Shown in pieces: positions 1 through 64,000 of a stretch of DNA of 64,000 nucleotides. Source of the stretch: Lutisporaceae bacterium (GTDB lineage: Bacteria > Bacillota > Clostridia > Lutisporales > Lutisporaceae). Below the pieces are notes generated by a model that saw only the letters and a program-made list of their open reading frames with translations, was not told where the DNA came from and searched no databases. A program made the position numbers and the translations under genes. How positions within the stretch are numbered: the stretch's first letter is position 1; each line of letters begins with the position of its first letter. The stretch spans positions 295,515 through 359,514 of the forward strand of contig JBMNHZ010000009.1 in the NCBI GenBank assembly GCA_050950645.1. Reading direction: 5' to 3'.

Positions 1-2
1 TA

Positions 3-308
3 TCAATTATCTGTGCCATTCCGGTATTATCGCCGCTATTAGGCCCCGGAGCCGTAATTGCCCAGATAGTCGGAGTCCTGGTCGGTGTACAGATAGGAAA
101 CGGATCCATTCCCCCGCAATACGCTTTACCGGCACTTTTTGCTATTGACCCACAGGTTGGATGCGATTTCATACCCGTTGGACTGAGTCTTGGCGATGCA
201 GAACCTGAAACCGTTGAAGTAGGTGTACCTGCAATACTGATGTCCAGACTTATTACAGGACCGGCTTCCGTTCTTATAGCTTATGCATTCAGCATTGGGT
301 TGTACTAA
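3..308 (+). CDS. srlE: PTS glucitol/sorbitol-type EIIB/C component, C-terminal end (5' part lies outside the window)
   Basis: Frame is open from the window edge to TAA at 306-308; absent from the ORF track because it is 5'-truncated. Hand translation ends ...[63 protein letters not shown], which I recognise as the conserved C-terminus of sorbitol EIIBC proteins. An EIIA-Gut gene follows. Confidence 0.5.
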
Positions 309-444
309 ATGAGAAAAGCATGGTACGATACTCCCAATTGAGTATCTGCCATGCTTCCCCGGAAGCTTAAACGTTGGCCATGCTTAAGCTCAGAAATATT
401 ATAGCATAAATTTAATGAAATTTATATAGGATTGTACATTTAGG

Positions 445-2265
445 TTACTGTCAAGTAAATGTTGGCAACTTTCCTTCATACAAATTTTTTGTAAATGTAT
501 TTGTAAATTTGATCGCATTTATTCCACGTTCCTATTGACATGGGGACCCCTGTACCCTCTGGACTCCTGTTTTTAGGCGGAATTAGCCTATATTTTATGC
601 GTCTTTCCGCCGCCAAGATTTTACCAGAGGGTACCACCCCATGTAAATAGGCTTTCGCGGCATAAACGCTATGTTTAGTTATATTACCTATAGACTAAAT
701 CGGTGAAATTTCTCATGTCAAACATGCTGCGTATTGCTTTCCTCCCATTGGTAACTGGATAATTCGTAAATGGTCTTTGCCCCTTGTGTATATTCCCGTC
801 TTTACCTTTCCCGTCTTTTTTAGGAGCTTTCGATGCACTTAGTATCTGAATTATCTCCGCAGTTTTTTCTTCCGGTAATACAATCTTTGAAAACCTTTCA
901 ACAACCTCATTTAATCGTTTACTCGCCTTGGCAGCTAATAACTTACCTAAATTATTAGCTCCTTCGATACTCCAGCTTGCTTTACGATGTTTCATCCTCT
1001 GGGATATTATGTCACATATGTGATGTTCCATAGTCCCGAGATTGCGGTACTCTATCCCTAAAGGGGGCTTTGGAATATCTAACCCTCTTTCCTGGTAAGG
1101 TATTAAGCCGTCTCGGTTTTCTTTAAAATATGAGTATAATCCCTTAAGCTTCTTTTGCTCTTTTTCGTCTTCTGCATTATTTACTAATCCCGCAATATAT
1201 GTTAAAGTCTCATTAATTTCGTTGTTATTCAAAAGTTTTAGTATGGCTTTTCTTTGTTCCGCATCCCTTACACTTTTCAGTATTGCCTTATTTTTATGGA
1301 AAGGATCAAGCTGATAATGTACTGTATCATCTATACCATGCTTTATCCAGTCAGCTCCGTCACCATTAAGTATCCTCATTTGTATCTCATCGACATTGTA
1401 TTCCATTGCTATCATTGCTTCTTTTATTCTGTAAAACTCAGATATATCTTCAAAGCCTGCACAGGCTACTTTATTTACCAGTTCGTATCTATTCTTGCTG
1501 ACTTCTTTCCAGCCTTCATATGCTACGGCTACTTTCATTTCAAGCTTCTTGCCTGACTTCGGGCGGTCCTTCCCTTGTATATTTATATATACCCCGTCTG
1601 CCTCTTCAAAAAGAACCGGAACTTCCTTTTCCCCACACAATTGATTCTTCTCTGCTGCTTTAGCCAGTTCGGTTTCACTTTCTTTTACCTTTTGCCCTAA
1701 AGCTTGAACCACATTCCATACACCGCCATGGCTGATACTTTGTCCCGTTAGCTCAGTTATATTATCTGCAGCATTACGGTAAGATGTTATGCTGGCGTTT
1801 TCTACTATCTTTTCCGCCAGGTTTGTCGATATCAGCCCTATCGTATCGAATCCCAAAAGTTCATCCAACAAATATATAAATGATTTTCTGCCTTCATCAT
1901 CTTTACTTTCATAAATTACACGGGAAAATTCGACTTCTCCCATAAGGGTTTTTATTGATGTGTCCCTCCCTCCTCTATGTCTATATTTTGATTTATCTCT
2001 TTCTTCTGCAAGCCTCTTATCCATTGCTTCTAAAACACTTTTAAGAATTTCGCGAGCTATCTGGCATCCATAAGCATAAATTTCCTTTTCTAACCTATTG
2101 AATGATAAATCCTTTTCATTTACAATTATATCAATCATACAAATCACTCCTGTCTATGTTTTCTTAGCAATTACATTTTACAGTTTGATTTGTATGATGG
2201 GAAGGGGTTTTTGCCTCTTCCTTTTATTTTTGCCAATTATTTTGCCAATGAAAATTATACTCTAA
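445..2265 (-). mobile_element. ISLre2-family insertion sequence (about 1.8 kb), apparently intact
   Basis: Single 487-aa transposase ORF. Flanked by an 11-bp direct repeat gtacatttagg (434-444 and 2266-2276). Imperfect terminal inverted repeats: 445-469 ttactgtcaagtaaatgttggcaac versus the reverse complement of 2241-2265 ttagagtataattttcattggcaaa, 14 of 25 identical, with ttggcaa at the same offset. Confidence 0.6.
684..2147 (-). CDS. ISLre2-family (UPF0236-type) transposase
   Basis: 487 aa. The N-terminal pattern (...FNRLEKEIYAYGCQIAREILKSVLEAMDKRLAEERDKSKYRHRG...EVEFSRVIY...YLLDELLGFD) and the length match my memory of ISLre2/UPF0236 transposases. Confidence 0.8.
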   Translation of the reverse strand: MICMIDIIVNEKDLSFNRLEKEIYAYGCQIAREILKSVLEAMDKRLAEERDKSKYRHRGGRDTSIKTLMGEVEFSRVIYESKDDEGRKSFIYLLDELLGFDTIGLISTNLAEKIVENASITSYRNAADNITELTGQSISHGGVWNVVQALGQKVKESETELAKAAEKNQLCGEKEVPVLFEEADGVYINIQGKDRPKSGKKLEMKVAVAYEGWKEVSKNRYELVNKVACAGFEDISEFYRIKEAMIAMEYNVDEIQMRILNGDGADWIKHGIDDTVHYQLDPFHKNKAILKSVRDAEQRKAILKLLNNNEINETLTYIAGLVNNAEDEKEQKKLKGLYSYFKENRDGLIPYQERGLDIPKPPLGIEYRNLGTMEHHICDIISQRMKHRKASWSIEGANNLGKLLAAKASKRLNEVVERFSKIVLPEEKTAEIIQILSASKAPKKDGKGKDGNIHKGQRPFTNYPVTNGRKAIRSMFDMRNFTDLVYR

Positions 2266-2284
2266 GTACATTTAGGAGGGTTAT

Positions 2285-2644
2285 ATGAATTATAAGGCGT
2301 CAATTACCGGGATAGGGGAAATGGCATTGGATTTTTTGGATGACAATATGATAATAGTTTTTAACGACAATGCTCCGGCAGAATTGGCTGAGATTTCTGT
2401 CCTGCATTCAATTGAACCTGTTTCGCAGGACATGAAAGCAGGAGATATCCTGTTGATAGGCAGTAAGGAATACAAGATAACAGCTGTTGGTGAAGAGGCA
2501 AACAGAACCTTCAAAACAATGGGCCACTGCACCTTCAAGTTTACAGGCAAGACAGAGGTTGAACTGCCGGGACAGGTAGAGGTTGAAGGGGAGATCTTAC
2601 CAGATATTAGAGTAGGGGATACATTAGAGATCATCTATGTGTAG
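2285..2644 (+). CDS. srlB: PTS glucitol/sorbitol-specific EIIA component
   Basis: 119-aa ORF with RBS aggaggg upstream. MNYKASITGIGEMALDF...IIVFNDNAPAELAEISVLH fits the EIIA-Gut family pattern, and the gene follows the srlE tail. Confidence 0.75.
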   Translation: MNYKASITGIGEMALDFLDDNMIIVFNDNAPAELAEISVLHSIEPVSQDMKAGDILLIGSKEYKITAVGEEANRTFKTMGHCTFKFTGKTEVELPGQVEVEGEILPDIRVGDTLEIIYV

Positions 2645-2659
2645 AATTGAGGTGTAATA

Positions 2660-3949
2660 ATGCTGGGAATCAACTATAGACTGGAAAGTCTGGAAGCCGA
2701 AGGCAAAAGGATAAAAGCGGGCATAATTGGTGCAGGCCAGATGGGCAGGGGAATGGTAAGTCAGATGATGCTGATGAAAGGAATAGTGCCAGTAGTAGTA
2801 GTTGATATTATTGCGGAAAATGCAATAAAGGCTTACAAAAATGCCGGCTTGAGCGATGAAGACTACAAGGTGGTAAACACAGCAGCAGAAGCGGATGCCT
2901 GGATAGAAAAAGGTAAATATATCATAAGCGAAAATGCTGAAGTAGCCACAAAGTCAAATCTGGTGGATGTGGTTGTGGATGCCACTGGTATGCCTGAATC
3001 AGGTGCAAAGATTTCAGTTGATGCAGTAACAAATAAAAAACATTTAGTAATGCTAAGCGTAGAGACTGATATTGTAATCGGTCCGCTTCTGAAGAAGCTT
3101 GCAGATAATGCAGGAGTAATATATACCGGCTCAGCTGGAGATGAGCCGGGTGCTGTAAAAGAACTTTATGATTTTGCATCATCTTTGGGTTTTGATGTGA
3201 AAGTAGTCGGAAAAGGCAAAAACAATACTCTTGACCTTGAATGCAATCCGGACACTGTTCTGGAGGAAGCGACACGCAGGGGGGTAAGCCCCAAAATGCT
3301 GACATCCTTTAAGGATGGAACTAAAACCATGGTTGAGCTGACAGCAATGTCAAATGCTACAGGCTTTTTACCCGATGTGAGGGGTGCCCACGGAGCAGCA
3401 GGATCAGTGAATGAGCTCCCTCAAATCCTTAGTCTTAAGGAAGAGGGTGGTATACTGAATAGCTACGGGGTTGTTGAGTATATAAACGGAGTTGCTCCGG
3501 GTGTGTTTGTAATAATTGGGAGCAAGCTGCCTGAAGTAAGACGAGAGCTGGAATATCTCAGTATGGGGAAGGGACCCAACTATGTACTCTACAGGCCTTA
3601 TCACCTGTGCAGCCTTGAAACGCCGCTTTCGGTTGTAAAGGCCGTACTGGACAGTCAGTCCACCATAGTTCCTTTAAACGCGCCTATATCTGAAACAATA
3701 GCAATTGCCAAGAAGGATATGAAAGCCGGACAGTACCTGGATGGTATTGGCGGTTATACCGTATATGGAACTATTGAAAAAGCTGATGTTGCAAAGTCAA
3801 TAAAAGCTTTGCCTGTTGGATTGGTTAATAAAAAAACCAGGCTTCTCACTGATGTAAAAAAGGGAGAGATAATAACCTACGATATGGCAGCTCTGGACGG
3901 TGATTCACTTATAGTTCAGCTGAGAAGGATTCAGGACAAATTCTTTTAG
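2660..3949 (+). CDS. NAD(P)-binding oxidoreductase, homoserine-dehydrogenase-like / SAF-domain type; substrate unknown
   Basis: 429 aa with an N-terminal Rossmann motif GIIGAGQMGRG. The family assignment (COG4091-like) is from memory. Confidence 0.6.
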   Translation: MLGINYRLESLEAEGKRIKAGIIGAGQMGRGMVSQMMLMKGIVPVVVVDIIAENAIKAYKNAGLSDEDYKVVNTAAEADAWIEKGKYIISENAEVATKSNLVDVVVDATGMPESGAKISVDAVTNKKHLVMLSVETDIVIGPLLKKLADNAGVIYTGSAGDEPGAVKELYDFASSLGFDVKVVGKGKNNTLDLECNPDTVLEEATRRGVSPKMLTSFKDGTKTMVELTAMSNATGFLPDVRGAHGAAGSVNELPQILSLKEEGGILNSYGVVEYINGVAPGVFVIIGSKLPEVRRELEYLSMGKGPNYVLYRPYHLCSLETPLSVVKAVLDSQSTIVPLNAPISETIAIAKKDMKAGQYLDGIGGYTVYGTIEKADVAKSIKALPVGLVNKKTRLLTDVKKGEIITYDMAALDGDSLIVQLRRIQDKFF

Positions 3950-4015
3950 CAGGGGTAAGCACAAATTCTAAGCTTTGGAATTTGTGCTTACGTTTAAAAA
4001 AGGTGGTATTTTTTG

Positions 4016-4819
4016 ATGTACAAAATGGTCGCAATAGATTTGGATGATACACTTCTTACGGATAACCATGAAATAAGCAGGGAAGATGCAAGTGCCATAT
4101 CCAAATCTTTAGTGAGGGGAGTGGCGGTATGCCTGGTTTCCGGCAGAAGCTACAGTTCGATAAAAAAGTATGTTGAGTACCTTAGGCTCAGGCATCTTGC
4201 CGGAAGCCTCAACGGAGCACATATAATCGAGACATGCAGTGAAAGGGTATTGTCCAGCTGCTGCCTCGATATAAAGCTGGGCTGTGAAATTACAAGAATT
4301 GCTGAAGAACAGGGCATACATATAAATTTCTATCACGGAAACAAGATAGTATGCAAGGAAAGGAATCAATTTTCCGATGCATATGCCCGATTAACAGGTA
4401 CTGAACTGGAGTATGTAGGTGAGCTTTCCCGATATGCAGCATCAGTAGAAGCCGGCAAGCTGCTTTTTTTGGGCGAAACTGAAAAACTGGAGGGTATCAG
4501 GCAGAAGCTCTTGAGCAGTTATGGCGGACAAATCAATGCAACCTATTCAAAACCGGGATTTCTTGAAATTTACCGGAGGGATATTTCAAAGGGAGAAGCA
4601 GTTAAGAAGATTGCAAATTATTACGGCTTCAGTTCAGGTGAAATTGTTGCAATCGGGGATGGGGAAAACGATATCTCAATGCTTCGATGTGCGGGTGTCG
4701 GAGTGGCAATGGGAAATGCACCCTTGAAGGTGAAGGAGAGTGCAAGCTTTGTCACATATTCCAACAATGATAACGGAGTTGCACATGCTTTAAACAGAAT
4801 TGTACTGGCTGGCGCTTAG
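4016..4819 (+). CDS. Cof-type HAD-IIB phosphatase (sugar-phosphate phosphatase family)
   Basis: HAD motif I at the N-terminus (VAIDLDDTLL) and motif IV (GDGENDISM). ATG 4016, 9 nt after aaaggtgg, is preferred over the TTG at 4013 used in the ORF track. Confidence 0.8.
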   Translation: MYKMVAIDLDDTLLTDNHEISREDASAISKSLVRGVAVCLVSGRSYSSIKKYVEYLRLRHLAGSLNGAHIIETCSERVLSSCCLDIKLGCEITRIAEEQGIHINFYHGNKIVCKERNQFSDAYARLTGTELEYVGELSRYAASVEAGKLLFLGETEKLEGIRQKLLSSYGGQINATYSKPGFLEIYRRDISKGEAVKKIANYYGFSSGEIVAIGDGENDISMLRCAGVGVAMGNAPLKVKESASFVTYSNNDNGVAHALNRIVLAGA

Positions 4820-4860
4820 AGCTTATGCTCTAAATTATTGTGGTTATGGAGGTCTTAACA

Positions 4861-5817
4861 ATGGATTTGGAAAAGAGCAAACTGCAGGATATGTACTTAA
4901 AAATGTTGCATATTCGCAGGTTTGAAGAAAAAGTGGCACATTTTTTCACATTGGGAAAGGTTCATGGTACTACTCACCTTTATGTGGGGGAGGAGGCCTG
5001 TGCAGTAGGAGCGTGTTCCGCCCTGGAAGAAAAGGATTATATAACCAGCACCCACAGAGGCCATGGTCATTGTATTTCGAAAGGCATTGACCTTAACAGA
5101 ATGATGGCGGAGTTATTGGGAAAGGAAACCGGTTATTGTAAAGGCAAAGGAGGCTCAATGCATATAGCCGACCTGTCCAGGGGCAATCTGGGGGCAAACG
5201 GTGTCGTGGGCGGAGGGCAAGCCATTGCTGTAGGAGCTGCATTGACTCTCAGAATGAAAAAGTCGGATCAGGTTGTACTATGCTTCTTCGGAGATGGGGC
5301 TTCAAACGCGGGAAGCTTTCATGAAGCATTGAACCTTGCAGCTATATGGAAGCTTCCGGTGATATTTTTCTGTGAAAACAATCTGTACGGCATGTCAATG
5401 CCTGTATCAAAGTCAATGAATGTCAGGGACGTGGCTGAAAAGGCTGCAGCCTATGGTATTCCGGGCAGAGTTGTGGACGGGAATAACGTGCTGGAAGTAT
5501 ATAGTGCTGTACTTGAAGCGAGAGAGTATGCCAGAAGCAGTGGCCCGATACTTTTGGAAGCCAAAACCTACAGATGGCTGGGACATTCAAAGAGCGATGC
5601 CAATGTATATAGAACCAGGGAAGAAATTGCAGACTGGAAGGAAAGATGTCCAATAAAAAGCTTCAGAAAATATCTTGAAGAAAATGGAGTATTTACCGCT
5701 TCCGAGCTGGATGCAATTGAAAGACAGGCGTCATCGGATATTGATAAAGCTGTGGAATTTGCAGAACAGAGTCCATATCCATCCATGGATACTGTTTGCG
5801 ATGATGTTTATGCATAG
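4861..5817 (+). CDS. acoA: Acetoin/pyruvate dehydrogenase-type E1 alpha subunit (TPP-dependent)
   Basis: E1-alpha pattern including the TPP-binding stretch [18 protein letters not shown]...FFCENN. ATG 4861 after tggagg is preferred over the upstream start at 4840. Confidence 0.8.
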
Positions 5818-5831
5818 GGAGGCGGGTTGGA

Positions 5832-6809
5832 ATGAGAGAAATAACATATGCTCAGGCAATAAAAGAAGCCATGTGTGAGGAAATGAGGCGTGATGAAAGA
5901 GTATTCCTCATAGGTGAGGATGTAGGATTATATGGAGGCGCTTTTGGTGTATCAGTCGGAATGCTTGAAGAGTTCGGAGAGGAAAGGGTGCGGGATACAC
6001 CAATATCCGAGGCGGCTGTAATAGGTGCTGCTGTGGGTGCGGCGGTAACGGGGATGCGCCCTGTAGCTGAAATAATGTTCAGCGATTTTTTAACAATCGG
6101 AACTGACCAGCTTGTAAATCAGGCTGCTAAAATAAGATATATGTTTGGGGGCAAGGCTAAAGTACCAATGGTGGTAAGAACTCCCGGAGGTTCGGGTACA
6201 GGAGCGGCCGCCCAGCATTCGCAAAGCCTTGAGGCGTGGTTTTGCCATATTCCAGGTTTGAAGGTGGTTGCTCCATCAACTCCGGCTGATGCCAAAGGAC
6301 TCTTAAAAGCTGCCATACGGGATGACAATCCGGTGGTATTTTTTGAGCAAAAGCTTTTATACAGAAAGAAAGGGCCTGTACCCCAGGAGGATTATGTAAT
6401 ACCCTTGGGGAAGGCGGATATTAAGAGAGAAGGAAAGGATGCAACCATAATCACCTATGGACGTATGGTGCAGGCATGCCTGAAGGTGGCAGAAGACCTT
6501 GCAGGACAGGGTATAGATATAGAAGTTGTTGACCCCAGGACACTTCTTCCGTTGGATAAGGGCGCATTGATAAGCTCTGCTGCAAAAACAGGAAGAGTGC
6601 TTATTGTTCATGAGGCGGTGCAGACAGGAGGGATTGGCGGTGAAATAGCGTCAGTGATAGCTGAAAGTGAGGCCTTTTATTATCTTGATGCGCCGATAAA
6701 AAGGCTGGGAGGTTTAGATGTTCCAATTCCCTACTGCCCGGAACTGGAAAAGAATGTAGTACCTACGGAAAAGACAATAACCGAAGCAGTTTTGAAGCTT
6801 TTTGAGTAG
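5832..6809 (+). CDS. acoB: Acetoin/pyruvate dehydrogenase-type E1 beta subunit
   Basis: 325 aa with a typical E1-beta N-terminus ([32 protein letters not shown]...). Immediately follows E1 alpha. Confidence 0.85.
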
Positions 6810-6822
6810 GGAGGGAATGGGA

Positions 6823-7788
6823 ATGACAAAAATTGCAGCTACTCCCCTGGCAAAAACCCTTGCATACAGAAAAGGTATTGAGCTGATTGAAGTAAAAGGG
6901 TCGGGGAAGGGTGGAATAATAAAAGCCGTTGATGTAGAGACCCATGGGAAGTTGAGATATACACCTTTGGCAGGAAGGATTGCCAGGGAACTGGGAATTG
7001 ATATGACAAAGGTGAAAGGGAGCGGCTATAAGGGGAAGATTAGGAAAAGCGATCTTCCTGTTTTCATAAGTATTGAGGCTGATGAAATTAAGAAGGAGAC
7101 TGGCAGGAGTGTAAGGAAACCTATTCAGGGAATGCGGAAGGTTATTGCAGACAGGATGAAAAAAAGCCACCTGAGCGCTCCCCCGGTGACTCTCAATATA
7201 AAAGTAGATGTTACAGAGCTGCTGAACTTAAGAAATCAGGTGAATAAAACACTTGAAAGCAGTGTATCCATAAACGACCTTGTAATGAAGGCAGTTGCAC
7301 AGAGCCTGAGAGAATATCCCAATATCAACGTGACTATTGACGGAGATGATATTGTTTTTCAGGATGAGGTAAATCTGGGGATGGCGGTTGCACTTCCCGA
7401 CGGGCTTATAGTACCTGTCATCAAAAATGCCGACAGGCTGGGACTCATTGAACTTTCGGCCGCAGCAAAGAAGCTTGGGGCCAAAGCAAAGGAGGATAAG
7501 CTCACTATTGATGAAATTACCGGAGGCACTTTTACGGTAAGCAACCTTGGTATGATGGGTATAACTTCCTTCACTCCCATTATTAATCCGCCGGAAAGCG
7601 CAATTTTGGGGGTATGCGCGGTTGAAGAGAACCTGAGGCTCAATAATGGCAAGGTGGAAAGCAGACAGATTATGGGCCTTAGCCTTACAATAGACCATAG
7701 AGTGATTGATGGAGCTCAGGGTGCAATTTTTCTGGGAAGGATAAAGAAGTTTATGGAAAACCCAATGGAGATAATTTTGGAGAGGTGA
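6823..7788 (+). CDS. acoC: Dihydrolipoamide acyltransferase E2 core lacking a lipoyl domain (two E3/E1-binding domains plus catalytic domain)
   Basis: Two tandem peripheral-subunit-binding motifs (ATPLAKTLAYRKGIELIEVKGSGKGGIIKAVDV and YTPLAGRIARELGIDMTKVKGSGYKGKIRKSDL), then a catalytic domain with DHRVIDG. No lipoyl-lysine domain. ATG 6823, 7 nt after gggaggg, is preferred over TTG 6802. Confidence 0.8.
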   Translation: MTKIAATPLAKTLAYRKGIELIEVKGSGKGGIIKAVDVETHGKLRYTPLAGRIARELGIDMTKVKGSGYKGKIRKSDLPVFISIEADEIKKETGRSVRKPIQGMRKVIADRMKKSHLSAPPVTLNIKVDVTELLNLRNQVNKTLESSVSINDLVMKAVAQSLREYPNINVTIDGDDIVFQDEVNLGMAVALPDGLIVPVIKNADRLGLIELSAAAKKLGAKAKEDKLTIDEITGGTFTVSNLGMMGITSFTPIINPPESAILGVCAVEENLRLNNGKVESRQIMGLSLTIDHRVIDGAQGAIFLGRIKKFMENPMEIILER

Positions 7789-7802
7789 TAGGAGGGATAG
7801 CG

Positions 7803-9491
7803 ATGGCTTACAGGGTCATAATGCCGAAGGCAGGTATGGCAATGGAGGAAGGAACCATAATAAAATGGCTGAAACAGGAGGGGGAACTGGTTGAAGCAGG
7901 AGAGCCCCTGCTGGAAATACATACTGACAAGGTGAACATGGAGATAGAGTCGGAGTACAGCGGAGTACTGCTGAAAATTCTGCACGGAGAGGGGGATACC
8001 GTTCCTGTAACCCAGGCTATTGCCTTCATAGGAGAGGCCGGAGAAGCGGCTCCGGAAGACGCAGCAAAGAAAAAAACCGGTAAAAAGCATAGTATGCCGG
8101 CAGCAGAAGAACCGGAAGGCATTTATGATGTAATAGTAGTCGGAGGCGGGCCTGCAGGTTATGTGGCTGCAATAAAAGCCTCGCAGCTTGGGGGCAAGGT
8201 AGGGCTTGTGGAGAAGGATACCGTTGGCGGTACCTGCCTCAACAGGGGTTGTGTACCTACAAAGGTTTATCTTAGAAATGCGGAGCTGATACACAGCCTT
8301 AAAGGCGCTGCGGAAAGGGGAATACTCTTGGATACTGACAGTTTCAGAGTAGATATGGAAAAGGCTGTCGAATACAAAAACATGGTAGTAAACTCTTTGA
8401 CATCAGGAGTGAAAGGACTTTTAGAAAGCAATAATGTCAGATTGTACAGTGGTACAGGCAAAATTACAAGTGAAAAGCAGGTGACTGTAAACGGTGATCT
8501 GGTAATCAAGGGTGAAAGCATCATTTTTGCAGGCGGCTCAAAGGCTGCAAAAATCAATATACCAGGAATAGAAAACCCCCGTGTGCTTACAAGCGATGAG
8601 GCGCTGGAAATGAAAGAGCTTCCTGACAGTATGGCAATTATTGGAGGTGGAGCTATTGGTATTGAGATGGCAACTGTTTTCCATACTTACGGAACAAAAG
8701 TGACGGTAATTGAAGCTGCAGACAGAATTCTTCCTAACATGGACGGAGAAATATCTGAGATGCTTTCAAGGATATTGAAGGGCAGGGGTGTTGAACTGGT
8801 GACAGGCGCCGTACTGGAAAGCATATCGGAGTCTGAAGGAGAGCTGAGGCTTAACCTCGGAAACAACAAATCCATAAAGGCTTCAGCGGCGTTGCTTGCA
8901 ATCGGGAGAATTCCCGATATGGAAGGGTGTGGGGACATCAATCTTGAGACAGTGGATGGGAGAATTAAAGTTAATGAGTATATGGAAACGAGCATTAAAG
9001 GAATTTATGCTCCGGGAGACATAAACGGAATAAGAATGCTTGCTCATGCAGCTTTTAGAATGGGAGAAATTGCTGCCATGAATGCAATGGGCAGTAAAGC
9101 AAGGTTTGAACTAAAAAACATACCCAGCTGTGTATATACGATACCGGAAGCAGCTTCAGTAGGGCTTACCGAGGAAGAGGCTAAGAGCAGGTCGGATACC
9201 TGTATCGGCAGATTCTCTTTTTCGGGAAACAGCAGGGCATTGGCTGCAGGTGAATATGAAGGATTTGTGAAGATAATTGCAGAAAGAAAGTATGGAGAGA
9301 TATTGGGAGTACACATACTTGGCCCGGGAGCCGCAGAACTAATAAATGAGGCAGCTGTGCTTATGGATATGGAAATTACAGTATGGGAGCTGTCAGATTC
9401 AGTTCATGGGCATCCGACATATTCAGAGGCAATAAAGGAAGCAGCAGCTGACTGTATTGAGTGTAGTATACATCTTCCAAGAAAAGGGTAG
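7803..9491 (+). CDS. acoL: Dihydrolipoamide dehydrogenase E3 with an N-terminal lipoyl domain
   Basis: N-terminal lipoyl domain (MAYRVIMPKAGMAMEEGTIIKWL...LLEIHTDKVNMEIES), a linker, then FAD motif VVGGGPAGY and the redox disulfide CLNRGCVPTK. ATG 7803 after ggaggg is preferred. Confidence 0.85.
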   Translation: MAYRVIMPKAGMAMEEGTIIKWLKQEGELVEAGEPLLEIHTDKVNMEIESEYSGVLLKILHGEGDTVPVTQAIAFIGEAGEAAPEDAAKKKTGKKHSMPAAEEPEGIYDVIVVGGGPAGYVAAIKASQLGGKVGLVEKDTVGGTCLNRGCVPTKVYLRNAELIHSLKGAAERGILLDTDSFRVDMEKAVEYKNMVVNSLTSGVKGLLESNNVRLYSGTGKITSEKQVTVNGDLVIKGESIIFAGGSKAAKINIPGIENPRVLTSDEALEMKELPDSMAIIGGGAIGIEMATVFHTYGTKVTVIEAADRILPNMDGEISEMLSRILKGRGVELVTGAVLESISESEGELRLNLGNNKSIKASAALLAIGRIPDMEGCGDINLETVDGRIKVNEYMETSIKGIYAPGDINGIRMLAHAAFRMGEIAAMNAMGSKARFELKNIPSCVYTIPEAASVGLTEEEAKSRSDTCIGRFSFSGNSRALAAGEYEGFVKIIAERKYGEILGVHILGPGAAELINEAAVLMDMEITVWELSDSVHGHPTYSEAIKEAAADCIECSIHLPRKG

Positions 9492-9526
9492 TTGAAATAA
9501 CTAATATATGTCAGGAGGAGTCTAAC

Positions 9527-9790
9527 ATGGTTAAAAAGGTAGTTACAATAAAAAACAAGACTGGATTACATGCAAGGCCGGCTTCTGAATTTGTGAAAAA
9601 AGCTTCTACCTATTGTTCGGATATAATTCTCCGACACAAGGGGAAGGAGATAAATGCCAAGAGCATAATCAGTGTTTTAACCGCGGGGATAAGTATGGGA
9701 ACTGTTGTTGAAATATGTGCGGAAGGGCCGGATGAAAAGGAGTCGGTTGAAGGCTTGTCAGAACTTATCCAATCAAATTTCGGAGAGTAA
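9527..9790 (+). CDS. ptsH: Phosphocarrier protein HPr
   Basis: 87 aa with the His15 motif KTGLHARPAS and a Ser46-type motif INAKSIISV. Confidence 0.9.
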   Translation: MVKKVVTIKNKTGLHARPASEFVKKASTYCSDIILRHKGKEINAKSIISVLTAGISMGTVVEICAEGPDEKESVEGLSELIQSNFGE

Positions 9791-9802
9791 GGAGATTATG
9801 CA

Positions 9803-11545
9803 ATGATGAAAGGAGTAGCTGTATCACCGGGAATAGGAATAGGTAAAGCTTTTTTGCTTATTGAGCCGGATATCCGTATAAACAGCAGCAGAATAGAATC
9901 AGAATGCTGCGAGGAGGAACTCAACAGGCTCAATACAGCGGCAGAGGTTTCACAGGAGCAGCTTAAGGCTATTTACAAAAAAGCGTTGGAAAGAATGGGG
10001 CGCAAGGATGCTGAAATAATAAAGGCGCATATTATGATTCTTGAAGATCCATTTTTCATGGATGCAATAAGAGAGAAAATTACTTCAAGTCAAATAACAG
10101 CAGAGAATGCTCTGAAACAGACAATAGAAGAACATGTGCAGATGTTTAAGGAAATTGAGGACCCGTATATCCGGGAAAGGGCGGCTGATATTTCGGATGT
10201 CGGTATGCGCTTTCTTAAAAACCTTCTGGGTATTTCTTTTCAGAATCTTGATGATATAGAAGAGGATATAATACTTGTAGGATATGAGATAACACCTTCT
10301 CAAATGGCTATGCTTGACAGAAAGTACATAAAGGGAATAGTATCGGAGACAGGAGGGATAACCTCTCATACTGCAATAATTGCCAGGAATATGGATATCC
10401 CGGCTGTCCTTGGTGTGTCGGGCATAATGGAAGTAATAAAAGAAAATCAGCTTATAGCCATAGACGGATACAAGGGTATAGTAGAGGTTGATCCTGATAG
10501 TGACAGGAGGAAAGAGCTGTTTGACAGCCTGGCAAGAAAGAATGCCATAAGAAAGAAACTTAGCTGGCTGATTAATGCTCAAACCCGAACAAGGGACGGA
10601 AAGCAAGTTGAGTTATTGGGGAATATCGGCAAACCCGATGAGGCGCTTGAAGCGCTGCAAAAGGGGGCAGAAGGGATAGGGCTTTTCAGAACGGAGTTTT
10701 TGTATATGGATAGGAGCACTATGCCTGATGAGGAGGAACAGTTTGAAGCATATAAAAAAGCAGCCGCTGTTATGGATGGAAGGCCGGTTATTATACGTAC
10801 CCTGGACATTGGAGGGGACAAGGAAATTCCATATTTCAACCTGCCAAAGGAAGCAAATCCATTCCTGGGGTGGAGAGCTATAAGAGTATGCTTTGAAATG
10901 AAAGAAATGTTTAAAGCCCAGCTAAGAGCCATTCTTAGAGCCGGAGCCTTCGGCAATGTGAGGTTGATGTACCCGATGATAGCCACAGTTGATGAAGTTG
11001 CAAGAGCAAACAGCATATTGGAGGAAGCCAGGCAGGAACTCAGAGAAAGAGGAGAAGCTTTTGATGAACAGATGAAGGTGGGTATAATGGTTGAAATTCC
11101 TTCTGCAGCTATTACATCAGACCATATAATAAAGGAAGTGGATTTCTTCAGTATCGGTACCAATGATCTTACTCAGTATACTCTTGCAGTTGACAGAATG
11201 AATGAAAAGGTCAGCTCAATATACAAAAAGTTTTCTCCTTCAGTTTTAAGGCTGATTAAAAAGGTAATAGATGTATCACATAATGAGGGAAAGGTAACCG
11301 CTATATGCGGAGAACTGGCGGGAAATCCGGAAGCATGCCTGCTGCTTCTGGGCTTGGGGCTTGATGAATTCAGCATGAATGCATCTTCCATAATAAAAAT
11401 CCGCAAAATAATAACCAGTGTTGATTTCAGACAAGCGGAACTGATTTCAAAGCGGGCAATGGAGCTGGAGGATGCTGTCCAAATAGAAGAGTATCTGCTT
11501 CAAGAGCTTAAGAATCTGGGATTGGATTATTTATTAGAATTGTAA
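9803..11545 (+). CDS. ptsI: PTS enzyme I (phosphoenolpyruvate-protein phosphotransferase)
   Basis: 580 aa with the active-site His region GGITSHTAIIARNM and a PEP-utilising C-terminal barrel (FFSIGTNDLTQY). Confidence 0.9.
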   Translation: MMKGVAVSPGIGIGKAFLLIEPDIRINSSRIESECCEEELNRLNTAAEVSQEQLKAIYKKALERMGRKDAEIIKAHIMILEDPFFMDAIREKITSSQITAENALKQTIEEHVQMFKEIEDPYIRERAADISDVGMRFLKNLLGISFQNLDDIEEDIILVGYEITPSQMAMLDRKYIKGIVSETGGITSHTAIIARNMDIPAVLGVSGIMEVIKENQLIAIDGYKGIVEVDPDSDRRKELFDSLARKNAIRKKLSWLINAQTRTRDGKQVELLGNIGKPDEALEALQKGAEGIGLFRTEFLYMDRSTMPDEEEQFEAYKKAAAVMDGRPVIIRTLDIGGDKEIPYFNLPKEANPFLGWRAIRVCFEMKEMFKAQLRAILRAGAFGNVRLMYPMIATVDEVARANSILEEARQELRERGEAFDEQMKVGIMVEIPSAAITSDHIIKEVDFFSIGTNDLTQYTLAVDRMNEKVSSIYKKFSPSVLRLIKKVIDVSHNEGKVTAICGELAGNPEACLLLLGLGLDEFSMNASSIIKIRKIITSVDFRQAELISKRAMELEDAVQIEEYLLQELKNLGLDYLLEL

Positions 11546-11624
11546 GACCTAAGGAACTTTTTTATTTTATTGTATAAGAGTTCCATGTATAATAAAATTA
11601 AGAAAATTATAATGGGGTGTTACC

Positions 11625-11945
11625 ATGAAAGTTACTAAAATGGAAGCTGACTTGTATTGTGTCAATTGCAGCAAAAATACACTTCATAATATAACTTACC
11701 TGGGTGACAGCATTAAGGAAATCGAGTGCACTGAATGCAAGGCTACCCTTGAAATTGACGACAGGCTGGTATTATCAACATATGCAGCAGATATCTTTGA
11801 ACGTATCAGGACGAAGCCCGAGCGTATCAGCAGGGAAATGCGGGAAGATCTGTCAATGTTTATGCGCTCCATACCTATCAGGGTAATAACAAAACCATAC
11901 AGAATGATAAAAGAATTCAAATCAATAAAGGATATTAAGGAATAG
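11625..11945 (+). CDS. Small zinc-ribbon protein, function unknown
   Basis: 106 aa with CxxC ... CxxC (CVNC ... CTEC) near the N-terminus. RBS ggggtg lies upstream. Confidence 0.5.
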   Translation: MKVTKMEADLYCVNCSKNTLHNITYLGDSIKEIECTECKATLEIDDRLVLSTYAADIFERIRTKPERISREMREDLSMFMRSIPIRVITKPYRMIKEFKSIKDIKE

Positions 11946-12155
11946 ACGCTGCTCCTGTACATGAGAAATATAATTGCCGATACCTGATAAGGAAAGCATA
12001 CATTAAGGATTATGAAGGGAAATGACGAATTGCATTCGATAAATGTTATACGGATTTACATCGGCAATGTGTGCAGAATATGAAGGGGTACACATTGCAA
12101 TTGCATGGAAAAATACCTGTAAGCATGGCATTCTATAATATGAGGTGATAATACT

Positions 12156-12635
12156 ATGCCCGGATACAGAGTCGGAAACGGCTATGACGTACATAGGCTG
12201 ACAGAAGGAAGGAAGCTGATATTGGGAGGAGTTGAAATCCCTTATAAAGAGGGATTGCTGGGACATTCGGATGCGGATGTGCTTGTTCACTCAATAATGG
12301 ATGCACTGCTGGGAGCATGCGGTGAAGCAGATATTGGAAAGCATTTCCCTGATAATGATATGTCCTACAAAGATATATCAAGCCTTTTGCTGCTGAAAAA
12401 AGTCAAGGATATTCTTGATGCCAAGGGATATCAAATTTCTAATATAGACAGCATTATTACAGCGGAAAAACCAAAGCTTTCACCATATATAGATGAAATG
12501 AAGGCAAATATAGCAGCAGTACTGCAGCTTGACAAGGATTGTATCGGTATCAAGGCCACTACTTCGGAGGGTTTGGGCTTTGCTGGCAGAGGTGAAGGAA
12601 TTGCAGCGTATGCCGTGGCAGCCATTTGCAAGTAA
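12156..12635 (+). CDS. ispF: 2-C-methyl-D-erythritol 2,4-cyclodiphosphate synthase
   Basis: 159 aa. [12 protein letters not shown]...GHSDADV metal-binding motifs are typical of IspF. Confidence 0.9.
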
Positions 12636-12691
12636 AATGTCCATAAGCGTTGCACTTCCAGCTATTTTATAGGAAGGTGAGAATTCACAAA

Positions 12692-13009
12692 ATGTTTTTA
12701 TCAGGGAGAAAGGGCAGCGGAAATAAATTCACTTTTATTTCAATTGTGATGATAATTGCTGTCGTATATTTTTTTAAGCTGATATCACCTCAGAAGGAGG
12801 CAGAATATCCCGATACAATACATTATGATAATCATAAATATTATTACGTAGAGACTGTAAAGGGTTATCCTATCATGTTTGTGAGGAAGAAGACAGTGAG
12901 CGAGGAGGGATATATAATTCTTGCCCGTAGGGGCATCGATATCACGGAGGAGGCCTATATATACGAAGGATATCGGAAATACAGGCGGTATAGGGCACTA
13001 AAAGAATAG
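12692..13009 (+). CDS. Hypothetical membrane-anchored protein
   Basis: ORF with an N-terminal hydrophobic segment (FTFISIVMIIAVVYFF). ATG 12692 after aggaaggtga is preferred over the track start at 12650. Confidence 0.45.
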   Translation: MFLSGRKGSGNKFTFISIVMIIAVVYFFKLISPQKEAEYPDTIHYDNHKYYYVETVKGYPIMFVRKKTVSEEGYIILARRGIDITEEAYIYEGYRKYRRYRALKE

Positions 13010-13084
13010 AGGCAAATGCAGATAAAAAAGTATTGACATAATATCTATTAACTATAATAATATATATAATTGAAGGTATAATTA

Positions 13085-13323
13085 CAACTGAATAAATGAT
13101 GCACGGATCGGGAAGAGTAAATCAGAAAGGCATACAGAGAGGAACCTTCGGCGGTTGAGAGAGGTTTCATGATACGCTGATTGAAGTGCACCCGTGAGCA
13201 CCGGAGAGGAAGCTGAATGATTGTAAAGTAGTATTCTCCGGCGGATTACCGTTAATTCTTGAGAGTATCAAAAGAGTGGAACCGCGGAATTGCCCGCCTC
13301 TTTAAGAGGCGGGTTTATCTATT
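13085..13323 (+). promoter_or_regulatory. T-box riboswitch leader, Cys specifier (UGC), controlling cysS
   Basis: Specifier-loop context ttgaagTGCaccc (UGC at 13187-13189). Conserved T-box sequence aaagaGTGGAACCGCGg at 13270-13287. Terminator gcccgcctc-tttaa-gaggcgggt plus a T-tract at 13292-13325. Possible promoter with TTGACA at 13033-13038. Confidence 0.85.
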
Positions 13324-13371
13324 TTGACACATACCCCAAGCTTAATATTTATGTATAGGAAGGTGTTAGAA

Positions 13372-14766
13372 ATGAAGCTTTATAACACAATGACAAGGAA
13401 AAAGGAAAAGTTTGAACCTATTACTCCGGGAGAAGTAAAAATGTACTCCTGCGGACCGACAGTCTATAATTTTTTCCATATAGGAAACGCAAGACCCTTC
13501 ATAATATTTGACATTTTAAGAAGGTATCTTGAATATAGGGGTTACAAGGTAACCTTTGTACAGAATTTCACTGATGTTGACGATAAAATAATCAAGAGGG
13601 CGAAGGATGAAAACACGACAGAAAAAGAGGTGTCCGACAGGTTCATACAAGAATACTTTAGAGATGCGGAGGCATTAAATATAAGAAAGGCCGATTATCA
13701 TCCCAGAGTAACAGAGCACATAGATGAAATAATAGACATAATAAAGAGGCTGGAAGCAAATGGCTTTACTTATACTGTTGACGGAGACGTATACTATGAT
13801 ACTTCAAAGTTTGTTGAATATGGCAAGCTATCCAAACAGAATCTCAATGAATTGGAAGCAGGCGCCAGGATTGATGTAAATGAAGTTAAAAGGAACCCCT
13901 TTGATTTTGTGCTTTGGAAGGGGCAAAAGCCCGGAGAACCTGCATGGGAAAGCCCCTGGGGCATGGGTAGGCCGGGTTGGCACATAGAGTGCTCTGCCAT
14001 GTCTATGAGGTATTTGGGGGAGACTATAGATATCCATTCCGGAGGGCAGGATCTTATATTTCCTCATCACGAGAATGAAATCGCGCAGAGTGAAGGAGCT
14101 ACAGGAAAGCCTTTCGCAAGGTATTGGCTGCATAATGCATTCCTTAATATTAATAATGAAAAGATGTCCAAATCACTGAACAATTTTTTCACAGTCAGGG
14201 ACATTGAAGAAAAATTCGATCTGGAGGTTTTCAGGCTTTTCATGATTTCTGCTCATTACAGGAGTCCCTTGAATTTCAGTGCCGAGCTCCTGGAACAGGC
14301 AAAGAGTGCTTTAGAAAGGTTATATAATGCAAAAAATAATCTTATATATCTTCTGGATAAGGCACAGGAGAAGCCCTTGACACAGGAGGAGGAGAATTTT
14401 AAAGAAACTCTTTCAGGATACAGGAGCAAGTTCAATGAGTCTATGGATGATGACCTGAATACTGCCGATGGATTGGCTGTTATATTTGACATGGTAAGGG
14501 ATATCAATTCCAACGTCAAAGCAGAATCCTCCAGGGTACTGGTGAAAGCATCCTATGATATGCTTATGGAGCTATTGGGAGTGCTGGGCTTGCTTTATAA
14601 GAAAGAAGAAAGCCTGGATACGGAAATAGAGAAATTTATAGAGGAAAGACAGCAGGCAAGAAAAGAAAAGAACTGGGCTTTGGCCGACAAAATAAGGGAT
14701 GATCTAAAGGCACAGGGAATAATTCTTGAAGATACCCCCGAGGGAGTAAAGTGGAGAAGGGTGTAA
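13372..14766 (+). CDS. cysS: Cysteinyl-tRNA synthetase
   Basis: HIGH-type motif (FFHIGNARP) and KMSKS are present. ATG 13372 after aggaaggtg is preferred; the track ORF starts inside the T-box terminator. Confidence 0.9.
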
Positions 14767-14770
14767 AACC

Positions 14771-16093
14771 ATGTCTGATTTGCTGTTGTATGTTGTTACG
14801 GGTCTTCTTGTCATAAATTTGATCGTTTTGATAATCATAATGAATACCAGACCGACGGGCAGCCTGATAAAGATTGAAGCCGGACTTGAAGCTATGGAGA
14901 AAAATATCGATAAGCTTAACAGAACGGTTATGGAGGAAATGCTGCAGAATAGGGAGGAGCTTGCAGGCTCAATAAAACTATTCAACGAAATGATTGCCTC
15001 CCAAATGTCGGAGATATCAAATTTACAGCGCAGCCAGCTGGATATATTCTCCCAGCAGCTTACAAACCTTACACGGACAAACGAATACAGGCTTGACAAA
15101 ATGAGAGACACAATTGAAGAAAAGCTGAAGCATCTGCAGGAGGATAACAGCAAAAAACTGGATCAGATGAGGGCGACCGTAGATGAAAGGCTGAGTTCCA
15201 CCCTTGAGCAGCGGCTTGGGGAATCCTTCAAGCTGGTGAGTGAAAGACTGGAAATGGTTCACAAGGGTCTGGGGGAAATGCAGACCCTGGCTTCGGGGGT
15301 GGGGGATCTTAAAAGGGTCCTTACCAATGTTAAAACTAGGGGTACCTGGGGAGAAATTCAGCTGGGTAATATACTCGAACAGATTCTAACTCCTGAGCAG
15401 TATTCAAAAAATGTAGCTACAATAAAGGGATCAAGAGAAAGAGTTGAATTTGCAATAAAGCTGCCTGGAAAAGATGAAAAGGGCGAAGAAACGATATGGC
15501 TGCCCATAGATTCAAAGTTTCCCCAGGAGGATTATCAGAGATTGCTGGATGCACAGGAGCAGGGAAATTCCACTAAAGCTGAAGAAGCGGCAAAGGCCAT
15601 GGAGTTAAAGGTTAAAAGCTTTGCCAGGGATATAAGGGATAAATACATAAGTCCTCCGGAGACAACCGACTTCGGGATAATGTTTTTGCCTACCGAAGGC
15701 CTTTATGCGGAGATACTCAGAAGGCCGGGACTGTGTGACTACTTGCAGCGCCAATACAGAATAGTGATAGCCGGTCCTACGACCTTGGTTGCCTTGTTAA
15801 ACAGCCTGCAGATGGGTTTCAAAACCCTTGCAATAGAGAAGCGTTCAAGCGAGGTATGGAATCTTCTTGGAGCAGTTAAAACCGAATTCGGCAAGTTCGG
15901 CGATATTTTGGACAAAACCCGTAAGAAGCTTCAGGAGGCGAGCAATACCATCGAGGATGCTGCAAGGAAGTCCAGAAGTATAGGCAGAAAGCTGAAAAAT
16001 GTGCAGGAACTGTCGGCGGAGGATTCTGCTGCGCTGCTGGAGGAAGGCGAAGATACGGACTCCGCCCAGATAGCTTCTGCAAAAGAGATATGA
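14771..16093 (+). CDS. rmuC: DNA recombination protein RmuC
   Basis: 440 aa: N-terminal TM segment, long coiled coil, and a C-terminal RmuC-type nuclease-like region (family recognised by overall pattern). Confidence 0.75.
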   Translation: MSDLLLYVVTGLLVINLIVLIIIMNTRPTGSLIKIEAGLEAMEKNIDKLNRTVMEEMLQNREELAGSIKLFNEMIASQMSEISNLQRSQLDIFSQQLTNLTRTNEYRLDKMRDTIEEKLKHLQEDNSKKLDQMRATVDERLSSTLEQRLGESFKLVSERLEMVHKGLGEMQTLASGVGDLKRVLTNVKTRGTWGEIQLGNILEQILTPEQYSKNVATIKGSRERVEFAIKLPGKDEKGEETIWLPIDSKFPQEDYQRLLDAQEQGNSTKAEEAAKAMELKVKSFARDIRDKYISPPETTDFGIMFLPTEGLYAEILRRPGLCDYLQRQYRIVIAGPTTLVALLNSLQMGFKTLAIEKRSSEVWNLLGAVKTEFGKFGDILDKTRKKLQEASNTIEDAARKSRSIGRKLKNVQELSAEDSAALLEEGEDTDSAQIASAKEI

Positions 16094-16100
16094 AATAAAT

Positions 16101-16604
16101 ATGAATGTCGGTAAAATATATAGGTATTGTATGAGAAATGATTATTTGGAAAAGAACTATAAAAAGCTGCTGGAGGAGCTGCACCAGCTGATGATGGACA
16201 GCGGAAAGCTCTCGCTTTCAGATGTCAAGATGCTGAACCCCCTTGTGCTTGCATATGCGGGGGATTCAGTCTATGATACTTTTGTCAGGACCCTGCTGGT
16301 ATCGGGAGGCCATGGGCAGGTTGCAAAGCTGCATAAAATGTCCGTAGAGTTTGTGAAGGCAAAGGCACAGGCGGATATTCTGGGGAAGATAAATGAGCTG
16401 TTGACCCCTGAAGAACAGGATATAGTCAGGAGAGGAAGAAATACAAAGTCTACAACCATGCCTAAAAATGCGGATGTTTTTGATTATAGATATGCCACAG
16501 GCTTTGAGGCCCTGATAGGATTTTTGTATCTTACAGGACAAATTGAAAGGCTTATGGAGATAATCAGATTGGTGATTGATGTAAAAACAGGTTCGCAGAA
16601 GTAG
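16101..16604 (+). CDS. mrnC: Mini-ribonuclease 3
   Basis: LAYAGDSVYDTFVR and RGRN...PKNADVFDYRYATGFEALIGFLYL match Mini-III. The true start may be ATG 16191, which gives a length closer to the roughly 140 aa of Bacillus MrnC. Confidence 0.8.
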   Translation: MNVGKIYRYCMRNDYLEKNYKKLLEELHQLMMDSGKLSLSDVKMLNPLVLAYAGDSVYDTFVRTLLVSGGHGQVAKLHKMSVEFVKAKAQADILGKINELLTPEEQDIVRRGRNTKSTTMPKNADVFDYRYATGFEALIGFLYLTGQIERLMEIIRLVIDVKTGSQK

Positions 16605-16692
16605 AATTTTCTGGACATGGAGAGCAAGCGGAGGTTAAAATTATATAAATGGTAAGAGCTATAAATCATGTGGTAAAGGTGGGAATAGTAAT

Positions 16693-17454
16693 ATGAAGGT
16701 GAAGATAATTCAGCATACCCCTGAGCCGGAAAAGCTTGTGGCATCAGCTGCCAAACTGTGCTATTCTCCTGTAGGAGTAGAAAACATAATGGACGGATTG
16801 GATGAAGAAAAGGTCGATAAGTTTCTGAGCATGCTTATGGATCTTGGACATGCAAGCCCTGTGGAGCATGTGGTGTTTACCTTCGGGGTTGAAGGTGTAA
16901 GCAGAGTATTGACACACCAGCTGGTAAGGCACAGAGTTGGCTGCTCATATTCCCAGCAGTCTCAAAGGTACGTAAAGCTGGAACAGTTTGAATACATAAT
17001 ACCTCCTGAAATAGAAAGGATACCGGCTGCGAAGGAAAGATTCATAAGGACCATGGAAGAGGATCAAAGGGCATATAATGAGATTGCAGAGATGCTAAGG
17101 CAGGAGCATCTTAAGAAGTACCTGGCTGAAGGCAAGACGGAGAAACAGGCGAGGATTATGGCTGAAAAAACAGCAATAGAAGATGCCCGTTATGTATTTC
17201 CAAATGCCTGTGAGACAAAAATCGTATTTACAATGTCAGCAAGAGCATTGATGAATTTTTTCAGGCAAAGATGCTGCAACAGAGCCCAATGGGAAATCAG
17301 GGAAATGGCGGAGGAAATGCTGAGGCAGGTAAAGGATGTAGCCCCCATATTGTTTAAAAATGCGGGCCCCGGATGCGTTGCAGGCCAATGCCCTGAAGGA
17401 GCCATGTCCTGCGGAAAAATGAACGAAGTAAAAGAAAAATATAAAAACCTGTAG
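16693..17454 (+). CDS. thyX: Flavin-dependent thymidylate synthase
   Basis: ThyX signature [15 protein letters not shown]. Confidence 0.9.
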
Positions 17455-17515
17455 AATATAATTGTTTTTATTATTTTGCAGATAATAAAGTAATACATAG
17501 ATTAAAGAAATAAGG

Positions 17516-18448
17516 ATGAAGATTATGGCATCAAATTATTCAAAACCCTCAAGGCAGGTCAGCAAATTAAAAAAATCAAAGCCCTATGACAAAGCAAAAC
17601 CTATCGGAAAGAGAAAGCCCTTTGAAAAGGCTGCACCTTATGAAGCAGGCAAGCTGAAGGATAAGTACAAAACCGGCTTATGGCAGGAAGAAGCTGATAA
17701 CGACGACATCAACCTGATTGAAGGAAGAAATCCTGTGCTTGAGGCGCTTAAATCAGGCAGAGAAATCGATAAGATTTTTATACAGAAGGGCGCCGGGGAA
17801 GGTTCTATAAGACAGATAATAGCTATTGCCAGAGAGAAAAAGATACTTGTCAAGGAAGTGGATAAAGCAAAGCTTGACGGCCTTTCAAGGACAAGAAACC
17901 ATCAGGGGATAATAGCTTCGGCAGCTTTGTACAAGTATTATGAGGTGGAGGATATTCTCAGTGCTGCAAAAGAAAAAGGCGAGGACCCATTCATCATAAT
18001 ACTTGATGAAATAACTGACAACAATAACCTTGGATCAATACTCCGTTCAGCTGATGCATCAGGGGTTCACGGTATAATAATACCCAAGAGGAGAGCTGTC
18101 GGACTTACGCCTGCAGTGGCGAAGATTTCTGCAGGAGCGGTTGAATATGTGCCGGTTGCTAAAGTTACGAACCTGAACCATACAATAGAATATCTGAAAA
18201 AAGAAGGACTATGGATTGTAGGTGCTGATATGGGTGGAGAAACATATTACGGCAAAGACATGACCGGCCCCATTGCATTGGTGATCGGCAGCGAAGGTGA
18301 AGGCCTTGGCCGCCTTATAAAGGAAAACTGCGATTTTCTTGTCAGCATCCCTATGAGAGGCAAGATTTCATCTTTAAATGCAGCTGTGTCTGCTGCAATA
18401 ATACTGTTCGAGATACAAAAGCAGCGGGCAGCAAAGAAGATCATGTAA
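17516..18448 (+). CDS. rlmB: 23S rRNA (guanosine-2'-O)-methyltransferase, TrmH/SpoU family
   Basis: Lys-rich N-terminal extension followed by a SpoU methylase domain (GSEGEGL...IPM.G.ISSLNAAVSAAI). Occupies the same position as Bacillus yacO/rlmB, upstream of sigH. Confidence 0.8.
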   Translation: MKIMASNYSKPSRQVSKLKKSKPYDKAKPIGKRKPFEKAAPYEAGKLKDKYKTGLWQEEADNDDINLIEGRNPVLEALKSGREIDKIFIQKGAGEGSIRQIIAIAREKKILVKEVDKAKLDGLSRTRNHQGIIASAALYKYYEVEDILSAAKEKGEDPFIIILDEITDNNNLGSILRSADASGVHGIIIPKRRAVGLTPAVAKISAGAVEYVPVAKVTNLNHTIEYLKKEGLWIVGADMGGETYYGKDMTGPIALVIGSEGEGLGRLIKENCDFLVSIPMRGKISSLNAAVSAAIILFEIQKQRAAKKIM

Positions 18449-18497
18449 ATTACTAAGACTGCCGCCTTGGGAAAATTAGTCGAGAGGGCACTAAAAC

Positions 18498-18526
18498 TTG
18501 ACTAAAACTGCTGGTATATGTATAAT
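18498..18526 (+). promoter_or_regulatory. Sigma-A type promoter for sigH
   Basis: TTGACT (18498-18503), a 17-nt spacer, then TATAAT (18521-18526), about 40 nt upstream of the sigH start. Confidence 0.55.
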
Positions 18527-18567
18527 AATAATGTGGTTTTCTATGTCTAACACATGGAGGCGATAGA

Positions 18568-19212
18568 TTGGAAGTAAATGCAGAAAAAAAATTCATTGAA
18601 AGCTATGACAGAATGCTTGATGAGGAAATTGTACTCAGTGCCAGAGATGGAAATGCCACATCTCTTGAGTATATAATAAACAAGTACAAGAATTTTGTCA
18701 GAGCAAAAGCCAGATCTTACTTCCTGATAGGTGCCGATAAGGAGGACATAGTTCAGGAAGGTATGATAGGATTATATAAAGCCATAAGAGATTTCAGAAA
18801 TGATAAGCTGTCTTCCTTCAGAGCCTTCGCAGAACTTTGCATTACCAGGCAGATAATAACTGCGATAAAGACTGCCACAAGACAAAAGCATATTCCTCTT
18901 AACTCATATGTTTCACTTAATAAGCCCATTTATGACGAAGAATCAGACAGGACACTTCTTGACATACTTACCGCGACAAAGATAACTGACCCCGAAGAGC
19001 TTATAATCAGCAGAGAGGAACTTGTATCAATTGAATCAAAAATTGGTGAAATATTAAGTGATTTGGAGCTTGAGGTGCTGATGTCATACCTTCAGGGAAA
19101 GTCCTACCAGGAAATTGCCTGTGACTTGGACAGGCATGTGAAATCAATAGACAATGCACTCCAGAGAGTAAAAAGAAAGCTTGAAAAATATCTGGAAATT
19201 AAAGATATATAA
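18568..19212 (+). CDS. sigH: RNA polymerase sporulation sigma factor SigH
   Basis: 214 aa sigma-70 family protein (region 2 DKEDIVQEGMIGLYKAIRDF, region 4 SYQEIACDL). TTG start 7 nt after tggagg. Gene order rlmB-sigH-...-rpmG-secE-nusG matches Bacillus. Confidence 0.8.
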   Translation: MEVNAEKKFIESYDRMLDEEIVLSARDGNATSLEYIINKYKNFVRAKARSYFLIGADKEDIVQEGMIGLYKAIRDFRNDKLSSFRAFAELCITRQIITAIKTATRQKHIPLNSYVSLNKPIYDEESDRTLLDILTATKITDPEELIISREELVSIESKIGEILSDLELEVLMSYLQGKSYQEIACDLDRHVKSIDNALQRVKRKLEKYLEIKDI

Positions 19213-19243
19213 AAACAAAGCCCCCCTGAGGAGGTTTTGTTTT
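19212..19243. terminator. Bidirectional terminator between convergent sigH and the mutS2-like gene
   Basis: Hairpin aaaacaaagccccc-ctga-ggaggttttgtttt fills the whole 31-nt gap between the two stop codons. It has an A-run on one side and a T-run on the other. Confidence 0.55.
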
Positions 19244-21196
19244 TTATTTTTTAACTTCAATTGCCATCCCTTCTACATGTCTTTTTCCCATTGCCTTTCT
19301 CTTCTTTCTGTTTTCCTTGCTCTCCATGATGACATCAAAATCATAATCTTCCGGGTAAAGCTCCTTTGAATCTATATAGAGGTTGAGCCTCTTTCTGTTT
19401 ATTATGAACTTCTTATGCATCACCATAACACCGAGATTGCCCTTCCCATCCTCCTGCTCGCATACAATTCCTGTGCGGTTCATACTGCTTATATACACGC
19501 AATCACCGATTTTGAAAGCAGTTTGATTCATGGTTTTTTCATGATTCTTCTTATCCTCCGCTAGTTTGATGCTCTTGTTTATCTGTTCCGCATGTTTTTG
19601 AACCACCTCAGTGTTCTTGACAGGAGTTATCCTGTCTGAGGGCTTGAATTTACCGTAAGTTTTTCTTTCCTTATAGGTGATTTCATGGGCTCTTTCTATT
19701 ATATCCTGCCTCATTCCTAATCTTAAGGCTATAAGAAAGGCGTTGCTTTCACCCGGCTTTCCAATTTTCAGCCTGTACAGAGGCTGCAGGGTATCAGGAT
19801 CAAATTCCATGCACCCGTTTTCAAAGCCTTCCTTGCTGTATGCGTAATCTTTTATTTCACTGTAATGGGTGGTGGCAATTGTGACTGCACCTTTCTTGTA
19901 TGTCTCTTCCAGAATGGCAATGGCGAGGCCCATGCCTTCTCCGGGATCAGTTCCGGCTCCCAGCTCGTCTAATATGACCAGAGTATTCCTGCCTGCACAC
20001 TCGATAATACTTATTATATTTCTGATATGAGAGGAGAAGGTGCTTAAGGATTGTTCAATGCTTTGGCCATCTCCGATATCAGCAAGTATATCGGTAAATA
20101 CGGCAAATTCACTCCTGGGATCTGCCGGCACATGGAGCCCCGACTGCACCATAAGTGTCAGTAGGCCTATGGTTTTAAGAGCAACAGTTTTGCCCCCTGT
20201 ATTTGGGCCTGTTATGACTAAGGTTCGATACGAGTCCCCAATACTTATATCCAGAGGCACAGCTGATGTTCCTATTAGGGGGTGCCTGGCTCCACGGATA
20301 TCCAGCCTGCCGCAGGTATTGATACTTACGGGGCAGGCTTCCAGAGATTTGCTGAACCTTCCCTTGGCGAACAGAAAGTCATAATACGACATAACCTGTA
20401 TATTTGCTGTTATTTCTTTCTTATATGATTCTACAAGATTTGTAAGCATGGACAATATATTGTAGACTTCTTTGTCTTCCTCTATTCTGCAATGATTCAG
20501 TTCATCCTGGAGCTTTCTTACTTCCAAAGGCTCAATGAAGACAGTAGACCCGCTGGCTGAGCTGTCCATTACTTCTCCATCCACGTTTTTCCGGTATTCT
20601 CTTTTTACAGGTACAACATATCTGCCGTTTCGGGTGCTTATTATCCCATCCTGAAGATACCTGGCATAGGCCGGGGATCTTAAAATACCCTCAAGCTTAC
20701 TTTTTATCCTGTCTTCAAGTATTATTATTCTCTTTCTGATTTTAGACAGTTCGCTGCTGGCCTTATCAGCGACCATTCCATTCTGAATGCACCTGTTTAT
20801 TTCCTCAGATAACTCATCAAGCTCATAGGCAGACAAGGCAAAGCTGCTTACAATCGGAGCCATTGCTGATTTATCCTCCATGAACCGCTTAAGCTTAACC
20901 ACCTCCTGAAGCAATCCCAGTATTAATTCGAACTCTTCCGGAAGCAGGGTCATGCCCTTGCCCAGCTTGCTGACAGCGTTTTCTATACCGTTAAGGCTGT
21001 GGATCGGTACACTGCCGCTTCTCTGCAATATTGCGCAAGCTTCGGTGGTTTCATTCATCCACGAGGATATGGTATTTATATTCAGAGATGGCTCGAGCTT
21101 GTCAATCAAATCCTTTCCCAGGTCGGATACCGTATATTTTTTTAGCAAATCCTTGATTTTATCAAATTCCAGAATTTTTATAGCTGTTGAATTCAA
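19244..21196 (-). CDS. MutS2-family ATPase paralog lacking the C-terminal Smr domain
   Basis: 650 aa. MutS2-like N-terminus (ILEFDKIKDLL), Walker A ITGPNTGGKTV, and a KOW-like C-terminal segment (FKIGDCVYISS...GIV). The protein ends without an Smr nuclease domain. TTG start 8 nt after aggagg. Confidence 0.75.
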   Translation of the reverse strand: MNSTAIKILEFDKIKDLLKKYTVSDLGKDLIDKLEPSLNINTISSWMNETTEACAILQRSGSVPIHSLNGIENAVSKLGKGMTLLPEEFELILGLLQEVVKLKRFMEDKSAMAPIVSSFALSAYELDELSEEINRCIQNGMVADKASSELSKIRKRIIILEDRIKSKLEGILRSPAYARYLQDGIISTRNGRYVVPVKREYRKNVDGEVMDSSASGSTVFIEPLEVRKLQDELNHCRIEEDKEVYNILSMLTNLVESYKKEITANIQVMSYYDFLFAKGRFSKSLEACPVSINTCGRLDIRGARHPLIGTSAVPLDISIGDSYRTLVITGPNTGGKTVALKTIGLLTLMVQSGLHVPADPRSEFAVFTDILADIGDGQSIEQSLSTFSSHIRNIISIIECAGRNTLVILDELGAGTDPGEGMGLAIAILEETYKKGAVTIATTHYSEIKDYAYSKEGFENGCMEFDPDTLQPLYRLKIGKPGESNAFLIALRLGMRQDIIERAHEITYKERKTYGKFKPSDRITPVKNTEVVQKHAEQINKSIKLAEDKKNHEKTMNQTAFKIGDCVYISSMNRTGIVCEQEDGKGNLGVMVMHKKFIINRKRLNLYIDSKELYPEDYDFDVIMESKENRKKRKAMGKRHVEGMAIEVKK

Positions 21197-21273
21197 TTCA
21201 TATTCCTCCTAACCATTTTTGCAAAGCCTCCGTGCAATTCACTCAAATTTCGCACGAATAATTGCTGCTGTAA

Positions 21274-21315
21274 TAAGAAAAAGGCTGCAATCAGACCACG
21301 TCCAATCACAACCTT
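21274..21315 (-). terminator. Minus-strand-specific hairpin plus U-tract (terminator or attenuator) upstream of the mutS2-like gene
   Basis: The minus-strand RNA aaggttgtgattggac-gt-ggtctgattgcagcctt forms a 16-bp stem containing 5 G-U pairs and is followed by UUUUU. On the plus strand those positions become C-A mismatches. Confidence 0.45.
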
Positions 21316-21401
21316 CATATCCGATAAAGTCATATGTCCCTGCAGGGCAGACAAACGCCAATAGTTTTTATTTTACAAGGCAGCAAGCGGGCTTGTAAAA
21401 T

Positions 21402-21423
21402 AAAAAACCGTGCAGAAGCACGG
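21402..21423 (-). terminator. Rho-independent terminator (minus strand)
   Basis: The minus strand reads ccgtgc-ttct-gcacgg followed by tttttt. Confidence 0.6.
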
Positions 21424-21630
21424 TACTATACATGATATATAATTGGTTCCGTGTTCATTATATCAGAAGAGCAATAAAACAAAGCCTATTGCTTGCAGCA
21501 AACAGACGATGGAATTCTCTTCCGATGCTAGATTCAGTTATCTAGTTATGAACACTCTCAGACATAAAATACCTCGAATTAAAATCTTTGGCGTTTATCA
21601 AACCATTAGTCTCTGCGACTTTCATATTCT

Positions 21631-21659
21631 ATTCTATGTAAATATCCGCAATATGTCAA
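21631..21659 (-). promoter_or_regulatory. Near-consensus sigma-A promoter on the minus strand, just downstream of the aminotransferase stop
   Basis: The minus strand reads TTGACA (21659-21654), a 17-nt spacer (tattgcggatatttaca), then TAGAAT (21636-21631). Confidence 0.5.
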
Positions 21660-21678
21660 TATTTTTCACGGTAATTCT

Positions 21679-22851
21679 CTACAGCCTCTTCAAAGCCTTT
21701 TCTATACGTTCCAGGGCAATCTCAATATTATCGATGGAATTAGCGTAAGACAACCTCAGATAGCCTTCACCGCAGCTTCCGAAGCTTTCACCTGAAAGTG
21801 CGGCCACTCCCGCATTATTCAACAGGAAGTCTGCAAGCTCTTTACTGCTTATACCTGTTCCGGTTATATTGGGGAAGGCGTAGAAAGCTCCCTCAGGTTT
21901 TTTGCAGCTGATTCCTCTGATGCTGTTCAAGCCGTTTACTATGATATCCCTTCTTTTTTTGAATTCTGCTACCATTTCCGATACCGCATCCTGGGGGCCT
22001 GTAAGCGCTTCAATTCCTGCAATCTGGGTAAAGGTTGCAACACAGGAGTTTGAATTGGTCATAAGTGCGGTAAATTTTTGTGCCAGTTCTTTATTTGTTA
22101 TACTATATCCCAGCCGCCATCCGGTCATTGCATAAGCCTTGGAAAAGCCATCCAATATGATTGTCCAGTCCTTCATGCCTGGGATGGATGCGATAGATTT
22201 TACATTACCGCTGTAAACTATCCTTTCATATATTTCATCGGACAGGACATAAATTCCTTTTTCTTTTACGGCATCGGCAACAGCGTTTATATCCTCGGGA
22301 GTCAGCACTCCACCGGTGGGGTTGGCAGGGGAATTCAATATTATGAGCTTGGTTCTTGAGGTAATCTTGGATTTCAACTCATTTACGTCCAGCCTGAAGT
22401 CGTTTTCCTCCTTGATATCAACAGGAACAGGTACAGCCTGCAAAAAATGAATCAGGCTCTCATAAATGGGGAATCCCGGATTGGGATAAATAACCTCATC
22501 ACCAGCATTGACAAGAGCCATGAAAGTATAGTACATAACCGGTTTTCCACCAGGTACGACAACTACTTCATCAGGATCGGCATCAACATTTTTATATTTT
22601 TTTACATATTCTGCTATGGCTTCCCTCAGGGGCAGATAGCCCTGAGAAGGGGCATAATGGGTATAGCCTTCATCCAGAGCCTTTTTAGCAGCCTCTACAA
22701 TATTTTTCGGTGTATCAAAGTCCGGCTCGCCTATTTCAAAATGAACAATATGCTTTCCCTGGGCTTCCAGGGCTTTTGCTTTTGCCAGAACTTCGAAGGC
22801 AGATTCCCCTCCAAGGAGGGCCATTCTGTCGGCATATAGTTTATTTAACAA
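21679..22851 (-). CDS. Class I/II PLP-dependent aminotransferase (aspartate aminotransferase-like)
   Basis: 390 aa with EIGEPDFDTP near the N-terminus and the PLP-lysine motif FSKAYAMTGWRLGY. Starts at TTG. Confidence 0.8.
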   Translation of the reverse strand: MLNKLYADRMALLGGESAFEVLAKAKALEAQGKHIVHFEIGEPDFDTPKNIVEAAKKALDEGYTHYAPSQGYLPLREAIAEYVKKYKNVDADPDEVVVVPGGKPVMYYTFMALVNAGDEVIYPNPGFPIYESLIHFLQAVPVPVDIKEENDFRLDVNELKSKITSRTKLIILNSPANPTGGVLTPEDINAVADAVKEKGIYVLSDEIYERIVYSGNVKSIASIPGMKDWTIILDGFSKAYAMTGWRLGYSITNKELAQKFTALMTNSNSCVATFTQIAGIEALTGPQDAVSEMVAEFKKRRDIIVNGLNSIRGISCKKPEGAFYAFPNITGTGISSKELADFLLNNAGVAALSGESFGSCGEGYLRLSYANSIDNIEIALERIEKALKRL

Positions 22852-23040
22852 TTATAAACACCATCCTTCTGATATTTTTTAACCATTGCAACGCCGATCT
22901 TATTTTGCCTTTTTTAGTCATGTTCAATTCAGATCTTTCTACATCAACCGCAGCTGTTCATCAGCTGCCTGCCAACCTCCGGTACTGCCCCTGCTTCATG
23001 CACTCTGACAATTACAATGCCGCCTGATTGCTCGCAATAA

Positions 23041-23892
23041 TTATTCAAATTCTCTGAACAAGGCTTCAAAGGCTTCTTTGCTGTCTATTGCATGGTATAC
23101 ATGCTTGTCTTCAGGGAATCTTTCGTTTTTGACATCATCAACATATTCTTTGAATGCATTGGTGATTACTTCCGCTACATTTGCATACTTCTTGACAAAT
23201 TTGGGTGTGAAAGCCTGGAAAAGGCCCAGCATGTCCCCGCATATGATCAGCTGTCCGTCACAGGGAAGCCCTGCACCTATTGAATAGACAGGTATAGTGA
23301 GTTTTTTGCATATGTATTCCGTCAGCTCCGGCGGGACAGCTTCCAGAAGCAGTGCCCTGGCTCCTGCCTCCTGAATCGCAATAGCATCCTTTATAAGATC
23401 TCTTGCGCTGTCGACGGTTCTGCCCTGTGCCTTGAACCCGCCCAACTGTCCTGAGCTCTGCGGTGTTAATCCAATGTGCCCGAATACAACTATTCCGGCA
23501 TCACTGATGGCTTTGATTTTGCTTATGACTCTGATCCCGCCTTCCAGCTTGATTGCATCCACATCTGCTTCCTTCAGGAATCTGCATGCGTTTCTTACTG
23601 CCTCTTCATCCGAGGTCTGATAAGATCCGAAGGGCATATCACCGATAATAAAGGTGTTTGGTGCTCCTCTCCTTACTGCCTGACAGTGGGATATGCAATC
23701 ATCCATTGTAACAGGGACTGTGCCCTGATATCCCAATACAACCATGCCCAAAGAATCTCCTACGAGGATCATGTCCAGGCCTGCCTGTTCAGCAAATGAA
23801 GCCATTGGGAAATCATAGGCGGTAATCCAGGCAACCTTTTCGCCTTTCTTCTTCATTTCATAGAAGTCCACTATTGATTTTTTCTTTCCCAT
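23041..23892 (-). CDS. panB: 3-methyl-2-oxobutanoate hydroxymethyltransferase
   Basis: 283 aa. MILVGDSLGMVVLGY and KLEGG motifs are typical of PanB. Confidence 0.85.
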   Translation of the reverse strand: MGKKKSIVDFYEMKKKGEKVAWITAYDFPMASFAEQAGLDMILVGDSLGMVVLGYQGTVPVTMDDCISHCQAVRRGAPNTFIIGDMPFGSYQTSDEEAVRNACRFLKEADVDAIKLEGGIRVISKIKAISDAGIVVFGHIGLTPQSSGQLGGFKAQGRTVDSARDLIKDAIAIQEAGARALLLEAVPPELTEYICKKLTIPVYSIGAGLPCDGQLIICGDMLGLFQAFTPKFVKKYANVAEVITNAFKEYVDDVKNERFPEDKHVYHAIDSKEAFEALFREFE

Positions 23893-24672
23893 TTTGATTC
23901 CTCCTTAAATTTATTGCATCCGAGCTTCATGGATATTTCCCGGGTATAATTCATTAATGTCACGCTTATTTCTTTTCGGAGATGCTCGCTCATTCTGGAA
24001 GTAGGACCGGATAAGCTTATGGCGGCAAATGGGATGTTAAAGTGGTTATAAATAGGCGCCGCTATGCAGCTCAAGCCTACCTCAAGCTCTTCATTATCCT
24101 CTGCATATCCCTTGCTTCTTATTAATTCAAGAGATTTCATTATCGAGTTTTTGTCAGATAGCGGTATTATTGGTGTATTTTCTGAATTCCATCCTTTCAA
24201 GCTTGCTGATAAGCTCATCGGAGGGAAGGCCGGCCATTATAGCCTTTCCTACCGCAGTGCAATACAGGGGCAGCCTGCCTCCGACCATGGTACTTATATT
24301 CATTGAACGTTTGCTTTCGACTTTTTCAAGGTAAATAACCGAAAGATCGTCCATAGCTACAAGGTTGGCTGTTTCCTGATACATTTTTACCAGCTGCTCC
24401 AAATAAGGTACGGCTATGTGCCGGAGTGTCGAGTTTACCTTAGTGCCCAGCCTGAATAATTCCAGACCTAATCTGTACTTTCCCGTATGCTCGTTTTTTT
24501 CAATTAGTTTATTTGCTTCAAGGGTGGATATTAAACCAAAAGCAGTGCTTTTATGAAGCCCAGCCATTTTGCTTATCTCAGTAACTCCTAATTCTTCATA
24601 ATTTTCAAAGCAGCGAATTATTTGTATTGCTCTGCTGACTGATTGTATTACATTTTCGTTGGATTTGTTCAA
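23871..24672 (-). pseudogene. IclR-family transcriptional regulator split by a frameshift in an A4 run
   Basis: The N-terminal ORF (24154-24672) carries the HTH and the start of the effector domain. The C-terminal ORF (23871-24218) carries the IclR effector motifs (GYAEDNEELEVGLSCIAAPI). The frames meet at gaattcagaaaatacacca (plus-strand T-run 24178-24181). One extra A would give ...MEFRKNTPIIPLSDKN... Confidence 0.7.
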
Positions 24673-24784
24673 TATTATCTCCTCCTATTAGCGATGTACT
24701 ATAATATAGAACAATATACTATAATATATTACATTATTATTTTAGCTTATTATATCTAAAATTTCAATATTTTTCTTTGATAAT

Positions 24785-26449
24785 TGTGATTATCGTGTGA
24801 TAATGTCACCTTGTAAACTATCGTGATAAATGTCACTATGAAGAATGAGGTGCATTATCTAATGTCCCAAAATCAATTGACTCGTTTTGCTGTATTAACT
24901 AAACTAATTGATGGACACATAACTGTCAAACAAGCTGCTGAAGTCTTGATCTTAGTGAACGCCAAATCAAGCGCTTAAAGAAAGGTGTGATGCAAGACGG
25001 CGCTGCGTTCCTCAAACATAAAAATTCTGATCGTAAACCTCAGCATGCTTTTAGTGATGAATTTGTACAAAAAATTGTTAATCTAAAAGAATCCGAATTA
25101 TATAAAGATGCTAATTTCAAGCATTTTCAGGATCTTCTTGAAGAGCATGAGCATATTTCAATAAGTTATGCTGCTCTCCATGAAATACTCAAAAAAGCCG
25201 GTATTCAAAGTCCCAAAAAGAGACGCCGTTTTAAGCCCCATCGCCGTCGCAAACGCAAACCACAAGAAGGTCTTTTAATCCAAATGGATGCCACTCCATT
25301 TGAATGGTTTGGTACCAATGATAAATTTGACTTGCATGGCGGTATAGACGACTCTACGGGAAAAATTGTCGGTCTACATATGACTAAAAATGAATGCCTT
25401 CACGGATACTTTGAAGTGACAAAACAAATCATCCGTAAAAATGGCGTCCCTGTCAGTATTTATGCTGATCGCCATGCTATCTTTCTATCACAAAATGCTT
25501 CCAAGCTAAGTATTGAGGATCAACTTGCCGGAAAGATAGTTAATGATACTCAGTTTGGTAGAGCTATGAAAGAACTTGGAATTACACTCATTCCTGCCCG
25601 ATCAGCACAAGCAAAAGGTCGTGTTGAAAGGCTTTGGGAAACCTTGCAAAGCCGTTTGCCTGTTGAGTTCAAGATTGCAAACGTTAAAACCGTGGACGAA
25701 GCCAATGCCTTTCTCTCAACTTATATTGATAAATTTAACCAGCAATTTAGTGTAGAGCCTGAAGATGCTGAATCTGCTTTTAGAGTATTACCACCTACTA
25801 TCGATTTAGATAAAGTGCTTTGTGTTAAAATCACAAGAACAGTTGATAATGGAGGTGTTTTCTCATTGTATAACAGAAACTTCAAAGTTTTAGAAAATCA
25901 ATCCTCCAATATACTCCCTCCGAGAAAGTCTAAGGTCTACGTACTGATAAGCCCTGTATTTGGAATAAAGGCACAGTATGAGAAAACCACCTTTGATGTC
26001 ATTAACTATATAAAACCAATTAAAGTTACTACACCTTCAGAACCTAAGAAAAAGAAGCCCTGGACTCCGCCAGACAGTCATTATTACAAATATGGTCACA
26101 CATTGATGAAAAAGCTTAACTATGAAGAAAGTGACCAGGAAATCCTCAGAATTCTTGAGGACATATTCCTTAAAAAGTATGCTTAACCCCAATCTAAGAG
26201 AAAAAATTTTAAGTACGGTTGACAATGAGAGGTTCCTATATGATAGCCTTATTGGCGGCCAGCCAGTATGCCCTTAGCCCAGCTCCAGAGAAAAAGCTAC
26301 GGGGCATGAAGGCTTAGCCCGCTGGCTTATCATCATATAGGAGAGGCTCGTTGTCAACCGGATCCTTAAAAATTTTTCTCCTACTGAAAGTGACATTTTC
26401 ATACGATAATTAAGTCACTTTTAGGGTGACATTTTCACAAAGTATTGAC
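24785..26449 (+). mobile_element. ISNCY (ISBst12-like) insertion sequence with a frameshifted transposase
   Basis: Flanked by an 18-bp direct repeat atatttttctttgataat (24767-24784 and 26450-26467). Subterminal inverted repeats gtgataatgtcacctt (left) and agggtgacattttcac (right), with further gtgacatttt/aatgtcac copies at both ends. Confidence 0.6.
24862..26186 (+). pseudogene. ISNCY/ISBst12-like DDE transposase (HTH + rve), N-terminal frameshift
   Basis: ATG 24862 (RBS gaggtg) encodes MSQNQLTRFAVLTKLIDGHITVKQAAEVL and hits a stop at 24976-24978. The +2 frame continues DLSERQIKRLKKGVMQDGAAF... into the 399-aa track ORF. The junction cttgatctt at about 24948 would be restored by one extra G (ttg gat ctt). 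Confidence 0.65.
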
Positions 26450-26691
26450 ATATTTTTCTTTGATAATCATAATGATTATTTCATATTAGATATTATACAA
26501 AGTATTAAGCAGAATCTGTTACAGAACCCGTGAATTTGGCTTCATAGAATATTATAAAAATATGTTAATAAATATTATAAAAAGCTTTATAATATTTATT
26601 GCGAAGAGAAAAACAAGCATTATATAGATTATCTAAAATGATTGTATGTAATATACTCTTAAGTTATATATTTCTCTAGGCTTTAACCATA

Positions 26692-26720
26692 TTGACAAAA
26701 GGTGAGATAAGCATTATAAT
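26692..26720 (+). promoter_or_regulatory. Consensus sigma-A promoter of the tRNA-tuf operon
   Basis: TTGACA (26692-26697), a 17-nt spacer, TATAAT (26715-20). tRNA-Tyr begins 13 nt downstream. The upstream region is AT-rich. Confidence 0.65.
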
Positions 26721-26732
26721 ACCATATTGTAC

Positions 26733-26817
26733 GGAGAGGTTCCCGAGAGGCCAAAGGGGGCAGACTGTAAATCTGTTGTCACAGACTTCGATGGTTCGAA
26801 TCCATCCCTCTCCACCA
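26733..26817 (+). tRNA. tRNA-Tyr (GUA)
   Basis: Hand-folded cloverleaf: acceptor ggagagg/cctctcc, anticodon loop cuGUAaa, long variable arm, T-loop gguucgaauc, encoded CCA. Confidence 0.85.
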
Positions 26818-26820
26818 TTT

Positions 26821-26894
26821 GCGGGCATAGTTCAGTGGTAGAATACCAGCTTCCCAAGCTGGCTATGCGGGTTCGATTCCCGTTGCCCGCTCCA
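26821..26894 (+). tRNA. tRNA-Gly (CCC)
   Basis: Acceptor gcgggca/tgcccgc, anticodon stem ccagc/gctgg with loop uuCCCaa, T-loop gguucgauuc, encoded CCA. Confidence 0.8.
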
Positions 26895-26908
26895 GTATCA
26901 TATACCGT

Positions 26909-26985
26909 GCTCACGTAGCTCAGCAGGTAGAGCACTTCCTTGGTAAGGAAGAGGTTCGGCGGTTCAAGCCCGCTCGTGAGCTCCA
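26909..26985 (+). tRNA. tRNA-Thr (GGU)
   Basis: Acceptor gctcacg/cgtgagc, D-arm gctcagcagguagagc, anticodon stem cttcc/ggaag with loop uuGGUaa, encoded CCA. My hand fold gives a 6-nt variable region, so the exact fold needs tRNAscan-SE. Confidence 0.75.
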
Positions 26986-27137
26986 TTTTTATATTAGACA
27001 CACACGGATGAGTTTGCTTGAACTCTATGGCGATTTTCATCGGCAGCCGGATGAGAACTGATGAATAGCTGTGCAGATAGTTTCAGGCTGTTTATGCATT
27101 TAACTTACAATCTTGAAACTTAGAGGAGGAAAGTAAA

Positions 27138-28340
27138 ATGGCAAAGGCAAAATATGAAAGGACCAAACCCCATGTAAACATAGGGACAATCGGTCACGTT
27201 GACCACGGCAAGACCACACTTACGGCGGCAATAACAGCTGTACTTTCAAAGTATGGTCAGGCAATGGCAACAAAGTATGACGAAATAGACAAGGCACCGG
27301 AAGAGAAGGAAAGAGGAATAACAATAAACACAGCTCATGTTGAGTACGAGACAGCCAACAGGCATTATGCCCATGTTGACTGCCCGGGTCATGCCGACTA
27401 CGTAAAGAACATGATAACAGGAGCAGCACAGATGGACGGAGCAATTCTTGTGGTATCGGCAGCAGATGGCCCGATGCCTCAGACAAGAGAGCATATACTG
27501 TTATCCCGCCAGGTAGGAGTTCCCTACATAGTGGTATTTCTGAACAAGGTTGACATGGTAGATGACGCAGAGCTTATAGAGCTTGTAGAAATGGAAGTAA
27601 GAGAACTTCTTACAGAGTATGAATTTGACGGAGACAATGCACCTATCATAGCCGGGTCAGCATTAAAGGCACTGGAGTGCGGCTGCGGGAAAGAAGACTG
27701 TGAATGGTGCAAGCACATACACGATCTAATGGATGCAGTTGATAAATTCATACCTACACCTGACAGGCAGACAGACAAACCGTTCCTTATGCCTGTGGAG
27801 GATGTATTCTCAATAACGGGAAGAGGAACCGTAGCGACAGGAAGAGTTGAAAGAGGGACTGTAAAGGTATCGGATACGGTAGAGATAGTAGGGCTTGCAG
27901 ATGAGCCGAGATCCACAGTAGTAACGGGAGTGGAAATGTTCAGGAAGCTTCTTGAGCAGGCAGAGGCAGGAGACAACATAGGCGTGCTGTTAAGAGGAGT
28001 ACAGAGGAATGAGATAGAAAGAGGTCAGGTACTGGCGAAGCCGGGATCAATAAAGCCCTATACACATTTCAAAGCGCAGGTATACGTACTGACGAAGGAA
28101 GAGGGCGGAAGGCACACACCGTTTTTCAACGGATACAGGCCGCAGTTTTATTTCAGGACAACAGACGTGACAGGAGTAATTGAATTACCGTCAGGAGTAG
28201 AAATGTGCATGCCGGGGGACCATGTGGAAATGACAATAAAGCTGATAACACCGATAGCAATAGAAGAAGGGCTGAGATTTGCAATACGTGAAGGCGGAAG
28301 AACAGTCGGATCAGGTGCTGTTGTATCAGTAATAGAATAA
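27138..28340 (+). CDS. tuf: Elongation factor Tu
   Basis: [17 protein letters not shown] and NKVD motifs; 400 aa. Confidence 0.95.
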
Positions 28341-28356
28341 ACAGATACAGTCTGCG

Positions 28357-28384
28357 AGGACTAGGGTTACTCCTAGTCCTTTTA
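28357..28384 (+). terminator. Rho-independent terminator after tuf
   Basis: aggactagg-gttact-cctagtcct followed by ttt. Confidence 0.65.
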
Positions 28385-28516
28385 AAAGCAATAAGGCACA
28401 CGATTAACATGCCTGAAACAGGTAATACTATAAACATAACGGATTATTTAAACGCATGATACATGAAGACATGTAGGCAGTAGACATAAAGGACACAAAG
28501 CAGTATCAAAATATTA

Positions 28517-28545
28517 TTGACAATGAAGTTAAATTATGATAGATT
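28517..28545 (+). promoter_or_regulatory. Promoter of rpmG-secE-nusG-rplKA
   Basis: TTGACA (28517-22), a 17-nt spacer ending in TGa, then TAGATT (28540-45), i.e. an extended -10. Confidence 0.5.
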
Positions 28546-28709
28546 TTATTGAGTAGTCTCAAAATGCAGCTTATTTGTATTTTTGCGGCATTTTATTGTT
28601 TTAATTGTGCAGGTAAGTGCAGCTTCCTGTACAATGGGGAATGCTTGCAAAGCTCTCGTGTCATGAGATGAAATTTATAATCAGTTCCAAGTCGTTGGGA
28701 GGTGTAGAT

Positions 28710-28859
28710 ATGAGAGTTAAAATAACACTTGCTTGCAGCGAATGCAAACAGAGGAACTATGATTCCATGAAGAACAAAAAGAACAATCCGGATAGAATGG
28801 AAATGAGCAAATACTGCAGATTCTGCAGGAAGCATACCTTGCATAAGGAAACGAAATAG
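28710..28859 (+). CDS. rpmG: 50S ribosomal protein L33 (zinc-binding C+ form)
   Basis: [52 protein letters not shown] 28710 follows ggaggtg; the track ORF start at 28617 is too far upstream. Confidence 0.9.
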
Positions 28860-28880
28860 CCGGTAAAGGATGTGAATGGC

Positions 28881-29084
28881 ATGGCTGGTGCAGCAAAGAG
28901 ATTTAATATAGCAAAATTTTTTAAAGAGACAAGAGCAGAAGTCAAAAAGGTTACCTGGCCGAGCAGGAAGGAGCTTTTTCAGCATACGGAAGTAGTTATT
29001 ACTTCAATAATACTGGTAGGAGCAGTTATTTGGATTATGGACTTTGCATTTGCCAGGGTGCTTAACCTTTTGTTAGCCAGGTAG
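28881..29084 (+). CDS. secE: Preprotein translocase subunit SecE
   Basis: FFKETRAEVKKVTWPSRKEL followed by a single TM helix. The start is either ATG 28881 or GTG 28872. Confidence 0.85.
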   Translation: MAGAAKRFNIAKFFKETRAEVKKVTWPSRKELFQHTEVVITSIILVGAVIWIMDFAFARVLNLLLAR

Positions 29085-29147
29085 TGAGATTTTTGTTGAA
29101 TCATATTATCGATTAGGAGGAAAACCTTAAAGATTCTTTAAGGTTGT

Positions 29148-29672
29148 ATGTCTATGGAAGAAAGAGGCAAATGGTATGTAGTCCACACTTATTCGGGCTA
29201 TGAAAACAAGGTAATGGCTAATATTTTGAAGATAGTAGAAAACAGAAACATGCAGGATGTTATCTTCGAAGTAAAAGTGCCGGTAGAAGAACAGGTTGAG
29301 ATAAAAGGCGGTAAGAGGAAAATAACCCAAAAAAAAGTATTCCCGGGATACGTACTGGTTAAGATGATTATGACGGATGAATCATGGTATCTTGTGCGTA
29401 ATACAAGAGGGGTTACCGGATTTGTAGGACCTGGTTCTAAGCCTGTGCCTCTTACTGATGCGGAAATAAAGACTTTAGGCGTTGAAAAAATTCCAATTAA
29501 ACTGGACGCAAAGGTTAAAGACAATGTAAGGGTTATTTCCGGACCTTTTGAAAATTTTGTCGGTGTTATACAGGAGATCAATAATGAGAAGCACAAGGTC
29601 AAGGTCATGATTTCGATGTTCGGCAGAGAGACTCCTGTAGAACTGGAGTTTACTCAGATTGAAAGATTATAG
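29148..29672 (+). CDS. nusG: Transcription termination/antitermination factor NusG
   Basis: KWYVVHTYSGYENKV N-terminus (NGN domain) and a C-terminal KOW (VRVISGPFENFVGVIQEI). Confidence 0.9.
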   Translation: MSMEERGKWYVVHTYSGYENKVMANILKIVENRNMQDVIFEVKVPVEEQVEIKGGKRKITQKKVFPGYVLVKMIMTDESWYLVRNTRGVTGFVGPGSKPVPLTDAEIKTLGVEKIPIKLDAKVKDNVRVISGPFENFVGVIQEINNEKHKVKVMISMFGRETPVELEFTQIERL

Positions 29673-29712
29673 ATCCGTACAGATATAATATTTGCCGAGG
29701 GGAGGTGTAATA

Positions 29713-30138
29713 ATGGCAAAGAAGGTTTCAGCAGTAATTAAATTGCAGGTTCCGGCAGGTAAAGCGACTCCGGCGCCGCCGATAGGCCCGGCTTTAGGGC
29801 AGCATGGCGTCAACATCATGGGATTTTGCAAGGAGTTTAATGAAAAAACGGCTAAACAGGCAGGACTTATTATACCTGTAGTAATCACCGTTTATCAGGA
29901 CAGATCATTTACATTCATACTCAAAACTCCGCCGGCGTCGGTGCTTATAAAGAAAGCAGCCGGTATCGAAAGCGGATCAGGGGTACCAAACAAGACCAAG
30001 GTAGGGAAGATTTCTAAGGCCAAGGTTAGAGAAATCGCAGAGCTGAAGATGCCGGACTTGAATGCAGGAAGCATTGAAACGGCAATAAGCATGGTTGCCG
30101 GCACGGCAAGAAGCATGGGTATAACAGTAGAAGACTAA
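29713..30138 (+). CDS. rplK: 50S ribosomal protein L11
   Basis: [46 protein letters not shown] 29713 follows ggggaggtg. Confidence 0.95.
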
Positions 30139-30187
30139 TATTAGGTGGGAGGACATGGTCCGCTAATACCACAAGGAGGAATTTATA

Positions 30188-30883
30188 ATGTTCAGAGGTA
30201 AGAAATATCAGGAAAGCGCAAAGCTGATTGACAGAAACAAATTATATGATCCTAAGGAAGCTATGGAGCTTGTTAAGCAAACAGCAAAGGCTAATTTTGA
30301 TGAATCCGTTGAGATTCATGTAAAGCTTGGAGTTGACCCGAGACATGCAGACCAGCAGGTCAGAGGTGTCGTAGTGCTTCCCCATGGTACGGGCAAGACT
30401 CTCAAGGTTTTGGTATTTGCGAAGGGTGATAAGGCCAAGGAAGCAGAGGCAGCAGGGGCTGACTACGTAGGTGCTGAGGAATTGATTGCTAAAATACAGG
30501 GAGAAAACTGGTTTGATTACGACGTGGTAGTTGCTACACCGGATATTATGGGTGTAGTTGGTAGGCTCGGCAAGCTGCTTGGGCCTAAAGGCCTGATGCC
30601 AAACCCTAAATCCGGTACGGTTACATTTGATGTTGAAAGAGCCGTCAACGAAATCAAAGCCGGTAAAGTTGAGTACAGAGTTGACAAAACGTCAATAATT
30701 CACGTTAGTATAGGAAAGGTCTCTTTTGATACGGAAAAGCTTGTTGAGAACTTCAGGACTATTATGGAAGCGGTTGTAAAGGCGAAGCCGGCGGCTGCAA
30801 AGGGTACTTACCTTAGGAGCGTTGTGGTTGCAAGCACTATGGGACCGCCGATAAAGATCAATCCAGTCCGTGTAACCGAATAG
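30188..30883 (+). CDS. rplA: 50S ribosomal protein L1
   Basis: 231 aa. [24 protein letters not shown] is typical of L1. Confidence 0.95.
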
Positions 30884-30924
30884 TATATTTCCGGAAGGAC
30901 ATTCATATTGACAGTTAGTAATTT

Positions 30925-31060
30925 TAATGATGGAATGTCCGAGATTGAAACGAATATATACCGTAGACAGTAGGTTGGTTCAGACCGTAATTTCCTACCG
31001 AGGTTTGCCATAAAGCTATTATGACCTCTCTATGTCTGCGGAGAGGTCTTTTGATTTTAT
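30925..31060 (+). promoter_or_regulatory. rplJ (L10) leader with an attenuator-type terminator
   Basis: 238-nt untranslated gap before rplJ. It contains the hairpin gacctctc-tatgtctgcg-gagaggtc followed by ttttgatttt (31023-31058). The position matches the L10 leader known in Firmicutes. A TTGACA at about 30908 may be its promoter. Confidence 0.5.
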
Positions 31061-31121
31061 TGTGCAGGAAGACCTACCCATACGGGAGATATAATAAGCT
31101 ATAACACGAGGAGGTGTAAGA

Positions 31122-31628
31122 ATGTCAAAAAACCTGGAGCAAAAACAAAATCAGGTAAGCGAAGTGAAAGAAAAGCTTCAGAAGTCCAATTCAGTTGTGC
31201 TGGTGGACTATAAGGGCATAAATGTGGAAGATGTTACTGACTTGAGAAAAAGATTCAGAGAAGCCGGTGTTGAATATAAAGTGTATAAGAATACTCTTTT
31301 CAAAAGAGCAGCATCAGAATTGGGCATGGAATTATTTCATGAATACCTGCAAGGCCCAGTTGCAGTTGCCTTTGGGTATGAGGATGCAGTTGCACCCGCC
31401 AAGACCATCAACCAGTTTCTTAAGGATAAGCCCAAGGCTCCGATATCAGTAAAAGTCGGCTACATTGAAGGTAAGCTTATGAGCGTTGATGAAGTAAAGG
31501 CTTTGGGAGACCTTCCATCAAGAGAGGTGCTCATTGCTATGCTCCTTGGCGGATTACAGGGTTCAATCAGAAATCTCGCATATGTGCTTAATACTATTAA
31601 AGAAAAGAAGGAAGCGGAAGCTCAATAA
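31122..31628 (+). CDS. rplJ: 50S ribosomal protein L10
   Basis: 168 aa with a typical L10 pattern (VVLVDYKGINVEDVTDLRKRFREAGVEYKVYKNTL). Confidence 0.95.
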   Translation: MSKNLEQKQNQVSEVKEKLQKSNSVVLVDYKGINVEDVTDLRKRFREAGVEYKVYKNTLFKRAASELGMELFHEYLQGPVAVAFGYEDAVAPAKTINQFLKDKPKAPISVKVGYIEGKLMSVDEVKALGDLPSREVLIAMLLGGLQGSIRNLAYVLNTIKEKKEAEAQ

Positions 31629-31649
31629 TTAATTAGGAGGTAATTAATA

Positions 31650-32033
31650 ATGGCAAGTGAAAAGACTTTGAAATTTATCGAAGAAATAAAGAATATGACA
31701 GTTCTCGAATTGGCTGAATTAGTTAAAGCAATCGAAGAGGAATTCGGTGTAACGGCAGCAGCTCCTGTAGCAGTTGCAGGACCGGCAGCCGCAGATGCAG
31801 CAGCAGCCCCGGCAGAAGAGCAGACGGAGTTTAATGTAGTTCTTGCAGAAGTAGGAGATCAAAAAATAAAGGTTATTAAGGTTGTCAGAGAAGTGACAAG
31901 TCTTGGTCTTAAAGAAGCAAAGGATCTGGTGGATGGTGCTCCAAAGCCAATAAAAGAAGGCGTAAGCAAGCAGGAAGCAGAAGAAATAGCTGCAAAGTTC
32001 GCAGAAACAGGCGCAAAGATAGAAATAAAGTAA
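31650..32033 (+). CDS. rplL: 50S ribosomal protein L7/L12
   Basis: 127 aa: Ala-rich hinge and the C-terminal domain [26 protein letters not shown]. Confidence 0.95.
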
Positions 32034-32047
32034 ATTATAGTAAATAT

Positions 32048-32080
32048 CAAAAGAGCCGCCTTTTGCGGCTCTTTTGATAA
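32048..32080 (+). terminator. Strong terminator after rplL
   Basis: Perfect 12-bp stem caaaagagccgc / gcggctcttttg with a T-rich 3' side. Confidence 0.7.
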
Positions 32081-32232
32081 ATTTAATCAAAATGTCTCCT
32101 TTGTTGAATACATGGTAAAAGACAAATACTGCAATTCTTGTACTACCTATCAGACTCCAAAGTAGTAAAACGAATCCAGACAGACATTACATTCTGATGG
32201 TTTTTATTTATATTCATAGGATAACAGAAAAA

Positions 32233-32263
32233 CAGGGCATCGGAGCCGAACTCCGGTGCCCTG
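32233..32263. terminator. Bidirectional terminator at the 3' end of the symporter gene
   Basis: cagggcatcggag-ccgaa-ctccggtgccctg, with an A-run upstream and ttttg downstream. On the minus strand it is followed by tttttc. Confidence 0.65.
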
Positions 32264-32282
32264 TTTTGTTAATCATGTAAGA

Positions 32283-33680
32283 TTATATTTGTTTATCGGT
32301 CTGAACTTTGGTGGTACCACCCTGCGTCATAAGGCTGGCAATTATGTAAGCAATACCGGAAGTGATGATGGGGAACACGGTTGGAACAGGGAAGGATATG
32401 CCTGCCCAAGAAATCAGCACTGTGGAGACACCTACTATCGAAGCGGCGGTAGCGCCAATGGAATTACCCTTCTTCCAGAATATGCCGCCCACGAAAGGGA
32501 TAAAGCATGCCGCAGCTAGGAAGGAATATACGGAGTTTAGCAAGCCCAGAATGCTGGAAGAGGACAGAGCCAGAATAGTAGATACGCCCATGAAACCGAT
32601 GTTAACGCCTAGAGTTATCTTCTTCAGTTGAGCCTCATCAGGAGTCTTCTTCAGCACCCCTTGCCAGATGTCTCGGGTCAGAACGGTGGACATAGTGATC
32701 AGACCACAGTCGATGGTAGACATAACAGCAGCCAGAACGGCGGCAATGATCAGGGCGCAGACAATAGTAGGGAGCTGATTCATGATAACCATGAAGAAGG
32801 CGTCGCTGCCAGAAACGCCATACTTATAGGCACCGAAGGAGCCGATGAACGCGGGCATCAGTGCTAGGGGGATCATAACTAAGAAAGACAGATAACAGGA
32901 AATGCGGGAAGTTTTGGCGCTCTTGGCGGAGTTAATACGCTGATATGTAGGCTGGTCGGTAACCATTCCCAGTAGCAGAGGTATCATCATACCTGCAAAA
33001 CCTGCAGCTGTCATACCGCTGAAGTCCAGTGCGGAAGAAGCCAGAGAGCCAGTCTGAATAGCGGATTGCATTTCACTTACTGCACCCCTACTGATCAAGA
33101 TTACAGTGGTTAAAACCAGACCGGCGATTATGACGGCGGTTTGGATCACGGAGGTGGCAAAGGCACCCCACAGACCGGACATCTGGGAGTAGAGCAAAAC
33201 GACCACGGCGATGGAGATGGCGCCTACTGTACCGGACAGACCCATAGCCTCGAAAAGAGCTTTACCTGCCATAATCTGACCGGCGATCAAACCAATAGAG
33301 GAGATTGCCGTGCTCAGGTCGTAAATAGTACCAGGCACGGGGTTGTTGTAGCGCTTTATTGTGTAGTCAGCCAGAGACATATAGCCGCCGTTGTAAATAA
33401 AGTTGTTCAGAAAAATAGCAACCATCAGACAGCTGAGTGCGCATGCTATGCCATAAGCGCTACCCGCCATTCCGACCACCGAACCCTCTGCGGCACCGCC
33501 GACTACGAAGCCATTGCCAATCTGACCACCGATGGCGCCGCCCATTAGCAGGATAACGCCTCCGGAACGACCCATACTCAGATAACCCTCAAAGGTCTCA
33601 GAGCGATGACGACCGACCCAGCCGATGGCAACCATGGCTGCAAAGTAAATAACCAGGACAACAACGATAGTAATAATCAT
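32283..33680 (-). CDS. Sodium:solute symporter family (SSF) transporter
   Basis: Polytopic membrane protein with an SSF-like N-terminus (IYFAAMVAIGWVGRHRSETFEGYLSMGRSGG). ATG 33680 after aaaggatgg is preferred; the track ORF extends 45 codons further upstream. Confidence 0.75.
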   Translation of the reverse strand: MIITIVVVLVIYFAAMVAIGWVGRHRSETFEGYLSMGRSGGVILLMGGAIGGQIGNGFVVGGAAEGSVVGMAGSAYGIACALSCLMVAIFLNNFIYNGGYMSLADYTIKRYNNPVPGTIYDLSTAISSIGLIAGQIMAGKALFEAMGLSGTVGAISIAVVVLLYSQMSGLWGAFATSVIQTAVIIAGLVLTTVILISRGAVSEMQSAIQTGSLASSALDFSGMTAAGFAGMMIPLLLGMVTDQPTYQRINSAKSAKTSRISCYLSFLVMIPLALMPAFIGSFGAYKYGVSGSDAFFMVIMNQLPTIVCALIIAAVLAAVMSTIDCGLITMSTVLTRDIWQGVLKKTPDEAQLKKITLGVNIGFMGVSTILALSSSSILGLLNSVYSFLAAACFIPFVGGIFWKKGNSIGATAASIVGVSTVLISWAGISFPVPTVFPIITSGIAYIIASLMTQGGTTKVQTDKQI

Positions 33681-33971
33681 AAATACCATCCTTTCTACTG
33701 CGCTGCAATAAGCAGCGCGGCATTTCTTTGTAGTGAGATTGTGTGGAACATAGATATTTCTGTCGTGTGCCTCAATAAAACGATACGGTTCATACCTTGG
33801 AACAGGTGAGATCATAATTATTATAACTCATCAGTTACGAAAAGTGATTTCAAATTTCTGATGAGATATTTCGAAATTCTGATTTGCAATTGTAATAATG
33901 TGTATTGTTTATTACAATAAGAAGTGTGATAATGACAAACACTGTGTTTTAGGAGAAAGGACGGCGAATTT

Positions 33972-35270
33972 ATGACAGTAAACGAAGACTTTATCCGAAA
34001 TATGGAGCAGAATCTTTCCTACTGGAAAGCACATATTTCAGTTCACGATATGTTGACCAGCGAACTTGCTTACAGCTTGATTTACGACAATATCCGGTCG
34101 GACAAGGTGAGCGAGGCAATGGGGACGGTGGGCCTTGATGTGCTGCCAAATCGTTTTTTTCTAATCCAGGTAGATGATTATATGAATTATTCCAGTAATC
34201 TGCATATAACCCAGGAATTTTTTCAAAAACCGGTCCTGGTCGATATGCTGCGTACCTGCATGAAAATGATTAAATTGAAGGGATTTGTCGCCAACCTGAT
34301 CGGAATGGATAGAATCATTTGTTTTTTGTGCTTTGAGGAGCATGAGACGGAAGACCCCGGTGTATATTTGCGCTCTGTTGCAGAGACATTTAAAGAATAT
34401 GTACGGCATCGAAGTACATACACTATTTCTGTGTGTATAAGTCGACGCTGCACGCAACTGGATCATTACGCCAAGCTATACCCTCTCATGGATTTAGCCC
34501 TTAGCAAAAGTTATTTTTCTAATAAGGAGTTCAGTATACTGTTGGACGAAATGGAGGAGCAAAAGGAACTCAAAACAGTGTATGTGGATTTAAACGCGCG
34601 TTATCCCGAATTTATTGCCTCCATAGCACGGCGCAATCGGGAGCAGTTTGAACAAGTTTTGCAGGAAATGATTCAGGCGCTACTGGAAACTCAATCACGT
34701 CCCAGACGAGTGCGTATGGAAATTATCCGCCTACTCCAACGGGTAGAAGATTACTGTATTCGGTGCGGGGTTCCGGAAAAACAGATGCGTGACTATAATG
34801 AAACCGCAATGAATAAGGTACTTTCCTGCAGTTTTATTGCTGATACCAGAAATTATCTTGAGGAATATTACGAACAGGTGACCGTCATGCTCGAACGATA
34901 CAGCTATGAATGGGAATACTCCTTTAAATCATTAGTTGAAGAATATATATCCGTACACTTTCATGAAAAGATTCGCTTGGGAACATTGGCATATATTATG
35001 GGCTACAGTGAAGGCCACTTTGCTCGAATTTTTCGAAAACAATTTGGAATAACCTTTGTACAATACCTGACACAGTATAGAATCAACCAGAGCAAACGAC
35101 TATTGATCGAGACTCACATTCCTGTGGAACAGATTGCTTTTCAGGTTGGAATCGGTAGCTATAGTTATTTTTGCACTTGCTTCAAGAATGCTTGTGGTTT
35201 AACACCAAGCAAGTACCGAAAACATTACTATCACAGAGCAGGGAAACAGAACATCAAAATTATGAAATAA
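33972..35270 (+). CDS. AraC-family transcriptional regulator
   Basis: 432 aa with a C-terminal double HTH (LAYIMGYSEGHFARIFRKQFGITFVQYLTQYRINQSKRLL...IAFQVGIGSYSYFCTCFKNACGLTPSKYR). Divergent from the symporter gene. Confidence 0.8.
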   Translation: MTVNEDFIRNMEQNLSYWKAHISVHDMLTSELAYSLIYDNIRSDKVSEAMGTVGLDVLPNRFFLIQVDDYMNYSSNLHITQEFFQKPVLVDMLRTCMKMIKLKGFVANLIGMDRIICFLCFEEHETEDPGVYLRSVAETFKEYVRHRSTYTISVCISRRCTQLDHYAKLYPLMDLALSKSYFSNKEFSILLDEMEEQKELKTVYVDLNARYPEFIASIARRNREQFEQVLQEMIQALLETQSRPRRVRMEIIRLLQRVEDYCIRCGVPEKQMRDYNETAMNKVLSCSFIADTRNYLEEYYEQVTVMLERYSYEWEYSFKSLVEEYISVHFHEKIRLGTLAYIMGYSEGHFARIFRKQFGITFVQYLTQYRINQSKRLLIETHIPVEQIAFQVGIGSYSYFCTCFKNACGLTPSKYRKHYYHRAGKQNIKIMK

Positions 35271-35439
35271 ATAATCAAGATACCAAATATATCTCATGTA
35301 AATAATATGATAGAATAGCATCGTGAAACAATTAGATTCAGTCAGGAACAGGTGAAAAATCACAATCAACCGTCAGTTCGCAGGGCGGCAAGTGGAACAG
35401 TCGTCTATTTTGCGAGTGACAAAATGTTAGGAGGCAATT

Positions 35440-37401
35440 ATGTCAATCTATCCCCATTTGTTCGCTCCATTGCACATCCGAAATTTCTACATCAAAAACC
35501 GCATTGAATCAGCACCGATTTCACACAGTGGCGGTGTTCCCTTTTACACTCGTGAGGCTCAGGAGATGTACAGTACCTTTGCGAAAGGTGGTGTTGGCAT
35601 TGTGACCCTGGGAGAGGCCGGAGTCCACAGTCAGACGGGACATGCCCATCCCACCATGCCTCATCTAGATGATACTACCGTTTTGCCCGGCTTAATCCAG
35701 ACTGTGGATGCCATCCATAAATGGGGCGCACTGGCATCCATTGAGTTGACCCACTCGGGTAACCGCGCTAAAGGTTCTCTCCTGACCGAGGGCGGCTTCG
35801 TAATGGGTCCTTGCGCCATGGAGACCAACCTCTACGGAGATCCTGTTGTGGAAATGGACGAGGACATGATGAATATGGTGGCGGACGCTTTTGCTGAGGC
35901 CGCCTATCTGGCCAAGTTTGCCGGCTGCGATATGATTAACATTCATGGTGGGCACGGCTGGATCATCAGCCAGTTCCTATCGGATTTGGATAATCATCGT
36001 ACCGATCAGTATGGAGGCTGCATTGAGAATAAGGCCCGATTCCCTCTGATGATTGTGGACCGCATCCGTGAAAAATGCGGAAACGACCTAATCATCGAGT
36101 TTCGCCTCAGTGCAGAAGAGGGCATTCCGGGTGGTATCACCATTGACGAGACGGTAGAGTTTGCCAAGCTGTTGGATGGAAAGGTGGATATTATCCATGT
36201 ATCAGCTGCCACCTTCCATGAAACTGCCACCGCTTCTCGCATGTTCCCCACAGTGTTTTATCCCAGAGGCTGTAATGTAGAAAACGCAGCAAAGATCAAA
36301 GCCGTGACGAAAAAGTCCTATGTTTCCGTGGTAGGGGGTCTGAATGATCCCGACCATATGGAGTCTATCCTCGCGGACGGCAAGACCGATATGGTCGTTG
36401 TGGGTCGTCAGATGATGGCCGACCCCAACTGGCCTAACAAGGCAAAAAAAGGCAAGGCTGACGAGATTATTAAATGTATTCGTTGCGAAACCTGTATAAG
36501 CGCCGGATTCATTCCCCATGTTCCCTTTTCTTCCGGTGTGTTGCGCTGCTCTGTTAACCCCTCATGGGGGCGCGAGTACGAAAACACCCGCAAAGAAGAT
36601 AAGCCTGAGCAGCTGAAAAAGGTTCTGGTTGCCGGCGGCGGCCCAAGTGGCATGGAGGCCGCTATTACTGCAGCTCGCCGAGGACACAACGTTATTCTAT
36701 GCGAGAAGAGCGACCATCTGGCTGCCAATCTGGATTATGCTAAACAGATTTCCTTCAAGCAGGATATAGTGGCATTTCTAAAGTCCATGGAAGTCAACGT
36801 ACGTCGCACCCCCAATCTGGAGGTTCGCCTGAACACTGAGGTTACCGAAGAACTGATTCAAATCGAGGGACCGGATGTTCTGATTGTGGCTTGTGGTGCA
36901 GAGCCTATACTGCCTCCGATTCCCGGCTTGGATCAGCCAATCGTTCACCATATTACCGATTTGTATAAGAAGAATGTGAAAGCTGGACAGAAAGTCGTAA
37001 TCATCGGCGGCGGCCTGGCAGGCTGTGAAGAGGGTCTAAGTCTTGCCTGGGAGGGCAAGGATGTCTCCATCGTGGAGATGAAACCCGAGCTGGCAAAGGA
37101 TGCCCCATATATCCATTGGAAGCATTTGCTGAGCAAGTTAAGCGAGTCTGTGACTTCCTATTGCTCGGCTAAAGTACAGGCCATCGAGGCGGAGGGTGTT
37201 CGCATTGTGGATGCTGGCGGTAATGAACGCAAGCTGGAAGCTGATACCGTTTTCATTGCCACCGGTATGCGTGCCACCTCGGAGCGTTATGATACTTGGC
37301 ATGACCTGGTGGAGGATATAATATTCGTGGGTGACTGTCGTCGCAGCTCCAAGATCTTGGATGCTATGCGTACCGGCTACTGTGCAGGTATGACTATCTG
37401 A
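35440..37401 (+). CDS. Enoate-reductase-type flavoenzyme (OYE-like FMN barrel + 4Fe-4S + FAD/NAD(P) domain; 2-enoate reductase / BaiCD / FadH family)
   Basis: 653 aa. N-terminal Oxidored_FMN-like barrel (INIHGGHGWIISQFLSDLDNHRTDQYGG), Cys cluster CIRCETC...C, and dinucleotide fold VLVAGGGPSGMEAA. Confidence 0.75.
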   Translation: MSIYPHLFAPLHIRNFYIKNRIESAPISHSGGVPFYTREAQEMYSTFAKGGVGIVTLGEAGVHSQTGHAHPTMPHLDDTTVLPGLIQTVDAIHKWGALASIELTHSGNRAKGSLLTEGGFVMGPCAMETNLYGDPVVEMDEDMMNMVADAFAEAAYLAKFAGCDMINIHGGHGWIISQFLSDLDNHRTDQYGGCIENKARFPLMIVDRIREKCGNDLIIEFRLSAEEGIPGGITIDETVEFAKLLDGKVDIIHVSAATFHETATASRMFPTVFYPRGCNVENAAKIKAVTKKSYVSVVGGLNDPDHMESILADGKTDMVVVGRQMMADPNWPNKAKKGKADEIIKCIRCETCISAGFIPHVPFSSGVLRCSVNPSWGREYENTRKEDKPEQLKKVLVAGGGPSGMEAAITAARRGHNVILCEKSDHLAANLDYAKQISFKQDIVAFLKSMEVNVRRTPNLEVRLNTEVTEELIQIEGPDVLIVACGAEPILPPIPGLDQPIVHHITDLYKKNVKAGQKVVIIGGGLAGCEEGLSLAWEGKDVSIVEMKPELAKDAPYIHWKHLLSKLSESVTSYCSAKVQAIEAEGVRIVDAGGNERKLEADTVFIATGMRATSERYDTWHDLVEDIIFVGDCRRSSKILDAMRTGYCAGMTI

Positions 37402-37545
37402 TAATATGTAAAGCATGGTTAAGGAAAAACTACACAACGTAAATGGTTGCGCTTACTCACCCAGAACATAACAAAAATACGATTTATATACCATTATGGA
37501 AATAGGATCGGAAAAAGAACAAAGAAACAGTAGGGAGGATCAGAT

Positions 37546-39075
37546 ATGAACAAAGTAATTATTACAGGGCAAAATCTGACGCTAGAAGAACTAGTAGCTG
37601 TTTCTAGGAATGATGTACAGGTTGAACTGTCTGAAGAAGCAAAGGAAAATATCTCTGAATCCAGAAAAGTTGTCGAAGACCTGGTTGAAAGCAATGCAGT
37701 CGTTTACGGCATCACGACCGGTTTTGGAAAATTTAGCGATGTTTCTATTTCTCAGGATGAATGCAAGAAACTCCAGAGGAATCTGATTATTACACATTCC
37801 GTTGGCGCAGGTGAACCTTTTTCGCGGGATGTCGTAAGAGGTATCATGCTTCTGAGGATAAACAGCCTTGCAAAGGGATTTTCGGGTGTCAGATTGGAAG
37901 TTGTTGAAACTTTAATTGCATTTCTGAATAAAGGCGTCACCCCGCAGATACCGCAACAGGGTTCATTGGGCGCAAGCGGCGATCTGACTCCTCTATCGCA
38001 TATGGTTCTGCCGATGATTGGTCTGGGCGAAGCAGAGTATAAAGGCACTGTAATGAGTGGTGCGGAGGCAATGGAAAGGGCTGGCATTCCGGTTATTGAA
38101 TTGGTTGCAAAAGAGGGCCTTGCCCTGATTAATGGTACACAAGCTATGACCTCTGTTGGAGCATTGACTCTATACGACGCATTAGAATTGCTAAAGGTTG
38201 CAGACATTGCAGCGGCACTCAGCTTTGAAGCAAATCATGGTGTTATTGACGCTCTTGATGAAAGAGTGCATGCCATCAGACCCCATGCTGGTCAAATGGA
38301 TACAGCAAAGCTGCTTGCCCGATTGCTTAAGAACAGCAGGAATGTTACCAAGCAGGGTGAAATTAGAGTGCAGGATGGCTATTCACTGCGTTGTGTCCCC
38401 CAGGTTCATGGTGCCAGCAAGGATATCATGGATTATGTTAAATCGAAAGTCGAAATTGAAATCAATTCAGTTACGGATAACCCCATTATATTTAAGGAAA
38501 CCAAAGAGGGTATTTCCGGCGGTAACTTCCATGGTCAACCGATGGCACTGTGCTTTGATTTTCTTGGAATTGCGCTGTCAGAACTTGCCAATATTTCTGA
38601 AAGACGGATTGAAAGAATGGTCAACCCGGCAATCGGAGGATTCCCTGCATTTCTGGTCAAAAATGGAGGTCTGAATTCCGGCTTTATGATTGTACAATAC
38701 TCTGCAGCCGCGCTTGTTTCTGAAAATAAGGTTTTGACACATCCTGCAAGTGTTGACAGCATTCCGTCTTCTGCAAATCAGGAAGACCATGTCAGCATGG
38801 GTACAATTGCCGCAAGAAAGGCGAAAGATATTATGAAGAATGTCAGACGTGTACTTGCTATGGAACTGATGTGTGCATGCCAGGCGATTGATCTTGGTGG
38901 AAACAAGGGACTCGGCGACGGCACAAAGAAGGCATACGATGTAATTAGAAATGTCTGTGCAACACTGGAAGAAGATCGTCCGCTATACGGTGACATTAAC
39001 CAGTGCGAAGCTACTATCGTTGATGGAAGCTTGATTGCAGCTGTTTTGAATGAGATCTCTGAGACGCAGTTCTAA
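37546..39075 (+). CDS. hutH: Histidine ammonia-lyase (MIO-dependent aromatic lyase family)
   Basis: 509 aa. YGITTGFGKF, the MIO-forming triad in GSLGASGDLTPLSH, and a HAL-type His in LQRNLIITHSVGAG. Confidence 0.8.
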   Translation: MNKVIITGQNLTLEELVAVSRNDVQVELSEEAKENISESRKVVEDLVESNAVVYGITTGFGKFSDVSISQDECKKLQRNLIITHSVGAGEPFSRDVVRGIMLLRINSLAKGFSGVRLEVVETLIAFLNKGVTPQIPQQGSLGASGDLTPLSHMVLPMIGLGEAEYKGTVMSGAEAMERAGIPVIELVAKEGLALINGTQAMTSVGALTLYDALELLKVADIAAALSFEANHGVIDALDERVHAIRPHAGQMDTAKLLARLLKNSRNVTKQGEIRVQDGYSLRCVPQVHGASKDIMDYVKSKVEIEINSVTDNPIIFKETKEGISGGNFHGQPMALCFDFLGIALSELANISERRIERMVNPAIGGFPAFLVKNGGLNSGFMIVQYSAAALVSENKVLTHPASVDSIPSSANQEDHVSMGTIAARKAKDIMKNVRRVLAMELMCACQAIDLGGNKGLGDGTKKAYDVIRNVCATLEEDRPLYGDINQCEATIVDGSLIAAVLNEISETQF

Positions 39076-39102
39076 ATTCTAATATTTAAAATACGATATA
39101 AG

Positions 39103-39143
39103 GAGTATGCTCATCATGTAATTGTGATGAGCATACTCTGTTT
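39103..39143 (+). terminator. Terminator after hutH
   Basis: 14-bp perfect stem gagtatgctcatca / tgatgagcatactc followed by tgttt. Confidence 0.6.
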
Positions 39144-39311
39144 AAATTGACGTATGTAACGGTCAAAATTCCGAATTCCGACATTTGGACAATGAACACT
39201 ATTGCGCTTGTATACTCGTGGGAAATAACTGAAAAATATTGTATTTGAATTGAAACATTTAGTATTACTGTGAAAGTGGAAGATTAAAAGTTAGTTCAGT
39301 TTGAAGATAAA

Positions 39312-39347
39312 CATGACTTTTCATAAGAAAGAAAGTCGTGTTTTTTC
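39312..39347 (+). terminator. Orphan terminator-like hairpin between the catabolic cassette and the Tad locus
   Basis: catgacttt-(loop)-aaagtcgtg (9 bp, one G-U) followed by tttttt. No ORF ends nearby. Confidence 0.4.
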
Positions 39348-39472
39348 ATTTGTATAATAAAACATACCAAATATCACATTATTATACAAATATTACAAAA
39401 TTATGCTACAATTTAACAAAATGAAGAAAAATATACAGAAAATGTAATTAATATAATATCAATGCTTGGGAG

Positions 39473-40015
39473 TTGATTGCAATAGCAATTAAGCTGATTA
39501 TAATTTCAATGCTTCTGCTGTTTGCACTGGTATCCGACCTGAGGACTTACAGCATTAAAAACTACATTACTTATGGTTTTATGCTGATAGGATTAACATT
39601 AAATTTCGCAATGGAAGGTTTAAGAGGACTGGCATTTTCACTTCAGGGCATAATAATTCCTGCTTTATTTCTATTTATCTTATATATTATGAGGATTATA
39701 GGAGCGGGGGATGTCAAACTTTTATGCGCTGTAGGGGCAGTAATGGGTGGGGTTTTTTCATTATATGCCGCAATATGCTCTTTCATCTGCGGAGGCTTTA
39801 TTGCTTCAAGCCTCATGCTGGCAAGAAATAATGCCTCAGAGAGATTTAATCATTTTATTCTGTATCTCACAAGCTGTTTTCTGACTATGAAAATTCTTCA
39901 ATATACAGACTTTGGGGACAGAAAGGATGGAGGAAAGTTTCACTTCTCATTAGCTATAGCATCAGGAACTATTGCAGCTGTAATTATTAAGAGTTTTGGA
40001 ATGTGGGGGGCATAA
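39473..40015 (+). CDS. Prepilin peptidase, A24 family (TadV/CpaA-like), copy 1
   Basis: Polytopic 180-aa protein with the two Asp motifs (VSDLRTYSIKN and IIGAGDVKLL). The TTG start is uncertain. Confidence 0.75.
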   Translation: MIAIAIKLIIISMLLLFALVSDLRTYSIKNYITYGFMLIGLTLNFAMEGLRGLAFSLQGIIIPALFLFILYIMRIIGAGDVKLLCAVGAVMGGVFSLYAAICSFICGGFIASSLMLARNNASERFNHFILYLTSCFLTMKILQYTDFGDRKDGGKFHFSLAIASGTIAAVIIKSFGMWGA

Positions 40016-40017
40016 AC

Positions 40018-41118
40018 ATGGCAAAACTGAACATAGTTATCGCAGAATGCGATGTGAATTATGCAAGGGGATTATTGGAATATATTAATTCAAATCATTT
40101 CTCATCCTTCATGGCCAGCTGTTTTACAAAGCTTGATTCCTTTGCCGCATATTTTGAGAAGCAACCTCCTGTAGATATTCTGATAATCAGTCCGGATTTC
40201 TATGATATTTCGGTCGAAGGTCTTGAAGTCAAGCTTAAGATAATACTATCAGACGGAGTTTTGAAACGTGAGTATCCCGGATATCAAGTAGTTAATAAAT
40301 ACAACACCGGAGATAAGCTGATCGGAGAGGTTTTGTATTTGTACTCCAAAACCAATAACCAAGAGATTAGACTAACATCCGGTTCAAAAAATACAGAGTT
40401 TGTAGGTGTATACTCTCCTGCAGGAGGCACAGGAAAATCTACAATAGCAGCGGCCTTAGCAACACAATGTATTGAATTGGGCATAAGATCATTTTATTTA
40501 AACTTGGAATCCATTCAATCCACCGGGGTATTTTTCAATTCATACAATAAAAGAAATCTTTCCTATGTTTTCTATTACCTTAAAGAAAAATGCCGGAATC
40601 TTTCTTTTAAAATGGACGGAATAAAATGCACCGAGGACGGAGTGGAATACTTTAATCCGCCCGAAAGCCCCATGGAGTATGAGGAGATTAACCCGGAAGA
40701 GTTGGAGCAGCTTCTGAAGGGGATTAAAGATATGGGATGCTATGATTATGTTTTTATTGATATGTACAGCAATTTTGATTTAAAGAATTATAAAATAATG
40801 GAATTATGTGACCGTATTGTTCTTGTTTCTCTGTATGAGCCAATTGCATCACATAAAAGAAAGATACTGTTTAACGAGCTTGCCAAGCTGTGTGATAGGG
40901 ATAAAGGTAGTATTTCTGATAAATTTATAATAGTAATAAACAAGCATAAGGGAAGAAATGATGAAGATATTGAAAACCTTGAAGAGAATATTCCCGCAGC
41001 CGTTAGGATTCCCGAGTTTTCAAATACATTAATAAGAGAAGATGGAAGGATTTTTAATGATGATGATAATTTCAGGAGAGCCATCAACCGGATTATTGAT
41101 ATAATATCATGCCGATGA
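40018..41118 (+). CDS. TadZ/CpaE-like pilus-assembly ATPase (pseudo-receiver N-domain + MinD/ParA-type domain)
   Basis: Deviant Walker A in VGVYSPAGGTGKSTIAAALA, with a receiver-like N-terminal third. ATG 40018 follows tgggggg. Confidence 0.7.
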   Translation: MAKLNIVIAECDVNYARGLLEYINSNHFSSFMASCFTKLDSFAAYFEKQPPVDILIISPDFYDISVEGLEVKLKIILSDGVLKREYPGYQVVNKYNTGDKLIGEVLYLYSKTNNQEIRLTSGSKNTEFVGVYSPAGGTGKSTIAAALATQCIELGIRSFYLNLESIQSTGVFFNSYNKRNLSYVFYYLKEKCRNLSFKMDGIKCTEDGVEYFNPPESPMEYEEINPEELEQLLKGIKDMGCYDYVFIDMYSNFDLKNYKIMELCDRIVLVSLYEPIASHKRKILFNELAKLCDRDKGSISDKFIIVINKHKGRNDEDIENLEENIPAAVRIPEFSNTLIREDGRIFNDDDNFRRAINRIIDIISCR

Positions 41119-41128
41119 GGTGGGATAA

Positions 41129-42367
41129 ATGGAAGACAGGGAGAAGAATCTGATAATAAATAATTTGAGGAAAGAAATAAGAGAAAGCCTGGACGTTAAA
41201 AGCCACATTACCGATGAAGATATAAATGAGTTGATAACCGACAAGGTTTTCGGGGAAGCCAGGCTTCGGCCTATGAGTATCAGAGAAAAGCAGGAGCTGA
41301 TAGCCCTGCTCTTCAATTCCATACGAAAACTTGATATACTGCAGCCGCTTATTGATGATAAGACTATAACCGAAATAATGGTGAACGGCGAGGAAAATAT
41401 TTTTATAGAAAAACAGGGAAGGACATATAGAATAGAAAATAGCTTTGAAAGCCGGCAAAAGCTTGAAGATGTCATACAATCAGTCGTTTCAAAGGTAAAC
41501 AGAGTCGTAAATGAAGCATCACCGATAGTGGATGCCAGACTGGAAGACGGGTCAAGAGTAAATGTGGTACTTCCTCCTATAGCTTTGAACGGACCTATAC
41601 TTACAATAAGAAAGTTTCCTGAAAAGCCTATATCGATGAAGGACCTGATTGAATGGGGATCCATTTCAAGTGAGGCTGCCGAAGTCCTGGAAAGGATGGT
41701 AAGAGCAAAATACAACATTTTCATATGTGGGGGTACCGGCTCGGGCAAAACCTCTTTTCTTAATGCTCTTTCAGATTTCATACCCCAGGATGAACGAATT
41801 GTTACAATTGAGGATCCGGCTGAATTACAAATAAAGCAAATAAAGAACATAGTTAAGCTGGAGACCAGAAACGCGAATACCGAAGGTAAAGGAGAAATCA
41901 CCATCAGGGATCTGATAAGGACATCTTTGAGAATGAGGCCTGAAAGAATCATCATAGGTGAGGTAAGAGGAGCTGAAGCCCTGGACATGCTTCAGGCAAT
42001 GAATACGGGACATGACGGTTCAATATCAACAGGCCATGGAAACTCCACCGCAGATATGCTGTCACGCTTGGAGACAATGGTGCTAAGCGGTTCGACGATG
42101 CCTTTGGAGGCTATAAGGCAGCAGATTTCTTCAGCTATTGATATTATAATACATCTTTCAAGATTCAGGGACAGGACGAGAAAGGTTGTGGAAATAGTGG
42201 AGGTTACAGACTGCAAAGAAGGAATAATAGGACTCAATCCCCTTTTTGAATTCAGGGAAAAAGACGGTTCAACACCGGAAAGGGTTGAAGGGTGCCTTGT
42301 AAGGACCGGTAATCCTGTAAAAAACCTGTCAAAGTTCAGAATGGCAGGGATAAATGAAGTTGTTTGA
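41129..42367 (+). CDS. tadA: Tad secretion ATPase (CpaF/TadA, T2SSE family)
   Basis: Walker A ICGGTGSGKTSFLNAL, Asp-box VTIEDPAEL, Walker B ERIIIGEVRGAEA, His-box NTGHDGSISTGHGNS. Confidence 0.9.
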   Translation: MEDREKNLIINNLRKEIRESLDVKSHITDEDINELITDKVFGEARLRPMSIREKQELIALLFNSIRKLDILQPLIDDKTITEIMVNGEENIFIEKQGRTYRIENSFESRQKLEDVIQSVVSKVNRVVNEASPIVDARLEDGSRVNVVLPPIALNGPILTIRKFPEKPISMKDLIEWGSISSEAAEVLERMVRAKYNIFICGGTGSGKTSFLNALSDFIPQDERIVTIEDPAELQIKQIKNIVKLETRNANTEGKGEITIRDLIRTSLRMRPERIIIGEVRGAEALDMLQAMNTGHDGSISTGHGNSTADMLSRLETMVLSGSTMPLEAIRQQISSAIDIIIHLSRFRDRTRKVVEIVEVTDCKEGIIGLNPLFEFREKDGSTPERVEGCLVRTGNPVKNLSKFRMAGINEVV

Positions 42368-42376
42368 GGTGATTAT

Positions 42377-43132
42377 ATGGCAGCATCTCCCATTGACTAC
42401 AATACATATGTGATGACATTAAGAGAAAAGGTTTTCTGCATTCTTGCGGCTTGCGCAGTTATATTTGCAGCAGGCTATATTTTCTACAGAAATGTTTTAC
42501 TCTCGTTGCTATTAATGCCATTTGCCCTTTTATATCCCAGAATCAAGACAAAGGAGATCATAAAAAAAAGAAAAAACGAGCTGAATTTGCAGTTCAGAGA
42601 AGCCCTCTATTCGCTGGCATCGTCATTATCCGTGGGAAAATCAATAGAAACGGCGATCAGGGATTCGCTTAAAGAGCTTTCCATACAGTATCCCGATGCT
42701 GATACATATATATTGATTGAACTTGAGCAAATAAACAGAAGAGTTGAGATGAATGAGACCATAGAGGAAGCCTTGATCGATTTTGCCCAAAGATCACATT
42801 TGGAGGACATAATAAACTTTGCCGATGTTTTTGCAATATGCAAGCGTACAGGAGGCAATCTTGTCCAGGTAATTAAGAATACCTCTGAGATAATTAGCGA
42901 GAAAATTGATACTAAACAGGAGATTAATCTTTTGCTTATGGAAAAAAGGCTGGAGCATAAAGTGCTTAATCTGATGCCAATTCTTATTGTAATCCTGCTG
43001 TCCTCCAGCGCTGAGGAATTTATGGCCCCGGTATTTTCAGAGCCTGCCGGAAGAGCGGCTATGACTTTTTCATTAGTACTTTTTGCTGCTGCATACTTTA
43101 TATCGAAAAAAATTATGGATATTGAGGTATGA
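42377..43132 (+). CDS. tadB: TadB-like inner-membrane platform protein (T2SSF family)
   Basis: 251 aa with TM segments flanking a cytoplasmic helical domain. Sits directly after the ATPase gene. Confidence 0.75.
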   Translation: MAASPIDYNTYVMTLREKVFCILAACAVIFAAGYIFYRNVLLSLLLMPFALLYPRIKTKEIIKKRKNELNLQFREALYSLASSLSVGKSIETAIRDSLKELSIQYPDADTYILIELEQINRRVEMNETIEEALIDFAQRSHLEDIINFADVFAICKRTGGNLVQVIKNTSEIISEKIDTKQEINLLLMEKRLEHKVLNLMPILIVILLSSSAEEFMAPVFSEPAGRAAMTFSLVLFAAAYFISKKIMDIEV

Positions 43133-43135
43133 CCT

Positions 43136-43999
43136 ATGCTGGCGATATTGATAATTGAAATTATGGTTTTTGGGTTTCTTTGTTTCTATGCAAAGGACAA
43201 ATATGAAGATTTCACAAGAGCACAGCGAAAAAAAGCGTGTATATCCATAACTATAATGCCTGCCGCTTTATTAATTGCAGACAAGCTTATTATTGGGCGA
43301 TTCATTGCTTATGAAAGGAAGATCAGTATAAAGCTTGCAGAACTTTATGGGGGCAGGGATGTCAAGCATATGCTCAAGCTTCATATTACTCATAAGGTAA
43401 TCCATTTGACTGCTGCTCTATTATCAGTCACTTTGCTTGGGGTATTAATGGACAAGCCTGGTATCGGCTATGCAGTGTTTGCTTTGTTAATACTTGTGAT
43501 TGTTTTTTATGCTTCAGACAGAAGGTTGGATGAAAGAATTAAGAAAAGAAATTTTAGTATCCGATATGATTTTCCTGATTTTCTTAATAGGATGGTTCTG
43601 CTTATTAATGCAGGAATGACTGTATTCCGAGCCTGGGAGAAGACTGTAAGAGACAGAAAGAATATGACTCCTCTCTATGAAGAACTGAGAATAACCTATA
43701 TTGAGATAAAGAATGGAAAACCTGAAATAGAAGCTTATGAGGACTTTGCGAGACGATGCAGAGTTAAGGAAATAACCAAGTTTGTTACTGCTGTTATACA
43801 GAACCTGAGAAAAGGCAGCAGTGATTTGGTCCCCTTACTGAAGCTTCAATCGAATGAATGCTGGCAGCTTAGGAAGAGTTTGGCAAAGAGGTTGGGGGAG
43901 GAGGCTTCGACCAAGCTGGTGCTTCCACTGATGATTATGTTTGTAGGAATACTGATTATTGTAATACTTCCTGCAGTAATGCAGTTAAAATACTTATAG
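43136..43999 (+). CDS. tadC: TadC-like inner-membrane platform protein (T2SSF family)
   Basis: 287 aa with the same architecture as the preceding gene. The start is 3 nt after the tadB stop. Confidence 0.75.
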   Translation: MLAILIIEIMVFGFLCFYAKDKYEDFTRAQRKKACISITIMPAALLIADKLIIGRFIAYERKISIKLAELYGGRDVKHMLKLHITHKVIHLTAALLSVTLLGVLMDKPGIGYAVFALLILVIVFYASDRRLDERIKKRNFSIRYDFPDFLNRMVLLINAGMTVFRAWEKTVRDRKNMTPLYEELRITYIEIKNGKPEIEAYEDFARRCRVKEITKFVTAVIQNLRKGSSDLVPLLKLQSNECWQLRKSLAKRLGEEASTKLVLPLMIMFVGILIIVILPAVMQLKYL

Positions 44000-44066
44000 A
44001 AGCGAGACCCGAAGCGCGCAGCCTGACCTGAAAGGATATCAAATATAAATTATGGGAGGTAGTAAA

Positions 44067-44279
44067 ATGTTAAAACAAATAAAGGGGCTTATATCAGAGG
44101 AGGAGGGCATAAGCACGGTTGAGATTGTGGTAATTATTGCAATTCTTGTAGGAATAGCATTACTCTTTAGAAAGTCGATAACTGCTTATGTGCAGAAGGT
44201 TATAAGTAATTTTATTGATACTGCTCCTACTGTCGAAAACTTGGAGGTTGATATGGAAGCACCTTTGCCGAAGGATTAA
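44067..44279 (+). CDS. flp: Flp-type type IVb prepilin
   Basis: 70 aa: short charged leader MLKQIKGLISEEEG, then ISTVEIVVIIAILVGIALLF (G|xxTVE Flp-like processing site followed by a hydrophobic helix). ATG 44067 follows gggaggt. Confidence 0.75.
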   Translation: MLKQIKGLISEEEGISTVEIVVIIAILVGIALLFRKSITAYVQKVISNFIDTAPTVENLEVDMEAPLPKD

Positions 44280-44294
44280 TACCTTGTAAGTGGA

Positions 44295-44957
44295 TTGTGG
44301 AGGTGGTGGTTTCTGGACAAGCATAAAAGTGAGAACGGAAGCTATACCGTTGAAGCTGTCATGGTGTTTGTGATTATTATGTTTGCAGTATTAGCACTGC
44401 TATTTTCTTTCCTGTACATGCAGCAAAAAACAAGCCTTGAAAGCATTGCCTCATTTGCTGCCCAGCAGGGGGCGGAAATATGGCCGGACAGTAGAAGAAA
44501 TATCGTGGATGAATTAATGATTTCAAGTATAACCTATGAAGGATACTTTGAAAAAGCGTCCTCCGGGGATGGTAAATCAGAAATGGTGTTAAGAATGGAT
44601 GTGGGGAATGATTTGTCGGGGCAAAAAGCTGCTCTGATAGGGGAAGCACTGAGTAAAAGAATTGAAAGTACGATTCTGAACCCTGAGAGCACAAGGGTAA
44701 AGATTACATTCAATAATAATTTCCTAAGGAGAAGTATCATAATTGAATTAAACCAGGAGATTAAAGTTCCTTTAGGCGGCTTAAAGGAATTTTTCGATGG
44801 CAAGGATACACTGGTTTTAAGCGCTCGATCCGCTGCAACAGTAACAGAGCCTGATGAATTTATCAGGAATGCCGATCTAATGGCAGAGTTATCAAAGAAG
44901 TTTGGGGAGAAGATTGATTTGAAGGATTTGGCAGACAGAATAAGTTCAAAGCAATGA
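44295..44957 (+). CDS. TadE/TadF-like pseudopilin
   Basis: N-terminus ...SENG|SYTVEAVMVFVIIMFAVLALLF resembles a TadE-type leader plus helix. The start codon (TTG 44295) is uncertain. Confidence 0.6.
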   Translation: MWRWWFLDKHKSENGSYTVEAVMVFVIIMFAVLALLFSFLYMQQKTSLESIASFAAQQGAEIWPDSRRNIVDELMISSITYEGYFEKASSGDGKSEMVLRMDVGNDLSGQKAALIGEALSKRIESTILNPESTRVKITFNNNFLRRSIIIELNQEIKVPLGGLKEFFDGKDTLVLSARSAATVTEPDEFIRNADLMAELSKKFGEKIDLKDLADRISSKQ

Positions 44958-44985
44958 AATTACCGATTATCAAGGAGAGAGGCGA

Positions 44986-46998
44986 ATGTACCAAAATAAC
45001 GGCTGCATAAAAAAAGAGAGAGGAGCAATTACTGTTTTTCTGGCACTTATTTTCATGTCTCTGATACTTTTTGCAGGAACAGTAATTGATATTGTAAGAA
45101 TTACTGCTGCAGACCGGAGGGTCCAAAGCGCCTTAAATACCTCAGCCAGGTCCGTATTGGCGGAATATGAAAGTGAGCTTATAGGCAATTATGGAATATA
45201 TGGGGTTAATGCTGCAGGAGCAAATGTAAAAGAAGATTTTTACAGATACATGAGTGTGAATCTAAAGGAACGGCATGAGAACATAAACTTTATAGAAATT
45301 GACATAGATTTTGAAGATATTCAAATACAAGGTATGGACAGCCTGCTGAAGCATGAGGCATTTAAGAGGCAGGTGCAGGAATACATGAAGTACAGAACAC
45401 CGATTAAATCGGCTGATACTCTGATTGAGCAGCTGCAGAATATTAAACTGGATAAGAAGATTAATTTTATAAATAGTGAGAAGATAACCAGGGATAAGGC
45501 AAGAGAGCTGAGAGCAAAGGTAAATGAGGCAAATTCAAAGCTTACAGCCATTAAAAAAAAGCTCACAAATTTAAGTGCAAAAAAACTTGAGGATTTAAGG
45601 AATGAGCTTTTAGAAGCTTTGGAAATCAATCGCTCGATTTACGACGGGAATAATAAAGGCCTTCTGGTTGATTATATTCAAAGCAGGGATGATACAAATG
45701 TTAAGGCTAAAAAAGGCGAATTCATCGGAAATCAGTCCCGGGAGTTTGCCGGCATAATGGGAAACAGCGAAAATATTGCTCCCGGGATTCAAAGATATTT
45801 AGAGGAGATAAATAAAACACTCCTGAAGGTAAAACCGCTTCAGAAGGAACTCGATATTATGAAAGAAAGCCTTGAAAGCCTGAGGGAGGAGATGGATAAA
45901 TTAAATGATGACGAAATAAATGAAGTCAGAGACGATATTGATAAGGTTAAAGATAAAATCATGCAGCTTGAATCACAAATTGATGAGGAAATATCAGGGT
46001 TGAAAGTGAAGCTTGGAGAGACTGCTCTTGAGGGTTATTTCCTGGAGCCGGAGATTGTGGAAATCGACAAAAAGGCGGAGGATCTGAAAGAATTTATTGG
46101 CAAGACAAAGGAAGACATTGAGAAAGCATTGCTTAGGAAACTTGAAAAGGATTGGCTGATAGCCCCTGAAGAATTTGAAGACAGCAGTATTATTACTGGC
46201 GATAACCTTGAAGAAATGGATGAAAATGCATATTTCAGCTTATCAATTCAGGAGGAAGAAGCTGAGAAAAGAAATAATGAAATAGTAAATATAGCGGAGA
46301 GACTTTCGGATGCAGTTAAAGATACTGCTTCAAGTGCATTGGAGAAGATAAATACCATTGAATATGTGATGGACAAGTATACCTTCCTGACCTCCAGGAC
46401 AAAAAGGAATCATTTCTTCAACAAGGGTGAAGTGGAGTACATTATCAGCGGGCCGGATATTAATGAAGAATACAGCCAAATAAAGAATACTGAGTATTAT
46501 ATAGTGACAAAGGTGCTGCTTCAGGTTTGGGCATTGAGATTTGCATTAAATACGATAGATGCTTTTATCACAAGCACTGTAGTATTTCCTCCCCAAAGAC
46601 TTGCTTTTGCTCTTGCTGAAGGTGCACTGGACTCAAGTCTCGATATGTTTAATTTGCTTAATGGCGAGTCTGTGCCAATATGTCCGAAGAGCTTTACGGC
46701 AATTAAACTAAAGTATTCGGATCACTTAAGAATTCTGCTTTTGATGAAGCCTGAGGAAGAAATCCTGAGAAAGGCGAGACAGCTTATACAAGTAAATATT
46801 AAGCAGGTTATAGATGCGGAGACAGGGCTTCCAAGGTCGGATTTCAGATTAGGAGATTATAGTACTGTTATCTTTGCCTCTGTAAAGGCAAAGGTAAACC
46901 TTTTCTTTCTTCCTCTTTTGAAGGTTGACAGGCTGCTGCCCGGCAGCTTTGAAAACGGAAGGTATATAATACGAAAACAAATATATGTTGGCTATTAG
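44986..46998 (+). CDS. Large TadG-like pilus-associated protein with a long central coiled coil
   Basis: 670 aa. N-terminus KKERG|AITVFLALIFMSLILFAGTVIDIVRITAADRRVQSALN (Tad N-terminal domain pattern), an approximately 300-aa K/E/L-rich helical middle, and a hydrophobic C-terminal region. Confidence 0.65.
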   Translation: MYQNNGCIKKERGAITVFLALIFMSLILFAGTVIDIVRITAADRRVQSALNTSARSVLAEYESELIGNYGIYGVNAAGANVKEDFYRYMSVNLKERHENINFIEIDIDFEDIQIQGMDSLLKHEAFKRQVQEYMKYRTPIKSADTLIEQLQNIKLDKKINFINSEKITRDKARELRAKVNEANSKLTAIKKKLTNLSAKKLEDLRNELLEALEINRSIYDGNNKGLLVDYIQSRDDTNVKAKKGEFIGNQSREFAGIMGNSENIAPGIQRYLEEINKTLLKVKPLQKELDIMKESLESLREEMDKLNDDEINEVRDDIDKVKDKIMQLESQIDEEISGLKVKLGETALEGYFLEPEIVEIDKKAEDLKEFIGKTKEDIEKALLRKLEKDWLIAPEEFEDSSIITGDNLEEMDENAYFSLSIQEEEAEKRNNEIVNIAERLSDAVKDTASSALEKINTIEYVMDKYTFLTSRTKRNHFFNKGEVEYIISGPDINEEYSQIKNTEYYIVTKVLLQVWALRFALNTIDAFITSTVVFPPQRLAFALAEGALDSSLDMFNLLNGESVPICPKSFTAIKLKYSDHLRILLLMKPEEEILRKARQLIQVNIKQVIDAETGLPRSDFRLGDYSTVIFASVKAKVNLFFLPLLKVDRLLPGSFENGRYIIRKQIYVGY

Positions 46999-47003
46999 GG
47001 TGG

Positions 47004-47951
47004 TTGAAATTGCATAGATTTTGTAAGAAGCTGAACTCCAGAGGTTCGATAACAGTTGAGGCTTGTGTTGTATTTCCCATTTTTATAAGCGTATTTTTTC
47101 TGCTGCTTTTTCTTATCAAGTTTACATGCACAGGTATGGCGCTTGATTATGCTGTAAATGAAGCAGCCAAGGAAATAGCTGCAGCAGCATATCCCATATC
47201 CTTTGTAAATGAACTGGAGGATGAAAAGCTGCAGGAGTATGGGAATACAAAAATACCTACACTGGAGGAAGAGCTGGAAAAGCTTGTTAGCGGAATAGCA
47301 GGAACCAGTTTCGATAATATTCTGGGCGTCATTATATCGGAGAACCTTAAAGAGACGGATTTTACTGATGCAGTACAGGATGTATTAAAGGACTACAGCA
47401 GAGGAATTATCGGAAATATTGTTGATGTGATGGCCCCTGCATATTGGGATATGAAATCCGCCGTCAAGTATTCCGCTGCCGAAGCGATTATTAAGAAACA
47501 CCTGGAAAGCCCGCTGATCAATCGAGAAAATATAAAGCTGCAGCTTGTTGAATTTCCCCAGGGCAGAGAAGAATACAGCGTAAGGTCATCAAGTGCGATA
47601 TATGGTAAGCTGGGACTGATTCCGGAAAAGGATTTCAGCAGAGACGACATTGTGCTGCAGCTAAGTTACGATTATAAGGTGAATCTTCCATTCCTGGGGC
47701 CTCTTAATATACGAATGATTCATACCGCTGTGGAAAGGGCATGGATCAACGGAAGCTTCGGGATACTGACAGCTGACGACGAAGGCTTTAATTTGGAATC
47801 GGAAGGCAGAATTGTATATATCACAAGGACGGGTATCCGCTATCATGAAGAGGACTGCAGGTACCTCAGGAAAAGTAAAATCCCGATTATAATTGAAGAG
47901 GCTGAAGGGTCAGGCTATACTCCATGCAAGGTTTGCAAACCGCTGGGCTAG
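47004..47951 (+). CDS. TadE-like pseudopilin with a C-terminal His/Cys zinc-ribbon-like motif
   Basis: N-terminus NSRG|SITVEACVVFPIFISVFFLLLFLI. C-terminus IVYITRTGIRYHEEDCRYL...GYTPCKVCKP. The start is TTG 47004 or TTG 47010. Confidence 0.6.
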   Translation: MKLHRFCKKLNSRGSITVEACVVFPIFISVFFLLLFLIKFTCTGMALDYAVNEAAKEIAAAAYPISFVNELEDEKLQEYGNTKIPTLEEELEKLVSGIAGTSFDNILGVIISENLKETDFTDAVQDVLKDYSRGIIGNIVDVMAPAYWDMKSAVKYSAAEAIIKKHLESPLINRENIKLQLVEFPQGREEYSVRSSSAIYGKLGLIPEKDFSRDDIVLQLSYDYKVNLPFLGPLNIRMIHTAVERAWINGSFGILTADDEGFNLESEGRIVYITRTGIRYHEEDCRYLRKSKIPIIIEEAEGSGYTPCKVCKPLG

Positions 47952-47980
47952 GCTGCAAAATTACTAACAGGGAGGATATT

Positions 47981-48433
47981 ATGAGGTATCATTTACTGAC
48001 AGATGATGCAAGATTTTTCCCATATATAACAGTTGTAGTATTGCTTGCTGCAGCTGCAATTATCGATATCAGGGAGAGAAGAATACCGGATAAGCTGGTG
48101 CTTGCAGGTACTGCCGGAGGATTGGCCTTTGTTTTGATTAACCCACAAATAGATTTGCTTAACAGCCTTATGGGCGGTGTAACAGCGGGGTTGGTGCTGC
48201 TTCTTGTTTATTACATTACAAAGGGTGGCATCGGACTTGGAGACGTAAAGCTTTTTGGCTGCTCAGGAATTTATCTGGGTTTCGAAAACACTGTCTCCGC
48301 AATGTTGATTTCTGCAGTTCTAGCTGGATTATTCAGTCTGGCACTTATATGTATAAACCGTAACAACAAGAAACGTGAAATACCTTATGCACCCTTTATA
48401 TTGGCAGGTGTACTTACGGTTATAATATTCTAA
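47981..48433 (+). CDS. Prepilin peptidase, A24 family, copy 2
   Basis: Asp motifs IDIRERRIPD and GIGLGDVKLF. ATG 47981 follows gggagga; the track ORF starts upstream at 47924 and overlaps the previous gene. Confidence 0.75.
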   Translation: MRYHLLTDDARFFPYITVVVLLAAAAIIDIRERRIPDKLVLAGTAGGLAFVLINPQIDLLNSLMGGVTAGLVLLLVYYITKGGIGLGDVKLFGCSGIYLGFENTVSAMLISAVLAGLFSLALICINRNNKKREIPYAPFILAGVLTVIIF

Positions 48434-48457
48434 TTAGTATGCAGTGGAGGGGTCATT

Positions 48458-49795
48458 GTGGAAAATATAGGATTAGATTTTGAATACGGTTATGATAATG
48501 ATGCAGCCGGTAGTTGTCTGGTTCTTAAGATTAATAATGATACAAAGCTGCTGAATCATCAGGTAGAGATTTTATGTCAGAATCCCAATTCTTCTTTTGT
48601 TCCATTTCATATAAAGCGAGAAAATGAAAATGTTTTTATCTGTTATAATATAACCTCCAAAATATCATTATCTCAGTATATTGAAAGAAAAAGCCTAAAG
48701 AAGAAGGAGCTTCTGGATTTGCTCAGGAACATTGTAAAAAATCTGATGCTTCATGGCAATTACTTATTGGATCTTTCAGGCTTCATCATCCATTCGGATT
48801 TTATATTTGTTAACCCTGCGACAGCGGAAGTTTCGCTTTTATATGTACCTGTTCCCTGCAGCAGGAATTCAAAGGAGATATTAAGATCCTTTTTTAAAGA
48901 TATTGTGGTTAATTCATCCAGTAACGATGACGATGCAAGGGATAATTACCTGCAAAGGATATTGAATTATTTAAAATCGGATACGTTCAGCCTCATTGAA
49001 TTTAACAGATTGATTGTAGATTTGAGAAACAGTGGAGAATTATGCGAATATGAAAAGAGGACAGCTGATAGAGAAGCAGCCGCTGAAATGGATACCCCCT
49101 GCGGCAAGAGTCTTGAGGAAAGGGCTTATGCAGAGGTTGGAAAGAGCAAGAGTATCAGAAGCATAATTTTACTGCAGCCATTCTTTTTAATAGCTGTAGT
49201 TATTGCGTACTTATTAATGGCAGTGAGAGGAACGGGGGATATTATATCTATTTCGGCAGTGGTGCTTATTGCAGCCGCATTGGATATCCTTGCAATTAAA
49301 AAGATAATGGATTGGGAATGGAAGAGGGTACCGGTAGAAGATACTCATCTTACAGCACAAGATAAAGCAAAGGGCGGCACGGGCTGCAGGGACAAAAGTA
49401 TCAGAAGCAGGTATAAACAGGTGATTTCATTACCCGATGTAGTGAAAGCCAATGATACAATTTTAATCTCCGAAGTTCCGAAGGATTGCAATCCATATCT
49501 GGAGAGCATAGGGTCCAATAGAGTTGAAAGAATAGTAATTAATAAGAATAAATTTTTAATAGGCAGATTGGGCAGTATGGTCGACCATATTATTCAGGGA
49601 AATACAATAGGAAAGCTTCATGCAGAAATTAAAGTAAATGAAGGGCTTTTTTACATAAAGGACCTTAACTCGAAAAACGGAACTTATGTGAACGGCGTAA
49701 GAATTTCCGGCAATAATGAATGTGAAATAAAGGAAAATGATATAATAAGGTTTTCAAACTATGAATATGTTTTCAGAAATCAGAGAGCTGAATAA
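48458..49795 (+). CDS. Membrane protein with an uncharacterised N-terminal domain, two TM helices and a C-terminal FHA domain
   Basis: 445 aa. TM pair IILLQPFFLIAVVIAYLLMAV / ISISAVVLIAAALDILAI. C-terminal FHA pattern FLIGR...HAEI...YIKDLNSKNGTYVNG..I.....I..NDIIRF. GTG start 5 nt after tggagggg. Confidence 0.75.
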   Translation: MENIGLDFEYGYDNDAAGSCLVLKINNDTKLLNHQVEILCQNPNSSFVPFHIKRENENVFICYNITSKISLSQYIERKSLKKKELLDLLRNIVKNLMLHGNYLLDLSGFIIHSDFIFVNPATAEVSLLYVPVPCSRNSKEILRSFFKDIVVNSSSNDDDARDNYLQRILNYLKSDTFSLIEFNRLIVDLRNSGELCEYEKRTADREAAAEMDTPCGKSLEERAYAEVGKSKSIRSIILLQPFFLIAVVIAYLLMAVRGTGDIISISAVVLIAAALDILAIKKIMDWEWKRVPVEDTHLTAQDKAKGGTGCRDKSIRSRYKQVISLPDVVKANDTILISEVPKDCNPYLESIGSNRVERIVINKNKFLIGRLGSMVDHIIQGNTIGKLHAEIKVNEGLFYIKDLNSKNGTYVNGVRISGNNECEIKENDIIRFSNYEYVFRNQRAE

Positions 49796-49823
49796 GAATT
49801 AAACATGATAGGGGGTGCCCCTG

Positions 49824-50039
49824 ATGAAGCTTCATTTTATATACATATTTATTGGAATTTCAACTCTTACTCTAAACCTTATACTTACTCTCCATATAAT
49901 CAGGAAACATAAAAATGAGGGCTGCCAAAGGAATTGGGATTATGAACAAGTGATAACCTTCAGGCTGTCCGGAAAAGAAAGCATTGAGGGTATTACTACC
50001 GCAGCAGCGGCCTGTGATGATACGGTGCCTCTGGAATAA
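49824..50039 (+). CDS. Small hypothetical membrane protein
   Basis: One hydrophobic helix (LHFIYIFIGISTLTLNLILTL). Weak evidence; accepted only because it sits between two co-directional genes. Confidence 0.3.
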   Translation: MKLHFIYIFIGISTLTLNLILTLHIIRKHKNEGCQRNWDYEQVITFRLSGKESIEGITTAAAACDDTVPLE

Positions 50040-50065
50040 TAATGCCGTGCAGTGGAGGGTGAAGA

Positions 50066-50959
50066 ATGCAAATCGGGAGTATATTAAACGAAAAGTATCG
50101 GATTGACAAATTTTTAGGCAAAGGTGGGACAGCTTCTGTTTATTTATGTACCAATATTGAAATTGGAAACAGGTGGGCTTTGAAGCATATTCCGCCGGAC
50201 AAAACAAATGAAATAGCAATGTCGGAGATTGAAATACTTAAGAGACTGTACCATCCCAGCCTGCCAAGGATTGTTGATGTATTCCGCAATAAACAGGGTA
50301 TTTATATTGTCGAAAGCAATATAGAGGGTATCCCCATGGACAGGATGCTGAAAAAGCATGGCAGCTTTGGACTTGAGAAAGTCACAGACTGGTTTATGGA
50401 GCTTTGTGATATATTGAAATACCTGCACAGCGTCAAGCCAAGGCCTATTATATATAGGGATATGAAGCCGTCAAATATAATACTTACACAGGGCGGCAGA
50501 CTGGTACTGGTTGATTTCGGGGTATCCCAGGAGTACTTTGAGTATGAATTAAGGGACAGTGTTCTTGCGGGTACGAGTGCGTATGCAGCACCGGAGCAGC
50601 TGATAAAAGGGGGAAAGACAGATCAGAGGACAGATATTTACAACCTGGGTGCAACAGTGTATCAAATGCTGTATGGCAGGCTGGCAGGCGGCACAAATGA
50701 CAAAGCTGGTTCTATCAAAGGCAAGGCAGCAGCGAAGATGGGCAGTATAATTTCCAAGTGTATGGAGAACAGGCCGGAGGACAGATACCAGAGGGTAGAA
50801 GATATACAGAAAGAGCTGGAGGCTGTAAAGAGTATGCTGGCAGCGGGCAAGGTAAGGCAGGGAATTGTTTTTAAGCTTGAGATGGCTTCAATAGCAGCAT
50901 TGTCGGCAGTCTCATATGCTGCTGCGGTACTGGGCGCATTGTATTCGACGTCGAAATAA
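50066..50959 (+). CDS. Hanks-type Ser/Thr protein kinase with a C-terminal membrane anchor
   Basis: GKGGTASVY...WALKHI (ATP-binding Lys), catalytic loop YRDMKPSNIIL, DFGVS, APE. The C-terminal hydrophobic tail is MASIAALSAVSYAAAVLGALY. No PASTA repeats. Confidence 0.85.
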   Translation: MQIGSILNEKYRIDKFLGKGGTASVYLCTNIEIGNRWALKHIPPDKTNEIAMSEIEILKRLYHPSLPRIVDVFRNKQGIYIVESNIEGIPMDRMLKKHGSFGLEKVTDWFMELCDILKYLHSVKPRPIIYRDMKPSNIILTQGGRLVLVDFGVSQEYFEYELRDSVLAGTSAYAAPEQLIKGGKTDQRTDIYNLGATVYQMLYGRLAGGTNDKAGSIKGKAAAKMGSIISKCMENRPEDRYQRVEDIQKELEAVKSMLAAGKVRQGIVFKLEMASIAALSAVSYAAAVLGALYSTSK

Positions 50960-51113
50960 TAATATGGTATGTGCTAAATTTACCTCCTCGTACCCCGGAA
51001 CCCCTTAGCTTCGCAGCCCCGCCCTAACTCTCGTGTCTCGTGTCTAAAATACCTATTGACAAATCACAAAATTAGAAAATTAGCAAAATGCATATCAATT
51101 TATGGGCATACCA

Positions 51114-52305
51114 ATTTTAGGTAAATTGTAAAATGAAGTGTCGCGATAGATAACAAAAGTGTCCCATAGGGACCAACTCAGCTATAATGTTAAGTGACCA
51201 AACCCAACAAAAAGGAGAGAGGTATATGGGACACTTACATTGTAGCAAGATTGAGCATAAAAATAAACACTTAAATTACAGGGAACGGCTGAGAATAGAA
51301 ATAATGCTTAAGGAAGGTGCCGGCACAAAGGAAATTAGTGAAATAATTGGTTGCAGCCAGAGGACTATACAAAGAGAGCGAAAACGCGGTTTAATAAAAC
51401 AAATTAATTCGAACTTGGAATATTACCAGGTATATGACGCAGATTATGCCCAGAACGACTATATAGCAAAACATGAATGTAAGGGGCCAGGACTAAAAAT
51501 AGGGCACGATCATAAATTGTGCGAGTATATAGAAGAAAAAATCAAAGCAGGCTGGTCGCCGGACATAATTGCAAAAGAGATTAGAAAAAAGGCAGAATTC
51601 AAAGATACAAGAATATGCACAAAGACAATATACAACTATATAGATAAGAATGTTTTTCTAAATATCAGTTATAAGGATTTAATATATGGCAGGTATCGAA
51701 AGAGAACAGGTACAGGAGTAAACAGGCCATCTTACAAGAATATAAAAGGTCGTAGCATAGATGAAAGGCCATCTAGTGTTGATGAACGACAAGAAGTGGG
51801 ACATTGGGAAATGGATTTAGTGTTAGGCAAGAAAGGAGGAAGCAAAAGCGTCTTACTTACAATGACAGAACGAGTAAGCAGACGTGAAATCATTCGAAAA
51901 CTGCCTGATAAAAGCCAAGAAAGTGTAATAAAGGCGCTGGATGTAATGGAACGGCAAATGGGGCGAATTAAGTTCAAGGATACATTTAAAAGCATAACAG
52001 TTGATAATGGTTCAGAGTTTTTAAACAGTTCGGAAATGGAGAGGTCTTGCCTTGGTAAGAAAAGAACAAGAACGATGGTATTTTACGCACACCCATATAG
52101 TGCATATGAACGAGGGAGCAATGAGAATATGAACCGGATGATACGCCGCTTTATACCCAAAGGAGCAGATATTGGTAAATATAGTAAACAGGAAATAAAG
52201 CGCATCGAAAATTGGTTAAACAATTATCCAAGGAAGATCCTGGATTACTATACTCCACTTGAAGCCTATAATCAGGTTGCTTAACAGAGGCGACATTTAA
52301 TGTTG
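51114..52305 (+). mobile_element. IS30-family insertion sequence (ends uncertain by about 10 bp)
   Basis: One IS30-type transposase ORF. A 19-bp direct repeat caatttatgggcataccaa lies at 51095-51113 and 52306-52324. Inverted repeats gtaaattgtaaaatgaagtgtcgc (51121-51144) versus gcgacatttaatgttgcaatttat (52290-52313); the right one overlaps the repeat. Confidence 0.65.
51226..52284 (+). CDS. IS30-family transposase
   Basis: N-terminal HTH (ISEIIGCSQRTIQRERKRG) and a DDE core (HWEMDLV ... TVDNGSEF ... HPYSAYERGSNEN). ATG 51226 follows aaaggagaga. Confidence 0.85.
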   Translation: MGHLHCSKIEHKNKHLNYRERLRIEIMLKEGAGTKEISEIIGCSQRTIQRERKRGLIKQINSNLEYYQVYDADYAQNDYIAKHECKGPGLKIGHDHKLCEYIEEKIKAGWSPDIIAKEIRKKAEFKDTRICTKTIYNYIDKNVFLNISYKDLIYGRYRKRTGTGVNRPSYKNIKGRSIDERPSSVDERQEVGHWEMDLVLGKKGGSKSVLLTMTERVSRREIIRKLPDKSQESVIKALDVMERQMGRIKFKDTFKSITVDNGSEFLNSSEMERSCLGKKRTRTMVFYAHPYSAYERGSNENMNRMIRRFIPKGADIGKYSKQEIKRIENWLNNYPRKILDYYTPLEAYNQVA

Positions 52306-52334
52306 CAATTTATGGGCATACCAAATGGGAAGCA

Positions 52335-52808
52335 TTGAACTTAAGTGACCTTAAAGCATTAAAGAAAGTAATGAAAGAGCTTTATGATGAAACAGAGAGC
52401 GAAAGAAAACGTAAAGAGATCCGGGAGAGTTTTCTTTACTTTAAGAACAATTGGGATGGAATAGAAATCTATGAAAAAGAAAGGGAAAGTATAGTAGGAT
52501 GCAGTGCGGAAGGACATAACAGCCATATACTTGCTGATCGCATGAGCAGCAGGCCAAAGGGCTGGAGTATGGAAGGTGCAGAGAAAATGGCAAGGTTAAG
52601 GGCATTTAAAGCAAACGGCGGCAATGTATATGATTTTATGAAGGAACAGAAGAAAGAAAAGAAACTCTATGATATTACTACAAAGCTCTTAAAAGAGACA
52701 AAAAAGAAGCTCAAACAGAAAAAGACAGCCGAGATAATTGGAAACATTGAAGTCTTCAAAATAGGAAGGATAACGGGACTTTATAAGGCATTGAAAGAGC
52801 TCTGCTGA
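52335..52808 (+). pseudogene. C-terminal remnant of an ISLre2-family transposase
   Basis: The remnant stretch FLYFKNNWDGIEIYEKERESIVGCSAEGHNSHILADRMSSRPKGWSMEGAEKMARL is collinear with YSYFKENRDGLIPYQERG...GTMEHHICDIISQRMKHRKASWSIEGANNLGKL in the intact transposase at 684-2147. The roughly 300 N-terminal residues are missing. Confidence 0.6.
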
Positions 52809-52842
52809 GATATGTTGTTGATATATTTTTTATAAGTTTATG

Positions 52843-52871
52843 CTTGACAGTCATTTATTGGTATGTTAACA
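52843..52871 (+). promoter_or_regulatory. Putative rpoB promoter (-35 inside the IS remnant end)
   Basis: TTGACA (52843-48), a 17-nt spacer ending in TGt, TAACAT (52866-71), about 185 nt upstream of rpoB. Confidence 0.4.
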
Positions 52872-53057
52872 TTATATATTGCATTGTAGTAAGTATTTTT
52901 GCTTAATACTGCTGCATTTGAATAAGGATAGCTAAAAGAGGCAATATTAAAATAGGTGTGCTTTAATTGTGCGGACAAACCAAAAGCGTTACTATTTAGG
53001 GGGATTTTTTGCTTTTGGCTATTTTAATTTATTTAAATTTAAGGGGTGAAAGACTTT

Positions 53058-56000
53058 ATGCTGGTACATCCAATCTCTGCCGGAAAAAATCAGAGGATAA
53101 GCTACTCAAAAATCGACGAAGTAATGGATATGCCTAATCTGATCGAAGTGCAGAAAAACTCCTATAACTGGTTCCTAGAGGAAGGTCTTAAAGAGGTTTT
53201 CAATGATGTTTCACCTATTCAGGACTACACAGGTAATCTGATTCTGGAATTTGTTGATTATTCATTAGACGGAAAACCTAAGTATTCCGTTGAGGAATGC
53301 AAGGAAAGAGACGTTACATATTCTGCTCCTTTAAAAGTTAAGATCAGACTCATCAACAAGGAAACCAACGAGGTCAAAGAACAGGAAGTTTTTATGGGCG
53401 ATTTTCCTTTGATGACAGACACAGGTACTTTTATAATCAACGGTGCAGAAAGGGTTATTGTAAGCCAGTTGGTAAGATCGCCAGGGGTTTATTATTCAGA
53501 GTCTATTGACAAGTCAGGAAAGAAGCTGTATTCAAGTACCGTTATACCTAATAGGGGTGCTTGGCTGGAATATGAGACGGATTCAAATGATATTCTTTGG
53601 ATAAGAATAGATAGGACGCGTAAGATTCCTATAACTGTTTTTCTGAGGGCTTTGGGTTTTGGCACCGATGAACAAATTAATGAAATATTGGGAGAGGATG
53701 AAAGAATAAAGGCCACACTACAGAAGGATGGGACGAAGACCGAGGAAGAGGGTTTAATTGAGGTATATAAGCGCTTAAGGCCGGGAGAACCTCCAACTGT
53801 TGAAAGTGCAAAATCTCTGCTAGAGGTCTTGTTTTTTGATGCAAAGAGATATGACCTGGCCAAATTCGGCAGATATAAGTTCAATAAGAAGCTTAGCCTA
53901 AGCCAAAGACTTACCGGGCAAATACTGGAAAGAGAATTAGTGGATCCGAGGACAGGAGAAATTCTGGCAGAAGCAGGGGAAAAAATCACGAAGGATAAGG
54001 CTATAGATATTCAGAACTCAGGTATAAACGAAGCTTATGTCACGGTTGAGGGAAAGACTGTTAAGATACTGGGGAACAATACTGTGGATATAAACAAATA
54101 CTTGAGTTTTGACGTATCTGATCTTAATATAAAAGAATTTGTCAATCTTTCAGTGCTTAAGGATATTCTGCAAAAGACAGACTCCGAGAATGAAATAAAG
54201 GAAGAGATCAGGAACAGGATTAAGGAGCTTATACCGAAGCATATTCTAGTTGATGATATAGTTGCTTCAATTAATTATAATATTAACCTTTCCAACGGAA
54301 TCGGAAACAAAGATGATATAGACCATTTGGGCAACAGAAGGCTCAGATCCGTGGGAGAGCTGCTGCAGAACCAATTCAGGATAGGCTTATCCAGAATGGA
54401 GAGGGTTGTGAAGGAAAGAATGACTATCCAGGATATTGATGTTGTCACGCCGCAGCAGCTTGTTAACATCAGGCCTGTAGCCGCAGCAATCAAGGAGTTT
54501 TTTGGAAGCTCCCAGCTTTCTCAGTTCATGGATCAGACAAATCCTCTTGCTGAACTTACTCATAAGAGAAGATTATCCGCTCTTGGACCCGGAGGTTTGT
54601 CCAGAGAAAGAGCAGGCTTTGAGGTAAGGGACGTGCATCACTCTCACTATGGCAGGATGTGCCCCATAGAGACCCCGGAAGGGCCCAATATAGGCCTGAT
54701 AGGTTCTCTTAGTACCTATGCCAAGGTGGATGAATACGGATTTATAGAAACGCCCTATAGAATTGTCAAAACCGATGATAATGGTGAAAAATATGTGACT
54801 GACGAGATTGTTTATCTTACTGCCGACGTTGAGGACGAGTATGTTATCGCTCAGGCAAATGAACCCCTGAATGAGGAAGGGAGATTTGTCAACAGAAGGG
54901 TCACGGCAAGAGACGCTAATGAAATAGTTATTGTACCTAATACAGAAGTTGAATTCATGGATGTATCCCCGAAGCAAGTGGTATCCGTTGCAACTGCAAT
55001 GATACCTTTTTTGGAAAATGATGATGCCAATAGAGCATTAATGGGTTCCAACATGCAGCGTCAGGCAGTTCCGATAATAAAGCCCGATTCGCCCATAGTA
55101 GGTACAGGTATGGAATATAAATCGGCAAAGGATTCGGGAGTAATTGGATTGGCAAAGAGTGACTGTGTTGTTGAAAAGGTCAGTGCCAATGAAATTGTTA
55201 TGAGGAACAACATGGGAGAAAGGGAAAGGTATAAGCTTCTTAAGTTTCTCCGCTCCAATCAGGGGACTTGTATAAACCAGAGGCCCATAGCACGAAAAGG
55301 TGATGTTCTGAAAAAGGGTGAAATAATAGCTGACGGGCCTTCTACGGATATGGGGGAAATCGCACTGGGAAGAAACATACTCATAGGCTTCATGACTTGG
55401 GAGGGCTATAATTATGAGGATGCTATACTTATCAGTGAAAAGCTTGTAAAAGAAGATATCTTCACCTCCATACACATAGAGGAATATGAAGCGGAAGCAA
55501 GAGACACCAAGCTTGGCCCTGAAGAAATAACAAGAGACATACCAAATGTCGGGGAAGAGGCTCTTAAGGATCTTGATGAAAGAGGTATAATCAGAATAGG
55601 TGCAGAAGTAAGAGCAGGAGATATAATGGTAGGGAAAGTGACTCCAAAGGGAGAGACTGAGCTTACAGCAGAGGAAAGGCTCTTAAGGGCAATATTCGGA
55701 GAAAAGGCAAGAGAAGTAAGAGATACTTCTCTAAGGGTGCCTCATGGTGAATCAGGTATAGTCGTAGATGTAAAGGTGTTTACCAGGGAAAACGGAGATG
55801 AGCTTCCTCCTGGCGTGAACGAGCTGGTAAGATGCTATATAGCACAAAAGAGAAAGATATCTGTAGGTGACAAGATGGCAGGACGCCACGGAAACAAGGG
55901 TGTTATATCGAGAGTGCTTCCGGAAGAGGATATGCCCTTTATGCCTAACGGGGCACCTCTTGAGATAGTATTGAATCCTTTGGGTGTACCTTCACGTATG

Positions 56001-57098
56001 AATATAGGCCAAGTACTTGAAGTGCATCTTGGGCTTGCGGCCAAAGCGCTTGGTTGGAAAATAGCTACTCCGGTATTTGACGGGGCAACGGAAGAATGCA
56101 TTATTGAAACTATCGAATGTGCCAATAAGGTGCTTCAGGTAAAGAAAAACTTGAAAATAATAAAAGAAAAAATATTAATAGCAAATAAACAGCATGAGGA
56201 CGAAACTCTTGAAGAACAGCAGCCGGTGGAATTGTCCGATATCAAGTCTGAAATAAAGGAAAATGTTGAAATAATTCACGAGCTTTTAGACCATGAAATC
56301 TATGATATTGACAGCAGGTTGAACTCTATAAGGGAATTGATAAAGTCTTCGGACCTTGCTGAATTAAATGTTGTTGAAAAAATACTTAAGGAATTTGGTG
56401 AAACTCCCATTGATGGGCTTGAACTTAATCATACAGGGAAAATAGCACTGAGGGATGGACGTACCGGAGAGTTCTTCAACAATGAAATTACTGTTGGTTA
56501 TATGTATATAATGAAGCTTTTGCATCTTGTGGATGATAAGATCCATGCAAGGTCTACAGGCCCATACTCTCTCGTAACGCAGCAGCCCCTTGGCGGTAAA
56601 GCCCAGTTCGGCGGCCAGAGGTTCGGGGAAATGGAGGTTTGGGCGCTGGAAGCCTATGGTTCAGCCCATGCACTTCAGGAAATACTTACTGTTAAGTCTG
56701 ACGATGTAGTAGGAAGAGTGAAGACCTACGAATCCATTGTCAAGGGGGAAAACATACCAGAACCAGGTGTGCCTGAATCTTTCAAGGTTCTTATTAAAGA
56801 GCTTCAGAGTCTGGCTCTTGATGTGAAGGTTCTGACTGAGGAGCATGAAGAGATTACAATAAGAGAATCGGTGGAAGAAGATGGGGAGGATATGGGTTCT
56901 GATATGGAAGTAAGGGAGGATATGGATTTCTCAAGTCTTTCATATAAAGGAGAACCGGTTACTTCAGAGGATCTTTACGAGGATTATGAAACGGAAGCTG
57001 AAGGAACGGAAGAATTCGATGCGGAGATAGACCTGGATGAACTTCTTATAAATGAAAGTGAAGTAGAAGAAGTTGAAGAGGATGACGAAGAGTTCTAA
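53058..57098 (+). CDS. rpoB: DNA-directed RNA polymerase beta subunit (with lineage-specific insertion and acidic tail)
   Basis: Conserved blocks such as [36 protein letters not shown] and [18 protein letters not shown] 53058 follows aaggggtga. Confidence 0.95.
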
Positions 57099-57168
57099 CA
57101 CGAGGCATGAGCCGGGATTTGCGAAGCGGAATTCAGTAATTAATTATTTAGAAGGGAGAGATAACTCC

Positions 57169-60100
57169 TTGTTTGAATTAAATAACTTTGAAGCAATAAA
57201 AATAGGTTTGGCATCACCGGAGAAAATAAGAGAATGGTCAAGAGGAGAGGTTAAGAAACCTGAGACAATAAACTACAGGACCTTAAAGCCTGAAAAGGAG
57301 GGACTGTTCTGCGAAAAGATTTTTGGTCCTACGAAGGATTGGGAATGTCACTGCGGAAAATACAAGAGAATCAGATATAAGGGTATAATATGCGATCGCT
57401 GTGGTGTTGAAATAACCAAGGCTAAAGTGAGAAGAGAAAGAATGGGGCATATAGAGCTTGCTGCCCCAGTATCCCATATTTGGTATTTCAAAGGTATACC
57501 CAGCAGAATGGGGCTTATGCTGGATATGTCGCCAAGAGCCTTGGAAAAGGTTCTGTACTTTGCTTCATATATAGTAATTGACAGCGGCGATACGCCTCTT
57601 TCAAAAAAGCAATTGTTAAGTGAAAAGGAATACAGAGAAAGCATTGAGAAATTTGGCAATAGATTCAGGGCAGGAATGGGAGCGGAATCAATCAGAGAAC
57701 TTCTTCTGGAGATGGATCTTGAAAACCTGTCAAAGGAGCTGAGACAGGAGCTTAAGAACAGTACAGGGCAGAAAAGGCTCAGAACTGTAAGAAGGCTGGA
57801 AGTAGTAGAGGCTTTCAAGAATTCCGGAAACAAGCCTGAGTGGATGATTCTGGAGGCTATACCTGTAATACCGCCGGATTTGAGGCCGATGGTGCAGCTG
57901 GATGGGGGAAGATTTGCCACCTCCGACCTGAATGATCTTTATAGAAGGGTCATAAACAGGAATAACAGGCTTAAAAGATTGCTGGATCTGGGTGCACCCG
58001 ACATAATAGTCAGAAATGAAAAGAGAATGCTACAGGAAGCAGTTGATGCACTTATTGACAACGGCAGAAGGGGAAGACCCGTAACCGGACCTGGTAACAG
58101 GCCTCTGAAATCCTTAAGCGACATGCTTAAAGGAAAGCAGGGCAGGTTCAGGCAGAACCTTCTTGGAAAACGTGTTGACTACTCGGGTCGTTCGGTTATA
58201 GTTGTAGGACCTGAACTGAAGCTTTTTCAATGCGGTTTGCCCAACGAAATGGCACTGGAGCTGTTTAAACCTTTTGTAATGAAGAAGCTTGTGAATGACG
58301 GGCTTGCTCATAATATTAAAAGTGCCAAGAGAATGGTTGAAAGAGTGAAACCGGAGGTTTGGGATGTACTTGAAGAGGTAATAAGTGAGCATCCGGTGCT
58401 TTTGAACCGTGCTCCAACACTTCACAGGCTGGGGATACAGGCTTTTGAACCTGTACTTGTACAAGGCAGGGCATTGAAGATACACCCCCTAGTATGCACA
58501 GCATACAATGCGGACTTTGACGGAGACCAGATGGCGGTGCATGTACCTTTATCCGTAGAAGCACAGGCAGAAGCAAGATTCCTTATGCTGTCTGCTAACA
58601 ATATCCTGGCGCCGAAGGATGGGAGGCCGGTTGTCAGCCCAACTCAGGATATGGTTATGGGAATATACTATCTTACTTTATATATGCCTGGGCAGAAGGG
58701 CGAAGGCAAGATGTTTACAGATCTGAACGAAATGCTTATGGCTTATCAGTTGGAAGAGATTTCACTCCATGCAAAAGTAAAGGTAAAAATAAGCAAAAAT
58801 ATTAACGGCAGGATTGTCAGCAGGCTTGTTGAAAATACGGTCGGAAGGTTCATTTTTAATCAGTCTATTCCTCAAGATCTAGGTTTTGTTGAGAGAAATA
58901 CTGAAGATGATATGTTTCTTCTGGAGATTGATCCCAGAGATAAGGACGGTAATTTGACGCCTATAGATAAGTCGCTTCTGGGTAAAATAGTGGATAAATG
59001 TTATAGAATTCATGGAAACACAAATACTGCAATTGTGCTGGATGAGATAAAGAGACTGGGCTTTAAGTACTCAACAAAGGGTGCAATTACAATAAGCATA
59101 TCTGATATGGATATACCGGTGGCTAAGAAGGAACTGCTATCAAAAGCGGATGAGAGAGTAGATAAAATAGAAAAAATGTACAGGAGAGGCCTCATATCCA
59201 ATGATGAAAGATATGAACAGGTAATAGATACCTGGAAGCTGGCAATGGAAGATGTTACAAAAGCATTAATGGATAACCTGGATAGGCTTAATCCGGTCTT
59301 TATGATGGCAAATTCGGGTGCAAGGGGAAGCGTAAACCAAATTAAGCAGCTATGCGGCATGAGAGGCCTTATGGCAGACACCTCGGGAAGAATCATTGAG
59401 ATTCCCATAAAAGCTAATTTCCGTGAAGGTCTTGATGTACTGGAATTCTTCACATCAACCCATGGTGCAAGGAAGGGACTGGCGGATACTGCACTTCGTA
59501 CTGCCGACTCCGGTTATCTGACAAGACGTCTTGTTGACGTAAGCCAGGATGTCATAGTAAGAGAAGATGACTGCGGAACGGAAGAGGGCTTGCTGGTCAG
59601 CGAAATCAAAGATGGAAATGAAGTAATTGAAAAGCTGAAAGACAGGCTTATAGGAAGATACGCCAGCAGCGATATTCTACATCCTGAGACCGGCGGGATT
59701 CTGGTAAAGAGAAATGAGCTTATAACCCAAAAGTCAGCAAGCAATATTGTCAAGCTGGGAATTAAGAAAGTTCCGATTAGGTCTGTGCTGACCTGTCGCT
59801 CAAAATACGGAGTATGCACCAAGTGCTATGGAGTAAACCTGGCAACAGGGGATCCGGTGCATATTGGTGAGGCAGTCGGGATAATTGCAGCCCAGTCAAT
59901 AGGAGAGCCGGGTACGCAGCTTACAATGAGAACCTTCCATACCGGGGGCGTTGCCGGTGATGACATAACTCAAGGTCTCCCCAGAGTTGAAGAGCTTTTT
60001 GAAGCCAGAAAGCCTAAGGGACTTGCAATAATATCAGAAATCACGGGTGTTGTAAAGATAGCAGACCAGAGGAAGAAGAAGGATGTTATTGTAACTGCTG

Positions 60101-60693
60101 ATGATGGGGAAACCAGGACATACTCAATACCATACGGTTCGAGACTTAGAGTTGCAGATGGAGAAACAGTTGAAGCAGGGGACGAAATAACCGAAGGTTC
60201 GGTTAATCCCCATGATATATTGAAAATCAAGGGCGTATCCGGTGTGCAAAGCTATCTGCTTGCGGAAGTTCAAAGGGTATACAGGCTTCAGGGTGTTGAT
60301 ATTGCGGATAAGCATATAGAGGTTATAGTCAGGCAAATGTTGAGAAAAGTCAAGATAGAAGAATCCGGAGATACGGATCTGCTCCCGGGAGGACTTTTCG
60401 ACATATTCAAATATGAAGAAGAAAATCAACGAGTCAGTGCTGAAGGCGGCGAGATGGCTACAGGGAAGAGAGTGCTTCTTGGAATAACCAAAGCATCTCT
60501 GGCAACAGATTCCTTCTTGTCGGCCGCATCCTTCCAGGAAACAACAAGAGTTCTGACTGAAGCGGCAATAAAGGGCAAGATAGACCCCCTTGTAGGTTTA
60601 AAAGAAAATGTAATAATCGGAAAGCTTATTCCGGCAGGCACCGGTATGAAAAAATATATGGATATATCGGTAAAACAGGTAGAGGCGGAGTAA
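57169..60693 (+). CDS. rpoC: DNA-directed RNA polymerase beta' subunit
   Basis: Zn-finger [22 protein letters not shown] and catalytic [15 protein letters not shown] 57169, 8 nt after gaagggagag, gives the canonical N-terminus (M)[17 protein letters not shown]. The track ORF start at 57073 overlaps rpoB. Confidence 0.95.
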
Positions 60694-60761
60694 ATATATT
60701 CCTTGAATGCGGGAATATGTGATTGGCAAATAGATTTTTTGCACAAATGAAAAAACCTATA

Positions 60762-60791
60762 TTGACATATTGTTATAACAAATGCTAAACT
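60762..60791 (+). promoter_or_regulatory. Promoter upstream of the L7Ae-rpsL-rpsG-fusA genes
   Basis: TTGACA (60762-67), an 18-nt spacer ending in TGc, TAAACT (60786-91). Followed by a perfect 9-bp hairpin gagaaccat/atggttctc at 60808-60829. Confidence 0.45.
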
Positions 60792-60895
60792 AATTAAGTG
60801 CTTTACTGAGAACCATAACTATGGTTCTCTGTTGTTCGCATCTTATTTGCGGATGTCTGGTGCTGCCGTGCAAAAATCCTTAAGAGGTGGTTAAT

Positions 60896-61147
60896 ATGCA
60901 AGAATTAAAAGCCTTACAGAGAAGAACAGTGGGGCTGAAGCAGACGGTAAAAGCAATAAAAAATGGAACAGCAGTAAAGGTATATTTAGCAGAGGATGCC
61001 GATGATTTTATAAAACAATCGGTGATAGATGCATGTAGAGATAAAAATCTACAAATCATATATGTCAGCAATATGAAAGAGCTTGGAGATGCATGCGGTA
61101 TTGATATAGGCGCCTCAACGGCGGCTATCAAGAAACAGGATGCATAA
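60896..61147 (+). CDS. Ribosomal protein L7Ae-family protein (YbxF/RplGB-like)
   Basis: About 83 aa. KQTVKAIKNGTAVKVYLAEDAD...LGDACGIDIGASTAAI is the L7Ae/L30e fold pattern. Occupies the same position as Bacillus ybxF, between rpoC and rpsL. Confidence 0.8.
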   Translation: MQELKALQRRTVGLKQTVKAIKNGTAVKVYLAEDADDFIKQSVIDACRDKNLQIIYVSNMKELGDACGIDIGASTAAIKKQDA

Positions 61148-61152
61148 TACCG

Positions 61153-61178
61153 AACCTCTTCATATGAAGAGGTTTTTA
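61153..61178 (+). terminator. Terminator or attenuator after the L7Ae gene
   Basis: Palindrome aacctcttcat|atgaagaggtt followed by tttta. Confidence 0.5.
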
Positions 61179-61262
61179 TGTATCACTGGTTTACACAGTG
61201 TATAACAGCGCTTGACAATTGTTGGGCCTGTATATGATAAATAAAATAAGGAGGTGCATTTA

Positions 61263-61637
61263 ATGCCTACAATTAGCCAGTTGGTGAGGAAGGGCAGAGA
61301 GAAGGTTGAATACAAATCAGCTGCACCGGCACTGAAGGAAAGTCCTCAGAAAAGGGGAGTATGTACTGTTGTAAAGACAACAACACCCAAGAAGCCTAAT
61401 TCCGCATTGAGAAAAATTGCCAGAGTTAGACTTTCAAACAACATTGAAGTATCAGGCTATATTCCCGGAATCGGCCATAACCTTCAGGAACACTCGGTTG
61501 TTCTTATCAGGGGCGGCAGGATTAAGGACCTTCCCGGCGTAAGGTACCACATAGTAAGAGGTGCTCTTGATGCTGCTGGTGTCGCTAACAGAAAGCAAGG
61601 CAGATCAAAGTATGGTGCCAAAAGACCAAAGAAATAA
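61263..61637 (+). CDS. rpsL: 30S ribosomal protein S12
   Basis: [14 protein letters not shown]...[13 protein letters not shown] 61263 follows aaggaggtg. Confidence 0.95.
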
Positions 61638-61767
61638 TATTGTGCGGGTTATTTGACATTGGCTGACTACAGCCGGTGTTTTGAATATATTTGCGCACAA
61701 CGGCAGTGGATGACTTGATACTGCCGAGTACCGATGATATTAAAATAATATTAAGGAGGGAAGCATA

Positions 61768-62238
61768 GTGCCAAGAAAAGGACATATACCGAAAAGGGAT
61801 GTATTGCCGGATCCGTTATACAACGATAAGATTGTTACAAAGCTGATAAACAACATTATGTATGACGGCAAAAAGAGTGTAGGACAGAAAATAGTCTACG
61901 GTGCCTTTGAAATATTGAGGGAAAAGACAGGCAAGGATCCTCTTGAAGTATTTGAGACAGCTATGAATAATATCATGCCTGTTCTGGAGGTTAAAGCAAG
62001 AAGAATAGGCGGAGCTACTTATCAGGTTCCTATAGAAGTAAGGCCCGACAGAAGGCAGGCGTTAGGGATGAGATGGTTGATTGAATTCGCCAGAAAAAGA
62101 GGAGAAAAGACTATGAAAGAAAGATTGGCTGCTGAAATTTTGGATGCTGCCAATAATACCGGCAATAGTGTAAAGAAGAAAGAAGATACCCATAAGATGG
62201 CAGAAGCCAATAAGGCCTTTGCACATTACAGATGGTAA
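61768..62238 (+). CDS. rpsG: 30S ribosomal protein S7
   Basis: (M)[18 protein letters not shown]...; GTG start after aaggaggg. Confidence 0.95.
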
Positions 62239-62341
62239 TTCCAAACAGAGGTAATTGTGATAAATAATAATGAATTAATGCTAAATATTAATATTTTCGG
62301 GAAGTATAACAGTGATACTTGCAACAGAAAGGAGGATAATT

Positions 62342-64000
62342 GTGCCTAGGCAATTTCCGCTGGAAAATATCAGAAACATAGGAATAATGGCCCATATTGA
62401 TGCAGGAAAGACAACAACTACGGAAAGAGTACTGTATTATACAGGAAAAACGTACAAAATAGGTGAAGTTCACGAAGGAACTGCTACAATGGACTGGATG
62501 GAGCAGGAGCAGGAAAGGGGAATAACAATAACTTCTGCAGCTACAACAGCTGAGTGGAAGGGTCATAGAATAAACATCATAGATACGCCGGGGCACGTGG
62601 ACTTTACTGTTGAAGTAGAAAGGTCACTGCGTGTATTAGATGGAGCCGTAGCAGTTTTTTGTGCTAAGGGTGGAGTTGAACCTCAGTCGGAAACCGTCTG
62701 GAGACAGGCGGACAAATACAATGTTCCGCGAATTGCATATATTAATAAAATGGACATAATGGGGGCGGATTTCTATAGAGTAGTCAAAATGATGAAAGAA
62801 AGGCTCGGAGCAAATGCCGTTCCCATACAGCTTCCAATCGGCTGCGAAGATAGTTTTACAGGTATAGTGGACTTGATAACTATGAAAGCGCATATATTTA
62901 AGGATGACCTTGGCAAAAAAATGGAAGTGACAGAAATACCCGCAGACATGCAGGATAAGGCAAAAGAATACAGAGAGAAGCTCATTGAAGCCTTATCCGA
63001 AATAGATGAGAATCTCATGGCGAAGTATCTTGAGGGAGAAGAAGCGACAGAGCGGGAGATAAAGGATACCCTTAGAGCCGGTACGATCGGTGTTAAGATT
63101 AATCCTGTCCTGTGCGGTTCCTCATATAAGAACAAAGGTGTGCAGCTGATGCTGGATGCAATTGTAGATTTTGCACCCTCGCCTCTCGACATTCCGCCGA
63201 TTGAGGGGACTACAGTGGATGGAGAAGAGAAAATCGTAAGGCATTCTGACGATAAAGAACCCTTCTCTGCTCTTGCATTTAAAATCGTGGTTGACCCTTA
63301 TGTGGGTAGGTTGGCATTTTTCAGAGTTTATTCGGGAGTGCTGGAAGCCGGCTCATATGTATACAACTCCACAAAGGGAAAAAGAGAGCGAATTGGTAGA
63401 ATAGTGCGAATGCATGCCAACCACAGAGAAGAGGTAAAAGAGGTTTATACAGGGGATATTGCAGCAATTGTCGGATTTAAGGATACAACTACGGGAGATA
63501 CCCTTTGTGATGAGGAAAATGCAGTTATCCTTGAATCGATGGAGTTTCCGGAACCGGTTATCAATGTTGCCATAGAACCCAAGACAAAGGCAGGCCAGGA
63601 TAAGATGAGCATAGCCCTTCAAAAACTGTCGGAAGAAGACCCTACCTTCAGGTCATATACTGATGCTGAAACCGGCCAGACCATAATTGCGGGCATGGGT
63701 GAACTGCATTTGGAGATAATTGTTGACAGAATGATGCGGGAGTACAAGGTTGAAGCAAATGTCGGCAAGCCCCAGGTCGCTTATAAGGAGACAATCAAAA
63801 GAAAAGTACAGGTTGAGGGAAAGTTTGTCAGGCAGTCGGGGGGTAAAGGGCAATATGGTCATGTTTGGCTTGAGATAGAGCCCAAGGAACCGGGAACCGG
63901 CTTTGAATTTGTAAACAAGATAGTTGGCGGTGTAATACCCAAAGAGTATATACCTGCTGTGCAGAATGGTGTGGAAGAGGCTATCCAGAATGGTGTACTT
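62342..64000 (+). CDS. fusA: Elongation factor G (3'-truncated by the window edge)
   Basis: GTG 62342 follows aaaggagga. Hand translation gives [36 protein letters not shown]. The frame stays open to the end of the window and is absent from the ORF track because no stop is reached. Confidence 0.9.

Follow-up and report, generated by a model that had tools for sequence, protein, structure and literature searches.

Comparative evidence for a layered build-up of the rplL–rpoB spacer in an uncultured clostridial order

Introduction

The junction between rplL and rpoB differs between the classical model organisms, as E. coli has an attenuator at this position, and Bacillus subtilis has a separate rpoB promoter and an intervening methyltransferase gene. 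In chromosomal hot spots, horizontally acquired genes gather between conserved core genes. The locus described here resembles such hot spots in that a single core-flanked site carries differing cargo in related species, but it differs in being bordered by two operons that are among the most highly expressed and conserved. Neither a tRNA gene nor a recognisable att site was found at the rplL–rpoB site. A survey of the rpoBC operon cluster in Gammaproteobacteria and Bacilli scored two cluster genes lying <10 kb apart as separated by an insertion, and one of its events (F37) is the insertion of nrdHEF between rplL and rsmC in Lactobacillaceae (Brandis 2021, PMC8046335). As in the insertion events defined in that survey (PMC8046335), genes lie between adjacent cluster members here throughout a clade in which they are inherited, with the uninterrupted state in outgroups, and the gap was later enlarged or the pair disconnected. 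The present case differs from these events in the size of the spacer (12-30 kb), in its occurrence in an uncultured clostridial order, and in that the spacer holds an entire pilus operon and shows repeated turnover within one genus. It is a known, ordinary kind of genome change, resolved here in unusual detail.

Results

Extent and layering of the spacer

The window, i.e. the whole 64,000-nucleotide stretch of DNA that was analysed, was set against 43 of 43 genomes of a small uncultured clostridial order, for the most part fragmented metagenome-assembled genomes (MAGs), and against a sister lineage (L111) that is ~93% identical. The genera of the order are numbered with the prefix g. The rplL side of the junction contains the following features:

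30943-31063: L10 leader upstream of rplL (Rfam RF00557, 68 bits)
31650-32033, plus strand: rplL, the last gene of rplKAJL (Pfam Ribosomal_L12, L12_N)
32045-32079, no strand: native rplL terminator, a hairpin whose 15-bp stem is perfect and whose loop measures 5 nt

The split junction of the original prediction was borne out with its coordinates, as the spacer measures 21,024 bp from the end of rplL at 32033 to the start of rpoB at 53058, and Pfam confirmed the three kinds of genes proposed for it (catabolic, Tad pilus, and IS30/ISLre2). The spacer contains 19 ORFs: 17 of at least 150 aa, a 75-aa Flp pilin, and a 71-aa ORF. The terminator stem after rplL had been given as 12 bp and proved to be longer, as listed above.

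The sister lineage aligns with the window at 31215-32073, thus into the terminator hairpin, and at 39341-50963, 51056-51101, and 52828-54383 (92.7-95.3% nucleotide identity), which places the borders of the inserts to within a few bases. Compared to L111, only 9,085 bp is inserted (32074-39340, 50964-51055, and 51102-52827), and only for these three stretches does absence from the same site in close relatives hold. The spacer content consists of four layers: a Tad/FHA/kinase block, an oxidoreductase module that has been lost, an insert of 7,267 bp, and two pieces of 92 bp and 1,726 bp near rpoB. More than half of the 21-kb gap is an old, inherited pilus operon, and ~9 kb is recent insertion. 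In our view, the content was quite probably built up and cut down in layers, with accessory genes that have long been resident, and did not arrive as one island; this judgement applies jointly to the whole layered history set out below.

The Tad/FHA/kinase block

The largest layer is an 11.6-kb Tad/FHA/Ser-Thr-kinase block (39341-50963), with these features:

39341-39472, plus strand: Tad promoter region, with TATACA-18-TGCTACAAT at 39383-39412
39473-50959, plus strand: Tad/Flp pilus-FHA-kinase operon, putatively ancestral (Pfam; synteny), comprising the genes below
39473-40015, plus strand: A24 peptidase (PF01478)
40003-41118, plus strand: TadZ-like protein of 371 aa (sub-threshold AAA_31, CbiA)
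41129-42367, plus strand: TadA/CpaF ATPase (T2SSE; PF00437, 3.5e-59)
42377-43132, plus strand: TadB (T2SSF; PF00482)
43136-43999, plus strand: TadC (T2SSF; PF00482)
44052-44279, plus strand: Flp, a Flp1-like pilin of 75 aa (PF16982, 5.2e-14)
44295-44957, plus strand: TadE-like (Pfam, weak)
44986-46998, plus strand: TadG-like (Pfam, weak)
47004-47951, plus strand: second TadE-like (Pfam, weak)
47924-48433, plus strand: second A24 peptidase (PF01478)
48458-49795, plus strand: DUF6382+FHA protein
49824-50039, plus strand: 71-aa ORF
50066-50959, plus strand: Ser/Thr kinase

The core of a type IVc Tad/Flp system is present, namely the CpaF/TadA ATPase, TadB, TadC, A24 prepilin peptidase, and Flp pilin. 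All TadE/TadG-type matches are sub-threshold (TadE, E = 0.002-0.004; Tad PF13400, E = 2.8e-4; DUF5702, 4e-6), and homologues of the TadZ-like protein in other genomes give weak TadZ-like_ARD matches. The type IVc Tad/Flp loci of monoderm bacteria such as Acetivibrio saccincola and Pseudobacteroides cellulosolvens agree with this one in both gene content and gene order, with a TadZ-like protein, a CpaF-type ATPase, two T2SSF proteins, a Flp1-like pilin, TadE-like and DUF5702/TadG-like proteins, an A24 peptidase, and DUF6382+FHA. However, in those two species the locus lies elsewhere in the genome and FHA is paired with a PP2C phosphatase, whereas here its partner is a Hanks-type kinase and the site is between rplL and rpoB.

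The order rplL-A24 peptidase-TadZ-TadA-TadB-TadC-...-FHA-kinase-rpoB was found on one contig in four genomes of g1 (G002, G004, G007, G012), one of g7 (G018), and three of g4 (G022, G042, G043), and in L111. On shorter contigs, genes of this array directly follow rplL or directly precede rpoB in another eight genomes (G001, G003, G005, G006, G009, G010, G011, G015). The block has the same site and order in genera g1, g7, and g4, in at least 17 species. Within these three genera, the TadA tree shows the same subclades as that of RpoB, and because the tree follows RpoB we consider the block old and inherited. Its GC content (39.2%, 16th percentile) and tetranucleotide distance (83rd percentile) are host-like. 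The Tad promoter region is kept in the relatives from genus g1, and G008, a genome devoid of the Tad genes, retains a remnant of it.

Short junctions were found in g9, g5, one species of g8, and five other families, and the range of 0.24-1.1 kb in the order and neighbouring families agrees with the earlier assumption that the ancestral state was short and uninterrupted. In g2 (G013) and in another family (G028), rplL and rpoB are unlinked. Genomes with the Tad block or the kinase gene all belong to one clade of the RpoB tree (SH-aLRT 96), which does not include g5, g8, or g9. In its ancestral state, the junction was short and had a terminator after rplL as well as a promoter and leader dedicated to rpoB. 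As the phylogeny suggests, the Ser/Thr kinase gene and a Tad/Flp operon ending in the DUF6382-FHA gene would have entered this spacer in the ancestor of the five-genus clade, after which g1, g7, and g4 would have inherited the Tad/FHA/kinase block vertically and g3 and g6 would have kept only the kinase gene at the site.

Alternatively, the kinase gene may have come first, and the Tad operon may have entered the slot between rplL and the kinase gene more than once, either through separate insertion events, one in g4 and one in g7+g1, or by homologous recombination between genera via the conserved rplL/rpoB flanks. This would fit with g3 and g6, which have the kinase gene alone at the site and the Tad-FHA cluster elsewhere, and with the maximum-likelihood tree of TadA+TadB, in which the off-site clusters of g3 and g6 group together outside the on-site ones (SH-aLRT 85-86), a split that departs from the species tree. 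Parsimony is tied between an ancestral on-site Tad operon with two exits (g3, g6) and an initial kinase gene with two Tad entries. However, repeated entry requires that the same 12-gene block entered the same slot twice in the same orientation, and the flanks of the off-site Tad locus in g3 bear no similarity to those in g6, unlike what a retained ancestral off-site position would give. Also, AU tests do not reject the species-tree placements of the off-site clusters (p = 0.28, 0.31), and among the on-site carriers the tree follows RpoB. Repeated entry is therefore, on this balance, unlikely.

Far less probable is that the entire 20.7 kb is one recent composite genomic island foreign to the lineage, as the original prediction had it. 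The heterogeneous content, the IS elements at one edge, and the short outgroup junctions speak for a single island, but they are outweighed by the synteny of 39341-50963 at the site in three genera, protein identities that drop in step with those of RpoB, a host-like composition, and a sister lineage that carries the Tad block without the cassette or the IS elements. What stands of the prediction is that the content is composite and in part recent foreign DNA; the unity of the island does not, given the age of the Tad block. The expected empty junctions were found upon alignment of relatives, but in outgroups, with the Tad block at the same site in three genera. For this block, the very result that had been named as refuting the prediction was obtained, namely genes of host-like composition shared at this site by close as well as distant relatives.

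A recent catabolic insert next to rplL

Under the layered history, the catabolic genes are a later addition, made up of these features:

32074-39340, no strand: insert A, 7,267 bp, delimited by the L111 alignment and seen only in this species (G000)
32283-33815, minus strand: piece A1, sodium:solute symporter (SSF; Pfam PF00474)
33972-35270, plus strand: piece A1, AraC-type regulator (Pfam HTH_18, HTH_AraC)
35440-37401, plus strand: piece A1, ene-reductase of the 2,4-dienoyl-CoA reductase / enoate reductase type (Pfam Oxidored_FMN + Pyr_redox_2)
37474-39079, plus strand: piece A2, second histidine ammonia-lyase gene (CDS 37546-39075; Pfam Lyase_aromatic, 6.9e-202)

Insert A stands in place of 39 bp of the sister lineage and is not present in G001, G002, G004, G005, G006, G007, G009, G010, G011, or G012. 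Its GC content is above that of the genome (45.4% versus 41.0%), as predicted for a foreign cassette, but only mildly so (93rd percentile of genome windows of the same size), and its tetranucleotide distance, at the 96th percentile of such windows, is atypical but not extreme.

The ene-reductase combines FMN and FAD/NAD domains, and its top PDB matches are 6qkg (NCR) and 1ps9. Its relatives at 72-80% amino acid identity are scattered over Clostridia and one Synergistaceae MAG. The symporter shares 62-76% amino acid identity with proteins encoded next to the reductase in loci of Clostridium symbiosum, Blautia, and Oscillospiraceae, and the AraC-type regulator is syntenic in loci L013-L028. The A2 lyase is absent from all reductase loci compared, and matches metagenome contigs (85% nucleotide and 91% amino acid identity), where it lies in an unrelated context. 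Because the nearest relatives of the A1 trio and the A2 lyase are found in different lineages and contexts, insert A is composite. The top PDB matches of the lyase are histidine ammonia-lyases (1e-124 to 1e-118). We take the Ala-Ser-Gly MIO motif, the His at the S-H switch, and QEDHVS to be the diagnostic residues of this family, and alignment to 6v6h revealed GSLGASGDLTPL, THS, and QEDHVSMG, with the ASG and QEDHVS motifs present. By sequence, the A2 product is a predicted histidine ammonia-lyase and MIO enzyme. Elsewhere in the genome, hutH, an FTCD_C gene, and an amidohydrolase gene, which is probably hutI, are found on contig C16, and hutU is found on contig C1.

No integrase, transposase, or other mobility gene was found among the ORFs of insert A, its ends showed neither flanking repeats nor a target duplication, and it has no repeat in common with the rest of the genome. 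Since integrase, repeats, and target duplication are lacking, we infer that it entered by illegitimate recombination or by recombination through its flanks. Only in this species did 7,267 bp enter the stretch that separates the rplL terminator from the Tad promoter, as the junction of two unrelated pieces, the scattered SSF-AraC-ene-reductase trio and an extra histidine ammonia-lyase gene.

It is highly improbable that the ancestor of the genus already had the cassette and that every sampled relative has since lost it. The site does undergo deletions, which have affected the oxidoreductase module and, in G008, the Tad genes, but several losses on separate branches would be needed, each leaving a clean rplL-Tad spacer of 190-370 bp, and both the atypical composition and the nearest relatives of the two halves, which are in other lineages and contexts, argue against it. 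An assembly chimera, with ribosomal, catabolic, and pilus segments misjoined at repeats, is the least probable reading of all: the genome is a MAG with repeated IS copies, and some small JGI contigs from this organism (L093, L096, L097) have a chimeric appearance, but the cassette has no repeats found elsewhere in the genome and insert A is no chimera because independent contigs cover its edges, the rplL edge in contigs from seven other samples and the Tad edge in five of these seven, at 99.86-100% identity to the window. One independent contig of 22.9 kb spans secE to the kinase gene.

Insertion sequences and the rpoB promoter

The rpoB-proximal end of the spacer, including rpoB itself, comprises:

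50964-51055, no strand: insert B1, a GC-rich piece of 92 bp that is not in L111 and resembles short repeats at other places in the genome
51056-51101, plus strand: native upstream element, TATTGACAAATCA...GCAAAATGCATA
51120-52314, plus strand: intact IS30-family element of 1,195 bp (Pfam HTH_38, rve)
52325-52827, plus strand: ISLre2/UPF0236-family remnant, the 3'-terminal 503 bp (Pfam UPF0236, profile positions 289-394 of 400)
52844-52872, plus strand: native rpoBC promoter, TTGACA (52844-52849), 17-nt spacer, TAACAT (52867-52872)
52880-53057, plus strand: conserved rpoB leader, with the box GGCAATATTAAAATAGGTGTGCTTTA
53058-57098, plus strand: rpoB, with ATG at 53058, followed by rpoC

In relatives, the 51056-51101 element lies directly upstream of the rpoB promoter, and here it is 1.7 kb away. 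The 1,726-bp insert in between (51102-52827) consists of the intact IS30-family copy and the 503-bp ISLre2 tail. The IS30-family element has the features of its family: an rve transposase with an N-terminal HTH_38 domain (365 aa, 51187-52284), terminal inverted repeats (20 of the 30 terminal positions pair), and several near-identical copies (at least four full ones in the genome, 98-99.7% identical). IS30 elements typically duplicate 2-3 bp of their target, unlike the copies here, since two other IS30-type copies have duplications of 15 and 16 bp; in the window copy, the right-hand duplicate is cut after 10 bp. The ISLre2 remnant has the UPF0236 transposase tail of its family, here as the last 503 bp alone, and matches the 3' ends of four longer copies (contigs C9, C3, and C14) at 98.4-100% identity. 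The left IS30 junction is reproduced in L094, and the junction between the ISLre2 remnant and the rpoB promoter in L102 and L104. The joint between the two elements (52314-52325) is covered by no independent assembly, as short-read contigs break in the repeats there. An ISLre2-family element landed immediately upstream of the rpoB promoter's -35 box, after which the IS30-family element inserted beside it and a deletion left only the last 503 bp of the ISLre2 copy.

The rpoBC promoter is near-identical in most genomes examined of g1, g3, g4, g5, g6, g7, and g9, and in the majority of these the position is free of IS elements. In the leader, an invariant stem of CCAAAAGC (52980-52987) and GCTTTTGG (53011-53018), with a loop that varies in sequence and length, is followed by a U-rich tract and then the Shine-Dalgarno sequence of rpoB, AAGGGGTGA, at 53041. 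The terminator after rplL and the leader stem with its U-rich tract are reminiscent of E. coli and B. subtilis, and the stem and tract could attenuate transcription. Unlike in these organisms, a strong consensus rpoB promoter is conserved throughout the order, and the leader matched no Rfam family. The TTGACA-17-TAACAT promoter and the ~180-nt leader are found throughout the order, and genera in which just 0.4-1 kb separates rplL from rpoB have them too. The inserts therefore did not cause the uncoupling of rpoBC from rplJL, and the proposal that the inserted DNA cuts rpoBC off from rplJL read-through, which reverses cause and effect, was not upheld. Judging from the conservation of the native promoter, rpoBC transcription most likely still starts there.

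Since each of the five genera in the clade has retained the kinase gene in the rplL–rpoB spacer, also g3 and g6, where the Tad operon now has another location, the spacer may be a maintained accessory-gene bay with the Hanks-type kinase, and not the pilus, as its fixed resident, and with an IS pile-up that alters rpoBC expression; we regard this combined proposal as doubtful. If true, a fixed kinase would fit a functional tie to the adjoining transcription and translation genes, and the IS pile-up, by parting the 51056-51101 element from the rpoB core promoter, would change rpoBC expression in this species.

A lost oxidoreductase module and other cargo

Several species of this genus (g1) and a second genus (g7) have a Fer4/aldehyde-ferredoxin-oxidoreductase/NuoE/NuoF-like module between the kinase gene and rpoB. 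It was found in G001, G002, G006, G008, G010, and G018, and in part in G005, and there is none in the whole G000 genome. The module thus once occupied this position and was deleted later in several lineages, including this one.

Other cargo was seen at the site as well. G008 carries a defence-like island, which comprises genes for a tyrosine recombinase, a two-component system, and ABC transporters, G010 has a further 5.4 kb after the kinase gene, and G007 has small ORFs.

The rplL-rpoB interval and its assembly

The original prediction that the rplL/rpoB junction is split was borne out, since 21,024 bp and 19 ORFs separate the two genes. The interval contains four cassette genes, 13 Tad-type genes, an IS30-type transposase gene and a UPF0236 fragment, and is organized as follows.

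31650-32033, + strand, rplL
32045-32079, perfect 15-bp hairpin 3' of rplL
32074-39340, cassette: SSF symporter (minus strand), AraC regulator, Oxidored_FMN+Pyr_redox_2 reductase, aromatic amino acid lyase
39341-50963, Tad block: core machinery (two A24 peptidases, a TadZ-like protein, a CpaF-type ATPase, two T2SSF proteins), pilin-like proteins (one Flp1-like pilin, three TadE/TadG-like proteins) and three final ORFs (a DUF6382+FHA protein, a 71-aa ORF, a Hanks-type kinase)
50964-51055, GC-rich 92-bp insert (B1), missing from the sister lineage
51120-52314, IS30-family element, 1,195 bp
52325-52827, ISLre2-family element, final 503 bp only
52844-52872, rpoBC promoter: TTGACA (52844-52849), 17 nt, TAACAT (52867-52872)
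52880-53057, rpoB 5' leader, conserved across the order, with box GGCAATATTAAAATAGGTGTGCTTTA and stem CCAAAAGC/GCTTTTGG
53058, + strand, ATG of rpoB

The hairpin corrects the 12-bp stem that had been ascribed to a terminator downstream of rplL.

The assembly was checked using independent public contigs. Misassembly at the cassette, which had been raised as a concern, was not what these contigs indicated, as contigs from other samples reproduced both of its junctions at 99.86-100% identity (JGI 3300062814, SRR31061296, SRR13001968, SRR31066179 and ERR12982444), and two more samples covered the rplL junction alone at the same identity (JGI 3300060803 and ERR6196031). Further downstream, contig L094 extends 125 bp into the IS30 copy, and L102 and L104 carry the point where the ISLre2 tail meets the rpoB promoter; no independent contig from other samples crossed the IS30/ISLre2 joint. 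In three small JGI contigs of the same organism (L093, L096 and L097), segments of the window are fused to remote genome regions, e.g. 35483 to 23980-22056, which suggests assembly chimeras or genuine rearrangements in other strains.

The junction in related genomes

The order, which here equals a single family, comprises 43 genomes in nine genera (g1-g9, g1 being that of the window), all of them uncultured, and there is no wider sampling inside it. Once rplL and the rpoB N-terminus had been mapped in the relatives, the window's proteins served as queries against the DNA that separates or adjoins them. The gene order A24 peptidase-TadZ-TadA-TadB-TadC-...-FHA-kinase was found between rplL and rpoB on a single contig in four g1 genomes (G002, G004, G007 and G012). 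The complete arrangement also occurs on single contigs of G018 (g7), of G022, G042 and G043 (g4), and of the sister lineage (L111). On the shorter contigs of eight genomes (G001, G003, G005, G006, G009, G010, G011 and G015), genes of the block come immediately after rplL or immediately before rpoB. The first A24 peptidase gene matched in two frames in G012 (L007, 750-1266) and G010 (L036, 16878-17383), and may be frameshifted there.

The proposed check for relatives with an empty junction did find them: rplL and rpoB are about 0.4-0.5 kb apart in g9, 0.56 kb in G023 (g8), 1.06 kb in g5, and 0.24-1.1 kb in five genomes of other families. Other states are a 3.1-kb gap lacking Tad and kinase genes in the second g8 species (G046), and the kinase gene alone in g3 (G014 and G041) and g6 (G017). 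In G013 (g2), a diverged Tad-FHA block lies immediately 5' of rpoB (L110, 3296-10374) and rplL is on a separate contig, where the 20 kb that follow it are unrelated, which implies either a lost linkage with rpoB or a very large spacer. The two genes are unlinked in G028, from another family, where rpoB lies at least 66 kb inside another contig. The cassette was found in no relative when these junction regions were searched.

Thus, the observation was confirmed as a whole, and its interpretation as a composite island held in part: the cassette and IS parts are recent, but most of the spacer is inherited, the Tad block being old and on site in relatives. A big mixed spacer beside IS elements therefore need not be a recent island.

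Recent inserts and the 7.3-kb cassette

The borders of the inserts follow from alignment with L111, a Logan contig of the sister lineage assembled from ERR10905742, which matches window positions 31215-32073, 39341-50963, 51056-51101 and 52828-54383 at 92.7-95.3% identity. Relative to L111, the window has gained 32074-39340 (7,267 bp, in place of 39 bp), 50964-51055 (92 bp) and 51102-52827 (1,726 bp), together 9,085 of the 21,024 bp.

Judged by its database matches, the 7.3-kb insert is composite, the reductase and the lyase having different origins. The lyase is assigned as a histidine ammonia-lyase (HAL) by motif and best PDB matches. The trio of SSF (minus strand), AraC and reductase genes recurs with 62-80% amino acid identity in Clostridium symbiosum, C. 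transplantifaecale, Blautia MAGs, Oscillospiraceae and Anaerobutyricum, with about 68-73% nucleotide identity for the reductase and SSF genes, and the reductase by itself also matches a Synergistaceae MAG. None of 17 loci with a 70-80% identical reductase has a lyase beside it. The nearest relative of the HAL shares 91% amino acid and 85% nucleotide identity over 37474-39079 in an unrelated context, and the pairing of HAL and ene-reductase (35440-39075) was found only in the window's species. No other cassette copy exists in the genome, where the sole match was a 64%-identical hutH paralogue on contig C16; this contig also carries an amidohydrolase gene (probably hutI) and an FTCD_C gene, and hutU is on C1. 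Reduction of urocanate to imidazole propionate would be possible.

The GC content of the cassette is 45.4% versus 41.0% for the genome (93rd percentile), and its tetranucleotide distance is at the 96th percentile. Its ends showed no repeats, integrase or target duplication. For annotators, the comparison yields the true borders of a foreign cassette, with a second HAL beside an ene-reductase, in an uncultured digester lineage.

The IS zone beside rpoB

The IS30-family element has at least four full copies in the genome with 98-99.7% identity. IS30 elements usually generate target duplications of 2-3 bp, whereas those of the copies at C9:91559-92753 and C15:35324-36517 are much longer, 15 and 16 bp. 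The window copy is flanked by ggcataccaatttta on the left and by ggcataccaa on the right, and the latter is joined directly to the ISLre2 tail. This arrangement would be explained if the ISLre2 element inserted first and the IS30 element later, followed by a deletion from within the right duplicate into the ISLre2 element. Stretches of 37-60 bp related to the 92-bp insert are present on contigs C10, C1 and C9. Contig L096, from another sample, has an additional IS3-like gene at 51051, exactly at the right edge of this 92-bp piece, so the IS zone between the kinase gene and rpoB is variable within the species.

Age and history of the Tad block

In the RpoB tree, g8 and g9 branch off first, then g5, followed by a clade (SH-aLRT 96) composed of (g3, g4) and (g6, (g7, g1)). 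Every carrier of the Tad block or the kinase gene belongs to this clade and the short junctions lie outside it, which makes the block derived but old. Within g1, g7 and g4 the TadA tree reproduces the RpoB subclades, and TadA identity to the window declines in step with RpoB identity, which points to vertical inheritance of the block in these genera.

In g3 and g6 the Tad-FHA clusters sit elsewhere, with no flanks common to both genera. They group together outside the on-site clusters in a combined TadA+TadB tree (SH-aLRT 85-86), although AU tests did not reject the species-tree placements (p = 0.28 and 0.31), so these analyses do not decide between relocation of the block and its double entry. 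Since on-site junctions are shared and off-site ones are not, we prefer a history in which the Tad block was ancestrally on site and would have moved out twice, in g3 and g6, with the kinase gene remaining. The solitary kinase genes of g3 and g6 could also be read as a kinase that occupied the site before Tad, a sequence of events that we consider improbable.

The Hanks-type kinase gene is kept between rplL and rpoB in g3 (L009 and L041) and g6 (L008), and the off-site Tad-FHA clusters of these genera (L113-L116) have no adjoining kinase gene. This kinase may not be specific to the pilus. A Tad locus of the same type is present in Acetivibrio saccincola and Pseudobacteroides cellulosolvens, but elsewhere in the genome and with a PP2C phosphatase adjoining the FHA gene, where the window has the kinase instead. 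DUF6382-FHA proteins have been reported beside type VII secretion variants and PPM phosphatases (PMC11217815).

Repeated changes at the site

An oxidoreductase module, comprising Fer4, a 601-aa aldehyde:ferredoxin oxidoreductase, NuoE-like and NuoF-like proteins and a 246-aa ORF, lies between the kinase gene and rpoB in several relatives, in several species directly 5' of rpoB. It is present in G001 (L032), G002 (L003), G006, G010 (L107), G008 (L005) and the g7 genome G018 (L006), and partial in G005. It is missing at the site in the window's genome, G003, G004, G007, G009, G012 and the sister lineage, and the whole genome of the window contains no orthologue. From this presence/absence pattern, the module was once at the site in several g1 species and g7, and was later deleted in several lineages.

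In G008 the Tad genes and the kinase gene are gone, but some 90 bp of the region with the Tad promoter survive, and the oxidoreductase module is preceded by about 20 kb of other genes. A defence-like island replaces the Tad genes (L004, 1350-10498: KAP NTPase, Cthe_2314-type HEPN, tyrosine recombinase, TIR/SEFIR protein, an unannotated 540-aa ORF and HATPase_c_3), followed by a two-component system and ABC-transporter genes. The content of the site has thus been altered many times inside one genus, with at least six separate changes.

Known insertions into the rpoBC operon cluster include nrdHEF between rplL and rsmC in Lactobacillaceae, and their usual course is a small insertion initially and full disconnection later (Brandis 2021, PMC8046335). 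The present case fits this course in a lineage outside that survey, but its cargo is larger and its successive layers are preserved with unusual completeness; nothing found overturns current understanding. It offers a base-by-base view of a highly conserved bacterial gene junction that was opened, and then reused as a landing and deletion site.

The rpoB promoter and leader

The spacer had also been predicted to block read-through from the rplJL promoter into rpoBC. This view is not supported, as rpoB has a predicted dedicated promoter that is independent of the inserts: the promoter and the leader of about 180 nt hardly differ across most examined genomes of g1, g3, g4, g5, g6, g7 and g9, including genera with a 0.4-1 kb junction. 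The promoter is most likely older than the inserts. A hybrid promoter with a -35 box from the ISLre2 end was ruled out, since IS-free relatives have the same TTGACA and flanks. A conserved upstream element (51056-51101) has been displaced by the IS elements and is now 1.7 kb from the core promoter.

The leader contains an invariant 8-bp stem, a loop variable in sequence and length (about 10 to more than 100 nt), and then a U-rich tract. With both arms invariant the stem showed zero covariation, which therefore neither proves nor disproves the structure. An Rfam scan of 27-54 kb returned the L10 leader only, with no match for the rpoB leader, a candidate attenuator or protein-binding site. Annotators thereby gain the native rpoBC promoter and a conserved leader absent from Rfam.

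Finally, the motif ACATACCAAWTWT, with one mismatch allowed, occurs 5 times versus 0.66 expected. Three sites are intergenic, at 35278 (5' of the reductase gene), 39362 (5' of the Tad promoter) and 51106 (5' of the rpoB promoter), and the motif may be the site of a shared regulator.

Follow-up and report, generated by a model that had tools for sequence, protein, structure and literature searches.

The clostridial 2-enoate reductases (EC 1.3.1.31; e.g., C. tyrobutyricum ER and C. sporogenes FldZ) of the FadH/BaiCD/NCR class combine an N-terminal OYE-type FMN barrel, a 4Fe-4S cysteine motif and a C-terminal FAD/NAD(P)H domain in about 650-665 residues, and reduce activated C=C bonds with NAD(P)H. 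UrdA from Shewanella and gut bacteria, which reduces urocanate to imidazole propionate, is a fumarate-reductase-like FAD_binding_2 enzyme with covalently bound FMN, and its gene co-localizes with hutH in some Burkholderiaceae (PMC13320830). The canonical clostridial Hut operon (hutH-hutU-hutI-ftcD/hutG) is headed by the gene for histidine ammonia-lyase (HAL). Type 2 diabetes, atherosclerosis and neurodegeneration have all been linked to the microbial metabolite imidazole propionate and, to our knowledge, all current gene-based predictions of its producers rest on urdA.

We analyzed a 6.9-kb block within a 64-kb stretch of clostridial DNA (hereafter the window), in which hutH lies beside the genes for a 2-enoate-reductase-like flavoenzyme, an SSF-family symporter and an AraC-family regulator. 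An earlier note had read these four genes as a single module for import, deamination and reduction, leading from histidine through urocanate to imidazole propionate, i.e., by the reaction that UrdA catalyzes. By homology and composition, the block instead separates into two units (Table 1).

Gene content and control regions

The four open reading frames lie where the earlier note had placed them, and profile matches for all four proteins bear out the identities given there. The block itself sits inside a 21-kb stretch that separates rplL from rpoB and also carries a Tad pilus locus and an IS30-like transposase. Across the whole window, Rfam matches at the gathering score comprise a T-box at 13095, an L10 leader at 30943 and three tRNAs.

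Table 1. Features of the symporter-to-hutH block (coordinates of the window)
Feature	Coordinates	Strand	Remarks
Intrinsic terminator hairpin 3′ of symporter gene	32229-32267	-	arms 32229-32245/32251-32267
SSF-family Na+/solute symporter	32283-33815	-	longest ORF 510 aa; PF00474, 106 bits; GC3 0.548
Divergent symporter/AraC intergenic region	33681-33971	.	presumed regulatory region of the module
AraC-family regulator	33972-35270	+	432 aa; HTH_18/HTH_AraC at residues 320-430; GC3 0.443
OYE/4Fe-4S/FAD reductase	35440-37401	+	653 aa; GC3 0.560
Junction between units 1 and 2	37405-37473	+	69 nt
hutH leader with ribosome-binding site	37474-37545	+	72 nt
Histidine ammonia-lyase (hutH)	37546-39075	+	509 aa; GC3 0.398
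hutH terminator hairpin	39102-39139	+	arms 39103-39116/39125-39138
Unit 1: symporter, AraC and reductase	32278-37404		homology block with L028
Unit 2: hutH, its 72-nt leader and terminator	37474-39145		homology block with L035 and L125

The true start of the symporter is probably M46 at 33680, giving a protein of 465 aa, because its orthologs measure 457-469 aa (465 aa in L028, the nearest relative of the module). The symporter/AraC intergenic region falls inside the block that is 89% identical to L028 and displays promoter-like sequences at 33789-33918, which are consensus matches only. The N-terminal domain of the AraC regulator (~320 aa) has no Pfam match. Downstream of the symporter gene, a hairpin with 17-nt arms (94% complementary) and a 5-nt loop, preceded by an A-run and followed by a T-run, is the minus-strand intrinsic terminator of this gene and could act bidirectionally; the segment in common with L028 begins at 32278 and does not include it.

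A conserved trio of symporter, regulator and reductase

In the reductase, an OYE-type FMN barrel (PF00724 Oxidored_FMN, residues 7-342, 199 bits) bearing HGGHGW at residue 169 is joined to an FAD/NAD(P)H part (PF07992 Pyr_redox_2, residues 462-616, 98 bits) with GxGxxG motifs at 399 and 523. Between the two domains, a CxxCxxC...C motif (CIRCETC...RC) from residue 346 is a predicted 4Fe-4S site. It thus has the architecture of the 2-enoate reductases, and the same chemistry is expected of it. That it belongs to the OYE/FeS/FAD class, unlike UrdA, had been correctly recognized: it combines Oxidored_FMN and Pyr_redox_2 without an FMN_bind domain, its catalytic domain shows no homology to that of UrdA, and its PF00890 match is the 40-residue Rossmann stretch 395-434 alone. 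Among PDB entries, it matches 2-naphthoyl-CoA reductase (6QKG) and FadH (1PS9) best. Judged by identity, the enzyme is not an ortholog of the characterized enoate and cinnamate reductases of the FldZ/ER clade, as it is only 30% identical to the FldZ-like reductases of L121 and L123, whose nearest named relatives are annotated as '2-enoate reductase' or 'cinnamate reductase'. Further, FldZ-type enzymes adjoin fld-type dehydratase genes (e.g., L121), whereas relatives of the window enzyme adjoin SSF symporter and AraC genes instead. From sequence comparison, this reductase appears to form an orthologous clade of its own, with an SSF symporter and an AraC regulator as its dedicated partners; a full-text literature search found no characterization of this clade.

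We surveyed 19 GTDB-species loci with reductase orthologs 72-80% identical to the window enzyme, taking 10 kb on either side as the neighborhood. The full trio is present in about 12 of them, the rest being partial or cut by contig ends, and many loci have added a 44% paralogous reductase. The flanks show no further conservation. Symporter orthologs adjoining the reductase orthologs are 70-77% identical to that of the window, and those of the AraC regulator, a conserved partner of the reductase, 52-58%. The trio recurs in C. symbiosum (three assemblies; reductase 78% identical), Blautia, Oscillospiraceae and others, and the reductase clade has a wide distribution among gut Lachnospiraceae, C. 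symbiosum being one of them. The closest relative, L028, has a trio of identical content, with a reductase 93% identical at the protein level and a contig visible to about 270 bp past the reductase stop codon. Here, 89.4% nucleotide identity to window positions 32278-37404 extends from symporter stop to reductase stop and ends 3 nt beyond the latter; the flanks are unrelated, and the L028 reductase gene is directly trailed by a canonical terminator.

The trio is conserved without HAL: no HAL gene lies within 10 kb of the reductase ortholog in any of the 19 genome loci, and metagenomic reductases 82% identical to the window enzyme (L029-L034) are followed by unrelated genes, none of them for HAL. 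The pairing of HAL with this reductase clade is, accordingly, not conserved elsewhere, and the four genes do not make up one import-deaminate-reduce module, given that the trio occurs without HAL in many Clostridia and hutH forms a unit of its own. The symporter accompanies the reductase from locus to locus, and its most likely cargo is therefore the reductase substrate, not histidine. The SSF-AraC-reductase module, widespread in gut and digester bacteria, is hereby delimited.

A solitary hutH and its junction with the reductase gene

The lyase exceeds the cut-offs of both hutH models (TIGR01225, 679 bits against 539; NF006871, 707 against 524), with tyrosine aminomutase as the next-best model (452 against 501). 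It carries GSLGASGDL, the aligned counterpart of GSVGASGDL in P. putida HAL (1GKM), and LQRNLIITHSVGAG. The first of these motifs provides the ASG triad of the MIO group, which recurs in 118 of 120 close HAL homologs. At the selectivity site, LIITHSVG aligns to LVLSHAAG, with Thr in place of Ser; we take the residues at this position to be Ser-His in P. putida HAL, His-Leu in TAL and Phe-Leu in PAL. By sequence, the lyase is a HAL rather than a PAL or TAL, as had been proposed. The Thr-His pair, which had been singled out, is indeed present, but is no more than the norm of this HAL clade: 119 of 120 members have it, among them the enzyme of a canonical hutHUI-ftcD operon in L039. The latter enzyme is 78% identical to the window HAL and shares both motifs with it.

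In contrast to that operon, hutH stands alone in the window and in its two closest lineages. As the earlier note had observed of hutU and hutI, no homologs of hutU, hutI or ftcD were detected in the 64 kb by tblastn with the L039 queries; hutU is adjacent in 40 of 85 sampled HAL loci. In L035 and L125 (Clostridia bacterium BRH_c25), sequences 85-87% identical to window positions 37474-39145 carry a hutH that is likewise solo, each time among different neighbors. Both relatives conserve the hutH leader and have about 200 nt upstream in common, the distal part of which is lost in the window; consensus scans found no promoter upstream of hutH in either. On the 3′ side, a hairpin with 14-17 bp arms (perfect over 39103-39116/39125-39138) and a weak T tail is part of the unit conserved with L125, in which homology extends to 39145.

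The reductase gene and hutH share a strand and are separated by 145 nt. We found no hairpin or terminator and no consensus promoter in positions 37402-37545 (fold z-score -0.55), and no riboswitch or leader match in this gap with Rfam, either over 31-41 kb at E <= 1 or over the window at the gathering score. Since no terminator separates the two genes, their co-transcription is plausible. The 69-nt junction is shared neither with L028 nor with the hutH relatives L035, L038, L039 and L125. The pairing itself was found only in contigs carrying an identical HAL (six read, L022-L027, of 13 on record), including a Gracilibacteraceae MAG, and has thus been seen only in one Gracilibacteraceae species.

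A probable juxtaposition of two units, and the alternative readings

The reading we favor, and consider reasonably likely, is that the block comprises two independent functional units juxtaposed in a Gracilibacteraceae genome; we infer both the horizontal acquisition of unit 1 and the direction of its transfer. Unit 1 would be a self-contained module for sensing, import and reduction, in which the AraC-type activator governs the divergent promoters, the SSF Na+ symporter takes up an exogenous activated alkene and the OYE/4Fe-4S/FAD enzyme reduces the imported C=C with NAD(P)H, thereby disposing of reducing equivalents or detoxifying the compound. The substrate is most likely a free α,β-unsaturated monocarboxylate, and probably not urocanate. 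Unit 2 would be a stand-alone hutH, inherited within the lineage, whose product converts histidine to urocanate and ammonia. Unit 1 may have inserted some 70 nt 5′ of the hutH leader, displacing the distal part of the hutH upstream region and leaving the reductase gene without a terminator; hutH is therefore probably transcribed at least in part by read-through from the reductase gene. The evidence points to hutH as a bystander of the import-and-reduce module at this locus.

The block had previously been described as a foreign-GC cassette bounded by strong terminators, and its entire 6.9 kb, from symporter to hutH, might then be a single foreign island brought in by one transfer event. The four hand-counted G+C values behind that description are exact (58.3, 63.3, 50.0 and 38.3%), and a mean G+C of 46.2% against 41.9% for the window, as well as the location in the rplL/rpoB-splitting stretch with its Tad locus and transposase, would suit such an island. 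The 60-nt lines sampled from the block are, however, local peaks, and 46-47% is also attained in several 1-kb windows of housekeeping sequence. In GC3, outliers are limited to the symporter and reductase genes (roughly +2.7 to +3 SD from the 0.411 +/- 0.050 of 35 other genes), whereas the AraC gene is not and hutH has a native value. Hairpins do exist at both ends, but each belongs to a different evolutionary segment and they do not bound one unit. Neither an atypical composition nor homology borders are common to positions 32233-39143: the homology to L028 stops just past the reductase stop codon and that of hutH to L035 and L125, its own terminator included, begins 70 nt later. A repeat search over 31.9-39.6 kb also found no flanking direct or inverted repeats marking an insertion element. 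The native hutH GC3, the separate homology blocks and the lack of flanking repeats contradict a single transfer, which we regard as very improbable. An alternative that concerns the enzyme itself, to which hutH would be irrelevant, is that the reductase acts on steroid or bile-acid enones (BaiCD, BaiH or 5-beta-reductase type) or on bilirubin. Its top NCBIfam matches are indeed BaiCD (419 bits) and long-form BilR (374 bits), but these scores are about half of the curated equivalog cut-offs (825 and 750; mycofactocin OYE, 372 against 793), no NCBIfam equivalog cut-off is reached at all, and L123, an unrelated clostridial enoate reductase, scores alike, which indicates a shared fold only. The dedicated partner is, moreover, an SSF Na+ symporter and no bile-acid transporter, and C. 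symbiosum WAL-14163 does not reduce progesterone (PMC12238238). On the sub-cut-off scores shared with L123 and the progesterone result we set this identity aside as unlikely.

Somewhat less remote, yet still doubtful, is a version of the original proposal confined to the window species, in which the insertion created a new operon: the AraC-controlled reductase would accept urocanate made by the co-transcribed hutH product and reduce it to imidazole propionate as an electron sink, independently of UrdA. If true, a second family of urocanate reductases, the two-domain enoate reductases of Clostridia, would have been overlooked, and the urdA-based predictions of producers would change. Urocanate is a 2-enoate and the adjoining enzyme belongs to a 2-enoate-reducing class; the two genes lie on one strand with a 145-nt gap, no terminator and no recognizable hutH promoter; and hutH lacks hutU and hutI in the window and is solo in sister lineages too. 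The terminator kept after the L028 reductase is absent in the window and, together with the loss of the distal hutH upstream region, this resembles an operon fusion that selection could have favored. Elsewhere (L044, L120, L123 and L124), a clostridial 2-enoate reductase gene sits between bona fide hutH and hutU, which shows that the class can be recruited to histidine catabolism. The abundance of C. symbiosum, a carrier of the module, also correlates with serum imidazole propionate (PMC7676231), and a second enzyme family could help explain this in an organism lacking urdA. Against this reading, the pairing is confined to one species and the reductase clade otherwise never adjoins HAL (the 19 genome loci and L029-L034); the symporter co-evolves with the reductase, implying an imported substrate; the hut-embedded reductase is only 30% identical to that of the window; and composition and history set the two units apart. 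When fed 13C-histidine and urocanate, O. symbiosa (C. symbiosum) MSK.7.21 consumed both and formed no imidazole propionate (PMC13320830), module carriage being known from three C. symbiosum assemblies. Neither a conserved linkage to hutH in the surveyed loci nor imidazole propionate from C. symbiosum was found. With a trio that lacks HAL and this culture result, the module from histidine through urocanate to imidazole propionate is not supported, and a new route at the window locus is a possibility at most.

The full-text literature search found no OYE-type or enoate-reductase-type urocanate reductase and no description of the clusters in L044, L120, L123 and L124, which run hutH, Gate-domain transporter, 2-enoate reductase and hutU. 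In these, the linkage of hutH with an OYE/FeS/FAD enoate reductase is genuine and recurrent. They differ from the window locus in that the reductase belongs to another subfamily, hutU is present, and a Gate/nucleoside-recognition transporter and a BTAD-AAA-TPR regulator take the place of the SSF symporter and AraC. Their reductase is a better candidate than the window enzyme for a non-UrdA urocanate reductase, and these four clusters are a much better target for that hypothesis.

Two homology units in the four-gene block

We found that the block resolves into two separate homology units. The first, at window positions 32278-37404, has its borders precisely at the symporter stop and three bases beyond the reductase stop, and is 89.4% identical in nucleotide sequence to contig L028, which carries the nearest relative of this module (symporter, AraC regulator and reductase). 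The flanks of L028 are unrelated to the window, with the end of a chemotaxis-receptor gene upstream and a canonical terminator directly after the reductase. The second unit (37474-39145), which begins seventy bases beyond the end of the first, takes in the hutH coding sequence together with a 72-nt leader and a terminator hairpin, and is 85-87% identical to the hutH units of L035 and L125 (Clostridia bacterium BRH_c25), which lie in two further, unrelated contexts. L035 and L125 have about 200 nt in common upstream of hutH, of which the window retains only the proximal 72. The 69-nt junction (37405-37473) matches none of these relatives, and no flanking repeats mark either unit. We consider it fairly likely that an import-and-reduce module, as its predicted role would have it, was acquired horizontally and landed beside a native solo hutH. 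The locus itself is of a known enzyme class and an ordinary, if tidy, gene juxtaposition.

Genes of the block and of the hut-embedded 2-enoate reductase cluster found elsewhere
Feature	Location	Strand	Length	Basis
SSF symporter	32283-33815	-		ORF call and profile search
AraC-family regulator	33972-35270	+		profile search
OYE/4Fe-4S/FAD reductase	35440-37401		653 aa	profile search
Histidine ammonia-lyase (hutH)	37546-39075		509 aa	profile search
hut-embedded cluster	L123:1963-12061			
hut-embedded cluster	L124:2315-9348			
hut-embedded cluster	L044:4896-14979			
hut-embedded cluster	L120:948-4964			

All four family calls made in the earlier note were upheld by profile searches. The lyase scores 679 bits on the NCBIfam hutH equivalog (cut-off 539), with much lower scores on the TAL, PAL and aminomutase models. 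When aligned to the P. putida HAL, it shows the MIO-forming ASG triad and a His at the selectivity position; both results confirm it as a histidine ammonia-lyase. The reductase pairs an Oxidored_FMN barrel with a Pyr_redox_2 domain that contains two GxGxxG motifs, and it has a CxxCxxC...C motif at residue 346; its best solved-structure relatives are 2-naphthoyl-CoA reductase and FadH. Its profile scores for BaiCD, BilR and the mycofactocin OYEs fall far short of the curated cut-offs and, as the earlier note had claimed, it is not UrdA-like. The true start of the symporter is probably at 33680, with orthologues of 457-469 aa. The reported lack of hutU and hutI also holds: tblastn with hutU, hutI and ftcD queries from a related operon gave no match in the 64-kb window.

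The block had been described as a foreign-GC cassette. The G+C of four 60-nt lines was exact on recount and the hairpins at both block ends exist; the block mean is raised (46.2% versus 41.9% for the window), and housekeeping stretches of the window likewise attain 46-47%. GC3 is atypical in the symporter (0.548) and reductase (0.560) relative to the other 35 genes (0.411 ± 0.050), whereas the HAL (0.398) is within the native range; AraC stands at 0.443. Thus, the compositional anomaly excludes the lyase, and the description is retained for the symporter and reductase alone.

Conservation of the reductase module

Across one genome per GTDB species, 19 loci encode relatives of the reductase, 17 of them 72-80% identical across all or most of the protein, the others being a 70% C-terminal fragment and a 39% paralogue. 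By tblastn and ORF clustering over these loci, conservation around the reductase extends only to the symporter (70-77%) and the AraC regulator (52-58%). A HAL homologue is found within 10 kb of the reductase relative at none of the 19, and the proposed pairing therefore does not recur in this reductase clade. Among the carriers are C. symbiosum, C. transplantifaecale, Blautia, Oscillospiraceae, Anaerobutyricum, Lawsonibacter and a Synergistaceae MAG. At many loci, a second, 44% identical reductase lies between the symporter and AraC genes (e.g., L001:6211-8160; also L003, L004, L012, L014, L015 and L030); the window module is a reduced, one-reductase form. Some copies also have a second SSF paralogue (31-35%), and an apparent C-terminal remnant of a reductase lies upstream of the symporter at L028:~230-390.

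At 93% protein identity, L028 is the closest relative among metagenomic contigs; it has the trio, and the contig stops about 270 bp past the reductase. The 82% relatives (L029-L034) have sigma-factor and excisionase-like genes after the reductase and no HAL; among these copies, L029:6562-8515 displays a sigma-70 region-4 protein, an HTH_17 excisionase-like protein and an HTH_36 protein. Such genes of the type found in integrative or conjugative elements, 3′ of the reductase, offer a hint as to how the module might move. The four-gene arrangement is confined to contigs with an identical HAL, 13 of which are on record; it is present in each of the six examined (L022-L027), and one contig with it comes from a MAG named Gracilibacteraceae bacterium.

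As the symporter is a conserved neighbour of the reductase where HAL is absent, it belongs with the reductase and not to the histidine-import module once proposed, and presumably imports the substrate of the reductase rather than histidine. The lack of an accompanying CoA ligase or transferase gene suggests that this substrate is a free acid. A steroid 5-beta-reductase role is disfavored because C. symbiosum WAL-14163 does not reduce progesterone (PMC12238238).

Urocanate reduction at this locus and elsewhere

The earlier note read the block as a possible route from histidine via urocanate to imidazole propionate. Such local urocanate reduction would fit a de facto operon fusion, in which hutH is probably transcribed by read-through from the AraC-controlled reductase gene. 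We posit this because the 145-nt gap between the two genes has neither a terminator-like fold (z-score -0.55) nor a consensus promoter, and the window hutH has lost its ancestral distal upstream region; the nearest module relative retains a terminator past its reductase. This fusion could be neutral or selected for coupling. However, O. symbiosa (C. symbiosum), a species with the module, grown on 13C-histidine and unlabelled urocanate, converted both to short-chain fatty acids via the Hut pathway, without forming imidazole propionate (2026 preprint, PMC13320830); the module, with a 78% reductase orthologue, occurs in three C. symbiosum assemblies, linked to the cultured strain at the species level only. 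The abundance of C. symbiosum correlated with serum imidazole propionate in MetaCardis, a correlation only (PMC7676231). Given the separate units and the lack of a HAL within 10 kb at all 19 reductase loci, the pathway finds no support here, and we regard local urocanate reduction as improbable. A full-text literature search found no urocanate reductase of the OYE or enoate-reductase type.

The pairing of hutH with an enoate reductase does exist elsewhere and there involves another enzyme; the reductase concerned is only 30% identical to that of the window. At the HAL locus L044, an OYE/FeS/FAD reductase lies between hutH and hutU, in a recurring cluster of a BTAD-AAA-TPR regulator, hutH, a Gate-domain transporter, a 665-aa 2-enoate reductase and hutU. 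The hutH and hutU products clear their NCBIfam cut-offs, and the reductases are 74-95% identical among lineages (L044, L120, L123 and L124); that of L044 is frameshifted and the hutU of L120 is split. These reductases fall within the classical clade of FldZ and "cinnamate reductase" enzymes and are 78% identical to one beside an fld-type dehydratase cluster (L121). We propose them as candidate UrdA-independent urocanate reductases; the literature search found no description of the cluster.

The hutH unit and its surroundings

The hutH beside which the module is predicted to have landed clusters with canonical clostridial HutH; a relative at 78% identity is the first gene of a hutH-hutU-hutI-ftcD operon, and hutU is adjacent in 40 of the 85 sampled HAL loci. 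Thr-His is normal at the selectivity site in this clade (119/120), and both the window lineage and the two lineages closest to it carry a solo hutH. At L035:10001-12602 (91%) and L038:10001-12570 (77%), the closest HAL homologues precede two conserved small genes, for a cyclophilin-like protein (133 aa) and a Cucumopine_C domain protein (PF18631, 161 aa), with a LysR regulator and an ABC transporter nearby; the window hutH is without these partners. Since cucumopine is an opine of histidine and 2-oxoglutarate, the trio may act on a histidine conjugate.

The rplL and rpoB genes are usually neighbors. In the window, rplL (ending at 32033) and rpoB (starting at 53046) are about 21 kb apart, and 32034-53045 contains the reductase module, hutH, a Tad/Flp-type pilus locus (39473 to ~48400), an FHA/DUF6382 protein, a Ser/Thr kinase (50066-50959) and an IS30-like transposase (51187-52284); this interval appears prone to insertion. 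Further to the left are a UPF0236-family protein (PF06782; 684-2147) at the window end and a T-box leader (13095-13304) upstream of cysS (13324-14766).

Follow-up and report, generated by a model that had tools for sequence, protein, structure and literature searches.

Thirteen genes at positions 39473–50959 of the window (the whole 64,000-nucleotide stretch of Lutisporaceae DNA that was analysed) form what is, judging by its sequence, an intact single operon encoding a monoderm Tad (type IVc) pilus, in a layout common in Clostridia. The kinase and the pseudokinase-FHA membrane protein encoded at its distal end probably switch pilus assembly on and off through threonine phosphorylation, as their motifs and predicted structure suggest. 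We assign a probability of roughly 0.7 to the reading as a whole, that of a clostridial-type Tad pilus operon with a built-in Ser/Thr phospho-switch. All 13 open reading frames (ORFs) were found, co-directional and closely packed as a sequence-only reading of this DNA had described, with intergenic gaps of 2 to 67 bp at the gene-caller starts. Besides two A24 prepilin peptidases and the Tad proteins TadZ, TadA/CpaF, TadB and TadC, they encode a single Flp-like pilin, three other pilin-like proteins, a Hanks kinase and two membrane proteins, one small and one of DUF6382-FHA type. The genes and two upstream elements are as follows:

39102–39139, plus strand: terminator-like hairpin of 17 pairs after hutH, read from the sequence
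39383–39412, plus strand: candidate operon promoter (TATACA, 18 nt, TGcTACAAT, an extended -10)
39473–40015, plus strand: A24 prepilin peptidase, paralogue a, 180 aa (Pfam Peptidase_A24, 3e-13)
40018–41118, plus strand: TadZ/CpaE-like protein, 366 aa (3fkq match; weak AAA_31/CbiA Pfam matches)
41129–42367, plus strand: TadA/CpaF secretion ATPase, 412 aa (T2SSE, 3.5e-59)
42377–43132, plus strand: TadB-type platform protein with one T2SSF domain, 251 aa (Pfam T2SSF)
43136–43999, plus strand: TadC-type platform protein with one T2SSF domain, 287 aa (Pfam T2SSF)
44067–44279, plus strand: Flp-like prepilin, 70 aa (Flp1_like, 5e-14)
44295–44957, plus strand: TadE-like minor pilin 1, 220 aa (TadE, 4e-3, under the gathering score)
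44986–46998, plus strand: TadG-like/DUF5702 protein, 670 aa (DUF5702, 4e-6; Tad, 2.8e-4)
47010–47951, plus strand: TadE-like minor pilin 2, 313 aa (TadE, 1.6e-3, under the gathering score)
47981–48433, plus strand: A24 prepilin peptidase, paralogue b, 150 aa (Peptidase_A24, 1e-18)
48458–49795, plus strand: membrane scaffold protein, 445 aa (Pfam DUF6382, 2e-25; FHA, 3.5e-17)
49824–50039, plus strand: small single-pass membrane protein, 71 aa (a 74/71-aa ORF; conserved position and motif)
50066–50959, plus strand: Hanks-type Ser/Thr kinase, 297 aa (Pkinase, 3.9e-41)

The earlier proposal of a complete monoderm-type Tad/Flp locus was borne out for the core parts by Pfam and solved-structure matches, and each of its gene assignments was upheld. 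The Peptidase_A24, T2SSE, T2SSF, Flp1_like, FHA and Pkinase models matched; TadE and Tad stayed below cut-off, and the TadE/TadG labels rest on weak N-terminal matches together with a prepilin-like leader. Both catalytic Asp contexts are kept in each peptidase (VSDLR and GAGDVK in paralogue a, which has a TTG start and an upstream GGGAG ribosome-binding site; IIDIR and GLGDVK in paralogue b), and the two paralogues are 24% identical. TadZ combines an atypical receiver domain with a ParA/MinD-type ATPase domain and, weak in Pfam, matches the solved Eubacterium rectale TadZ (3fkq) over residues 3–335 at 1e-26. TadA matches CpaF structures at 1e-93 and TIGR03819 at 1.4e-87, the latter under the curated cut-off, and the platform proteins TadB and TadC score 6e-8 and 9e-10 for T2SSF.

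Prepilin-type leaders can be read on four proteins of the locus. That of the Flp-like prepilin is MLKQIKGLISEEEG/ISTVEIVV (the slash marking the predicted cleavage site); position +5 is Glu and position +6 has Ile in place of Tyr, and the mature pilin is predicted to be 56 aa long. The three pilin-like proteins carry G/(S/A)xTV(E/F): ...SENG/SYTVEA in TadE-like minor pilin 1, ...KERG/AITVF in the TadG-like protein and ...NSRG/SITVEA in TadE-like minor pilin 2. The TadG-like protein has a long coiled coil in its centre and carries DUF5702 at its C terminus (26.4 bits, cut-off 26), while its N-terminal Tad segment falls just short (21.6 against 22.3). Its gene and that of minor pilin 1 hold conserved positions in related loci, and a C-terminal zinc-ribbon-like motif of minor pilin 2, YH-x3-C...C-x2-C, is retained in 30 of 49 homologues. 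As had been claimed for secretin and TadD, neither these nor RcpC is encoded among the 13 genes. The identical locus, with equal gene lengths, occurs on at least six of the 11 metagenome contigs that carry the protein; its presence on independent contigs indicates that it is neither an assembly artefact nor pseudogenised, the latter a possibility that the earlier reading had raised. By homology, TadB and TadC make up the membrane platform, polymerisation is powered by TadA/CpaF, and TadZ is the ParA-like organiser. The two aspartic peptidases would process all four leader-bearing proteins, the Flp-like prepilin and the three pilin-like ones, cutting behind the conserved Gly, and the TadE-like, DUF5702 and TadE-Zn proteins would prime or tip the fibre.

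We compared the locus with the monoderm Tad (type IVc) pili of Bifidobacterium breve (tad2003) and Micrococcus luteus (tad/com), and with the clostridial tad operons in the catalogues of Imam et al. 2011 and Denise et al. 2019. It shares with monoderm Tad pili TadZ, TadA, TadB, TadC, a short Flp-type pilin, TadE-type minor pilins and a TadV-type A24 peptidase, and lacks, as they do, a secretin, RcpB/C and TadD; a Flp-like pilin without Tyr+6 is likewise found in Gram-positive loci (PMC3244431). It differs from the monoderm Tad pili compared in combining TadZ with a TadG-like protein, in having a pair of peptidase paralogues, and in encoding a DUF5702 protein and a module of kinase and pseudokinase-FHA protein. 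The monoderm Tad papers compared mention none of these, and neither 'FHA' nor 'kinase' appears anywhere in the text of PMC6916266 or PMC3244431.

Among the 80 loci most similar to the query, a choice that biases the Tad fraction upward, 57 have at least two Tad core genes adjoining the FHA gene. The recurrent order is TadZ-TadA-TadB-TadC-Flp-TadE-DUF5702-TadE-A24-DUF6382/FHA, often followed by PP2C and/or a kinase and a second A24 peptidase, and loci with this layout span Acetivibrio, Lachnospiraceae, Oscillospiraceae and Paenibacillus. The accessory gene set had been called unusual; this neighbourhood comparison instead indicates that the same set in the same order is a common Tad layout in Clostridia and some Paenibacillus. 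The related claim that the distal half has no classical counterpart holds for the second peptidase, the DUF6382-FHA protein, the small membrane protein and the kinase only, but not for the TadE/TadG-type proteins and the TadV-type peptidase, since the classical components of the Aggregatibacter tad locus include TadE/TadF pseudopilins, TadG and a TadV peptidase. Both A24 paralogues are present in 22 of the 57 Tad-linked loci, PP2C in 13, a kinase in 10, and PP2C and kinase together in 5. Pseudobacteroides (L009 and L010) and Acetivibrio (L007), whose FHA proteins are 27–31% identical, also have the DUF6382-FHA gene in a Tad locus, followed by PP2C; the Pseudobacteroides loci retain the full gene order, and in the Acetivibrio locus the DUF6382-FHA gene is divergently placed and DUF5702 is missing.

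Conserved linkage, domain content and predicted fold indicate that the last three genes encode a Ser/Thr phospho-signalling module, made up of a Hanks kinase that is anchored in the membrane and putatively active, a dual-domain membrane protein and their small membrane partner. The kinase has a C-terminal membrane anchor and intact motifs (GKGGTASV, the ALKH Lys, YRDMKPSN, DFG and APE), and matches the Staphylococcus aureus PknB kinase domain (4eqm) at 1.6e-28. The small ORF had no match among family models; five related loci (L011, L012, L018, L026 and L034) also have it, flanked by the FHA gene on one side and the kinase gene on the other, and its homologues there share a transmembrane segment and a V(I/V)(T/S)F-x-L motif, and where present it always immediately precedes the kinase gene. 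The 445-aa scaffold has DUF6382 at residues 1–195, two modelled membrane helices at ~227–289, a disordered linker containing Thr334 (pLDDT below 50), and an FHA domain at ~345–440; its two cytoplasmic domains would be a catalytically dead kinase fold and a phosphothreonine reader.

On the basis of its predicted structure (pLDDT 88, pTM 0.86), DUF6382 is predicted to fold like a protein kinase while lacking conserved catalytic residues. Structurally it comes closest to the TraF N-domain (8cba, 5e-6) and YukC/EssB (6z0f, 3e-5), with the Rv3910/MviN kinase-homology domain at TM 0.66–0.70 and PknI also among the best matches; many true kinases rank behind these. The residues invariant across the family (Q35, N42, Y63, T66, S67, L71, Y129 and P131) do not include the kinase catalytic Lys, Asp or DFG in the alignment, and profile-profile comparison of DUF6382 with the locus kinases was not significant (probability 0.4%). 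This kinase-fold prediction, closest to the MviN, EssB/YukC and TraF pseudokinase domains, is new here. In the proposed switch, the kinase would phosphorylate the linker Thr334 motif ((D/E)-T-x-x-(I/L/V)), or a Tad component; FHA binding to phosphothreonine could alter the oligomeric state or partners of the scaffold, which in turn would license or block assembly of the Tad machine. The PP2C phosphatase at the same position in sister lineages may reset the switch.

No paper linking the DUF6382-FHA family to Tad was found. TsfJ/TseJ (DUF6382-FHA), the TsfF/TseF PPM phosphatase and a membrane kinase are parts of T7SSe/T7SSf (Microlife 2024, PMC11217815); the same study describes a T7SSf protein with a TadZ-like receiver domain and notes Tad genes beside T7SSg and T7SSh, DUF6382-FHA not being linked to Tad. 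One locus (L039) is of T7SS type, with an EssC-like FtsK/FHA ATPase adjoining two DUF6382-FHA genes. Unlike in T7SSe/T7SSf, the module here is embedded in a Tad operon, and genes for an FtsK/EssC ATPase, a WXG100 protein and a YukD-like protein are all missing from the window. The combination of pseudokinase, FHA domain and Hanks kinase also resembles mycobacterial MviN (Rv3910)/FhaA/PknB and the EssB/YukC-EssC FHA pairing of T7SSb, and the predicted DUF6382 fold best resembles the membrane-anchored pseudokinase domains of the MviN/EssB pairs (3uqc, 3otv, 3oun, 6z0f). Unlike in MviN-FhaA and EssB-EssC, however, pseudokinase and FHA domain here share one polypeptide with a membrane hairpin between them, DUF6382 is shorter (~195 aa) than the MviN and EssB/YukC pseudokinases, and no significant sequence similarity to these systems was found. 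Other type IV filament and secretion machines likewise have FHA proteins, accompanied by kinases and phosphatases, that are encoded alongside them or act on them (PMC8460266, PMC4858521). Of these we compared Kil, a Tad-like apparatus of Myxococcus, the control of the Sulfolobus archaellum by ArnA/ArnB, and the PpkA-Fha1-PppA switch that governs the H1-T6SS in Pseudomonas. The FHA domain of ArnA appears among the structural matches of ours, but these hosts are diderm or archaeal, the domain architectures differ, and none of the three systems has a DUF6382 pseudokinase domain.

Phosphothreonine binding by the FHA domain is plausible, not assured, because this protein (at Gly385) and nearly all of its relatives have Gly in place of the canonical Ser of 'SRxH'. 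This substitution would suit a structural, phosphorylation-independent Tad part, a scaffold like EssB with the EssC FHA domains, with the kinase target elsewhere; the FHA-pseudokinase contact in T7SSb is itself thought to be phosphorylation-independent (PMC11217815). A kinase or phosphatase lies within 10 kb in no more than 18 of the 57 Tad-linked loci. In many cases the FHA protein may rely on a kinase encoded farther away or, as in EssC-EssB, need no phosphorylation. We nevertheless consider a purely structural role unlikely. The domain, whose fold resembles phosphopeptide-bound FHA domains, conserves GR, K386, H388 and S405-x-N-G-T, and its other phosphate-contacting positions (GR, K386, S405, N407, T409) are invariant. 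The Thr-x-x-(I/L/V) motif is likewise constant (Thr334 in 31 of 31 sequences, I/L/V at +3 in 30; a similar motif in 30 of 40 further homologues), making it a candidate phospho-site, and a kinase and/or PP2C gene directly follows the FHA gene in 18 loci of different families.

In Bacillota, Hanks kinases and FHA proteins have pleiotropic roles, and it is conceivable that the FHA protein, the small ORF and the kinase constitute a general signalling unit merely adjoining Tad, with no action on the pilus machine; the lack of a nearby kinase or phosphatase at most Tad-linked FHA genes would fit. This appears quite improbable. The position of the FHA gene is fixed in the 57 loci, directly after the second peptidase gene or directly after flp, despite divergence of their Tad proteins to 20–30% identity; the gaps here are 19–28 bp, with no terminator-like site found in them; and outside Tad loci DUF6382-FHA sits in T7SS, another envelope machine, rather than in random places.

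The Tad operon lies, as claimed earlier, between rplL (31650–32033) and rpoB (53046–57098), but the view of it as an island, and so probably accessory, was not supported. In the related genome L011, rplL, Tad and rpoB follow in sequence without hut genes or IS30; rplL immediately precedes the first peptidase gene in L026, and rpoB immediately follows the kinase gene in L034, L012 and L018. Recent acquisition of a one-off gene set is very improbable, and largely refuted for this lineage: the ~21-kb rplL-rpoB gap with its IS30-type transposase and UPF0236 transposase remnant, and Tad gene G+C (0.35–0.41) somewhat below that of the genes just upstream (0.46–0.48), would favour it, but the gene set recurs widely among related loci, the promoter region is conserved, the rplL terminator is still present behind rplL, and RpoB identities to these genomes of 95% down to 80%, with Tad proteins at 24–68%, fit long vertical residence. 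The additions specific to the window are the upstream SSF/AraC/oxidoreductase/HutH block and the IS30 and UPF0236 remnants, the IS30 element lying downstream. In this clostridial lineage the Tad operon appears to have occupied the rplL-rpoB gap for a long time, with a candidate promoter of its own. The hairpin after hutH parts the upstream genes from the operon, and consensus match and conservation point to the candidate promoter, whose ~100-bp region is also conserved in L011 and L026, with TATAAT as the -10 there.

The pilus locus consists of 13 co-directional ORFs on the + strand (39473-50959), in agreement with the sequence-only reading, and in a Pfam search its core parts match Tad-family models, with the TadE and Tad models reached only below their gathering scores. 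Gene starts, taken from gene callers on identical metagenome contigs, give intergenic gaps of 2-67 bp. Of 11 matching metagenome contigs, at least six carry the Tad locus gene for gene.

Genes of the Tad locus (window coordinates, strand, product, Pfam match)
39473-40015, +, A24 peptidase, paralogue a; Peptidase_A24, 3e-13
40018-41118, +, TadZ; weak matches to ParA/MinD-type ATPases
41129-42367, +, TadA/CpaF; T2SSE, 3.5e-59
42377-43132, +, TadB; a single T2SSF stretch, 6e-8
43136-43999, +, TadC; a single T2SSF stretch, 9e-10
44067-44279, +, Flp-like pilin; Flp1_like, 5e-14
44295-44957, +, TadE-like protein 1 (TadE1); TadE, 4e-3 (below cut-off)
44986-46998, +, TadG-like/DUF5702 protein; DUF5702, 4e-6, and an N-terminal Tad segment, 2.8e-4 (below gathering score)
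47010-47951, +, TadE-like protein 2 (TadE2); TadE, 1.6e-3 (below cut-off)
47981-48433, +, A24 peptidase, paralogue b; Peptidase_A24, 1e-18
48458-49795, +, FHA protein; DUF6382, 2e-25, and FHA, 3.5e-17
49824-50039, +, small membrane protein; no Pfam match
50066-50959, +, Hanks kinase; Pkinase, 3.9e-41

The Pfam matches of TadZ by themselves fall below the cut-off; the protein matches the solved TadZ of Eubacterium rectale (3fkq) at 1e-26, with both its atypical receiver domain and its ParA/MinD-like ATPase domain covered. TadA matches CpaF structures at 1e-93 over residues 10-376, and scores 294 bits against TIGR03819, short of the equivalog cut-off of 373. NCBIfam returned no family for TadB, TadC, Flp, TadE1, DUF5702 or TadE2, and only faint matches of the A24 peptidases, to archaeal FlaK and EppA. 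Prepilin-type leaders are present in the pilin (EEEG|ISTVEI), TadE1 (SENG|SYTVEA), the DUF5702 protein (KERG|AITVF) and TadE2 (NSRG|SITVEA), and the positions of the TadE-like and TadG-like genes are conserved among related loci. The 70-aa pilin, whose mature form is predicted at 56 aa, keeps Glu at +5 and has Ile rather than Tyr at +6, a Flp-like variant without Tyr+6 that is known from Gram-positives (PMC3244431). Both A24 paralogues retain the two Asp contexts and are 24% identical to each other; one might speculate that the pilin and the minor pilins are shared out between the two as substrates. The secretin RcpA, RcpB/C and TadD were not found by Pfam among the 13 proteins, and all of these are expected to be missing from monoderm Tad systems (PMC6916266), so their absence does not exclude membership of the Tad family. 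By homology, the locus is predicted to encode a complete monoderm Tad machine. At its C-terminal end (window 47830-47951), TadE2 carries a YH-x3-C ... C-x2-C motif that is conserved in 30 of 49 homologues from related loci (L011-L086) and doubled in many Lachnospiraceae, the remaining homologues having another tail; the motif resembles a small zinc-binding module, situated at what is predicted to be the extracellular end of this minor pilin.

Comparison of gene neighborhoods across Clostridia showed that the Tad layout with an FHA gene recurs. Relatives of the FHA protein in Acetivibrio saccincola and Pseudobacteroides cellulosolvens are 27-31% identical to it and lie inside Tad loci. The Pseudobacteroides order is TadZ-TadA-TadB-TadC-Flp-TadE-DUF5702-TadE-A24-DUF6382/FHA-PP2C-A24, and in Acetivibrio the FHA/PP2C pair is divergent from the tad genes and the DUF5702 gene is absent. 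We scanned one genome per species, retained the best 80 loci by similarity to the FHA protein, searched their ORFs with the window proteins and counted Tad genes per locus. At least two Tad core genes lay beside the FHA gene in 57 of the 80 loci, a fraction that is biased upward because these are the loci nearest to the query; four more, mostly short contigs, had an A24 gene only. Among the 57 Tad-linked loci, PP2C occurred in 13, a Hanks kinase in 10, both of these in five, and both A24 paralogues in 22. The hosts surveyed include Lachnospiraceae, Oscillospiraceae, Clostridiaceae, Acetivibrio, Vallitalea, Alkaliphilus and Paenibacillus. The gene set had been described as unusual and accessory, a description that does not hold: an equal set in the same order recurs in related clostridial Tad loci, and the window locus therefore has the standard clostridial layout and is an intact, ordinary member of this locus type.

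TadE/TadF, TadG and TadV are classical components of the Aggregatibacter Tad locus. The distal half of the window locus had been regarded as lacking any classical counterpart, which fails for the genes of the TadE/TadF, TadG and TadV types and stands for the rest, namely the second peptidase, the FHA protein, the small protein and the kinase only. In most Lachnospiraceae-type loci (L040-L087), the peptidase paralogue that follows TadE2, at the position of paralogue b, is without the G-x-G-D-x-K motif, which is retained there in the window's clade and in Acetivibrio-type loci; the Lachnospiraceae-type protein may be an inactive peptidase homologue.

The FHA protein itself was divided into parts using an alignment of 31 relatives and an AlphaFold model, which shows a confident N-terminal domain (residues 1-195, DUF6382), two long helices at about 227-289 that are compatible with a membrane hairpin, a disordered linker, and a confident FHA domain. 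The DUF6382 domain family numbers about 2,090 clusters when grouped at 50% identity (E 1e-3 or better), and among the matches listed the domain is located at or near the N-terminus. Modelled by itself (pLDDT 88, pTM 0.86) and compared with the PDB by Foldseek, the domain has among its best matches the TraF N-domain of the pIP501 type IV secretion system (8cba, 5e-6). It also matches the kinase-homology domain of Rv3910/MviN at TM 0.66-0.70, the FhaA-bound complex 3oun included, as well as PknI and the type VII secretion pseudokinase YukC/EssB (6z0f, 3e-5), and below these best matches stand dozens of true kinases. Because the predicted fold is kinase-like and none of the invariant residues (Q35, N42, Y63, T66, S67, L71, Y129, P131) are the catalytic ones of kinases, the modelled domain is best read as a short pseudokinase. 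A profile search of the PDB returned FHA matches only and no kinase, and hhalign of DUF6382 against the kinases of these loci gave a probability of 0.4%, which does not support kinship; the aligned stretch seems, in our reading, to lie in the corresponding region of the kinase fold. It is comparison of model folds, and not profile similarity, that points to the kinase link.

The FHA domain matches its structural targets at TM 0.8-0.9, and GR, K386, H388 and S405-x-N-G-T are invariant in the 31-relative alignment, but Gly385 stands where the S-R-x-H motif canonically has its Ser. The domain is a candidate phosphothreonine reader. The motif pT-x-x-(I/L/V) is a common type of FHA ligand. Thr334, in the linker, is invariant and is followed at +3 by I, L or V in 30 of the 31 sequences; of 40 further homologues, 30 have a similar motif, among them one linked to type VII secretion. 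The Hanks kinase, which matches 4eqm at 1.6e-28 and carries a C-terminal membrane anchor, has complete catalytic motifs (GKGGTASV, ALKH, YRDMKPSN, DFG and APE, read from the sequence) and is predicted to be active. The small ORF is conserved directly 5' of the kinase gene in five related loci (L011, L012, L018, L026, L034). Linkage, domain content and predicted fold together show that the kinase, the small membrane protein and the pseudokinase-FHA membrane protein belong to the Tad operon, and in sister lineages a PP2C phosphatase occupies the equivalent place.

Catalogues from 2011 (PMC3244431) and 2019 (PMC6668835) list clostridial tad operons and Flp-like pilins that lack Tyr+6, and a review of monoderm type IV pili is confined to the minimal sets of Bifidobacterium and Micrococcus (PMC6916266); neither the 2011 catalogue nor the review mentions FHA proteins or kinases. 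In 2024, the DUF6382-FHA proteins TseJ and TsfJ were described, together with a PPM phosphatase and a membrane kinase, as parts of the variant type VII secretion systems T7SSe and T7SSf; one protein of T7SSf has a TadZ-like receiver domain, and Tad genes are found next to T7SSg and T7SSh (PMC11217815). The DUF6382-FHA family is thus common to the Tad locus and to T7SSe/f, and through it the window links Tad loci to these variant secretion systems. We reject a reading of the window locus as a type VII secretion system because an EssC-type ATPase is absent: rpoB and rpoC alone among the ORFs of the window exceed 700 aa, and the 13 Tad-locus proteins gave no FtsK_SpoIIIE match above noise. No WXG100 or YukD-like protein is among these 13 either. 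Two related loci (L024, 9917-12802; L039, 9815-18280) have no Tad genes; each contains a tandem pair of DUF6382-FHA genes along with genes for a kinase and PP2C. A gene for an EssC-like FtsK/FHA ATPase adjoins these in L039, making it a T7SSe-like locus. FHA proteins are also linked to the Tad-like Kil system of Myxococcus (PMC8460266) and to archaellum control (PMC4858521). Our literature search found no paper tying DUF6382-FHA to Tad loci or calling DUF6382 a pseudokinase, none on DUF5702, none on Tad with FHA or kinase in Firmicutes, and none combining tight adherence, pseudokinase and FHA; DUF6382 was found only in the type VII secretion paper (PMC11217815).

In the mechanism that we infer for the locus, the kinase would phosphorylate either Thr334 or one of the Tad proteins, and the FHA domain would recognize this mark in cis or in trans; the scaffold would change as a result and so license or block pilus assembly, and PP2C, where encoded, would remove the mark. 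We tentatively propose, with a probability of roughly 0.35, that DUF6382-FHA proteins, together with a kinase and/or PP2C, form a portable phosphothreonine switch for envelope-spanning machines of Bacillota (Tad, T7SSe/f), in which the phosphorylated linker Thr would lead to FHA-mediated assembly of the pseudokinase scaffold, recruitment of TadZ/TadA and licensing of pilus extension. If this is true, Tad piliation in Clostridia, including the abundant Lachnospiraceae of the gut, is controlled after translation by an unstudied pathway. Tad pili are colonization factors, and to our knowledge there is almost no experimental knowledge of those of Clostridia. The pseudokinase-FHA switch is the part of the locus that could prove to be new biology. 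Thr334, Arg370/Lys386 of the FHA domain and the kinase offer testable handles on Tad switching in monoderms, and the window locus is a clean, intact example of this conserved, unstudied phospho-signalling module.

The junction between rplL and rpoB is among the most stable in bacteria. In the window, rplL lies at 31650-32033 and rpoB begins at 53046, and the locus between them had been taken for a probably accessory island, a view that comparison with related genomes does not support: a Tad operon of about 12 kb occupies this junction in at least five of them, whose RpoB is 80-95% identical to that of the window.

Stretches that show the Tad operon at the rplL-rpoB junction, in the window and in related loci
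31650-57098, window
226-14719, L011
203-1342, L026
11556-16800, L034
7301-8747, L018

RpoB of the window is 95% identical to that of L011 and 80% to that of L034; for the Tad proteins, identity lies between 88% and 24%. In L011, rplL, the Tad operon and rpoB follow in order, with hut genes and IS30 absent; in L026 the first peptidase gene lies directly 3' of rplL; and in L034, L012 and L018 the kinase gene is followed directly by rpoB. These arrangements indicate that the Tad operon is an old resident of the junction and not a recent island, and it deserves note as a curiosity that a 12-kb pilus operon keeps its place between rplL and rpoB. The window interval between rplL and the operon (32034-39472) holds an SSF symporter gene (minus strand) and genes for an AraC regulator, a flavin/FAD oxidoreductase and histidine ammonia-lyase, with a 17-pair terminator-like hairpin 3' of hutH. 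About 100 bp 5' of the first peptidase gene are conserved in the window, L011 and L026, and contain a promoter-like site (TATACA, 18 nt, TGcTA(C/T)AAT). Since this region is conserved and the rplL terminator hairpin is retained directly 3' of rplL in the window, the hut-type block was inserted between them. The G+C content of the SSF-to-hutH block (0.44-0.48) is above that of its neighbors, and the block is missing from L011 and L026. On the rpoB side, an IS30-type transposase gene (rve and HTH_38) with a UPF0236 remnant lies 3' of the kinase gene at 51187-52808, and this segment was inserted there. The remnant, 157 aa long, matches UPF0236 transposases at their C-terminal end only, and in L011 this position is occupied by two small, unrelated ORFs.

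An Rfam E-value scan of 38900-39600 gave no riboswitch or leader 5' of the Tad operon, and a scan of the whole window at gathering scores returned only a T-box leader (13095-13304), the L10 leader before rplJ (30943-31063) and tRNAs, with a tRNA-Tyr/Gly/Thr cluster at 26733-26985. A 399-aa ORF at 24987-26186 has no Pfam family at E 1e-5 or better. In L012, rpoB is split into many short frames in a MAG chromosome (15431-19431), probably through assembly or sequencing frameshifts. RpoB of the window (53046-57098) is long, at 1350 aa, with a Lys/Glu-rich insertion and, at its C-terminus, a tail of about 100 aa that is strongly acidic.

Follow-up and report, generated by a model that had tools for sequence, protein, structure and literature searches.

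A predicted pseudokinase-FHA membrane protein and a tail-anchored Hanks-type kinase at the 3' end of a Tad pilus operon from a Lutisporaceae bacterium: a candidate phosphothreonine switch

The stretch of DNA analyzed here, in the following termed the window, comprises 64 kb from a Lutisporaceae bacterium and harbors a complete set of genes for a Tad (type IVc) pilus in a single locus, i.e., CpaF/TadA, TadB, TadC, Flp, TadZ and two A24 prepilin peptidases (Table 1). A strong terminator (39102-39139) and promoter-like sites (39383-39504) are located just 5' of the first A24 gene, and the 3' end of the operon is formed by the genes for an FHA protein, a small protein and a kinase. The second A24 gene and these three genes are separated by gaps of 24, 19 and 26 nt, each gap includes a GGAGG-type ribosome-binding site, and no terminator-like site was found between them. 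Within the Tad gene set, the TadZ reading frame matches Pfam AAA_31/CbiA weakly, TadA does not contain an FHA domain, and the position of the TadG-like/DUF5702 gene is kept in 44 loci. IS30 and a UPF0236 transposase fragment are present directly 3' of the kinase gene.

Table 1. Coordinates of the Tad operon and of features within the FHA protein (positions within the window).
Feature	Position	Strand	Evidence and remarks
A24 prepilin peptidase, first; opens the Tad operon	39473..40015	+	Pfam Peptidase_A24, E 3e-13
TadZ (atypical receiver domain and ParA/MinD-type ATPase)	40003..41118	+	E. rectale TadZ (PDB 3FKQ) matched over the full length, E 8e-27
TadA/CpaF pilus motor ATPase	41129..42367	+	CpaF structures 8rkd/9e24, E 1e-93
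TadB platform protein	42377..43132	+	Pfam T2SSF, E 6e-8
TadC platform protein	43136..43999	+	Pfam T2SSF, E 9e-10
Flp-type pilin	44052..44279	+	Pfam Flp1_like, E 5e-14
TadE-like minor pilin	44295..44957	+	Pfam TadE weak, E 0.004; position kept in related loci
TadG-like/DUF5702 protein, 670 aa, coiled coil in centre	44986..46998	+	Close to threshold for both Pfam Tad (PF13400) and DUF5702
Second TadE-like protein, 315 aa	47004..47951	+	Pfam TadE weak, E 0.0016; position conserved
Second A24 prepilin peptidase, directly 5' of the FHA gene	47924..48433	+	Pfam Peptidase_A24, E 1e-18
Predicted pseudokinase-FHA protein, 445 aa, membrane-anchored: DUF6382, TM hairpin, linker, FHA	48458..49795	+	
DUF6382 domain, residues ~12-190, predicted kinase-like fold	48491..49027	+	AF2 pLDDT 86, pTM 0.83
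TM hairpin, residues 236-254 and 262-280	49163..49297	+	Hydropathy; AF2 helices 230-257 and 262-289
Motif N-D-T334-I-L-I in the linker ([DE]-T-x-x-[LIV]), candidate site of phosphorylation and FHA binding	49454..49471	+	
FHA domain, residues ~345-440	49490..49777	+	Pfam FHA, E 3.5e-17; pLDDT about 90
Small membrane protein, 74 aa	49815..50039	+	TM segment at the N-terminus, then a basic stretch and a tail in the cytoplasm
Tail-anchored Hanks-type Ser/Thr kinase, 297 aa	50066..50959	+	Pfam Pkinase, E 3.9e-41

[quoted passage not shown] The two helices are separated by a loop of ~6 residues and form a hairpin, which places the N-terminal domain and the FHA domain on the same side of the membrane. 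The N-terminal domain had been regarded as an unknown fold without a match that could be named, a view that has to be revised: its residues 12-161 correspond to DUF6382 in Pfam (E 2e-25), and AF2 together with Foldseek predicts a pseudokinase. The predicted model exhibits a bilobal kinase-like fold. Foldseek comparison with the PDB retrieved 862 chains at E<=1e-3, and the best 50 of these 862 are pseudokinases or protein kinases; matches include TraF (8cba, E 4.8e-6) and YukC/EssB (6z0f, E 7e-6), while the best TM-score was obtained with the kinase-homology domain of Rv3910 (MviN; 3uqc/3otv, TMq 0.66). Sequence similarity of DUF6382 to kinases or EssB/YukC is not significant, as Pfam gives DUF6382 alone, a profile search of PDB sequences with DUF6382 returned nothing and hhalign against kinases yielded a probability of 0.2. 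In the register of this non-significant hhalign alignment, invariant Lys or Asp residues are absent from the beta3, HRD and DFG positions, and Q35 and Y129, both invariant, replace the alphaC Glu and the DFG Asp, respectively. The beta3 position is variable, residue 24 being Lys in 25 of 68 homologues. On the basis of the model, the DUF6382 domain is predicted to be a pseudokinase that has lost its catalytic residues. Its identification as a Pfam family with a predicted fold like that of bacterial pseudokinases is new in this analysis; DUF6382 matches ~4,300 clusters at 50% identity (E<=1e-10).

The FHA domain (PF00498) is recognized at residues 367-432 with 63 bits vs. a gathering cut-off of 20.7 bits, and Foldseek aligns it with the FHA domains of GarA, OdhI, FhaA, DgcB and ArnA at TMt values of 0.8-0.9. 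Canonical contacts to phosphothreonine are made by Gly-Arg, Ser-x-x-His and Asn, exemplified by R70, S85, H88 and N107 of Rad53. G369, R370, H388 and N407 are retained, but Gly385-Lys386 stands where the canonical Ser-Arg would be expected, so that phosphothreonine binding, on which the preliminary description relied, cannot be assumed for the source clade. Across DUF6382-FHA proteins G369, H388 and N407 show little or no variation. Among proteins from the best 80 of 366 database hits, two pocket states are distinguished, R370/G385/K386 (46 proteins) and K370/S385/R386 (25 proteins), a pattern suggesting that the function of the pocket has been preserved and is not being lost.

Bacterial FHA domains prefer pT-x-x-[I/L/V] ligands. 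A candidate motif of this kind around T334 lies in a low-pLDDT, disordered linker of the AF2 model; it is present in all 68 database homologues and located 32-34 residues ahead of the FHA Gly-Arg in 66 of them. In the best 80 of 366 hits, the Thr occurs in 72 of 76 species-level proteins, with a hydrophobic residue at +3 in 75/76 and an acidic one at -1 in 54/76. By its sequence, T334-x-x-[L/I] thus fits a candidate FHA ligand. The same applies to the D-D-T-x-x-L end of the small protein, whose tail terminates with D-D-T70-V-P-L-E. This protein is read from a GTG at 49815 (74 aa) or from an ATG at 49824 (71 aa); the latter has the better placed AGGGGG Shine-Dalgarno sequence and is the likelier start. 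Hydropathy places the transmembrane segment at residues 8-26, and family matches were not obtained with Pfam, NCBIfam or PADLOC. In 10 loci, a protein of ~71-74 aa with T-x-x-[L/I] at the C-terminus of the tail is conserved in the interval that separates the FHA gene from the kinase gene.

The earlier notion of a tail-anchored kinase with intact catalytic motifs two genes 3' of the FHA gene holds in full: the motifs quoted at the time were found and are invariant in 16 kinases. The Gly-rich loop, beta3 Lys, alphaC Glu, HRD-type Asp and Asn, DFG Asp and APE motif are all present, and G20, G21, K40, E54, D132, K134, N137, D150 and P176-E177 are conserved in 16/16 locus-linked kinases, such that the protein is predicted to be an active Hanks-type Ser/Thr kinase. 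Its single transmembrane helix spans residues 271-289 of 297 (nt 50876-50932), with nothing beyond. Profiles built from related loci did not reveal any PP2C or second Hanks kinase in the 64-kb window; with regard to PP2C this is in line with the preliminary description.

To place these genes in a wider context, we surveyed 74 species-level loci with DUF6382-FHA genes (75 including the window), all derived from the best 80 of 366 hits. Within this set from Clostridia and Paenibacillus, Tad genes are present in 70 of 75 loci, TadA is encoded in 56/75, and in 52/75 an A24 gene and the DUF6382-FHA gene are no more than 1 kb apart, while the loci without Tad genes are truncated contigs and two type VII secretion (T7SS) loci. 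In the same best 80 of 366 hits, 39 kinase or PP2C genes were counted in the 538 kb that lie no farther than 4 kb from the FHA gene vs. 4 in 670 kb farther off, a 12-fold enrichment (nominal Poisson P 1e-28) contributed by 29 of 74 loci; counts and P values overstate independence, since the loci are phylogenetically related and represent the best 80 of 366 hits. Given the Tad association and the kinase/PP2C enrichment, the lack of any statistical association, which the preliminary description had named as grounds for its refutation, did not materialize. On the other hand, 66 loci (best 80 of 366 hits) have 3 kb or more of downstream sequence, and 39 of these 66 encode neither a kinase nor a PP2C within 4 kb. 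Phospho-control must therefore come from kinases encoded elsewhere or is not universal, and the protein may be a structural part first and a phospho-switch second.

The order A24 - FHA - small protein - kinase is kept, without PP2C, in relatives at 52-69% identity and recurs at 33% identity with a larger sensor kinase, while more distant relatives carry PP2C in the kinase slot after the FHA gene. Loss of PP2C through IS insertion was considered and rejected, because the relatives at 52-69% identity share the PP2C-less order, which is thus a feature of the clade. Gene order, domains, predicted folds and the conservation of motifs and neighborhood are established here. Conserved Thr residues of regulatory appearance were found neither in TadZ nor in TadC, and those of TadA are catalytic or structural; TadB T169 (85%) constitutes a weak lead.

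Proteins combining DUF6382 and FHA have been named TseJ (T7SSe) and TsfJ (T7SSf) by Garrett and Palmer (2024; PMC11217815), who treated DUF6382 as a domain of unknown function without a link to Tad; we did not find any paper on the dominant Tad link of this family. TseJ and TsfJ share the N-terminal DUF6382 and the C-terminal FHA domain with the protein studied here, TsfJ also has two transmembrane helices with both domains in the cytoplasm, and several of the respective systems have genes for kinases and PPM phosphatases in the vicinity (PMC11217815). However, their genes are accompanied by those for EssC, WXG100 and YukD proteins, whereas the source gene resides in a Tad operon.

The top Foldseek matches, EssB/YukC of T7SSb and TraF of the pIP501 T4SS, are likewise membrane-anchored cytoplasmic pseudokinases of Gram-positive envelope machines, and YukC binds FHA domains of the T7SS ATPase, EssC/YukB (PMC13037476). 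They differ in having one transmembrane helix and an extracellular domain instead of a hairpin without any outside domain, and sequence similarity to the DUF6382 protein is not detectable. [quoted passage not shown] In mycobacteria, MviN phosphorylated by PknB recruits the FHA domain of FhaA (PMC12599244, PMC11898655). The logic shared with the proposed switch consists of a Hanks kinase, a membrane pseudokinase that is phosphorylated close to one end and an FHA domain binding that phosphothreonine, but the pathway serves peptidoglycan precursor flipping and not a pilus, the pseudokinase forms a single protein with a 14-TM flippase, FHA resides on a separate protein, and a sequence relationship to the source proteins was not detected. 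These two systems are closer than PpkA/Fha1/PppA of the Pseudomonas aeruginosa H1-T6SS, to which the preliminary description had likened the locus. That analogy is loose: common to both are a Hanks kinase and an FHA protein that are encoded at the locus and license, here putatively, an envelope machine, but the pathway as such is not present at the source locus, as PpkA has a periplasmic sensor domain whereas the source kinase ends at its transmembrane helix, Fha1 is soluble without a pseudokinase domain whereas the source FHA protein is membrane-bound, PppA is a dedicated PP2C with no counterpart in the window, and the machine here is Tad. The remark in the preliminary description that its author knew of no kinase/FHA control circuit for Tad pili requires qualification, since Proteobacteria have Tad systems linked to FHA domains: class III CpaF carries an N-terminal FHA domain (PMC12019362) and the Myxococcus Kil system is also FHA-linked (PMC8460266). 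In these systems FHA is attached to or encoded with the Tad machine and a phospho-signalling input has been proposed, but it is fused to the motor ATPase or located on soluble proteins of diderms, without a DUF6382/pseudokinase domain or a transmembrane hairpin.

Taken together, we favor, with a probability of roughly 0.55, the view that the pseudokinase-FHA protein, the small protein and the kinase form a phosphothreonine switch on the clostridial Tad machine. The FHA protein is a conserved, unstudied part of Tad loci across Clostridia and probably gates pilus assembly by phosphorylation. Phosphorylation, binding, the Tad partner and the sign of regulation are what we infer. The 445-aa protein would be an inner-membrane accessory of a monoderm Tad machine with its dead kinase-like and FHA domains both in the cytoplasm. 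The kinase would phosphorylate acidic-T-x-x-[L/I] motifs, of which the FHA protein carries one in its linker (T334) and the small protein one in its tail (T70), with an invariant T66 in a loop of the pseudokinase domain as a possible third site. Binding of the pT-x-x-[L/I] site by the FHA domain, in trans or in cis, may then shift the scaffold to another oligomeric state or conformation, and its pseudokinase domain could act as an EssB/YukC-like docking hub that lets in or keeps out a cytoplasmic Tad component, be it TadZ, TadA, the TadB/C platform or the prepilin peptidase of the neighboring gene. Dephosphorylation might be accomplished by a PP2C encoded elsewhere in the source clade and inside the locus in other clades. 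Comparative genomics speaks for the phosphothreonine checkpoint on Tad originally envisaged, while the 39 of 66 loci without kinase or PP2C (best 80 of 366 hits) and the Gly385 pocket speak against it.

Both of the latter observations would be accommodated by a constitutive structural hub of the EssB/YukC or TraF kind with phosphorylation-independent FHA contacts, in which kinase and PP2C are optional or have other targets, a possibility that we take seriously without considering it probable. The loci lacking an adjacent kinase or PP2C keep the gene at the same place of the Tad operon, the best fold matches are scaffolding pseudokinases, EssC FHA domains bind their pseudokinase partner EssB without phosphorylation (PMC11217815), and TraF is an essential T4SS hub without an FHA partner (PMC13037476). 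Such a hub is at odds with the local 12-fold kinase/PP2C enrichment and with the invariance of His388 and Asn407 and the persistence of a covarying basic pocket; the linker Thr-x-x-[L/I], too, is kept even in loci without a kinase, which is hard to explain without phosphorylation. It appears rather improbable that the module controls pilin processing, i.e., that it regulates the neighboring A24 peptidase(s) and times maturation of Flp and minor pilins instead of acting on the motor. The A24 gene is indeed the most constant neighbor in the survey of the best 80 of 366 hits, it is the sole Tad-type gene near the FHA gene in locus L006, and two A24 paralogues bracket the FHA-PP2C/kinase genes in many loci. 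However, operon adjacency does not identify a partner, in one subtype of locus (L021, L023, L034, L035, L038, L041, L048 and L049) flp is followed immediately by the FHA gene and A24 is missing from the vicinity, and a conserved cytoplasmic Thr was not found in the A24 proteins.

That the three genes are a displaced T7SS module (TsfJ/TseJ plus kinase) merely adjoining the Tad operon is very unlikely. The names TseJ and TsfJ and the adjacency of T7SSg/h clusters to Tad genes (PMC11217815) would be compatible with such an origin, as would loci L024 and L042, which carry an EssC-like gene (FHA-FtsKx3), a kinase and PP2C beside DUF6382-FHA genes; but these two are the only T7SS-type loci among 75, as opposed to 70 with Tad genes (best 80 of 366 hits), and within the Tad operon the three genes follow one another at close translational spacing. 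Pfam scans of 33 ORFs of the window, which did not target small WXG100/YukD-type genes, yielded no T7SS domain, and an EssC-type ATPase is absent because no ORF besides rpoB and rpoC exceeds 700 aa. Equally unlikely is a stand-alone anti-phage (PD-T4-6/MADS-type) or general housekeeping kinase that came to lie at the operon end by chance, near the IS elements directly downstream. The PADLOC models PD-T4-6 and mad6 match the kinase at E 1e-45, and NCBIfam MADS6 and PglW give domain-level matches, but these are no better than generic Pkinase and stay well short of the NCBIfam cut-offs (110 vs. 460 bits). In addition, kinase and small protein keep their slot in at least 10 loci, down to ~38% kinase identity, and relatives without IS elements have the same gene order.

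Tad pili serve adhesion and colonization, and their regulation has mainly been studied in Proteobacteria, where two-component systems, c-di-GMP and polarity factors are involved; to our knowledge, almost nothing is known about control and accessory membrane parts of Gram-positive Tad machines. Tentatively, and with the odds rather against it, DUF6382-FHA may be the hub that is missing from the cytoplasmic membrane in the picture of Gram-positive Tad pili, with scaffold and FHA reader in one protein and assembly licensed via pT-x-x-L; TseJ and TsfJ of T7SS would be offshoots of a family that is mainly Tad-associated. It would then represent the third independent dead-kinase scaffold of a monoderm envelope machine after EssB and TraF, and the adhesive pili of Clostridia, including the abundant gut Lachnospiraceae, would be licensed by Thr phosphorylation. 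A common design is suggested, with a pseudokinase hub in three unrelated monoderm secretion or pilus machines (T7SSb, Gram-positive T4SS and Tad). In the best 80 of 366 hits, the DUF6382-FHA family is overwhelmingly a Tad-locus gene of Clostridia and Paenibacillus, and DUF6382-FHA genes should not be taken as T7SS markers.

The FHA gene, the small open reading frame behind it and the kinase gene are the last three genes of a complete Tad operon on the plus strand, which is preceded by a strong terminator (39102-39139) and promoter-like sites and whose features are compiled in the table. Gaps of 24, 19 and 26 nt separate the second A24 prepilin peptidase gene, the FHA gene, the small-protein gene and the kinase gene, with a GGAGG-type ribosome-binding site at each, and terminator-like sites are absent between the last three.

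Features of the Tad operon in the window
Feature	Position	Strand	Remarks
A24 prepilin peptidase (first)	39473-40015	+	
TadZ	40003-41118	+	matches E. rectale TadZ (PDB 3FKQ) over full length, E 8e-27
TadA/CpaF	41129-42367	+	matches CpaF structures, E 1e-93
TadB	42377-43132	+	
TadC	43136-43999	+	
Flp pilin	44052-44279	+	
Two TadE-like proteins and 670-aa Tad/DUF5702 protein	between Flp and second A24	+	
Second A24 peptidase	47924-48433	+	
DUF6382-FHA protein	48458-49795	+	445 aa
Small protein	49815-50039	+	74 aa; ATG at 49824 probably the true start
Kinase	50066-50959	+	297 aa

The operon splits the usually adjacent rplKAJL-rpoBC block between rplL (31650-32033) and rpoB (starting at 53046). Homologues of the FHA protein with 52-57% identity (loci L001-L003) share this placement, the order being rplL, directly followed by the Tad operon, A24, FHA gene, small ORF and short kinase, and then rpoB. 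In the window, rplL and the Tad operon are separated by four extra genes, which encode a minus-strand SSF symporter, an AraC regulator, an enzyme with Oxidored_FMN and Pyr_redox domains and a 509-aa protein which, from its sequence, we take to be histidine ammonia-lyase. The kinase gene is directly followed by an IS30-type transposase (HTH_38 and rve domains, 51187-52284), a C-terminal fragment of a UPF0236 transposase (157 aa, 52335-52808) and then rpoB and rpoC, while ferredoxin/AFOR genes take the place of these IS elements in relatives. A further rve-domain ORF is located at 24987-26186.

In agreement with the preliminary description, the 445-aa protein carries an FHA domain (Pfam, E 3.5e-17) and two transmembrane helices (residues 236-254 and 262-280), and a Ser/Thr kinase (Pkinase, E 3.9e-41), tail-anchored by a single C-terminal transmembrane helix (residues 271-289 of 297), is encoded two genes 3' of it. 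The catalytic motifs are indeed intact, as residues G20, G21, K40, E54, D132, K134, N137, D150 and P176-E177 are invariant in 16 kinases from related loci. Neither a PP2C phosphatase, the absence of which had been noted for the locus, nor a second Hanks kinase is detectable across the 64-kb window. The N-terminal domain, on the other hand, had been said to match nothing that could be named and proved to be Pfam DUF6382 (E 2e-25).

A word-indexed search retrieved 101 homologues of the FHA protein, almost all of them combining DUF6382 and FHA, and an exhaustive profile search with DUF6382 alone yielded 7,515 clusters formed at 50% identity with E<=1e-3, of which 4,289 reached E<=1e-10. In the best 150 matches of the latter search the domain is N-terminal and the proteins mostly comprise 420-570 aa. 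At 33% identity the gene order of the window is retained with a 710-aa kinase bearing an outside domain and followed by another A24 gene, at 26-27% identity PP2C stands in the kinase's place, and for one homologue an A24 gene is the only Tad-type gene nearby. A genome scan with one genome per GTDB species provided 366 relatives, the best 80 of which were taken, and ORFs of their loci were scored with phmmer and with HMMs built from the window and the loci. DUF6382 and FHA reside in one ORF in 75 loci, window included, and 70 of these carry Tad genes (TadA in 56, an A24 gene within 1 kb in 52), counts that characterize the query's wider family, selected by similarity to the query and kin by descent, and not an unbiased census. 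The remaining loci either lie on truncated contigs or are two type VII secretion (T7SS) loci of Clostridium, in which Pfam identifies an FHA-FtsKx3 EssC-like gene. This wider family was sampled down to about 21% identity and includes Lachnospiraceae, Oscillospiraceae, Clostridiaceae, Acetivibrionales, Vallitalea and Paenibacillus.

Downstream sequence of 3 kb or more is available for 66 loci; within 4 kb of the FHA gene, 9 of these have a kinase gene, 10 a PP2C gene, 8 both and 39 neither. Relative to the more distant portions of the loci, which served as control, kinase/PP2C genes are enriched 12-fold in the vicinity of the FHA gene (39 in 538 kb vs. 4 in 670 kb farther out; nominal Poisson P 1e-28, the loci being related by descent). 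The association that the preliminary description had suggested looking for is therefore borne out in this sample, the FHA gene being tied to Tad loci and kinase/PP2C genes being enriched next to it.

AlphaFold2 produced a confident model for residues 1-205 of the FHA protein from a 32-sequence alignment (pLDDT 86, pTM 0.83); the domain was modeled separately because the full-length model gave FHA matches only in Foldseek. The three top matches in the PDB are bacterial pseudokinases, namely the TraF N-domain of the pIP501 type IV secretion system (8cba, E 4.8e-6), YukC/EssB of T7SSb (6z0f, E 7e-6) and the kinase-homology domain of Rv3910/MviN (3uqc/3otv, TM-score 0.66), and protein kinases make up the rest of the best 50 of 862 PDB chains at E<=1e-3. 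At the sequence level, the DUF6382 profile had no match among PDB sequences, and its comparison with the locus kinases by hhalign reached a probability of 0.2 only, with a register that makes sense between helix alphaC and the catalytic loop. In this tentative register the residue at the beta3 Lys position varies, being Lys in 25 of 68, an invariant Gln35 is found at the alphaC Glu and an invariant Tyr129 at the DFG Asp. A relationship of DUF6382 with kinases or EssB at the level of sequence was dropped, and only the predicted fold speaks for one. With a kinase-like fold in the model and a nil sequence signal, DUF6382 is therefore termed a predicted pseudokinase only; we found no report describing it as such in the searchable literature.

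The FHA fold is likewise confidently modeled, and its closest Foldseek matches include the phosphothreonine-binding FHA domains of GarA, OdhI, FhaA, DgcB and ArnA. Residues G369-R370, H388 and N407 are conserved, and the serine of the canonical S-x-x-H motif is replaced by Gly385, followed by Lys386. Alignment of the C-terminal 135 residues of 76 species-level DUF6382-FHA proteins from the loci revealed that three pocket positions switch together, R370/G385/K386 being present in 46 and K370/S385/R386 in 25 proteins. Judging from these sequences, the basic pocket looks like one that is under maintenance, and the two states may go back to one or few evolutionary events. All proteins with a locus-encoded kinase are in the Gly385 state (19 of 46 vs. 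0 of 30 with Ser385), a pattern that may stem from shared ancestry or from a genuine distinction in the ligand or kinase that is used.

The small ORF between the FHA and kinase genes is a real gene that ten loci share; its product has an N-terminal transmembrane helix, a basic stretch and a conserved C-terminal D-D-T-x-x-[L/I] motif. As the basic stretch follows the helix, the positive-inside rule places the tail in the cytoplasm.

The preferred ligand of bacterial FHA domains is pT-x-x-[I/L/V], and Hanks kinases of mycobacteria favor threonines that are preceded by acidic residues and have a hydrophobic residue at +3. Three sites in the window proteins resemble such sequences. Within the low-confidence linker, T334 belongs to a [D/E]-T-x-x-[L/I/V] motif that precedes the FHA Gly-Arg by 32-34 residues. 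This motif occurs in 68 of 68 database homologues, at this very distance in 66 of them; in an alignment-based count its threonine is kept in 72 and the +3 hydrophobic residue in 75 of 76 species-level proteins. The small protein ends on a like motif, D-D-T70-V-P-L, and in the pseudokinase domain conservation is highest in I-T66-S-K-[ILV], a loop motif that also conforms to T-x-x-[ILV]. T334, T70 and T66 are thus candidate phosphorylation sites. A search for conserved regulatory threonines in TadZ, TadA, TadB, TadC, A24 and the TadE-like proteins identified no target, conserved threonines in TadA being catalytic or structural. T169 in a T-S-E-I motif of TadB, conserved in 85% of 61 TadB sequences from these loci, is the only T-x-x-hydrophobic candidate in Tad core proteins outside catalytic motifs and constitutes a weak lead.

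The best supported reading, to which we assign a probability of about 0.55, is that of a membrane-tethered pseudokinase-FHA scaffold of the monoderm Tad machine, with threonine phosphorylation as its switch. Lacking a sensor domain, the tail-anchored kinase may be regulated via the small membrane protein or the scaffold and would phosphorylate T-x-x-[L/I] motifs that would in turn be read by the FHA domain, while the pseudokinase domain would offer a docking surface for a Tad component. In the main rival, the protein is a constitutive hub that works independently of phosphorylation, resembling EssB-EssC(FHA); Gly385 and the large number of kinase-free loci speak in its favor, and we consider it a tentative alternative of clearly lower probability. 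Control of the A24 peptidase specifically, the neighbor within 1 kb in most loci, is a minor alternative. The same applies to an unrelated or defense kinase, as PADLOC matches turned out to be generic kinase-domain matches, and to a displaced T7SS module: apart from rpoB and rpoC no ORF in the window exceeds 700 aa, Pfam scans of 33 of its ORFs found no T7SS domain, and only 2 of 75 loci are of T7SS type. Loss of PP2C through the IS30 insertion was rejected since IS-free relatives likewise lack PP2C.

The proposal of a phospho-threonine checkpoint for Tad pilus assembly in the preliminary description is partly supported: the association with Tad stands, and the phospho-switch is a proposed mechanism. 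The analogy with PpkA/Fha1 should be shifted to EssB/EssC and MviN/FhaA, which are closer. TraF and YukC/EssB are pseudokinase hubs, and YukC binds the FHA domains of YukB (PMC13037476), while MviN phosphorylated by PknB recruits FhaA (PMC12599244, PMC11898655). In Proteobacteria, FHA-Tad links comprise class III CpaF (PMC12019362), the Kil system (PMC8460266) and Bdellovibrio, and the archaeal FHA protein ArnA regulates archaella expression and is never encoded in type IV pilus/archaellum loci. The DUF6382-FHA family has already been named as T7SSe/f components TseJ (soluble) and TsfJ (two transmembrane helices); T7SSg/h adjoin Tad genes and T7SSf has a TadZ-like atypical receiver domain protein, which was noted without explanation (PMC11217815). 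No large FtsK-like gene is present within 10 kb downstream of the FHA gene in the Paenibacillus loci L067 and L086, where T7SSg beside Tad was looked for. T7SS use is a small minority of the DUF6382-FHA family in the sample studied. Within incomplete literature coverage, we found no report tying DUF6382, a pseudokinase or an FHA membrane protein to Bacillota Tad loci. The family merits interest: it is large, has escaped study so far, accompanies the pili of Clostridia that abound in the gut and in the environment, and lends itself to direct tests.

The two T7SS-type loci (L024, 9917-18231; L042, 9815-18280) each contain two tandem DUF6382-FHA paralogues, a kinase of about 645 aa, PP2C and the FHA-FtsKx3 EssC-like ATPase. 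In three Tad loci a gene for a Macro (ADP-ribose-binding/hydrolase) domain adjoins the DUF6382-FHA gene (L007, 9467-9982; L008, 9380-9895; L028, from 15295), which hints at a second kind of post-translational signaling in some lineages. Both A24 paralogues of the window carry a G-x-G-D-V-K motif, and FHA-PP2C/kinase genes are flanked by two A24 genes in loci L004, L007, L014, L028, L030, L037, L040, L053, L054, L057 and L063; one idea is that two peptidases per Tad locus process Flp and TadE/G-like proteins separately. The last ~45 residues of the second TadE-like protein (47004-47951) end in a Cys-containing motif, …YITRTGIRYHEEDCRYL…GYTPCKVCKP, and this pilin-like protein may bear a small C-terminal metal-binding or effector-like module; its counterpart in L004 (8161-9354) weakly matches CDI_toxin_EC869_like.
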